From positions 34,722,001 through 34,786,000 of the forward strand of contig NC_087251.1 in assembly GCF_037042905.1 (NCBI RefSeq): DNA of 64,000 nucleotides. The letters run 5' to 3'. This document shows, piece after piece, positions 1 to 64,000 of the stretch; the first letter of the stretch is position 1; the number at the start of each line of letters is the position of its first letter. Made by a program: the position numbers and the translations under genes. The DNA is from Lytechinus pictus (taxonomy: Eukaryota). Below the pieces are notes generated by a model. It did not search any database, was not told where the DNA came from, and was given only the letters and a program-made list of their open reading frames with translations.

Positions 1-101
1 AGGTCAACAAAGATTTATTTCTCGCACCATATCTTGTCTTTTCCATTAAGTTTGACATAAGATGAATCAATGACATGTAAAAGTCTTAAAAGAAAACTCA
101 C

Positions 102-18332
<18,231 letters not shown>

Positions 18333-18434
18333 TTTGTCTAACGCAGTATTACTTGTGTGTAGGACAACTTTGAATGTCACGATCACGAGCTAGTCGAACC
18401 AATATAAAGCGAGTTGTTTACAAAACCATACTAG

Positions 18435-18492
18435 TTTATAAAATAGGTGTATTATTTCAAGCATCGCGATTGGCCAATACGCGTCACATGAC
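18435..18492 (-). promoter_or_regulatory. Candidate CTSF proximal promoter: TATA-like site, double CCAAT and CLEAR/M-box
   Basis: TATAAA on the minus strand at 18440-18435; palindromic ATTGGCCAAT at 18469-18478; GTCACATGAC at 18483-18492 (9/10 match to CLEAR GTCACGTGAC), about 150 nt upstream of the ATG. Confidence 0.6.
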
Positions 18493-19991
18493 ATCCAACT
18501 TTTTTTGTGCACTGCACGGCAGTGCAAAAGGTGCGCAACGAAAATTGACATTGCACGCTCAAGCAAACCAGTGCGGAAGAAGTCCCGGGAGAAGTCCAAC
18601 AAAACTGTACTGTAACTTTTTAAGAATATGTTCTGTGTTGCTATTTTATAAAACAAATAATGCACTTGCTCTGTCGTGCCTAAAAGTAAATGCAGAGAAA
18701 GCTTGGTTTCTTCAGATGGTGCACACTGGACACTCGCCGCCAGCGGCTCGTGCACGTACAGTGCGGCACCTATCTGAAGAAACCTCGCGCGCTCTGCATT
18801 TCCACTAACGCACTCGGCTGCATGCATTATTTGTATAATAGTTCACGGAGTGGATGCAGAGTAAAGATAAAAGTGTTACCGCCTTCTATGGGATGTGTCA
18901 AGACAATTTACTCGGAGTTACTTTCGGAGCAGCTTTATTAAAGCGTCGATCTGGAATGGGTAAAAAAATAGTTAATATTAAAGGGGAGAGGAAGGAAATC
19001 TTGTAGACCTACGCGGTCTTGTAGAGGAATAATTAGAGTCCCCTATACTTAAAAATCCAGTGGAAGTGATTTATTTTGAAACGTTACTTTCAATGAATAA
19101 GTAAGATTTTTTTTCAAGGAGCTGTAAAGTGTGACTAGTCTTGAAAAGTATCACCTCACCGCCCCCTCTCAAAGAAAGAAAGAAAGAAAGATGAAAACCG
19201 GATATAATGATCATTAGTAGTCATCTAGTTTTGAATGAACTATTCAATAATTACTTGTATCGGTCCATTGTGTTATATCAGCGACATTAAAGGATCACTT
19301 TAGGAAAGTATGAAATAAAACAAAGGCGGCGGAATCGCGGACAGGGGCACTTGCCCTTGGTTAGGACTATCCCTAAAAAATATTCAAAAATCAGCTTTTA
19401 GCAACCGATCGGGAAAAAAGGTGGATAAAAATATCTTTCCTTTTGGGAAACGCTCGATTCTGCGGCCTGCATAGTTTATGCTTTCTTCAAGCGATAAATG
19501 TTGGTCTCTTACTATTCAATAAACAAAATAAATTCAAGGGAATGGATGCCATTTTAACAGTAATCAGCGCCAGAATCGACCACAAAGCAAGTTTTACAAG
19601 TTCATTTTCCCCCGAACAATTGAAAATAAATCCGTTCACATTTTCCACGATCGACAGTTAAATGCTGATTTTTGTTGTTACAGAGCTTAAAACGTTCTTT
19701 TTCGGGAAATCAACTCGCACTTCACTCTCCTTTCAACATATTGTTTAAAAATTTCCAGATTCTGGGTCTGAATTAAAAAAAAACATATTGCTTAATTTGA
19801 TTAATGAAATTCATATCCTCATTATCAATTTTAACATATCCTAATGTTCCGTTTTATCGTTTAATTGCATTTTATCTATAAAAAATATAAAAATATTAAA
19901 AAAATAAAAATCATGTCGCGTTTCGCACTCGAATCACTTATTTAGTCATAGTTTGCGCTTAATTTTTTAATCTGCAGAACTACCCCTCTAA

Positions 19992-20273
19992 AGGCTTGGT
20001 CCCACTGCACTTACAGAATATGCAGAGAGGATGTAAAACGGAAAAGAAACTTGCCATCCGTTTGAAACGTTATGTATCCGTTGTGTACTCTTTGCATACG
20101 TGTTTCATACGCTCTATATCCATCGAGCATCCGTCCACTGTGAATTCATTGTTCGCCCATTTTGTCCATTGTCTTGAGCGGATGAAAACGAATGGAGCCA
20201 CCCCGAAATTTTGCTTGTCCGCTGTATCGTTAGGAATACGTTTTGTGTCCGTCGGCCAGTGGGACCATGGCCT
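19992..20273. mobile_element. MITE
   Basis: taa|AGGCTTGGTCCCACTG ... CAGTGGGACCATGGCCT|taa. Confidence 0.65.
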
Positions 20274-22079
20274 TAAACAAAACAAAAATGCATTTCAGCT
20301 CTTCCAGCAGCCGGTTCGGGAAAATATATTGACGATTTTTTCCCGGCCCCCTGTATTTTATTTATTTATTTCATTTCCAGGCAAGAAAGCATGACACCAA
20401 TAGGAACATTACACAAAAAATGTAAAATTGAGCACCAGCCAATGCCTGTGGATCACCTAAAAGAATTGACAATTCTGTCGAGAGGTTCTCAACATTGGCT
20501 GGTGCCTACATGGAATAACACAAAATAGCAATAAATTTAAACACGTAATTACAATACTTCTATATGAATTAACCTTCATCGTAATATGAAGGAAGAACCA
20601 AAAAAAAAAGGTAATCGAATTCATACTTTAAGAGAGAATGCAGATTGGGTCAAATCAGCAAATTTAAAAAAATTAGAAACAGACATGGTAGGTCAATTTG
20701 GGTTACATGACATTTGTCACAGTTATGTGCAGGTTTACCAAAACAAAAACAGCAAAGTAAGTATATAACAAATAATGATTAAAAAAAATCAAGATTTATA
20801 CCCAAAGTATATTCAAGGAAACGACTTCCTAGATATCAACTGAATTTAAGCTACCATATAAAGAAAAGTAATTACATTTTTGTGTAACAGAAAATTAAAT
20901 AATATAAAGAATGGGAACGTATGGCAAAGCATTAGAAAATCAAATAATCAATCACGAATCAAACACACATTCAAAGAAATGGTCTGTGACATGAACTAAG
21001 TTAAGAGCTTTACACGGAATGGGGAATGGTAATTAATTAAATGAAGGTGTAATAGAGAATTTCAGTAGATTGAAATATACGTACGGCAAATTATTAGAAA
21101 ACCAAATACAATGCTGGATCTGCCCTAGACTAAAAGCTTCGGTCTCTGTTATTGGTTGTTCTGCTGAACTCCGTTGGCTCCACCCACCAATTACTCAGAC
21201 CAAAGTTCTAAGTTCTAACTCGGTCTGTACAGGGACTCAGTGGCCATGTTTATGTAGTAAGTTCGGATAAACCAGGGAAGTGGGAGTTGCGCGACATGTC
21301 AGCCGAAAGTCACTGTTTTTATCCTTTTAAGTTTTTTCCCCCGTTTTGGTGCATTTCAGGCCAAAACGGAATAATAATCTTTAGTTTCGTCTAGTTCTTT
21401 TTATATATTTTTATGAAATAAAGACAAAAATCGATGAGCCCCGTCGGGGAGATTTTGCATTGTTAACCCCTTAATGGCGGCTGCACGATCGCGAGCTGTC
21501 TGTGTACGAGGAGAGTGTGTAGTTTACCAAGTTTGGTGCAGTGTGAAAACTTAATCAATTTGAACAATGTACCTATTCACTTTGAATAAATGAAAAATAT
21601 GTGCTTTCTAATGTGAAATGTGCCAGTTACATTAGTATATAGTTGATTTATCACTCACGTTTGACATCTCTAGCCGCCCCCCCCCAAAAAAAATAATATA
21701 TTTGATTTACATGTATGTGAATACAGATAATAGACTAGTTCGGAGTTATATGTAACTAAAATATGATATCAATAAATATTTTAAAACATGAATACATCTT
21801 TTTGTGCACTTACATCATTCCTTTCACAGTATAATAGAGGCGTCTCATGAATTTCTCTTAATCTCCTTGTGAAAATTTGATATACCTCCATAGAGAGGGG
21901 AGGGGGCGTAAAATATTTTTATTCATATTTTCGACGATCGGCTGCCAAAAGCTTATTTTGTTGTTGGTATATGTTAGCTTTATTCTTACGACTTTTGGAT
22001 GTTTCATATATTTAGGCCTGGACATTGAACATTCTAAGTTGTTTCTGTAATCATGAACAAGATTACTACAACATTAATA

Positions 22080-23200
22080 AGAGTGAGAAGCGCGAGCTGA
22101 AATTTTTAGTATATATACTGACCTGCAAAATTGAGCCAAATAAGGACTATTTGCAGCGACTCATGAAGAGGATACGTATAATCAAATAATGCTGAATAAA
22201 AATTATATTCCGACCTGAAAACTGGATATTCTAAGCTCCTTTTATAATCACAAACATGATAGATATCTTTTAAAAAAAAACAGATGCAAGCGCGAAGCAC
22301 GAGCAGAACAAATGTTTGATATTCCTTCCTAAAAACTGTAAAAATGTGTGTCTGAAATAAACAGTGTGAGAGCGAAGCGCGAGCTGCAATTTTAGATATA
22401 CCGACTTGAAAGGTGACAATTTAAGCAATGTTTAACATTTATATAAAAAATGTGTAACGGACATGAATCTCACTACATAAATGATGTGAGCACGAATCAC
22501 GAAATGAAATATTTTGGCGATATATGCCTTTATCTAAGCACTTTTTTTAATTTTGAGCAGGATGTGTATCTGACTAAAAATTAGTGCGAATGAAAAGCGC
22601 GAGCTGAGAATATTTGATATACTCACCTGAAAATGGGACATTTGAAAAACTGCTTTGTGGGATTCATGAAGACGATACGTATCTCATTTCTCACATACAC
22701 TGTTAAAAAAACACAGATTTTACAGGAAAAAAACAAGATTTTGCAAAAAGCAATTACAGAATCATTTTGTAAATTCATAAAACAGGAATTTTTCAACAAT
22801 TTAACAGAACAGGTCTGTTTAAAAAGGGGGAAAATTGTGTTTTATTTAAGGAAATTTGTAAGGTTCCATACACCAAATACAAATTTCCTGTTATTTTACA
22901 TGATACAATGTAAGATTATGAAATCTGGTAAGATTATACAGGTGTTCTCGAGACTCTGCTGCAGGAACTTCTTTTATTTTAAGGATAAATTTTCTAATAG
23001 TGTATGCCTAATATAATATTCATCACTTTTTTGTAATCACAGACAGGATGTGCTAAAACATGATAATGACAACTCGAACAGCGAGCAGATTAATTTCTGC
23101 ATGGACTTGAAAAGGGGATGTCTTAAGCCCCACAATATCCTCTTAGCAGATTATTATCTCACTGAACAAGGCAATGTCAGCGAGAAACGCGAGCCGATCG
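22080..23200 (+). repeat. Degenerate repeat array with a recurring GCGAAGCGCGAGCTG motif
   Basis: Motif variants near 22088, 22289, 22371, 22490, 22595, 23080 and 23185. Confidence 0.55.
22698..23002. mobile_element. MITE inserted at a TA inside the preceding repeat
   Basis: TA|CACTGTTAAAAA ... TTTCTAATAGTG|TA. Confidence 0.6.
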
Positions 23201-23429
23201 TTTGGATTAAAAACAAGATTTCAATCGAGTAGGATTACCTTTATACATTAAATTAGATTAGCTAACGCTCGCATGAAATAACGCGACTTACATACCATTA
23301 GTGATATATTTGTGACGTGCAATTCTTCAAATTTCATGAGATTACTTTGATGATTGAATTGTAACGTCACAAGAGAAAATGAGAAATGACATGAAAATAA
23401 AAGTTATCAGGATAATGGCTGCTTTAGTT

Positions 23430-23636
23430 GTGCAAGGGCGTTACCAGATTTTGTGTACCAAGTTGACAACTGGATTTGTTTCCATTGGTAAGTAATTCAC
23501 CTAGGATTTAGTTTTTTAAATATATTACATATATTATACACAATTTTTTTCTCAGAAGTTTGTGGGCGTATTCTAGATAACTGATGATTTCGGCAAAGTT
23601 GTCTGCATCTTACACCCACTATTGACGCCCTTGCAC
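23430..23636. mobile_element. Short inverted-repeat element
   Basis: GTGCAAGGGCGT ... ACGCCCTTGCAC. Confidence 0.5.
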
Positions 23637-23873
23637 GTAACAGAGTCACCGCGTGAAGGTAGCAGCACGACCCCGGGTTAGTATAAATAAAAGGTGATTA
23701 CACGTATAACCAAAAGGGAAATAAATAGATCATGAAATGCTTGATAATGGTTAGTATAAAATCCCCGTGAATTATATATGGTGGATGGATGGAAATGATA
23801 AATAATAAATACATATATAACAAATTTCAAAACTTGCACAAACAAACATACATACAAAAAATAAAATAACATG

Positions 23874-24140
23874 AAGATCCAGTAACATGTATAATAATCA
23901 AAACGAGAAAATCAAATCAGAACAAATAACAAACATGAAAAAATGCTCAAAATGATAAGAGCAACGAGCAAAATAAAGATCCAGTTAAATGTATAATGAT
24001 CAAAACGAGCAAGCCAAATCGTAACAAATTACAACAGGAAAAAAATGCTAAAAATAACAAGAGCAACAAACAAAATCTAGATTAAATTAAATATATAATA
24101 ATGATCAACACAAACAAACCGAAATCAGAACGAATATCCA
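23874..24140 (+). repeat. ~100-bp A-rich tandem repeat, about 2.5 copies
   Basis: aagatccagt...tgtataat.atcaaaacgag...aaatc at ~23875, ~23976 and ~24080. Confidence 0.65.
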
Positions 24141-24299
24141 AAATCAAAAAGAAAAAGAAAAAAGCTTTAGCTCATCATAACATAGCAACGAAAACAATCA
24201 AGGGAAAGGGATAATGTTAGTCTGGAATTCAAAAAGGGTAGTTTATTTGAGTCCCAAACTGCCCAAGTGACCGCCAGGCTGATAGCTAGATAATGAAAG

Positions 24300-27200
24300 A
24301 ATTTGACTTTCTCTGTATCACAGTATCAGTCACTCTTGCTTTTGAGAATGAAAGAAGGGAAATAAAACATATCGTGCTTAATAGTTGAGCATGCTGGAAC
24401 ACGACCAATATGAGCTGATGGGCTAGTTCGGAAGACAAGAGACAGGGTTAAGGAATTTAAGAGTCATTATTAATGTAAGCAGGATCAATAGACGACCGCA
24501 AACATCAGTTGAAGAAGCTTTCCTTGGTAATAAAAAAGAATATGATTTTCATAATGAAAATAAAACAAGTCGGAAAAGAAATACACTCAGTTGACTTAAT
24601 TAATAAAAAGGAAAACAGGAAGCACATATATTGTTTTTGTATCATTTGCCTTGCTTCTGAAAATGAGAGAAAAAAGTAAAAACATATCATTTTAGCAGGG
24701 CATGGAGACATGGTTTAGAAGATGTTAATAAGTGGCTACAATAGGTAATAAAACATATGTCAATGTTAATGATAGCAGGATCACTGGAAAAACTATTATA
24801 ACTGAACTGTATAACCTGGAAAATAAGAGTCATTATAATAAATATTCATGTTTAAAAATTATCAAGCCTGAAAAGAGAAGACAATAAAGATCAGAAGTTA
24901 TAAGTCATATAGAAGATGGCCAGTACCAGCTAAAGTGGATTTCCTTGGTGAAAAAAAATCATTGTTCATAATATAATCAAAATGCATTGAGACAAAATAA
25001 GGGAAACATACACCACGCTTGTATAATCAATCAATAATAATTTCAGTAAGTACATATTGGACTTTTGTTGTTGTATGGTCCGCTTTGTTTCTGAGAGAAT
25101 GAAATAAAAACACATCATGTTAGCGGGGCACTGGACACAGCTAAGGGGAATTCATAAGGCTTTAAAAAATCATTACATATGTTAAGAGGGGCAATAGAAC
25201 ACCGCCTCCGCCACCTCAGGTAGTTTCACTGTAAAAAAAGAATCATTATCAATATTATATAATCCAAATAAAAAGATAATATAACTAGAATGCATCCAGC
25301 CGCTGGAAGACCGTCAGTTTAAACCAAGTGACTACTTTGAGTAAATGCGAGTCATTAATAGTATAATAATATCATAATTACGACAGAATCAAGATGGATC
25401 CGCTAGGAGAGTCGTTAGCAAGGGTATTATGATATATTCTGCATTTAACATGGACTACTTTTGTAGAACACTGCCAATAAATGCTGACGCGAAGTGGCTA
25501 ATCGGAGTAAATAAGAATGACCATTATTAACATTATCTTCAATCTTGTCCAGCCTAAAAAAAGGGGGATATACCACACAGAGTTAATGATTGGGCCCTTG
25601 TAATCATCCCGCCAGCCTTATCTGTACACCAGTGTCATTTCTTGACCACCATTGCCATATAAAAGCAATAGCTTGATCACATGATCTCCCCTAAATAGGA
25701 AAGAAAAATCATTAAGCTGATATTAAAAGAACGAAGAGAAAAATAAAAAAAATTATGTTACTTTTAACCCTGTTTTGTCTAAATTCTTCTCTAATTTCTA
25801 GGACTTTGATTCAAATTTGACCTGGCACAAGATAAAATATTTTGTCCTTTCTTTTTCAAAATAATGGGGTAAACTCAGATAACCATTGTATCAATTGGAC
25901 TTTCCGATTAAATTGTGAGTATCATACATTCCAGTTTAATTGTAACTTGCGAAATTATTGTTTTTCGTCATACCTAATGAATTCTCTTTGATTTAATGAG
26001 TTACCCCATATAATAATATGTAAAATATGTGAAAATAATATGGAAATTGCCTCATGGCTCTTGATTAAATGTGACAAAAAATGTTATATCGTTCAGAATT
26101 ATCGATTACTTACATTCATATAGACGGAGGGTGAAATAATCAAAAGAAGCAGTAGACTTTACTGACGGTGTGATGTTGAATATATGATCATGGTAAGAGC
26201 CAAAAAATTACTCACTGATGAAAGGATGACGAAGCTAGTGGTAGATGGAGATTGGTTGCTCTCTGTGGAAGGGTGACAAAGCTAGTGGTAGATGGAAGAA
26301 AACAAGTTCCTCTATAATGAAAAGGTGACAAAGCTAGTGATTTAGATGGAGGACATTATTTGCTCTCTGATGAAAGGGTGACGAAGCTAGTGGTTTAGAT
26401 GGAGACTAGTAGATTTCTGATGAAAGGGTGACGAAGCTAGTAGCAGATGAAATGACAGTAGTTGCTCTCTGATGAAACGGTGACGAAGTTAGTAGCAGAT
26501 GAAATGACAGTAGTTGCTCTCTGATGAAAGGGTGACGAAGCTAGTAGCAGATGAAATTAGACTAGTTTCTCTATGATGAAAGGGTGACGAAGCTAGTAGC
26601 AGATGAAATGAGACTAGTTGCTATCTGTGGAAGGGCGACGAAGCTCGTGGTAGATGAAATGAGACTAGTTGCTCTTTGATGAAAGGGTGTAGAGGGAAGG
26701 AGACTAGTGTCTCTATAATCAAAGGGTGACGAAGCTAGTGGTAGATGAAATGAGACGAGTTTATCTATGATGAAAGAGTGACGAAGCTAGTAGCAGATGA
26801 AATGAAACTAGTTGCTATATATGGAAGGGCGACGAAGCTCGTGGTAGATGGAATGAGACTAGTTGCTCTTTGATGAAAGGGTGACGAAGAAAGTTGTAGA
26901 GGGAAGGAGACTAGTGTCTCTATAATCAAAGGGTGACGAAGTTAGTGGTATATGAAATGAGACGAGTTGCTTTCTGATGAAAGGGTGACGAAGATAGTAG
27001 AAGATGAAATGAGACGAGTTGCTCTCTGATAAAAGGGTGACGAAGCTAGTGGTAAATAGAAGAAAACTAGTTTCTCTCCGTGGAAGGGTGATGAAGCTAG
27101 TGGTAGATGGAAGGAGACTAGTTTTTCTAGGATCAAAGGGTGGCGAAGCTAGTGGTTTAGATGGAGGAGAATAATTGCTCTCTGATGAAAGGGTGACGAA

Positions 27201-30200
27201 GCTAGTGGTAGATGGAATGAGACTAGTTGATCTCTGGTAAAAGGGTGACGAAGGAAGTGTTAGATGGAAGGAGACTAGATGTTCTCTGATTAAACGGTGA
27301 CAAAACAAGTGGTAGATGGGGGAGGTGAGCTGGCGGTAGATAAGAGACTATTTGTTCTCTCATGGAAAGGTGACAAAGCTAGTGGTAGATGGAAGGAGGC
27401 TCTGATGAAAGGGTGACAAAGCTAGTAGAAGATGAAATGAGACGAGTTTCTCTCTCCGGAAGGGTGACGAAGCTAGTGGTAAATAGAAGAAAACTAGTTC
27501 CTCTCCGTGGAAGGGTGATGAAGCTAGTGGTAGATGGAAGGAGACTAGTTTTTCTAGGATCAAAGGGTGGCGAAGCTAGTGGTTTAGATGGAGGAGAATA
27601 ATTGCTCTCTGATGAAAGGGTGACGAAGCTAGTAGAAGATGAAATGAGACGAGTTCCTCTCTGCTGAAGGGTTACGAAGCTAGTGGTAGAGGGAAGGAGA
27701 CTAGTTGCTCTTTGATGAAAGGGCGACGAAGCTAGTAGCAGATGAAATTAGACGAGTTCCTCTCTGTGGAAGGGTGACGAAGCTAGTAGTAGATGGAAGA
27801 AAACTTGTTTCCCTATGATGAAAGGGTGACGAAGCAAGTGGTTTAGATGGAGGAGACTAGTGCTCTCGGATGAAAGGGTGACGAAGCTAGTGGCATAGAT
27901 GGAGGAAACGAGTTGCTCTCTGATGAAAGGGTGACAAAGCTAGTAGAAGATGAAATGAGACTAGTTGCTCTCTGTGGAAGGGTGATGAAGCTAGTGGTAG
28001 ATGGAATGAGACTAGTTGATCTCTGGTAAAAGGGTGACGAAGGAGGTGTTAGATGGATGGAGACTAGATATTCTCTGATCAAACGGTGACAAAACTAGTG
28101 GTAGATGGAGGGAGGTGAGCTGGCGGTAGACAGAAGGAGACTATTTGTTCTCTCATGGAAAGGTGACAAAGCTAGTGGTAGATGGAAGGAGGCTCTGATG
28201 AAAGGGTGACAAAGCTTATAGTAGATTAGTTGCTCTCTGTGGAAGGGTGACGAAGCCAGTGGTAGATTGAAGGATGCTAGTTCCTCCCAGATGAAAGGGT
28301 GACGAGAGCTAGTGGTACATGGAAGGAGACTAGTTGCTCTCTGATTTATGGGTGAAGAAGCTAGTGATAGATAGAAGGAGACTAGTTGCTCTCTGATGAA
28401 AGTGTGATAGAGCTGGTGATAGATAGAAAGAGTCTACTTGCTCTAGAGGATGACGAAGCTAGTTGAAGAAGGGAGACAAGTTGCTCTCTGATTTAAGAGT
28501 GACGAAGCTAGTGGAAGATGGAAGAGACTTTCTGGTGACAGGGTGATGAAGCTGGTGGTAGATGGGATACTAGTTGTCTCAGATGAAAGGGTGTCGAAAC
28601 GAGTGGTAAATGGAATGAGACTAGTTGATCTCTTGTACAAGGGTGGCAAAGCTAGTGATAGATGGAAGGAGACTAGTTGATCTCTTGTACAAGGGTGACA
28701 AAGCTAGTGATAGATGGAAGGAGACTAGTTGATCTCTTGTACAAGGGTGACAAAGCTAGTGATAGATGGAAGGAGACTAGTTGATCTCTTGTACAAGGGT
28801 GACAAAGCTAGTGATAGATGGAAGGAGACTAGTTGATCTCTTGTACAAGGGTGACAAAGCTAGTGATAGATGGAAGGAGACTAGTTGATCTCTTGTACAA
28901 GGGTGACAAAGCTAGTGATAGATGGAAGGAGACTAGTTGATCTCTTGTACAAGGGTGACAAAGCTAGTGATAGATGGAAGGAGACTAGTTGATCTCTGGT
29001 AAAAGGTTGACAAAGCTAGTGATAGATGGAAGGAGACTAGTTGATCTCTGGTAAAAGGTTGACAAAGCTAGTGGTAAAGTGAAAGAGAGTAGTTAGTTTC
29101 TGATGAAAGGGTGACGAAACCATTGGTAGAAGGAGGGAGACTAGTTGCTCTCTGACGAAAGGATGACAAAGCTAGTTGAAGACGGAAGGCGGCTAGTTGC
29201 TCACTGATGAAAGGGTGACGAAGCTAGTGGTAATTGGAAGGAGAATACTTGATTTCTGATGGAAGGGTGGCGAAGATTACTAAATGAAACTAGTTTTGAC
29301 AAATCGCTGCTGGCAGGAAACCTGTGGAATAAAATACTTATACATATCCTGGCTCTCAAACAATCTGACATTACAACTAAAATCATCACACTTAGTTACA
29401 TTTTTTTTACAGTTTGTGTATATATCGTCATTACTCATTACGAGTTATCAACCAAAATAGTCAACCCCACAATCAACCATACCCTACCAGAATACCAAAT
29501 ATCTGGTATATTAAATTAGTTTTCATCCCTTTCTAAGGATGTGATAAATTGTTCAGCTGTATTAAACCTCTTTGGTTGTATGAGCTTTGTTGGATATCGG
29601 TGAAAAATTTGCTGTATAATTGTTCCACAGGAAAATTACTCTCGCGGAGCTTGTTAGATTTTCAAGAGGGTATTTCCTCGTCGATATGGTTGCAGAAGCT
29701 TCTCTTCCAAAGCGCGTGAAGATGAAGGCCCCTATTCATATCCAACACCTGGAACATAAACAAAAAATAGTAATGATAGAAAATTATTTGTTTCTGACGA
29801 TTGTCTGGCATTTAATTATACATAAACCCGCACCAAAAATACAAACCTTACGGTTTGTTGTCACTTGATAATAATCATCTCTTTTTTAAATAATGTTTTT
29901 ATTCATCATCTAGATCTATCAATAGAAAATTATTAAACCGTTGTAGTTGCAAGTTTGATTTTGATCGTTGATTTTATTCTTTTTGAGTACCTAATTTGTC
30001 TAAAGCCCTTTTAATGATAAAATCAACAATAATATTATGAAAAACTATGTCTCCAACACTTTACTAAATGTAAAGAAATGTGTATCTGTATTAAAGTGTC
30101 AAATCAAAATTACGAGAATTTAATAACAGCAATGTTAATAACGAATTACAAGATATAGACTGATACCATTGATTGATGTATACAAAGACATTGTAAAAAG

Positions 30201-31586
30201 AGTACTAGTGAAATTAAACTTACCGCGATAATTCAAACGAACGAGACGATCGGTGCTACGTATTGAGCATGATGACTAAAAGCAAGAAACGAATGATCAT
30301 ACGAGAGACTCAACGAATGAACGAGTGGACGGACGAAAACGTAAAAACAAAGTCAACGGTTTATGTTTTTTCCTCGTCGAAAGTAAAGCCAGAAGACGAT
30401 TTCAACTAAAGCGCCACCTCAAGCCGTTTCAGGAATAGTCGTACTATCCCAGTCGCGTTAAAAATAAGTAACCTTCGAGCGCTTATGCAGCAATCTTCTT
30501 GACATGATATTATAAATTTACTGAGCAATTTTAGTCAAGGCCCCATACTAAGGCCCTAGATGCGTGACTTTTTCTACAAACCATGGCATTAAAATTCGCC
30601 CCACAAACCAGCTCGACAACATTCATAGAATCATTATGATCACGAACTGATACAAGTATATTGTTCCCCTGGTATATATGACCATGATGACTGAGGTTTC
30701 AAGTCACTCAGGTTGGCAAGACGACGAAAGCCGCGAATGTTTTTTTAACTGTCCAAATACGACCTTGCTAATGCTGGGTATGTATTTTGGGGGGGTATTC
30801 CATACCTGAAACATAAACACAATAGATCCATGTTAATTTAAATCTCGATTCTGATAATTATTTCTATGCACTAGATCTATAAAATAAAACAAATTTGTCT
30901 TTTCCTCATTACAATTTACATTGTTTTTAATATAATTTTACAATGTATTCATTATGATATTTATATATTGTGCCAGCAACCTTTTAAACGAGAAAGCTAC
31001 AGCTGCAGCTTAATTCATGTACGATATTGCATAATCATCAATAAATGCCATTCTTGAATTGAACTGAATTGAACAATAACCGGTGCTATTATCGCTATCA
31101 TAATCATCATCATCATCTCCATGCGGTAAAAATTTTAGGTTGTTAATTATTTACTAATGTTTCATCTAGATATAATAACATAAAGAAAGTTAGGCCTATG
31201 TTTTCATACGATTGTTACAATTTGTTCCTTACAAGCGCATATAACGAACTATTCCAATTCAAAACCACTGATCCTTTGAGCAACAACATTCCTGTACAAA
31301 ATAACAAAAATATGAAGCGGATGGATAGCCCATATTCAGTTTTGTCTACACGACACATGTTGTCCATAATGGTAACGATATCTAGATCTATTACTATAGC
31401 TATTGCATGGGACTGGAAATTGTTAGAACTATTAACTGTCCAAAAAGAATAACGAAAATTGTACAAAAACAATCTGATCATATCTACATGTAGGAAGAAG
31501 TGCAATATTAAACTATTCTAATCCTTGGTCTTTTTTAACTTTGAATATTGGCTCTTTATTAGTTTCTATATCGATAGGCCTATTCA
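24300..31586. repeat. Macro-repeat unit A (partial and more diverged)
   Basis: 24300-26200 aligns loosely to ~34305-36730; satellite at 26210-29280; 29280-31586 aligns closely to 39920-42515. Confidence 0.88.
26210..29280. repeat. 52-bp minisatellite block 1
   Basis: Consensus GAAAGGGTGACGAAGCTAGTGGTAGATGGAAGGAGACTAGTTGCTCTCTGAT. Confidence 0.95.
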
Positions 31587-32052
31587 TGATCCATCCATTC
31601 GCACTCACACTTGACTTTTTGAGGATTACCATGGGAAAATAATTCTCCATGGGGTTTACAACTCGATCTGCTATGGGACTGTGCACTGAACCACACTATT
31701 ATCCTTATAAGTAAAGTAGAAATTGTATGGAAATTCAGAAAAGGATATAATTGGAATGCTATCAATATTACACAAAAGTACTTACTCAGCACTTAGTTTC
31801 TCCTGCTCTAAGAAGTAAATTGGGTAGCGAGCTGCCCCAAATCAATCAAACGAAAAATTAAAAAAATAATCAAACATACAAAATAAATGTAATATATCTC
31901 ACCTTTTAAACGTTCGTAACGGATGTTCCTACGAGGGCAAACGTAATGCATTTCGTATACGAAATCTATTAACGCCCGAATATCGAATGTCGTCAATGCT
32001 TTCTACGATAATTTCACCTACCCTAATCTTGGCATGTGAAAGTATGTTTACC

Positions 32053-32284
32053 CAGGGGCGGCGCCAGGGTATAGGGGGCAAGACGACCGAGAGGTGTCGT
32101 CAATTTGTTTGTTTTTGTTTTTCATTTGAATAATAGTGTTCTTATGGAGTTCAAGGAACTAATACGATATTTTATTTTTTTAATTCGTTTTTGTATTCTT
32201 CTCCTCTTTTGTAATTTTCTTTAAATACTTTAAACAAAATTCAGAGGCAACGTCTCCACCCCCTCACTGCCGGCACCGCCCCTG
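32053..32284. mobile_element. MITE within the macro-repeat (copies near 42974-43200 and 53901-54127)
   Basis: CAGGGGCGGCGCC ... GGCACCGCCCCTG; no clean TSD. Confidence 0.6.
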
Positions 32285-35200
32285 TAAGGAATTACGCCGA
32301 ATCCTCGCTAACAATTCAACGAGATTTGTAGGGGGAAAAGCCTTACAACCTTTTTCTTTAAAAAAAGTTGTAAAGCTTTCGGCACATACTAATTAAAAAA
32401 TATTTAAATGAATTCGATTACCCGTAGGTGGCAACGCAGCAATCTTCTTGATATGACACAATAACATTTATGGAGATGGGCTAAGATCAAGCTTCGGTCA
32501 GGCTCCTATGGGGGACCCTATAATTTTGCCTAATTAATTTACTCTACAAATCCTGGCACTAAAACCAAACCGTAACCCATATCCATAAATGTCAAAGTTT
32601 CATTAAGATCAGTAAGTGATATTGTCGTGTTGTTCTAGGGGTAAAATGACTCACTCATACAAATGTTCAGTCTGACATCTGTCCTCTCTCTGATATCGGC
32701 ATGTATCCATGTCCACAGGAACATGATTTCAGCTCCAAACAAAATTTTCCTCTAAGATCCAGTGTTTAAATATTTATCCGCAGCTCCACAAATAAGTCTC
32801 TGTCCGCTGATGTTCACAATATTATCAAGTTTAAATGGGTAAATCAAGGGGAGAACAACCGTCCAGAGACCCATCAACAAGCCTCCCGTGAGGTTCGGAT
32901 TAGTCTCGGCGAAGTTCTATCTTTAAAATGGTGTCTAGTCCGCACACAGAAAATATAGGGATCCGTCCAAGAAGAAATTTGTTGACTGATTCTGCATCTA
33001 GAGTTCTTCTGAAAGTATTGTGTCCATAAAGTAATAGACATTTATCCAGAACTTGGAACTTGAAGTCATCAGGATTTGTTTCTCAAGTTCAACATTGGAG
33101 GAGGCGTGGTGGATGAAGCGAAGTCAATGATAAGTAAATAAGAACACAAACTTCTCCGGGAACTGAGTCTTCATTGTGGAAACGTTCATGGTACTTTCCA
33201 TTCGATCTCCTTGTCCATATTTCGAAAAAAGTTCAAGATAGCTTCCGGAATTTAAATTCTGTGAAAACTGTGAAATTAAAAAGAAAAAGAACAAGTATCA
33301 TTAAGACCAATGCAAAATCATAATGAATACCGGTACAAAAAAGGCGTCACAAACCAACGGGGGGGGGGGGGCATCAGCCAGTAATCGGGTACATGCCGTT
33401 AAGTTGAACATTTTGGGTTGATTAACAAAATGTGCAATTACCAAAATGCAATATTTATGGCACAATTAGGAAACTGCACACTTAGTTGATTAGTGACTAC
33501 TCGACTTATTACGGATTTATCAATATGGATCCTGGTCGACTAGCAGTTGGCCTTTGGTTGACCAAAAAGAAGGGAAATGGCATGACCTACGGAGCAAACT
33601 TCCCAAAAAGTTGAGAGCCAGCAAAATCAATTTTAAAATCAAAATACAATTTTGTGATATATATCAAGATATAATATTCATGAATTGATGTCACCATTTT
33701 CCCTTTTTCTTTCATTTTCTCCCTTGATTTTCCTTGTCTTTCTTAATCGTTGAACTTTTGAGGGGCATCACCCCCTCCCACCCCCATACATACACCTGTG
33801 GAATGTGAAAGTGATAAAACAGACATTTAAGATAACCTTTTTTAAAAGAAGAGAACATAATCATGAAAATCGTTATATTGGATGAAGACAAATATATAAT
33901 ATCCGATGTAATTTTACCTCCTAAATTATGTTTCTATAAAATTCAGAATGGAACGAATTCTAGTTCTCCGAGATGCATTGGCATGATTGGAGATGAATAA
34001 GAACTATGCAGGTAAATGATACTTAACACATGTTCTGGCAAGTATATCAGCGAAAACAGATTAAAATCTAAGTACAAGCTTAAGACGAGTCTTTAGAAAA
34101 GTTTGGATGAGAAATCTTTCCTTCACATTAGTAAATACAAAAGTGACTTGATATGTTTGAAAAGAGCAAAACCAAACTACTTACCTTGATCATCTTCGAA
34201 GTTTTGGCGGGTGGCACAAAATTATTCGGCGGGCCACAGTTTCAGATCTCACGAAAATCCTAAGCCTGTATTCACATATTTTGCTAAAAATATTTTGTTA
34301 AATGGGAATTTCTGTCTATGAATCAGCCACTCTGGTTTTGAGAATGAAAGAATGGAATAAATCGTACCATGTTCAATAGCAGGGTACGCTGGAACTCCAC
34401 CAATAAAAGTTGAAGTGGCTACCTATATGTAATTAAGAGTTATTGTTATGTTAATCGGTTAATGGCAATGATAGCAAAGGCGCCGGAAAACCACTACTAA
34501 AAGTTGAACTGACAACGTGGAAAAATAAGTAAGAGTTATTATTAAGAGTAAGGCAAATTATTTGATTTCATTAGTAGGAAAGATGGAAAACTGCCTATAA
34601 TAGCTGAAGTGGTTATCCTTAGTAAAAAAAGAGAGTCGTCATCAATATTAATGTTTAAAACGTATCAAGCCTGAAAAGAGAATAAAGATCATAAGATCCA
34701 AGTTACGAAAATTACATGCCAAAATCAATTATTTGATAATATATGATTGAAAGGGAAATTTTGAAGCATACTTTTCCATTCTTTTCAGCAACTCTGCTTA
34801 AAGTGAAAGAAGAGAAACAATAACATACATTAGCATAGCCGATGGAAGACAAAAAAAATTAAATTGTATACACCACAGAAAATAAAGGTCTTTATTAAGG
34901 GTTATCTTACAAATGCTAACGAAAAATAACGGTCATCACTAATGTAAGAAGGATTAATCGAAAACCACCAACATCAGTTGAAGTGGACTCCCTTCGTAAC
35001 GAAGGAAATAAAACAAGTCTGGAAAAAAAGTGAGACGTATACAAAGAAACGGAAATATACTTGGATAACATAATAAATCAATTATAAATTTCAATCAGCA
35101 CATAATATTGGACTCTTGTTTTTGTATCAGCCGCCCTGCTTCTAAGAATGAGGGAAAGAAACCAAAGCATATCGTGTCAGTAGGACACGGAAGCATGGTT

Positions 35201-36729
35201 AGGGGAGTGCTAGTAAGACAGAGAAAAGAACGTCAATAATAATCTGAAAAGGTTACCTTACATTAAAAAATATATTGTTAATGGTAATGATAGCAGGGTC
35301 GCTGGAAAAAAACCTATCAAAACGGAACTGTCTAACCTGGAAAATAAGAGCCATTATGAATATTCATGTTAAAAAAGTATCAAGCCTGAAAAGAGAAGAC
35401 AATAAAGATCAGAAGTTAAAAGTTATATAGAAGACGGCCGATACCAGCTGAAGTGGTGTTCCCTGACGAAAAAAAAGAATCATTGTTCATAATATAAAAA
35501 TGCATCCAGAAAAGAAGAGAATCAGAAGTGGGAAAACAGAAATACACTGGTATTAAATAGTTAATCAATAATAATTTCACTAAGTATTATTGGATTTTTT
35601 TCCTTTTGATCATCCGCTCTGTTTCTGAAAGAAAGAAAAGAAAGCATATCATGTACGCGGGGCACAATTAAGGGGGTACTCCTAAGGCTTTATAAAAAAA
35701 ATATTGCCTATGGTTTTGTAAAGGGTCAGTACAAGACCGCCTTTCGCTACATGTGTAAAAAGAATAATCATTATTAATATTATAAATATTAATATTATAA
35801 TTAAAATGCATCGAACCGCTGGAAAAGTGCTTGCAAAAACCGAGTGGCTACTTTCTGTAAATAGAATCATAGATATTGTATAATATTTTAATTAGGACAA
35901 AATCATATCAAGTTGGGTCCACTGAGAGATGTTTGCCTGTTTGGGTAACGTAATTTAGAGTTGTTAGCATTTGTATCATGATATATTCTCTATTAAAAAA
36001 AATGTACTACTTTCGTAGAAGACTGTCAATAAACGCTGACGCGAAGTGGCTAACCTGAGTAAATAAGAATTACTATTATTATTAGCATTGTCTTTAATCT
36101 TATCCAGCCTAAAAAGAAAAAAAAATAGCACATAGAGTTACTGATTCTGCTGTTGAAATCATCGTGACAGTCTTCTCTCTAGGTCTTTGTTGCCTTGAAA
36201 ACAGTGATTACTTTGTCAAAAGATATCTACTGAATAAAAAGGAAATATCGATAAATCTAAGCTGAAATTAAAGTAAAGAGAAAATTAACATTTCAAACAT
36301 TAACTTCAGATTTTATCAATAATATTTTATGTTTTTTTATTCCAGCTTGGCCTGGCACAAGGAACAAGATTTTTTTTTTGGGGGGTGGGACCGCGGGATT
36401 TTTAGAAATCATGGGATAAACTAAGTTAATCATATCTATGAAAATGAAGTTTATAAGATAATTGAGTTTCTCATGAAGTTTTGTGTCTCAGTTTAATTGT
36501 AACCTTCTGTAAAATTGATTTTGTCATACTTATTGGATACTCTTTGATTTTAATAGTTGCGTAATATAATGATATGGAAACAGCTTAATGGCTTTCGATT
36601 AAATGTGAAAAGGAAGTGGAATTACATTGAAATTATTTATTTTTTCTTACCTTTATTTAGACGAAGGGTGAAATGATCGATAGAAACAGCAAAGCTTATT
36701 GACGGAAAATGTTGAAGGGGATCATGGTA

Positions 36730-39700
36730 AAAGCTAGACTAGCTGCTCTCTTACGAAAAAGTGTTTATGCACAAAAATATTGGTCGATAGATGGAAACTG
36801 GTTGCTCTCTGTTAGATGGAGTCTAGATGCTCTGTGATGAAAGGATGACGAAGATAGTGGTAGGAAGGAAGGAGACTAGACATTTTCTGATTAAACAGTG
36901 ACAAAACTAGTGGTAGATGGAGGGAGATGAGCTGGCGGAAGATGGAAGGAGACTATTTGTTGTCACATGGAATGTGAAAGGGTGAAGAAGCTTCTGGTAG
37001 ATGAAAGAGACTACTACGAAATTAGTTGAAGAAGGAAGGATGCTAGTTTCTCCCAGATGAAAAGGTGACAAAGCTAGAGGTAGATGGAGACGAGTGGCTC
37101 TCTGACGAAAAGGTGATGAAACTAGAGATAGATGGAAGGGGACTAGTTGCTCTCTGATGAAAGGATGATAGAGCTTGTGGTAGATGGAGGAGACAAATGT
37201 TCTCTGATTAAACGGTGACAAAACTAGTGGTAGATGGAGGGAGATGAGCTGGCGGTAGATGGAAGGAGACTATTTGTTCTCTCATGGAAGGGTGACGAAG
37301 CTAGTGGTAGATGAAAAGAGGCTGTAATGAAAAGGTGACAAAGCTTGTTGTAGGAGATTAGTTGCTCTCTGTGCAAGGGTGACGAAGCCAGTGGTAGCCA
37401 GAAGGATGCTATTTTCTCCCAGATGAAAGGATGACACAGCTAGTGATAGATGGAGACCAGTTCCTCTCTGATGAAAGGGTGATGAAACTAGTGATAGATG
37501 GAAGGGGACTAGTTGCTCTGATGAAAGGATGATAGAGGTAGTGGTAGATGGAAGTAAAATACTTGCTCACTGACGAAAGGGTGACGAAGCTAGTGATAGA
37601 TGGAAGAGACTCTCTGATGAAAAGGTGACGAAGCTAGTGGTAGATGGAAGGAGACTAGTTGCTCTCTGATGAAAGGGTGACGAAGGTAGTGGTAGATAGA
37701 ATGAGACTACTCGCTCTAAATGGTTACGAAACTGGTTGAAGGAAACTAGTTGGTCGCTTGTGTAAGGGTGAAGAAGCTAGTGGTAGATGGGAAAGAAACT
37801 AGTTTCTCTCTGATGAAAGGATGAGGAAGCTAGTGGTAGATGAAAGAGACTACTTGCTATAAATGGTGACGAAACTAGTTGAAGAAGGAAGGAAACTAGT
37901 TGGTCTCTACTGAAAGGGTGACGAAGCCAGTGGTAGATGGAAGAGACTGTCTGATGACAGGGTGATGAAGCTGGTGGTAGATGAAAGACTAGTTGTTCTC
38001 AGATAAAAGGGTGTCGAAACTAGTGGTAAATGGAGTGAGACTAGTTGATCTCTGGTAAAAGGGTGACAAAGCTAGTGTTAGATGGAAGGAGGCTAGATGT
38101 TCTCTGATTAGACGGTGACAAAACTAGTGGTAGATGGAGGGAGATGAGCTGGCGGTAAATGGAAGGAGACTATTTGTTCTCTCATGGAAGGGTTACGAAG
38201 TTAGTGGTAGATGGAAGGAGGCTCTGATGAAAGGGTGATAAAGCTTGTGGTAGGAGATTAGTTGCTCTCTGTGGAAGGGTGTCGAAGCCAGTGGTAGATA
38301 GAAGGATGCTAGTTCCTCCCAGATGAAAGGGTGACGATATCTAGTGGTAGATGGAAGGAGACAAGTTGCTCTCTGATTTAAGGGTGACGAAGCTAGTGAT
38401 AGATGGAAGGAGACTAGTTGCTCTCTGATGAAAGGGTGACAAAGGTTGTGGTAGATGGAAGAGACTAGTTGCTCTCTGATTTAAGGATGACGAAGCTAGT
38501 TGAAGAAGGAAGGAGACTTCTTGCTCTCTGATTTAATGGTGACGAAGCTAGTGGTACATGGAAGGAGACTAGTTGCTCTCTGATTTAAGGGTGATGAAGC
38601 TAGTGATAGATGGGAGGAGACTAGTTGCTCTCGGATGAAAGGGTGACAAAGGTTGTGGTAGGAGATTAGTTGCTCTCTGTGAAAGGGTGACGAAGCTAGT
38701 GGTAGATGGAAGGAGACTAGTTGCTCTCTGAATTAAGGATGACGAAGCTAGTTGAAGAAGGAAGGAGACTTCTTGCTCTCTGATTTAATGGTGACGAAGC
38801 TAGTGGTGGATGGTAGAGACGCTCTGATGACAGGGTGATGAAGCTGGTGGTAGATGGGAGACTAGTTGTCTCAGATGAAAGGGTGACGAAACTAGTGGTA
38901 GATGGAAGGAGACTAGCTGCTCTTTGATGAAAGGGTGACGAAGCTAGTGGGGGATGGAAGGAGGAGACTAGTTGCTCTCTGATGAAAGGATGACGTAGCT
39001 AGTGGTAGACAGAAGGATAATAGTTGCTCACTGGTGAAAGGGTGACGAAGCTAGTGGTAGATGGAAGGAGACTAGTTTCTCTGATTTAAGGGTGACGAAC
39101 CTAGTATAGATGGAAGGAGACTAGTTGCTCACTGATGAAAGGGTGACGAAGCTAGTGGTAGATGGAAGAGACTCGCTGATGACAGAGTGATGAAGCTGGT
39201 GGTAGATGAGAGACTAGTTGTTCTCAGATGAAAGGGTGACGAAACTAGTGGTAGATGGGAGGAGACTAGTTGCTCTTTAATGAAAGGGTGATGGTATTAG
39301 TGATAGATAGAAGGAGGAGACTAGTTGCTCTCTGATGAAAGGATGACGTAGCTAGTGGGAGATGAAAGAGACTACTTGCTATAAATGGTGACGAAACTGG
39401 TTGAAGAAGTAAGGAGACTAGTTGCTCTCTGATGAAAGGATGACAAAGCTAGTGGTAGACAGAAGGATAATAGTTGCTCACTGGTGAAAGGGTGACAAAG
39501 CTAGTGGTAGATGAACGAGACTACTTGCTATACATGGCGACGAAACTAGTTGAAGAAGGAAAGAGACTTGGGCTCTCCTGAAAGGGTGACAAAGCCAGTG
39601 GTAGATGGAAGGAAGCTAGTTGCTCTCTGATGGAAGGATTAAGAGGCTATTGGTAAACGGAAGAAGACTAGTTGATGTCTGGTAAAAGGTTGTCAAGGCT

Positions 39701-39910
39701 AGTGGTAAAGTGAAAGAAATAAATTAGTTTCTGATGAAAGGGTGACGAAACTATTGTTAGAAGGAAGGAGACTAGTTGCTCTCTGACGAAAGGATGACGA
39801 AGCTAGTTGAAGATGGAAGGCGGCTAGTTGCTCACTGATGAAAGGGTGACGAAGCTAGTGGTAAATGGAAGGAGAATACTTGCTTTCTGATGGGAGGGTG
39901 ACGAAGCTCA
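36730..39910. repeat. 52-bp minisatellite block 2
   Basis: Same consensus as block 1. Confidence 0.95.
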
Positions 39911-41559
39911 GATTAAAGAGATTACTAAATTAAACTAGTTTTGACAAATCGCTGCTGGCAGGAAACCTGTGGAATAAAATACTTATACATATCCTGGCTC
40001 TCAAACAATCTAACATTACAACTAAAATCATCAAACTTAGTTACATTTTTTTTACAGTTTGTGTATATATCGTCATTACTCATTACGAGTTATCAACCAA
40101 AATAGTCAACCCCACAATCAACCATACCCTACCAGAATACCAAATATCTGGTATATTAAATTAGTTTTCATCCCTTTCTAAGGATGTGATAAATTGTTCA
40201 GCCGTATTAAACCTCTTTGGTTGTATGAGCTTTGTTGGATATCAGTGAAAAAAACTGATGTATAATTGTTCCACAGGAAGATTACTCTCGCGGAGCTTCT
40301 TAGATTTTCAAGAGGGTATTTGCTAGTCGATATGGTTGCAGAAGCTTCTCTTCCAAAGCGCGTGAAGATGAAGGCCCCTATTCATATCCAACACCTGGAA
40401 CATAAACAAGAAAATAGTAATAATAGAAAATAGTTTGTTTCTGACGACTGTTTGGCATTTGATTATACATAAACCACGCACCAAATATACAAACCTCATG
40501 GTTTGTTGTCACTTGATAATAATCATCCATTTAAAAAAATAATATTTCTATTCATTATCTAGATCTATCGATAGAAAAATATCAAACATATGTCATTGCT
40601 AGTTTGATTTTGATCATTGATTTCATAATTTCTAAGTACCTAATTTGTCTAAAGCCCTTTGATAATAGAATTAACGGTAATATTATGAAAAACTATGTCG
40701 CCACCACTTTACTAAATGTGAAGAAATGTGGATTTGTATTAAAGTGTCAAATCAAAATTACGAAATTTTAATAACAGCATGTTAATAACGAATTATAAGA
40801 TATAGACTGATACCATTGATTGATGTATACAAAGACATTGTAATAAGAGTACTAGTGAAATTAAACTTACCGCGAAAATTCAAACGAACGAGACGATCGG
40901 TGCTACGTATTGAGCATGATGACTAAAAGCAAGAAACGAATGATCTTACGAGAGACTCAACGAATGAACGAGTAGACGGGCGAAAACGTAAAAACAAAAT
41001 AAACGGTTTATGTTTTTTCCTCGTCGAAAGTAAAGGCTTAACTAGAAGACGATTTCAACTAAAGCGCCACCTCAACCCGTTTCAGGAATAGTCGTACTAT
41101 CCCAGTCGCGTTAAAAAGTAAATAACCGTCGGGTATAATTCAGCAATCTTCTTGACATGATACTATGAATTTACTGAGCAAATTTAGTCAAACCCCTATA
41201 CTAAGGCCCTAGATGTGTGATTTTTTTCTGCAAACCATGGCATTAATATCGCCTCACAAACCAGCTCGACAACATTTATAGATTCATTAATATCATGACG
41301 TGATACAAGTATATTGTTTTCCGGGTATACATGACCATGATGACTGAGGTTTCAAGTCACTCAGGTTGGGAAGACGACGAAAGCTGCAAATGTTTTTCTT
41401 TTACTGTCCAAATACCACCTTGCTAATGCTGGGTAAATATTTTTTGGGTATTCCTTACCTGAAACATAAACACAATAAATCCATGTTAATTAAAATCTCG
41501 ATTCTGATAATTATTTCAGAATGTGATGATTATGCACTAGATCTACAAAATAAAACCAA

Positions 41560-41744
41560 ATTGTCTCTTCATCATTACATTTTACATTAATTTTCTTATA
41601 ACTTTTTAATGTATTCATTATGATATATATATGATGTGCCTACAACCTTTTAAACGAGAAAGCTACATCTGCTGCTTAATTCATGTACAATTTTGCATAA
41701 TCATCAATAAATGCCATTCTTGAATTGAATTGAACTGAATTGAA
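41560..41744 (+). mobile_element. Probable LINE 3'-tail remnant present in each unit (also near 31070, 52660, 63090)
   Basis: AATAAA followed by (TTGAA)n; left boundary uncertain. Confidence 0.4.
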
Positions 41745-42515
41745 CAATAACCGGCGTTATTATCGCCAGTTCATAATCATCATCATCATCTCCATGCGGT
41801 AAATGTTTTAGGGTGTTAATTATTTACGAATGTTTCATCTAGATACAATAACATAAAGTTAGGCCTATGTTTAAGTCATATATTATACGATTGTTACAAT
41901 TTGTTCCTTAACCGCGCATATAATGGCCCTTTCCCATTCAAAACCCACGATCCTTTGAGCAACAACCATGGTATAGCAAAATATTAATTTTCTGTATAAA
42001 ATAACAAAAATATGAAACGGCTGGATAGTCTATATTCAGTAATGCCAACACGACACATGATGTCCAAAATGGTAACGATGTCTAGATCTATTACTTTTAC
42101 GTGCATGGGACTGTCAATTGTTAGAACTATTAACTGTCCAAAAAGAATTACGAAAATTGTACAAAAACAATCTTAGCATATCTATATGTAAGAAGAAGTG
42201 TAATATTAAACTATTCTAATCCTTGGTCTTCTTTTGACTTTGAATTTTGGTTCTTTATCAGTTTTGTCAACACGACAAATGATGTCCATAATGGTAACGA
42301 TGTCTAGATCTATTACTATTACGTGTATGGGACTGGCAATTGTTAGAAATATTAACTGTCCAAAAAGAATTACGAAAATTGTAAAAAAAAAAAAAAAACA
42401 ATCTTAGCATATCTATATGTAAGAAGAAGTGTAATATTAAACTATTCTAATCCTTGGTCTTCTTTTGACTTTGAATTTTGGTTCTTTATCAGTTCTATAT
42501 CGATAGGCCTATTCA

Positions 42516-45500
42516 TGATCCATCCATTCGCACTCACATTTTTTAGGATTACCATGGGAAAATAATTCACCATGAGGTTTACAACTCGATCTACTATGGG
42601 ACTGTGCACTGAACCACACTATTATCCTTATAAGTAAAGTAGAAATTGTATGGAAATTCAGAAAAGGATATAATTGGCATGCTATCAATATTACACAAAA
42701 GTACTTACTCAGCACTTAGTTCCTCCTGCACTAAGAAGTGAATGGGGTAGCTAGCTGCCCCAAAATCAAAGAAACGAAAAATAAAAAATAATCAAACATA
42801 CAAAATAAATGTAATATATCTCACCTTTTAAACGTTCGTTACGGATGTTCCTACGAGGGCAAACATAATGCCTTTCATTTACGAAATCGATTAACGCCCG
42901 AATATCGAATATCATTTATTTTTCTACGATAATTTCACCTGCCATAATCTTGGCATGTGAAAATATTTTTACCCAGGGGCGGCGCCAGGGTATAGGGGGC
43001 AAGACAACCAAAAGGTGACGTCAGTTTGTTGGTTTTGTTTTTCATTTGAATAATAGTGTTCTAATGGAGTTCAAGAAACTAATACGATCTTTTATTTTTT
43101 AAATTCGTTTTTGTATTCTTCTCCTCTTTTGTAATTTTCTTTTAGTACTTTAAACAAAGGGGGAAACGCCCCCACCCCCTCACTGCCGGCACCGCCCCTG
43201 TAAGGAATTACACCGAATCCTTGCTAACAATTCAACGAGATTTGTAGGGGAAAAGCCTTACAACCTTTTTCTTTAAAAAAAAGTTGTAAAGCTTTCGGCA
43301 CATATTCATTAAAAAATGTGAAATGAATTCGGTTACCCGTAGGTGACAACAAAGCAATCTTCTTGATATGACACAATAACATTTATGGAGATGGGCTAAG
43401 ATCAAGCTTCGGTCAGGCTCCTATGGGGGACCCTATCATTTTGCCAAATTAACTTACTCTACAAATCCTGGCACTAAAACCAAACCGTAACCTATATCCA
43501 TAAATGTCAAAGTTTCATTAAGATCAGTAAGTGATATTGCCGTGTTGTTCTAGGGGTAAAATGACTCACTCATACAAATGTTCAGTCTGACATCTGTCCT
43601 CTCTCTTATATCGGCATGTATCCATGTCCACAGGAACATGATTTTAGCTCCAAACAAAATTTTCCTCTAAGATCCAGTGTTTTAAATATTTATCCGCAGC
43701 TCCACAAATAAGTCTCTGTCCGCTGATGTTCACAATATTATCAAGTTCAAATGGGTAAATCAAGGGGAGAACAACCGTCCAGAGACCAATCGACAAACCT
43801 CCCGTGAGGTTCGGATAAGTCTCGGCGAAGTTCTATCTTAAAAATGATGTCTAGTCCGTACACGAAAACTACAGGGATCCGTCCAAGAAGAAATTTGTTG
43901 ACTGATTCTGCATCTGGAGTTCTTCGGAAAGTATTGTGTCCATAAAGTAATAGACATTTATCCAGAACTTGGAACTTGAAGTCATCAGGATTTGTTTCTC
44001 AAGTTCAACATTGGAGGAGGCGTGGTGGATGAAGCGAAGTCAATGATAAGTAAACAAGAACACAAACTTCTCCGGGAACTGAGTCTTTATTGTGGAAACG
44101 TTCATGGTACTTTCCATTCGATCTCCTTGTCCATATTACGAAAAAAGTTCAAGTTAGCTTCCGGAATTTAAATTCTGTGAAAACTGTGAAATTAAAAAGA
44201 AAAAGAAAAAGTATCATTAAGACCAATGCAAAATCATAATGAATACCGGTACAAAAAAGGCATCACAAACCAACGGGGGGGGGGGGGGGGCATCAGCCAG
44301 TAATCGGGTACATGCCGTTAAGTTGAACATTTTGGGTTGATTAACAAAATGTGCAATTACCAAAATGCAATATTTATGGCACAATTAGGAAACTGCACAC
44401 TTAGTTGATTAGTGACTACTCGACTTATTACGGATTTATCAATATGGATCCTGGTCGACTAGCAGTTGGCCTTTGGTTGACCAACAAGAAGGGAAATGGC
44501 ATGACCTAAGGAGCAAACTTCCCAAAAAGTTGAGAGCCAGCAAAATCAATTTTAAAATCAAAATACAATTTTGTGATATATATCAAGATATAATATTCAT
44601 GAATTGATGTCACCATTTTCCCTTTTTCTTTCATTTTCTCCCTTGATTTTCCTTGTCTTTCTTAATCGTTGAACTTTTGAGGGGCATCACCCCCTCCCAC
44701 CCCCATACATACACCTGTGGAATGTGAAAGTGATAAAACAGACATTTAAGATAACCTTTTTTAAAAGAAGAGAACATAATCATGAAAATCGTTATATTGG
44801 ATGAAGACAAATATATAATATCCGATGTAATTTTACCTCCTAAATTATGTTTCTATAAAATTCAGAATGGAACGAATTCTAGTTCTCCGAGATGCATTGG
44901 CATGATTGGAGATGAATAAGAACTATGCAGGTAATTGATACTTAACACATGTTCTGGCAAGTATATCAGCGAAAACAGATTAAAATCTAAGTACAAGCTT
45001 AAGACGAGTCTTTAGAAAAGTTTGGATGAGAAATCTTTCCCTCACATTAGTAAATACAAAAGTGACTTGATATGTTTGAAAAGAGCAAAACCAAACTACT
45101 TACCTTGATCATCTTCGAAGTTTTGGCGGGTGGCACAAAATTATTCGGCGGGCCACAGTTTCAGATCTCACGAAAATCCTAAGCCTGTATTCACATATTT
45201 TGCTAAAAATATTTTGTTAAATGGGAATTTCTGTCTATGAATCAGCCACTCTGGTTTTGAGAATGAAAGAATGGAATAAATCGTACCATGTTCAATAGCA
45301 GGGTACGCTGGAACTCCACCAATAAAAGTTGAAGTGGCTACCTATATGTAATTAAGAGTTATTGTTATGTTAATCGGTTAATGGCAATGATAGCAAAGGC
45401 GCCGGAAAACCACTACTAAAAGTTGAACTGACAACGTGGAAAAATAAATAAGAGTTATTATTAAGAGTAAGGCAAATTATTTGATTTCATTAGTAGGAAA

Positions 45501-48500
45501 GATGGAAAACTGCCTATAATAGCTGAAGTGGTTATCCTTAGTAAAAAAAGAGAGTCGTCATCAATATTAATGTTTAAAACGTATCAAGCCTGAAAAGAGA
45601 ATAAAGATCATAAGATCCAAGTTACGAAAATTACATGCCAAAATCAATTATTTGATAATATATGATTGAAAGGGAAATTTTGAAGCATACTTTTCCATTC
45701 TTTTCAGCAACTCTGCTTAAAGTGAAAGAAGAGAAACAATAACATACATTAGCATAGCCGATGGAAGTAAAAAAAATTAAATTGTATACACCACAGAAAA
45801 TAAAGGTCTTTATTAAGGGTTATCTTACAAATGCTAACGAAAAATAACGGTCATCACTAATGTAAGAAGGATTAATCGAAAACCACCAACATCAGTTGAA
45901 GTGGACTCCCTTCGTAACGAAGGAAATAAAACAAGTCTGGAAAAAAAGTGAGACGTATACAAAGAAACGGAAATATACTTGGATAACATAATAAATCAAT
46001 TATAAATTTCAATCAGCACATAATATTGGACTCTTGTTTTTGTATCAGCCGCCCTGCTTCTAAGAATGAGGGAAAGAAACCAAAGCATATCGTGTCAGTA
46101 GGACACGGAAGCATGGTTAGGGGAGTGCTAGTAAGACAGAGAAAAGAACGTCAATAATCTGAAAAGGTTACCTTACATTAAAAAATATATTGTTAATGGT
46201 AATGATAGCAGGGTCGCTGGAAAAAAACCTATCAAAACGGAACTGTCTAACCTGGAAAATAAGAGCCATTATGAATATTCATGTTAAAAAAGTATCAAGC
46301 CTGAAAAGAGAAGACAATAAAGATCAGAAGTTAAAAGTTATATAGAAGACGGCCGATACCAGCTGAAGTGGTGTTCCCTGACGAAAAAAAAGAATCATTG
46401 TTCATAATATAAAAATGCATCCAGAAAAGAAGAGAATCAGAAGTGGGAAAACAGAAATACACTGGTATTAAATAGTTAATCAATAATAATTTCACTAAGT
46501 ATTATTGGATTTTTTTCCTTTTGATCATCCGCTCTGTTTCTGAAAGAAAGAAAAGAAAGCATATCATGTACGCGGGGCACAATTAAGGGGGTACTCCTAA
46601 GGCTTTATAAAAAAAATATTGACTATGGTTTTGTAAAGGGTCAGTACAAGACCGCCTTTCGCTACATGTGTAAAAAGAATAATCATTATTAATATTATAA
46701 ATATTAATATTATAATTAAAATGCATCGAACCGCTGGAAAAGTGCTTGCAAAAACCGAGTGGCTACTTTCTGTAAATAGAATCATAGATATTGTATAATA
46801 TTTTAATTAGGACAAAATCATATCAAGTTGGGTCCACTGAGAGATGTTTGCCTGTTTGGGTAACGTAATTTAGAGTTGTTAGCATTTGTATCATGATATA
46901 TTCTCTATTAAAAAAAATGTACTACTTTCGTAGAAGACTGTCAATAAACGCTGACGCGAAGTGGCTAACCTGAGTAAATAAGAATTACTATTATTATTAG
47001 CATTGTCTTTAATCTTATCCAGCCTAAAAAGAAAAAAAAATAGCACATAGAGTTACTGATTCTGCTGTTGAAATCATCGTGACAGTCTTCTCTCTAGGTC
47101 TTTGTTGCCTTGAAAACAGTGATTACTTTGTCAAAAGATATCTACTGAATAAAAAGGAAATATCGATAAATCTAAGCTGAAATTAAAGTAAAAGAGAAAA
47201 TTAACATTTCAAACATTAACTTCAGATTTTATCAATAATATTTTATGTTTTTTTATTCCAGCTTGGCCTGGCACAAGGAACAAGATTTATTTTTTTTGGG
47301 GGGTGGGACAGCGGGATTTTTAGAAATCATGGGATAAACTTAGTTAATCATATCTATGAAAATGAAGTTTATAAGATAATTGAGTTTCTCATGAAGTTTT
47401 GTGTCTCAGTTTAATTGTAACCTTAACTGTAATATTGATTTTGTCATACTTATTGGATACTCTTTGATTTTAATAGTTGCGTAATATAATGATATGGAAA
47501 CAGCTTAATGGCTTTCGATTAAATGTGAAAAGGAAGTGGAATTACATTGAAATTATTTATTTTTTCTTACCTTTATTTAGACGAAGGGTGAAATGATCGA
47601 TAGAAACAGCAGAGCTTATTGACGGAAAAATGTTGAAGGGGATCATGGTAAAAGCTAGACTAGCTGCTCTCTTACGAAAAAGTGTTTATGCACAAAAATA
47701 TTGGTCGATAGATGGAAACTGGTTGCTCTCTGTTAGATGGAGTCTAGATGCTCTGTGATGAAAGGATGACGAAGATAGTGGTAGGAAGGAAGGAGACGAG
47801 ACCTTTTCTGATTAAACAGTGACAAAACTAGTGGTAGATGGAGGGAGATGAGCTGGCGGAAGATGGAAGGAGACTATTTGTTGTCACATGGAATGTGAAA
47901 GGGTGAAGAAGCTTCTGGTAGATGAAAGAGACTACTACGAAATTAGTTGAAGAAGGAAGGATGCTAGTTTCTCCCAGATGAAAAGGTGACGAAGCTAGAG
48001 GTAGATGGAGACGAGTGGCTCTCTGACGAAAAGGTGATGAAACTAGAGATAGATGGAAGGGGACTAGTTGCTCTCTGATGAAAGGATGATAGAGCTTGTG
48101 GTAGATGGAGGAGACAAATGTTCTCTGATTAAACGGTGACAAAACTAGTGGTAGATGGAGGGAGATGAGCTGGCGGTAGATGGAAGGAGACTATTTGTTC
48201 TCTCATGGAAGGGTGACGAAGCTAGTGGTAGATGAAAAGAGGCTGTAATGAAAAGGTGACAAAGCTTGTTGTAGGAGATTAGTTGCTCTCTGTGCAAGGG
48301 TGACGAAGCCAGTGGTAGCCAGAAGGATGCTATTTTCTCCCAGATGAAAGGGTGACACAGCTAGTGATAGATGGAGACCAGTTCCTCTCTGATGAAAGGG
48401 TGATGAAACTAGTGATAGATGGAAGGGGACTAGTTGCTCTGATGAAAGGATGATAGAGGTAGTGGTAGATGGAAGTAGAATACTTGCTCACTGACGAAAG

Positions 48501-51500
48501 GGTGACGAAGCTAGTGATAGATGGAAGAGACTCTCTGATGAAAAGGTGACGAAGCTAGTGGTAGATGGAAGGAGACTAGTTGCTCTCTGATGAAAGGATG
48601 ACGTAGCTAGTGGTAGACAGAATGATAATAGTTGCTCACTGGTGAAAGGGTGACGAAGCTAGTGGTAGATGGAAGGAGACTACTCGCTCTAAATGGTTAC
48701 GAAACTGGTTGAAGGAAACTAGTTGGTCGCTTGTGTAAGGGTGAAGAAGCTAGTGGTAGATGGGAAAGAAACTAGTTTCTCTCTGATGAAAGGATGAGGA
48801 AGCTAGTGGTAGATGAAAGAGACTACTTGCTATAAATGGTGACGAAACTAGTTGAAGAAGGAAGGAAACTAGTTGGTCTCTACTGAAAGGGTGACGAAGC
48901 CAGTGGTAGATGGAAGAGACTGTCTGATGACAGGGTGATGAAGCTGGTGGTAGATGAGGGACTAGTTGTTCTCAGATAAAAGGGTGTCGAAACTAGTGGT
49001 AAATGGAGTGAGACTAGTTGATCTCTGGTAAAAGGGTGACAAAGCTAGTGTTAGATGGAAGGAGGCTAGATGTTCTCTGATTAGACGGTGACAAAACTAG
49101 TGCTAGATGGAGGGAGATGAGCTGGCGGTAAATGGAAGGAGACTATTTGTTCTCTCATGGAAGGGTTACGAAGTTAGTGGTAGATGGAAGGAGGCTCTGA
49201 TGAAAGGGTGATAAAGCTTGTGGTAGGAGATTAGTTGCTCTCTGTGGAAGGGTGTCGAAGCCAGTGGTAGATAGAAGGATGCTAGTTCCTCCCAGATGAA
49301 AGGGTGACGATATCTAGTGGTAGATGGAAGGAGACAAGTTGCTCTCTGATGAAAGGGTGACAAAGGTTGTGGAGATGGAAGAGACTAGTTGCTCTCTGAT
49401 TTAAGGATGACGAAGCTAGTTGAAGAAGGAAGGAGACTTCTTGCTCTCTGATTTAATGGTGACGAAGCTAGTGGTACATGGAAGGAGACAAGTTGCTCTC
49501 TGATTTAAGGGTGATGAAGCTAGTGATAGATGGGAGGAGACTAGTTGCTCTCGGATGAAAGGGTGACAAAGGTTGTGGTAGGAGATTAGTTGCTCTCTGT
49601 GAAAGGGTGACGAAGCTAGTGGTAGATGGAAGGAGACTAGTTGCTCTCTGAATTAAGGATGACGAAGCTAGTTGAAGAAGGAAGGAGACTTCTTGCTCTC
49701 TGATTTAATGGTGACGAAGCTAGTGGTGGATGGTAGAGACGCTCTGATGACAGGGTGATGAAGCTGGTGGTAGATGGGAGACTAGTTGTCTCAGATGAAA
49801 GGGTGACGAAACTAGTGGTAGATGGAAGGAGACTAGCTGCTCTTTGATGAAAGGGTGACGAAGCTAGTGGGGGATGGAAGGAGGAGACTAGTTGCTCTCT
49901 GATGAAAGGATGACGTAGCTAGTGGTAGACAGAAGGATAATAGTTGCTCACTGGTGAAAGGGTGACGAAGCTAGTGGTAGAAGGAAGGAGACTAGTTTCT
50001 CTGATTTAAGGGTGACGAACCTAGTATAGATGGAAGGAGACTAGTTGCTCACTGATGAAAGGGTGACGAAGCTAGTGGTAGATGGAAGAGACTCGCTGAT
50101 GACAGAGTGATGAAGCTGGTGGTAGATGAGAGACTAGTTGTTCTCAGATGAAAGGGTGACGAAACTAGTGGTAGATGGGAGGAGACTAGTTGCTCTTTAA
50201 TGAAAGGGTGATGGTATTAGTGATAGATAGAAGGAGGAGACTAGTTGCTCTCTGATGAAAGGATGACGTAGCTAGTGGGAGATGAAAGAGACTACTTGCT
50301 ATAAATGGTGACGAAACTGGTTGAAGAAGTAAGGAGACTAGTTGCTCTCTGATGAAAGGATGACAAAGCTAGTGGTAGACAGAAGGATAATAGTTGCTCA
50401 CTGGTGAAAGGGTGACAAAGCTAGTGGTAGATGAACGAGACTACTTGCTATACATGGCGACGAAACTAGTTGAAGAAGGAAAGAGACTTGGGCTCTCCTG
50501 AAAGGGTGACAAAGCCAGTGGTAGATGGAAGGAAGCTAGTTGCTCTCTGATGGAAGGATTAAGAGGCTATTGGTAAACGGAAGAAGACTAGTTGATGTCT
50601 GGTAAAAGGTTGTCAAGGCTAGTGGTAAAGTGAAAGAAATAAATTACTTTCTGATGAAAGGGTGACGAAACTATTGTTAGAAGGAAGGAGACTAGTTGCT
50701 CTCTGACGAAAGGATGACGAAGCTAGTTGAAGATGGAAGGCGGCTAGTTGCTCACTGATGAAAGGGTGACGAAGCTAGTGGTAACTGGAAGGAGAATACT
50801 TGCTTTCTGATGGGAGGGTGACGAAGCTCAGATTAAAGAGATTACTAAATTAAACTAGTTTTGACAAATCGCTGCTGGCAGGAAACCTGTGGAATAAAAT
50901 ACTTATACATATCCTGGCTCTCAAACAATCTAACATTACAACTAAAATCATCAAACTTAGTTACATTTTTTTTACAGTTTGTGTATATATCGTCATTACT
51001 CATTACGAGTTATCAACCAAAATAGTCAACCCCACAATCAACCATACCCTACCAGAATACCAAATATCTGGTATATTAAATTAGTTTTCATCCCTTTCTA
51101 AGGATGTGATAAATTGTTCAGCCGTATTAAACCTCTTTGGTTGTATGAGCTTTGTTGGATATCAGTGAAAAAAACTGATGTATAATTGTTCCACAGGAAG
51201 ATTACTCTCGCGGAGCTTGTTAGATTTTCAAGAGGGTATTTGCTAGTCGATATGGTTGCAGAAGCTTCTCTTCCAAAGCGCGTGAAGATGAAGGCCCCTA
51301 TTCATATCCAACACCTGGAACATAAACAAGAAAATAGTAATAATAGAAAATAGTTTGTTTCTGACGACTGTTTGCCTTTTTATTATACATAAACCACGCA
51401 CCAAATATACAAACCTCATGGTTTGTTGTCACTTGATAATAATCATCCATTTAAAAAAATAATATTTCTATTCATTATCTAGATCTATCGATAGAAAAAT

Positions 51501-53442
51501 ATCAAACATATGTCATTGCTAGTTTGATTTTGATCATTGATTTCATAATTTCTAAGTACCTAATTTGTCTAAAGCCCTTTGATAATAGAATTAACGGTAA
51601 TATTATGAAAAACTATGTCGCCACCACTTTACTAAATGTGAAGAAATGTGGATTTGTATTAAAGTGTCAAATCAAAATTACGAAATTTTAATAACAGCAT
51701 GTTAATAACGAATTATAAGATATAGACTGATACCATTGATTGATGTATACAAAGACATTGTAATAAGAGTACTAGTGAAATTAAACTTACCGCGATAATT
51801 CAAACGAACGAGACGATCGGTGCTACGTATTGAGCATGATGACTAAAAGCAAGAAACGAATGATCTTACGAGAGACTCAACGAATGAACGAGTAGACGGG
51901 CGAAAACGTAAAAACAAAATAAACGGTTTATGTTTTTTCCTCGTCGAAAGTAAAGGCTTAACTAGAAGACGATTTCAACTAAAGCGCCACCTCAACCCGT
52001 TTCAGGAATAGTCGTACTATCCCAGTCGCGTTAAAAAGTAAATAACCGTCGGGTATAATTCAGCAATCTTCTTGACATGATACTATGAATTTACTGAGCA
52101 AATTTAGTCAAACCCCTATACTAAGGCCCTAGATGTGTGATTTTTTTCTGCAAACCATGGCATTAATATCGCCTCACAAACCAGCTCGACAACATTCATA
52201 GATTCATTAATATCATGACGTGATACAAGTATATTGTTTTCCGGGTATACATGACCATGATGACTGAGGTTTCAAGTCACTCAGGTTGGGAAGACGACGA
52301 AAGCTGCAAATGTTTTTCTTTTACTGTCCAAATACCACCTTGCTAATGCTGGGTAAATATTTTTTGGGTATTCCTTACCTGAAACATAAACACAATAAAT
52401 CCATGTTAATTAAAATCTCGATTCTGATAATTATTTCAGAATGTGATGATTATGCACTAGATCTACAAAATAAAACCAAATTGTCTCTTCATCATTACAT
52501 TTTACATTAATTTTCTTATAACTTTTTTAATGTATTCATTATGATATATATATGATGTGCCTACAACCTTTTAAACGAGAAAGCTACATCTGCTGCTTAA
52601 TTCATGTACAATTTTGCATAATCATCAATAAATGCCATTCTTGAATTGAATTGAACTGAATTGAACAATAACCGGCGTTATTACTGCCAGTTCATAATCA
52701 TCATCATCATCTCCATGCGGTAAATGTTTTAGGGTGTTAATTATTTACGAATGTTTCATCTAGATACAATAACATAAAGTTAGGCCTATGTTTAAGTCAT
52801 ATATTATACGATTGTTACAATTTGTTCCTTAACCGCGCATATAATGGCCCTTTCCCATTCAAAACCCACGATCCTTTGAGCAACAACCATGGTATAGCAA
52901 AATATTAATTTTCTGTATAAAATAACAAAAATATGAAACGGCTGGATAGTCTATATTCAGTAATGCCAACACGACACATGATGTCCAAAATGGTAACGAT
53001 GTCTAGATCTATTACTTTTACGTGCATGGGACTGTCAATTGTTAGAACTATTAACTGTCCAAAAAGAATTACGAAAATTGTACAAAAACAATCTTAGCAT
53101 ATCTATATGTAAGAAGAAGTGTAATATTAAACTATTCTAATCCTTGGTCTTCTTTTGACTTTGAATTTTGGTTCTTTATCAGTTTTGTCAACACGACAAA
53201 TGATGTCCATAATGGTAACGATGTCTAGATCTATTACTATTACGTGTATGGGACTGGCAATTGTGAGAAATATTAACTGTCCAAAAAGAATTACGAAAAT
53301 TGTAAAAAAAAAATAAAAAAAAAACAATCTTAGCATATCTATATGTAAGAAGAAGTGTAATATTAAACTATTCTAATCCTTGGTCTTCTTTTGACTTTGA
53401 ATTTTGGTTCTTTATCAGTTTCTATATCGATAGGCCTATTCA
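42516..53442. repeat. Macro-repeat unit C (10,927 bp)
   Basis: Near-identical to units B and D. Confidence 0.97.
47650..50830. repeat. 52-bp minisatellite block 3
   Basis: Same consensus; variant order nearly identical to block 2. Confidence 0.95.
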
Positions 53443-56400
53443 TGATCCATCCATTCGCACTCACATTCTTTAGGATTACCATGGGAAAATAATTCACCAT
53501 GAGGTTTACAACTCGATCTACTATGGGACTGTGCACTGAACCACACTATTATCCTTATAAGTAAAGTAGAAATTGTATGGAAATTCAGAAAAGGATATAA
53601 TTGGCATGCTATCAATATTACACAAAAGTACTTACTCAGCACTTAGTTCCTCCTGCACTAAGAAGTGAATGGGGTAGCAAGCTGCCCCAAAATCAAACAA
53701 ACGAAAAATAAAAAATAATCAAACATACAAAATAAATGTAATATATCTCACCTTTTAAACGTTCGTTACGGATGTTCCTACGAGGGCAAACGTAATGCCT
53801 TTCATTTACGAAATCGATTAACGCCCGAATATCGAATATCATTTATTTTTCTACGATAATTTCACCTGCCATAATCTTGGCATGTGAAAATATTTTTACC
53901 CAGGGGCGGCGCCAGGGTATAGGGGGCAAGACAACCAAAAGGTGACGTCAGTTTGTTGGTTTTGTTTTTCATTTGAATAATAGTGTTCTAATGGAGTTCA
54001 AGAAACTAATACGATCTTTTATTTTTTAAATTCGTTTTTGTATTCTTCTCCTCTTTTGTAATTTTCTTTAAGTACTTTAAACAAAGGGGGAAACGCCCCC
54101 ACCCCCTCACTGCCGGCACCGCCCCTGTAAGGAATTACACCGAATCCTTGCTAACAATTCAACGAGATTTGTAGGGGAAAAGCCTTACAACCTTTTTCTT
54201 TAAAAAAAAGTTGTAAAGCTTTCGGCACATATTCATTAAAAAATATGAAATGAATTCGGTTACCCGTAGGTGACAACAAAGCAATCTTCTTGATATGACA
54301 CAATAACATTTATGGAGATGGGCTAAGATCAAGCTTCGGTCAGGCTCCTATGGGGGACCCTATCATTTTGCCAAATTAACTTACTCTACAAATCCTGGCA
54401 CTAAAACCAAACCGTAACCTATATCCATAAATGTCAAAGTTTCATTAAGATCAGTAAGTGATATTGCCGTGTTGTTCTAGGGGTAAAATGACTCACTCAT
54501 ACAAATGTTTAGTCTGACATCTGTCCTCTCTCTTATATCGGCATGTATCCATGTCCACAGGAACATGATTTTAGCTCCAAACAAAATTTTCCTCTAAGAT
54601 CCAGTGTTTTAAATATTTATCCGCAGCTCCACAAATAAGTCTCTGTCCGCTGATGTTCACAATATTATCAAGTTCAAATGGGTAAATCAAGGGGAGAACA
54701 ACCGTCCAGAGACCAATCGACAAACCTCCCGTGAGGTTCGGATAAGTCTCGGCGAAGTTCTATCTTAAAAATGATGTCTAGTCCGTACACGAAAACTACA
54801 GGGATCCGTCCAAGAAGAAATTTGTTGACTGATTCTGCATCTGGAGTTCTTCGGAAAGTATTGTGTCCATAAAGTAATAGACATTTATCCAGAACTTGGA
54901 ACTTGAAGTCATCAGGATTTGTTTCTCAAGTTCAACATTGGAGGAGGCGTGGTGGATGAAGCGAAGTCAATGATAAGTAAATAAGAACACAAACTTCTCC
55001 GGGAACTGAGTCTTTATTGTGGAAACGTTCATGGTACTTTCCATTCGATCTCCTTGTCCATATTACGAAAAAAGTTCAAGATAGCTTCCGGAATTTAAAT
55101 TCTGTGAAAACTGTGAAATTAAAAAGAAAAAGAAAAAGTATCATTAAGACCAATGCAAAATCATAATGAATACCGGTACAAAAAAGGCGTCACAAACCAA
55201 CGGGGGGGGGGGGGGGGGCATCAGCCAGTAATCGGGTACATGCCGTTAAGTTGAACATTTTGGGTTGATTAACAAAATGTGCAATTACCAAAATGCAATA
55301 TTTATGGCACAATTAGGAAACTGCACACTTAGTTGATTAGTGACCTGTGGAATGTGAAAGTGATAAAACAGACATTTAAGATAACCTTTTTTAAAAGAAG
55401 AGAACATAATCATGAAAATCGTTATATTGGATGAAGACAAATATATAATATCCGATGTAATTTTACCTCCTAAATTATGTTTCTATAAAATTCAGAATGG
55501 AACGAATTCTAGTTCTCCGAGATGCATTGGCATGATTGGAGATGAATAAGAACTATGCAGGTAAATGATACTTAACACATGTTCTGGCAAGTATATCAGC
55601 GAAAACAGATTAAAATCTAAGTACAAGCTTAAGACGAGTCTTTAGAAAAGTTTGGATGAGAAATCTTTCCTTCACATTAGTAAATACAAAAGTGACTTGA
55701 TATGTTTGAAAAGAGCACTACCAAACTACTTACCTTGATCATCTTCGAAGTTTTGGCGGGTGGCACAAAATTATTCGGCGGGCCACAGTTTCAGATCTCA
55801 CGAGAATCCTAAGCCTGTATTCACATATTTTGCTAAAAATAATTTGTTAAATGGGAATTTCTGTCTATGAATCAGCCACTCTGGTTTTGAGAATGAAAGA
55901 ATGGAATAAATCGTACCATGTTCAATAGCAGGGTACGCTGGAACTCCACCAATAAAAGTTGAAGTGGCTACCTATATGTAATTAAGAGTTATTGTTATGT
56001 TAATCGGTTAATGGCAATGATAGCAAAGGCGCCGGAAAACCACTACTAAAAGTTGAACTGACAACGTGGAAAAATAAATAAGAGTTATTATTAAAAGTAA
56101 GGCAAATTATTTGATTTCATTAGTAGGAAAGATGGAAAACTGCCTATAATAGCTGAAGTGGTTATCCTTAGTAAAAAAAGAGAGTCGTCATCAATATTAA
56201 TGTTTAAAACGTATCAAGCCTGAAAAGAGAATAAAGATCATAAGATCCAAGTTACGAAAATTACATGCCAAAATCAATTATTTGATAATATATGATTGAA
56301 AGGGAAATTTTGAAGCATACTTTTCCATTCTTTTCAGCAACTCTGCTTAAAGTGAAAGAAGAGAAACAATAACATACATTAGCATAGCCGATGGAAGACA

Positions 56401-59400
56401 AAAAAAAATAAATTTTATACACCACAGAAAATAAAGGTCTTTATTAAGGGTTATCTTACAAATGCTAACGAAAAATAACGGTCATCACTAATGTAAGAAG
56501 GATTAATCGAAAACCACCAACATCAGTTGAAGTGGACTCCCTTCGTAACGAAGGAAATAAAACAAGTCTGGAAAAAAAGTGAGACGTATACAAAGAAACG
56601 GAAATATACTTGGATAACATAATAAATCAATTATAAATTTCAATCAGCACATAATATTGGACTCTTGTTTTTGTATCAGCCGCCCTGCTTCTAAGAATGA
56701 GGGAAAGAAACCAAAGCATATCGTGTCAGTAGGACACGGAAGCATGGTTAGGGGAGTGCTAGTAAGACAGAGAAAAGAACGTCAATAATCTGAAAAGGTT
56801 ACCTTACATTAAAAAATATATTGTTAATGGTAATGATAGCAGGGTCGCTGGAAAAAAACCTATCAAAACGGAACTGTCTAACCTGGAAAATAAGAGCCAT
56901 TATGAATATTCATGTTTAAAAAGTATCAAGCCTGAAAAGAGAAGACAATAAAGATCAGAAGTTAAAAGTTATATAGAAGACGGCCGATACCAGCTGAAGT
57001 GGTGTTCCCTGACGAAAAAAAAAGAATCATTGTTCATAATATAAAAATGCATCCAGAAAAGAAGAGAATCAGAAGTGGGAAAACAGAAATACACTGGTAT
57101 TAAATAGATAATCAATAATAATTTCACTAAGTTTTATTGGATTTTTTTTCCTTTTGATCATCCGCTCTGTTTCTGAAAGAAAGAAAAGAAAGCATATCAT
57201 GTACGCGGGGCACAATTAAGGGGGTACTCCTAAGGCTTTATAAAAAAAATATTGCCTATGGTTTTGTAAAGGGTCAGTACAAGACCGCCTTTCGCTACAT
57301 GTGTAAAAAGAATAATCATTATTAATATTATAAATATTAATATTATAATTAAAATGCATCGAACCGCTGGAAAAGTGCTTGCAAAAACCGAGTGGCTACT
57401 TTCTGTAAATAGAATCATAGATATTGTATAATATTTTAATTAGGACAAAATCATATCAAGTTGGGTCCGCTGAGAGATGTTTGCCTGTTTGGGTAACGTA
57501 ATTTAGAGTTGTTAGCATTTGTATCATGATATATTCTCTATTAAAAAAAATGTACTACTTTCGTAGAAGACTGTCAATAAACGCTGACGCGAAGTGGCTA
57601 ACCTGAGTAAATAAGAATTACTATTATTATTAGCATTGTCTTTAATCTTATCCAGCCTAAAAAGAAAAAAAAATAGCACATAGAGTTACTGATTCTGCTG
57701 TTGAAATCATCGTGACAGTCTTCTCTCTAGGTCTTTGTTGCCTTGAAAACAGTGATTACTTTGTCAAAAGATATCTACTGAATAAAAAGGAAATATCGAT
57801 AAATCTAAGCTGAAATTAAAGTAAAGAGAAAATTAACATTTCAAACATTAACTTCAGATTTTATCAATAATATTTTATGCTTTTTTATTCCAGCTTGGCC
57901 TGGCACAAGGAACAAGATTTTTTTTTGGGGGGGGGGTGGGACCGCGGGATTTTTAGAAATCATGGGATAAACTAAGTTAATCATATCTATGAAAATGAAG
58001 TTTATAAGATAATTGAGTTTCTCATGAAGTTTTGTGTCTCAGTTTAATTGTAACCTTAACTGTAATATTGATTTTGTCATACTTATTGGATACTCTTTGA
58101 TTTTAATAGTTGCGTAATATAATGATATGGAAACAGCTTAATGGCTTTCGATTAAATGTGAAAAGGAAGTGGAATTACATTGAAATTATTTATTTTTTCT
58201 TACCTTTATTTAGACGAAGGGTGAAATGATCGATAGAAACAGCAGAGCTTATTGACGGAAAAATGTAGAAGGGGATCATGGTAAAAGCTAGACTAGCTGC
58301 TCTCTTACGAAAAAGTGTTTATGCACAAAAATATTGGTCGATAGATGGAAACTGGTTGCTCTCTGTTAGATGGAGTCTAGATGCTCTGTGATGAAAGGAT
58401 GACGAAGATAGTGGTAGGAAGGAAGGAGACTAGACATTTTCTGATTAAACAGTGACAAAACTAGTGGTAGATGGAGGGAGATGAGCTGGCGGAAGATGGA
58501 AGGAGACTATTTGTTGTCACATGGAATGTGAAAGGGTGAAGAAGCTTCTGGTAGATGAAAGAGACTACTACGAAATTAGTTGAAGAAGGAAGGATGCTAG
58601 TTTCTCCCAGATGAAAAGGTGACGAAGCTAGAGGTAGATGGAGACGAGTGGCTCTCTGACGAAAAGGTGATGAAACTAGAGATAGATGGAAGGGGACTAG
58701 TTGCTCTCTGATGAAAGGATGATAGAGCTTGTGGTAGATGGAGGAGACAAATGTTCTCTGATTAAACGGTGACAAAACTAGTGGTAGATGGAGGGAGATG
58801 AGCTGGCGGTAGATGGAAGGAGACTATTTGTTCTCTCATGGAAGGGTGACGAAGCTAGTGGTAGATGAAAAGAGGCTGTAATGAAAAGGTGACAAAGCTT
58901 GTTGTAGGAGATTAGTTGCTCTCTGTGCAAGGGTGACGAAGCCAGTGGTAGCCAGAAGGATGCTATTTTCTCCCAGATGAAAGGGTGACACAGCTAGTGA
59001 TAGATGGAGACCAGTTCCTCTCTGATGAAAGGTTGATGAAACTAGTGATAGATGGAAGGGGACTAGTTGCTCTGATGAAAGGATGATAGAGGTAGTGGTA
59101 GATGGAAGTAGAATACTTGCTCACTGACGAAAGGGTGACGAAGCTAGTGATAGATGGAAGAGACTCTCTGATGAAAAGGTGACGAAGCTAGTGGTAGATG
59201 GAAGGAGACTAGTTGCTCTCTGATGAAAGGGTGACGAAGGTAGTGGTAGATAGAAAGAGACTACTTGCTGTAAATGGTTACGAAACTGGTTGAAGGAAAC
59301 TAGTTGGTCGCTTGTGTAAGGGTGAAGAAGCTAGTGGTAGATGGGAAAGAAACTAGTTTCTCTCTGATGAAAGGATGAGGAAGCTAGTGGTAGATGAAAG

Positions 59401-62400
59401 AGACTACTTGCTATAAATGGTGACGAAACTAGTTGAAGAAGGAAGGAAACTAGTTGGTCTCTACTGAAAGGGTGACGAAGCCAGTGGTAGATGGAAGAGA
59501 CTGTCTGATGACAGGGTGATGAAGCTGGTGGTAGATGAGGGACTAGTTGTTCTCAGATAAAAGGGTGTCGAAACTAGTGGTAAATGGAGTGAGACTAGTT
59601 GATCTCTGGTAAAAGGGTGACAAAGCTAGTGTTAGATGGAAGGAGGCTAGATGTTCTCTGATTAGACGGTGACAAAACTAGTGGTAGATGGAGGGAGATG
59701 AGCTAGCGGTAAATGGAAGGAGACTATTTGTTCTCTCATGGAAGGGTTACGAAGTTAGTGGTAGATGGAAGGAGGCTCTGATGAAAGGGTGATAAAGCTT
59801 GTGGTAGGAGATTAGTTGCTCTCTGTGGAAGGGTGTCGAAGCCAGTGGTAGATAGAAGGATGCTAGTTCCTCCCAGATGAAAGGGTGACGAGAGCTAGTG
59901 GTACATGGAAGGAGACAAGTTGCTCTCTGATTTAAGGGTGACGAAGCTAGTGATAGATGGGAGGAGACTAGTTGCTCTCGGATGAAAGGGTGACAAAGGT
60001 TGTGGTAGGAGATTAGTTGCTCTCTGTGAAAGGGTGACGAAGCTAGTGGTAGATGGAAGGAGACTAGTTGCTCTCTGATTTAAGGATGACGAAGCTAGTT
60101 GAAGAAGGAAGGAGACTTCTTGCTCTCTGATTTAATGGTGACGAAGCTAGTGGTGGATGGTAGAGACGCTCTGATGACAGGGTGATGAAGCTGGTGGTAG
60201 ATGGGAGACTAGTTGTCTCAGATGAAAGGGTGACGAAACTAGTGGTAGATGGAAGGAGACTAGCTGCTCTTTGATGAAAGGGTGACGAAGCTAGTGGGGG
60301 ATGGAAGGAGGAGACTAGTTGCTCTCTGATGAAAGGATGACGTAGCTAGTGGTAGACAGAAGGATAATAGTTGCTCACTGGTGAAAGGGTGACGAAGCTA
60401 GTGGTAGATGGAAGGAGACTAGTTTCTCTGATTTAAGGGTGACGAACCTAGTATAGATGGAAGGAGACTAGTTGCTCACTGATGAAAGGGTGACGAAGCT
60501 AGTGGTAGATGGAAGAGACTCGCTGATGACAGAGTGATGAAGCTGGTGGTAGATGAGAGACTAGTTGTTCTCAGATGAAAGGGTGACGAAACTAGTGGTA
60601 GATGGGAGGAGACTAGTTGCTCTTTAATGAAAGGGTGATGGTATTAGTGATAGATAGAAGGAGGAGACTAGTTGCTCTCTGATGAAAGGATGACGTAGCT
60701 AGTGGGAGATGAAAGAGACTACTTGCTATAAATGGTGACGAAACTGGTTGAAGAAGTAAGGAGACTAGTTGCTCTCTGATGAAAGGATGACAAAGCTAGT
60801 GGTAGACAGAAGGATAATAGTTGCTCACTGGTGAAAGGGTGACAAAGCTAGTGGTAGATGAACGAGACTACTTGCTATACATGGCGACGAAACTAGTTGA
60901 AGAAGGAAAGAGACTTGGGCTCTCCTGAAAGGGTGACAAAGCCAGTGGTAGATGGAAGGAAGCTAGTTGCTCTCTGATGGAAGGATTAAGAGGCTATTGG
61001 TAAACGGAAGAAGACTAGTTGATGTCTGGTAAAAGGTTGTCAAGGTTAGTGGTAAAGTGAAAGAAATAAATTAGTTTCTGATGAAAGGGTGACGAAACTA
61101 TTGTTAGAAGGAAGGAGACTAGTTGCTCTCTGACGAAAGGATGACGAAGCTAGTTGAAGATGGAAGGCGGCTAGTTGCTCACTGATGAAAGGGTGACGAA
61201 GCTAGTGGTAACTGGAAGGAGAATACTTGCTTTCTGATGGGAGGGTGACGAAGCTCAGATTAAAGAGATTACTAAATTAAACTAGTTTTGACAAATCGCT
61301 GCTGGCAGGAAACCTGTGGAATAAAATACTTATACATATCCTGGCTCTCAAACAATCTAACATTACAACTAAAATCATCAAACTTAGTTACATTTTTTTT
61401 ACAGTTTGTGTATATATCGTCATTACTCATTACGAGTTATCAACCAAAATAGTCATCCCCACAATCAACCATACCCTACCAGAATACCAAATATCTGGTA
61501 TATTAAATTAGTTTTCATCCCTTTCTAAGGATGTGATAAATTGTTCAGCCGTATTAAACCTCTTTGGTTGTATGAGTTTTGTTGGATATCGGTGAAAAAA
61601 ACTGATGTATAATTGTTCCACAGGAAGATTACTCTCGCGGAGCTTGTTAGATTTTCAAGAGGATATTTGCTAGTCGATATGGTTGCAGAAGCTTCTCTTC
61701 CAAAGCGCGTGAAGATGAAGGCCCCTATTCATATCCAACACCTGGAACATAAACAAGAAAATAGTAATAATAGAAAATAGTTTGTTTCTGACGACTGTTT
61801 GGCATTTGATTATACATAAACCACGCACCAAATATACAAACCTCATGGTTTGTTGTCACTTGATAATAATCATCCATTTAAAAAAATAATATTTCTATTC
61901 ATTATCTAGATCTATCGATAGAAAAATATCAAACATATGCCATTGCTAGCTTGATTTTGATCATTGATTTCATAATTTCTAAGTACCTAATTTGTCTAAA
62001 GCCCTTTGATAATAGAATTAACAGTAATATTATGAGAAACTGTCTCCACCACTTTACTAAATGTAAAGAAATGTGGATTTGTATTAAAGTGTCAAATCAA
62101 AATTACGAAATTTTAATAACAGCATGTTAATAACGAATTATAAGATATAGACTGATACCATTGATTGATGTATACAAAGACATTGTAATAAGAGTACTAG
62201 TGAAATTAAACTTACCGCGATAATTCAAACGAACGAGACGATCGGTGCTACGTATTCAGCATGATGACTAAAAGCAAGAAACGAATGATCGTACGAGAGA
62301 CTCAACGAATGAACGAGTAGACGGACGAAAACGTAAAAACAAAATAAACGGTTTATGTTTTTTCCTCGTCGAAAGTAAAGGCTTAACTAGAAGACGATTT

Positions 62401-63637
62401 CAACTAAAGCGCCACCTCAACCCGTTTCAGGAATAGTCGTACTATCCCAGTCGCGTTAAAAAGTAAATAACCGTCGGGTATAATTCAGCAATCTTCTTGA
62501 CATGATACTATGAATTTACTGAGCAAATTTAGTCAAACCCCTATACTAAGGCCCTAGATGTGTGATTTTTTTCTGCAAACCATGGCATTAATATTCGCCT
62601 CACAAACCAGCTCGACAACATTCATAGATTCATTAATATCATGACGTGATGCAAGTATATTGTTTTCCGGGTATACATGACCATGATGACTGAGGTTTCA
62701 AGTCACTCAGGTTGGGAAGACGACGAAAGCTGCAAATGTTTTTCTTTTACTGTCCAAATACCACCTTGCTAATGCTGGGTAAATATTTTTTGGGTATTCC
62801 TTACCTGAAACATAAACACAATAAATCCATGTTAATTAAAATCTCGATTCTGATAATTATTTCAGAATGTGATGATTATGCACTAGATCTACAAAATAAA
62901 ACCAAATTGTCTCTTCATCATTACATTTTACATTAATTTTCTTATAACTTTTTTAATGTATTCATTATGATATTTATATGATGTGCCTACAACCTTTTAA
63001 ACGAGAAAGCTACATCTGCTGCTTAATTCATGTACAATTTTGCATAATCATCAATAAATGCCATTCTTGAATTGAATTGAATTGAACTGAATTGAACAAT
63101 AACCGGCGTTATTATCGCCAGTTCATAATCATCATCATCATCTCCATGCGGTAAATATTTTAGGGTGTTAATTATTTACGAATGTTTCATCTAGATACAA
63201 TAACATAAAGTTAGGCCTATGTTTAAGTCATATATTATACGATTGTTACAATTTGTTCCTTAACCGCGCATATAATGGCCCTTTCCCATTCAAAACCCAA
63301 GATCCTTTGAGCAACAACCATGGTATAGCAAAATATTAATTTTCTGTATAAAATAACAAAAATATGAAACGGCTGGATAGTCTATATTCAGTAATGCCAA
63401 CACGACACATGATGTCCAAAATGGTAACGATGTATAGATCTATTACTTTTACGTGCATGGGACTGTCAATTGTTAGAACTATTAACTGTCCAAAAAGAAT
63501 TACGAAAATTGTACAAAAACAATCTTAGCATATCTATATGTAAGAAGAAGTGTAATATTAAACTATTCTAATCCTTGGTCTTCTTTTGACTTTGAATTTT
63601 GGTTCTTTATCAGTTTCTATATCGATAGGCCTATTCA
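53443..63637. repeat. Macro-repeat unit D (10,195 bp)
   Basis: Near-identical to C apart from a 298-bp deletion, ~207 bp less satellite and one fewer ~230-bp duplicate; homology stops after ataggcctattca at 63637. Confidence 0.97.
58280..61255. repeat. 52-bp minisatellite block 4
   Basis: Same consensus; about 4 monomers shorter than block 3. Confidence 0.95.
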
Positions 63638-64000
63638 GGAAAGAAAACGTTCTTTCCGCCCCCACACGAGTAGAACGGGAAGGTTGTGACGACGAAGGGC
63701 ATGGGAGGGGGGAGGGGTTATGGGGAGGTGTAGAGGATAGGGGGACACATGCTTTGGGTTGGAAGGGGGTTTGTAATCTTTTGCTTCCGTGTTTTTTATT
63801 TCCTTTTTTTCTTTCTTTTTTGTTTTTGTTTTGCTTCTTGGCTATTTTCAAACTCCTTTATATAACAACATAGGGTCGGGGGGGGGGGGGTGGTAGGTAT
63901 GTAGGGTTCAGGGCCAGATGCTGATGTTGTTAGAGGATATGAAATATTTGAGGAATGAGGCCAAGGTGGGGAGGGGGGGGTGGGTTATGGAAAATCCTTG

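Follow-up and report, generated by a model that had tools for sequence, protein, structure and literature searches.

Organization of the array and its junctions

The window analysed here, a 64,000-bp stretch of Lytechinus pictus contig NC_087251.1, contains a plus-strand tandem array of an older partial unit and three near-identical ones. The partial unit, U0, occupies 24250–31565, with its left edge near 24250–24300, and is followed by unit A (31566–42494; 10,929 bp), unit B (42495–53421; 10,927 bp) and unit C (53422–63640), which measures 10,195 bp to position 63616 and then runs for 24 bp into a further unit start. Lengths were measured between the common anchor positions 31566, 42495, 53422 and 63617. 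All the array matches listed by self-BLAST (at least 40 bp, satellites masked) are direct, and with the anchor lengths they bear out the sequence-only reading, which had described three units of these sizes plus an older partial one in the same orientation. Unit GC content is about 36%. Because homology ends at 63640, only 360 bp before the end of the window, the array may continue beyond it; the unrelated sequence that terminates the homology (63641–64000) is G-rich, then T-rich, bears a weak likeness to the nested insertion described below, and is probably another insertion.

Units A–C are adjacent direct copies of 10.2–10.9 kb with 98.7–99.3% identity (pairwise divergence 0.7–1.3%), and so qualify as a tandem segmental duplication, for which more than 1 kb and more than 90% identity are required. 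Differences are found at 116 of 10,856 aligned sites between A and B (23 gap events), at 130 of 10,173 between A and C (24 gap events) and at 72 of 10,184 between B and C (13 gap events). Compared with the longest version, unit C is short by 298 bp (at ~55343) and by roughly five satellite monomers. The identity is uneven: divergence is ~5% over the initial ~1.5 kb of unit A and 0.5–1% over the remainder, with 68 of the 74 variable sites in 31566–32999 private to A, an edge effect. In the remaining ~9 kb, private substitutions number 18, 22 and 40 in A, B and C, compared with 86, 26 and 42 over the whole length (80 transitions versus 74 transversions). U0 is a mosaic, ~25–35% diverged to the left of ~29060 and 1–11% diverged, depending on the feature, to the right; its identity to the other units is 89% in 29281–31565 and 66% in 24463–26200.

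The A/B junction (42046–42494, plus strand) consists of a 222-bp doublet with 7 bp of microhomology at 42258–42264, and the B/C junction (52967–53421, plus strand) carries the same kind of doublet, with small differences and with the microhomology at 53179–53185. The 222-bp piece is single-copy at 31346–31565 and 63398–63616. The join lies at microhomology within an older duplicated stretch and not at a defined element end. No terminal inverted repeat at a unit end appeared when we inspected the longest 25 of the 133 inverted pairs in 22000–36800 and both inverted pairs in 61260–64000. The units do not qualify as an LTR, TIR or Helitron transposon, as there are no terminal repeats at the unit ends and no long ORF, with Helitron ends checked by eye only. 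The earlier statement that LTRs, TIRs and a transposase or reverse transcriptase ORF are missing holds for the unit ends; each of A, B and C does contain one nested MITE-like insertion of 227–232 bp (32053–32284, 42974–43200 and 53901–54127) with its own 26-bp imperfect inverted ends.

These observations bear on whether the assembly has placed in tandem what are really alleles, or wrongly joined reads, of one or two units. Assembly is difficult for repeats and for highly heterozygous marine invertebrate genomes, and the 5% divergence at the left edge of A may be allele-sized. There is also a sea urchin precedent, as the excerpted account of the Sp185/333 locus reports its mis-assembly (PMC5103432). 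However, two alleles cannot yield three versions, and the units differ by private substitutions throughout, by the 298-bp deletion and by whole-monomer indels, while the novel junction is present twice with small differences. In the one public DNA sequencing run listed as sharing sequence with the array, and that a small share, B-type letters are found at 10 of the 15 differences listed in 32391–32651, the run consisting of short contigs of which none crosses a junction and which leave 18 of 30 unit bins uncovered. We regard an assembly artefact as very unlikely.

An exon-like skeleton on the minus strand

The order of parts is constant from unit to unit, as previously described, although the order given then is that of the minus strand. 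On that strand, unit A carries five exon-like segments. The CpG-rich 3′ half of E1 (40871–41458; U0 copy 30224–30805) terminates in a strong donor, and its 5′ half has a paralogue in part of X. E2 (40133–40394; U0 copy 29488–29748) is followed by a satellite-containing segment (36651–39966) with an acceptor and a donor, both also found in U0 (29321 and 26113). E3 (34185–34422) has 57 open codons from its acceptor, then two stops and a strong donor, while X (31903–33268) has many stops in every frame and is split by the MITE-like insertion. The minus strand has five donors of at least 10 bits, versus an expectation of 0.8 ± 0.8 from 100 Markov shuffles (P about 0.01), scored with generic matrix values, and the exon side has the higher GC content at nine of ten splice sites picked by eye (P 0.0003 versus random GT/AG). 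X and E1 are paralogous (z 14–22), the splice signals around E2 and the satellite segment are intact in both U0 and A, and the CpG observed/expected ratio reaches 1.8–2.1 at 40710–41110.

This one-strand exon–intron skeleton, recognized with generic matrices and partly hand-picked sites, is combined with disabled frames and a lack of coding constraint, which are features of an unprocessed pseudogene. Substitutions over six segments fall on the three codon positions as 38, 38 and 36, without third-position bias; spliced ORFs reach 55 aa at most, stops are common to several copies, and no stop-to-stop frame in the array exceeds 162 aa. The proposal that a gene-like skeleton was amplified after losing its coding capacity agrees with these data. 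Depletion of stops and frameshifts was not significant in any of eight candidate segments, a test with little power, since two real cathepsin exons were not significant either.

No search placed the segments in a known family. Homolog searches returned 872, 3 and 2,754 candidates, none of them scored; the three-candidate search used an unintended frame, and those in the intended frames covered proteins of at least 507 aa. The cuttlefish and fly proteins retrieved by the representative search, run in an unintended frame of X, were dismissed as tandem-repeat proteins with short chance matches. Over 43 frame readings of array segments, Pfam yielded no more than two matches, both weak (E 0.23 and 0.12). 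Among PDB sequences, weak matches were to haemoglobin alpha (E 0.07), to a mitoribosomal mS34 (E 0.016) and to one pentapeptide-like protein (E 0.47), and were set aside as lacking Pfam backing; further PDB queries gave none. By eye, E1 and X resemble a CUB domain; frameshifted pieces had no Pfam or PDB match in this respect, the AlphaFold models were unusable (pLDDT 31 and 41), and Foldseek found nothing at E 0.001. We rejected a signal-peptide start in the tail of E1, its ATG being present in U0 and absent from A and C. Viral contigs yielded no relative, and tRNA genes numbered zero. As no parent protein was found, a former protein gene is something that we infer.

Tandem repeats within the unit

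Each unit contains ~3 kb of 52-bp satellite, as had been noted, in blocks at 26208–29275 (U0; 56 monomers segmented, 31 of them of 52 bp), 36810–39908 (A; 54 monomers), 47731–50828 (B; 54) and 58364–61255 (C; 49). Satellite lengths differ between units by whole monomers (52, 52, 52 and 207 bp). Five identical monomers stand consecutively in U0 at 28693–28952, and the final four monomers of U0 match the final four of A, in the same order. In mucins, PTS/VNTR exons are single large exons packed with tandem repeat, and the satellite segment is similar in being a large repeat-filled exon with one minus-strand monomer frame encoding a Ser/Thr/Pro-rich peptide. It differs in that no mucin domain was found and in that the 52-bp unit is not a multiple of three and the reading cycle meets stops, so that the repeat cannot code now. 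With 30–46 stops per frame per block, and monomer length divisible by three in only 48 of 213, we rejected a coding mucin VNTR exon.

The satellite might instead be a tandem minimal hammerhead ribozyme, retrozyme-like, with the unit as its carrier. The plus-strand monomer has its motifs in hammerhead order (CTGATGA, GAAGC or GAAAC, a short stem, GTT), and CTGATGA occurs 14–17 times per block. However, CTGATGA is followed by GAAAC in only one or two monomers per block and by GAAGC in seven, pairing of helix I or II is not visible by eye in the consensus, and all four satellite pieces folded no better than shuffles (z −0.6 to 1.5). Rfam had no match at gathering score in the window, and its three chance-level matches up to E 5 (29000–43000) include no hammerhead family. 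As no catalytic core with GAAA together with helices I, II and III was recognized, we rejected such a ribozyme, the least probable of the alternatives weighed here; our literature search for hammerhead tandem repeats in sea urchins found nothing relevant. A satellite 24-mer had no matches in metagenomes.

Between the satellite and E3 lies a second repeated zone, the sub-repeats of the sequence-only reading (unit A, 34480–36100, minus strand; counterparts at ~24300–25530, ~45400–47020 and ~56030–57650) made of decayed tandem copies of the E3 acceptor and exon start, each 80–185 bp long and ~60–70% identical. Six of eight local matches in the unit A zone score above the best of 60 shuffles, whereas three control regions gave 1, 0 and 0 local matches, none above the best shuffle, and the zone contains 14 acceptors versus 4.3 ± 1.8 expected. 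Tandem copies across an intron–exon boundary, adjoining the source exon, define the 'mirage' minisatellites of amphioxus, which as excerpted in PMC3087553 repeat the 3′ end of an intron with the start of the next exon (units of 150–160 bp in BflGb6). The zone before E3 repeats the same two parts; amphioxus mirages are, in that account, 81–100% identical and lie within working genes, whereas here the copies are ~60–70% identical and lie within a dead, triplicated module (PMC3087553). Derivation of the 52-mer from this zone was rejected, the only match above shuffles being at the satellite block's own decayed edge.

The skeleton could also have arisen from DNA that was never a protein gene, that is, from non-coding or transposon sequence with chance splice-like sites, possibly a Helitron-like rolling-circle array. 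Helitron-like elements are known to form head-to-tail arrays with internal minisatellites, a layout shared by the present locus, and both the want of any protein, family or fold match in the searches made and the non-significant stop depletion are in keeping with such an origin. It is at odds with the one-strand donor excess and the GC steps, with the exon-to-exon paralogy, with a repeat zone anchored on an acceptor, and with a junction that has no defined element end. We consider it unlikely.

Origin of the array and its significance

Divergence between U0 and units A–C is patchy. The E1 tail (9 of 256 sites), E2 (7 of 261) and the short intron between E2 and the satellite (2 of 166) are 1–3.5% diverged, compared with 9–11% in neighbouring segments (E1 body, 35 of 326; two other introns, 44 of 475 and 73 of 760). 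The lowest 200-bp window of divergence has a P of 0.0004, and within one exon-like segment 11 differences per 100 bp adjoin 1–3 per 100 bp. From the sequence, this tiered and patchy pattern fits that expected from unequal crossover together with gene conversion, but selection could instead account for how alike E2, the short intron and the E1 tail are.

The units may be transcribed and spliced into a repeat-rich lncRNA composed of the E1 tail, E2 and the 3.3-kb satellite exon, of which three to four copies now exist, acting as a dosage-variable source of nuclear RNA or small RNA. The intact splice signals in U0 and A, the low divergence of this block and the CpG enrichment at 40710–41110, in a putative first exon, favour such a transcript. 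Non-coding RNA is also frequent from human macrosatellites, as excerpted in PMC5687341. Against it, the conserved block spans a whole intron and X is patchy too, as conversion tracts would explain; at 10% divergence, splice dinucleotides would in many cases persist by chance alone; and Rfam gave chance-level matches at best, while satellite pieces fold no better than shuffles. No RNA run was listed as carrying array sequence, which has no weight on expression. The chance of such an RNA appears small. Smaller still is that of a fuller re-use of the dead gene, in which the E1 tail would be promoter and first exon of a spliced non-coding RNA with ~55 copies of the 52-nt repeat per unit, the E2 block would be under selection, and the triplication would alter the dose of repeat RNA at a site 6 kb upstream of a cathepsin F-like gene.

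We propose that the array is probably a multi-exon module of a dead gene that has undergone neutral segmental duplication in tandem; neutral expansion by unequal crossover, the last alternative of the sequence-only reading, is the best fit among those it offered. The starting point would be a minus-strand gene, presumably protein-coding, with a five-exon module (E1, E2, the large repeat-filled exon, E3 and X). U0 and the ancestor of A–C would have come from an early tandem duplication whose period was about 10.7 kb. Coding was lost before or around their split; the 52-bp repeat afterwards turned over without regard to frame, and the acceptor of E3 multiplied locally. A new tandem copy may then have formed through an intronic join at the 7-bp microhomology, 222 bp off the old period. 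Through unequal crossover among near-identical units, their number would have risen to three and the interior become uniform while the left edge stayed diverged, and conversion may have produced the patches between U0 and the other units. The locus most likely has no function of its own, and its copy number is probably variable.

Several known systems share parts of this organization. The sea urchin Sp185/333 (SpTransformer) clusters, as excerpted in PMC5103432, comprise 4.2–4.6-kb tandem segmental duplications that have GAT repeats as their borders, holding intact two-exon immune genes with pseudogenes almost absent. They resemble the present array in their recent, same-orientation, multi-kb duplications with a partial copy, for which mispairing, unequal crossover and conversion are invoked; the array differs in its 10.9-kb, microhomology-joined units containing only broken exons (PMC5103432). 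The triplicate region of human nebulin likewise repeats a multi-exon block three times head to tail, and copy-number change is a feature of it, but its eight-exon block is coding and lies inside a working gene in the excerpted description, whereas our module does not code and the window shows no working gene that hosts it (PMC9109913). The human macrosatellites D4Z4, DXZ4, RS447, RNU2 and CT47, as excerpted, have units of 1.4–6.1 kb with 48–71% GC in up to tens or hundreds of copies, often with a product (PMC5687341). The array shares their head-to-tail units of several kb and differs from those listed in its three 10.9-kb copies and about 36% GC (PMC5687341). With three copies and a fragment in view, the earlier 'macrosatellite-like' label is right about the head-to-tail multi-kb units and overstated as a class.

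If the dead-module reading is true, the locus matters little in itself, but would clearly illustrate how tandem turnover acts on four scales within one place (the 52-bp minisatellite, the splice-site mirage, the 222-bp junction doublet and the 10.9-kb unit) and would probably serve as a copy-number marker. Its weight would be greater if the unit makes an RNA that is spliced and carries the repeat, or if an intact parent exists; since the exons fell into no known family in any search, such a parent might be a lineage-specific surface protein that evolves fast.

Layout and exon skeleton of the repeat unit

Self-alignment of the window recovers the long direct repeat behind the head-to-tail array proposed in the sequence-only reading, pairing 42258–55344 with 31336–44416 (97.5%) and 55343–63616 with 33794–42264 (93%, satellite indels counted). 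Measured from a common anchor at 31566, 42495, 53422 and 63617, units A, B and C are 10,929, 10,927 and 10,195 bp long, exactly the lengths first reported, and the older partial copy is also found to their left (U0, about 24250–31565), its right part 89% and its left part 66% identical to the units. Substitutions number 116 over 10,856 aligned sites between A and B, 130 over 10,173 between A and C, and 72 over 10,184 between B and C. The first reading's absence of LTRs, TIRs and a transposase/RT ORF also holds: there are no terminal repeats at unit ends among the inverted pairs listed, and stop-to-stop frames in the array reach 162 aa at most. Array homology stops at 63640, with unrelated sequence from there and the window end 360 bp on; this last stretch (63641–64000) is probably an insertion cutting the next unit after 24 bp. 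It opens with a short hairpin, followed by G-rich and T-rich stretches weakly resembling the MITE-like insertion nested inside each unit.

The gene-like skeleton noticed earlier lies on the minus strand, where five segments of unit A are each flanked by an acceptor and a donor site: E1 (41458–40871), E2 (40394–40133), the satellite segment (39966–36651), E3 (34422–34185) and X (33268–31903). As the unit junction sits in the X–E1 intron, the array reads as a repeated five-exon module. Under a generic splice-site matrix, the minus strand without satellite has five donors of at least 10 bits, against 0.8 ± 0.8 in 100 shuffles, and the plus strand one donor above 9 bits. GC content is higher on the exon side at four of the five strong donors, the fifth coinciding with the E1 acceptor, and at nine of ten hand-picked splice sites (mean +0.09, P 0.0003). 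The 5' half of E1 and part of X are paralogous (z 14 and 22), and their 3' halves align at chance level only (z 0.6–1.0).

The degenerate sub-repeats noted earlier, which lie upstream of E3 (34480–36100), prove to be decayed copies of the E3 acceptor and exon start. Local matches exceed the best of 60 shuffles in six of eight cases in A and three of six in U0, while three control regions gave 1, 0 and 0 matches, none above that level; minus-strand acceptors in the zone number 14, with 4.3 ± 1.8 expected. This resembles the gene "mirage" pattern of amphioxus, tandem copies of an intron end and the next exon start (PMC3087553).

Every unit also carries the expected ~3-kb block of a 52-bp repeat, whose monomers of exact length in U0 and A (n = 50) are at the median 86.5% identical to their consensus. 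One monomer frame is Ser/Thr/Pro-rich and mucin-repeat-like, but 52 does not divide by three, the cycle holds two stops, and 48 of 213 segmented monomers have a length divisible by three. Five identical monomers stand consecutively at 28693–28952 in the oldest block, a very recent local expansion. On the plus strand the monomer resembles a hammerhead core. A hammerhead ribozyme was nevertheless rejected: the GAAA form occurs in only one or two monomers per block, no helix I or II pairing is visible, Rfam matches include no hammerhead, and four of four satellite pieces fold no better than shuffles.

Proposed construction and homogenization of the array

A 222-bp piece is present singly at 31346 and at 63398, and in two copies at each internal junction. 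The first 222-bp copy ends, and the leftmost one begins, with the same seven bases, TCAGTTT, and both junctions pass through them. The old period is 10,700 bp (31346 to 42046), and the new one is longer by 222 bp. Local 222-bp slippage at the same TCAGTTT microhomology could also yield the junction doublet. At the 23 sites that separate the leftmost copy from the unit-end copies, the junction copy agrees with the leftmost at 6, all of them within columns 1–81 of about 240, and with the unit-end copies at the other 17. An out-of-register join of old paralogues followed by partial conversion is therefore modestly favoured. Such a join at TCAGTTT would have created the doublet and the longer period, conversion would then have altered part of the junction copy, and unequal crossover among units would have homogenized the interior while leaving the left edge diverged.

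Divergence is tiered. Among the 74 variable sites in 31566–32999, A accounts for 68 as private ones, and in the other ~9 kb private sites number 18 in A, 22 in B and 40 in C. U0 diverges by 1–11%, depending on the feature, right of about 29060 and by about 25–35% left of it, and its final four monomers match the final four of A in the same order. A diverged edge and a homogenized interior are the expected outcome of unequal crossover; cluster boundaries of amphioxus repeats are likewise described as excluded from homogenization (PMC3087553).

The array is probably not an assembly artefact, because each unit has private substitutions (A 86, B 26, C 42; 80 transitions and 74 transversions), C is without 298 bp, and satellite lengths differ between units by whole monomers (52, 52, 52 and 207 bp). 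The sole public sequencing run with part of the window, compared over 29300–36800, reaches 12 of the 30 bins there, with low coverage depth. Within 32391–32651 it carries B letters at 10 of 15 listed differences from A, which shows that B-type sequence is present in the run; this says nothing on tandem order, and the run is possibly the window's own source.

Counting against the otherwise favoured neutral reading, differences between U0 and A–C are few in E2 (7/261), the short intron after it (2/166) and the CpG-rich E1 tail (9/256), compared with the E1 body (35/326) and two other introns (44/475 and 73/760); the emptiest 200-bp window holds one difference (P 0.0004, permutation). Selection on a putative spliced non-coding RNA could keep the first three so much more alike than the rest, but the patch takes in a whole intron and X is equally patchy within a single segment, and for these reasons we read the low-divergence patches as probable conversion tracts.

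Coding capacity and putative parent gene

The array does not code at present. Stops occur in every frame of E1, E2 and X, many of them common to all copies; substitutions between copies number 38, 38 and 36 at codon positions 1, 2 and 3 (proposed frames, six segments summed); and an in-silico splice of the five segments (5,770 nt) contains ATG frames of at most 55 aa. These results agree with the loss of coding capacity in the former gene that the sequence-only reading had proposed. That the parent was a protein gene we infer from the skeleton, the exon paralogy, the 57 open codons that follow the E3 acceptor, and two single-base insertions in one public-run contig (n = 1, depth 3.4, read by hand) that bring the X piece to the length of its E1 paralogue. 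Against a protein origin, depletion of stops and frameshifts was not significant in any of eight candidate segments, in a test that failed equally on two real cathepsin exons. Nor was a parent protein named by Pfam search of segment readings, by homolog and representative searches (two in frames other than the proposed ones), by PDB sequence search, by fold search of predicted models, or among viral contigs. By eye, E1 and X bear an unconfirmed resemblance to CUB domains. Over the conserved E1 tail, the plus strand has a basic reading of 98 codons that is interrupted by a single stop (40792–41085), a 6-base indel between U0 and A, and no Pfam match.

Flanking sequence and relation to known duplications

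Left of the array, a papain-family exon on the minus strand (6004–6240) matches Pfam Peptidase_C1 (E 3e-21). A cathepsin F-like gene occupies 1–18330 on the same strand, its 3' end running past the window; the first exon, near 18102–18330, reads by eye as a signal peptide and cystatin-like start and has no Pfam match. Just upstream of it, GTCACATGAC at 18483–18492 is similar to the CLEAR/TFEB element known from lysosomal genes, which suggests that the cathepsin may be driven from a promoter independent of the array. Immediately upstream of the papain-family exon, within the intron, a decayed copy of its acceptor and start (6175–6255) occupies 6360–6440 as a small mirage-like duplicate. A cathepsin intron also holds a foldback-like element (9970–13330) with long inverted arms of 23-bp and 48–50-bp sub-repeats, and at 8528–8790 a long (AGT)n microsatellite gives way to a run of (TAC)n in inverted orientation. 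Two-copy local tandem duplications lie outside the array at 2776–3228 (242 bp), 3483–3887 (198 bp) and 23874–24102 (102 bp).

Of the macrosatellite-like character first proposed, unit size agrees with macrosatellites, but copy number, GC content and products, as far as the window shows them, do not (PMC5687341). The Sp185/333 clusters of sea urchins hold tandem segmental duplications like the array (PMC5103432) and the nebulin triplicate region resembles it in layout (PMC9109913), whereas the array has no intact gene. The array is best read as a tandem segmental duplication and would work as others do, minus the intact gene.
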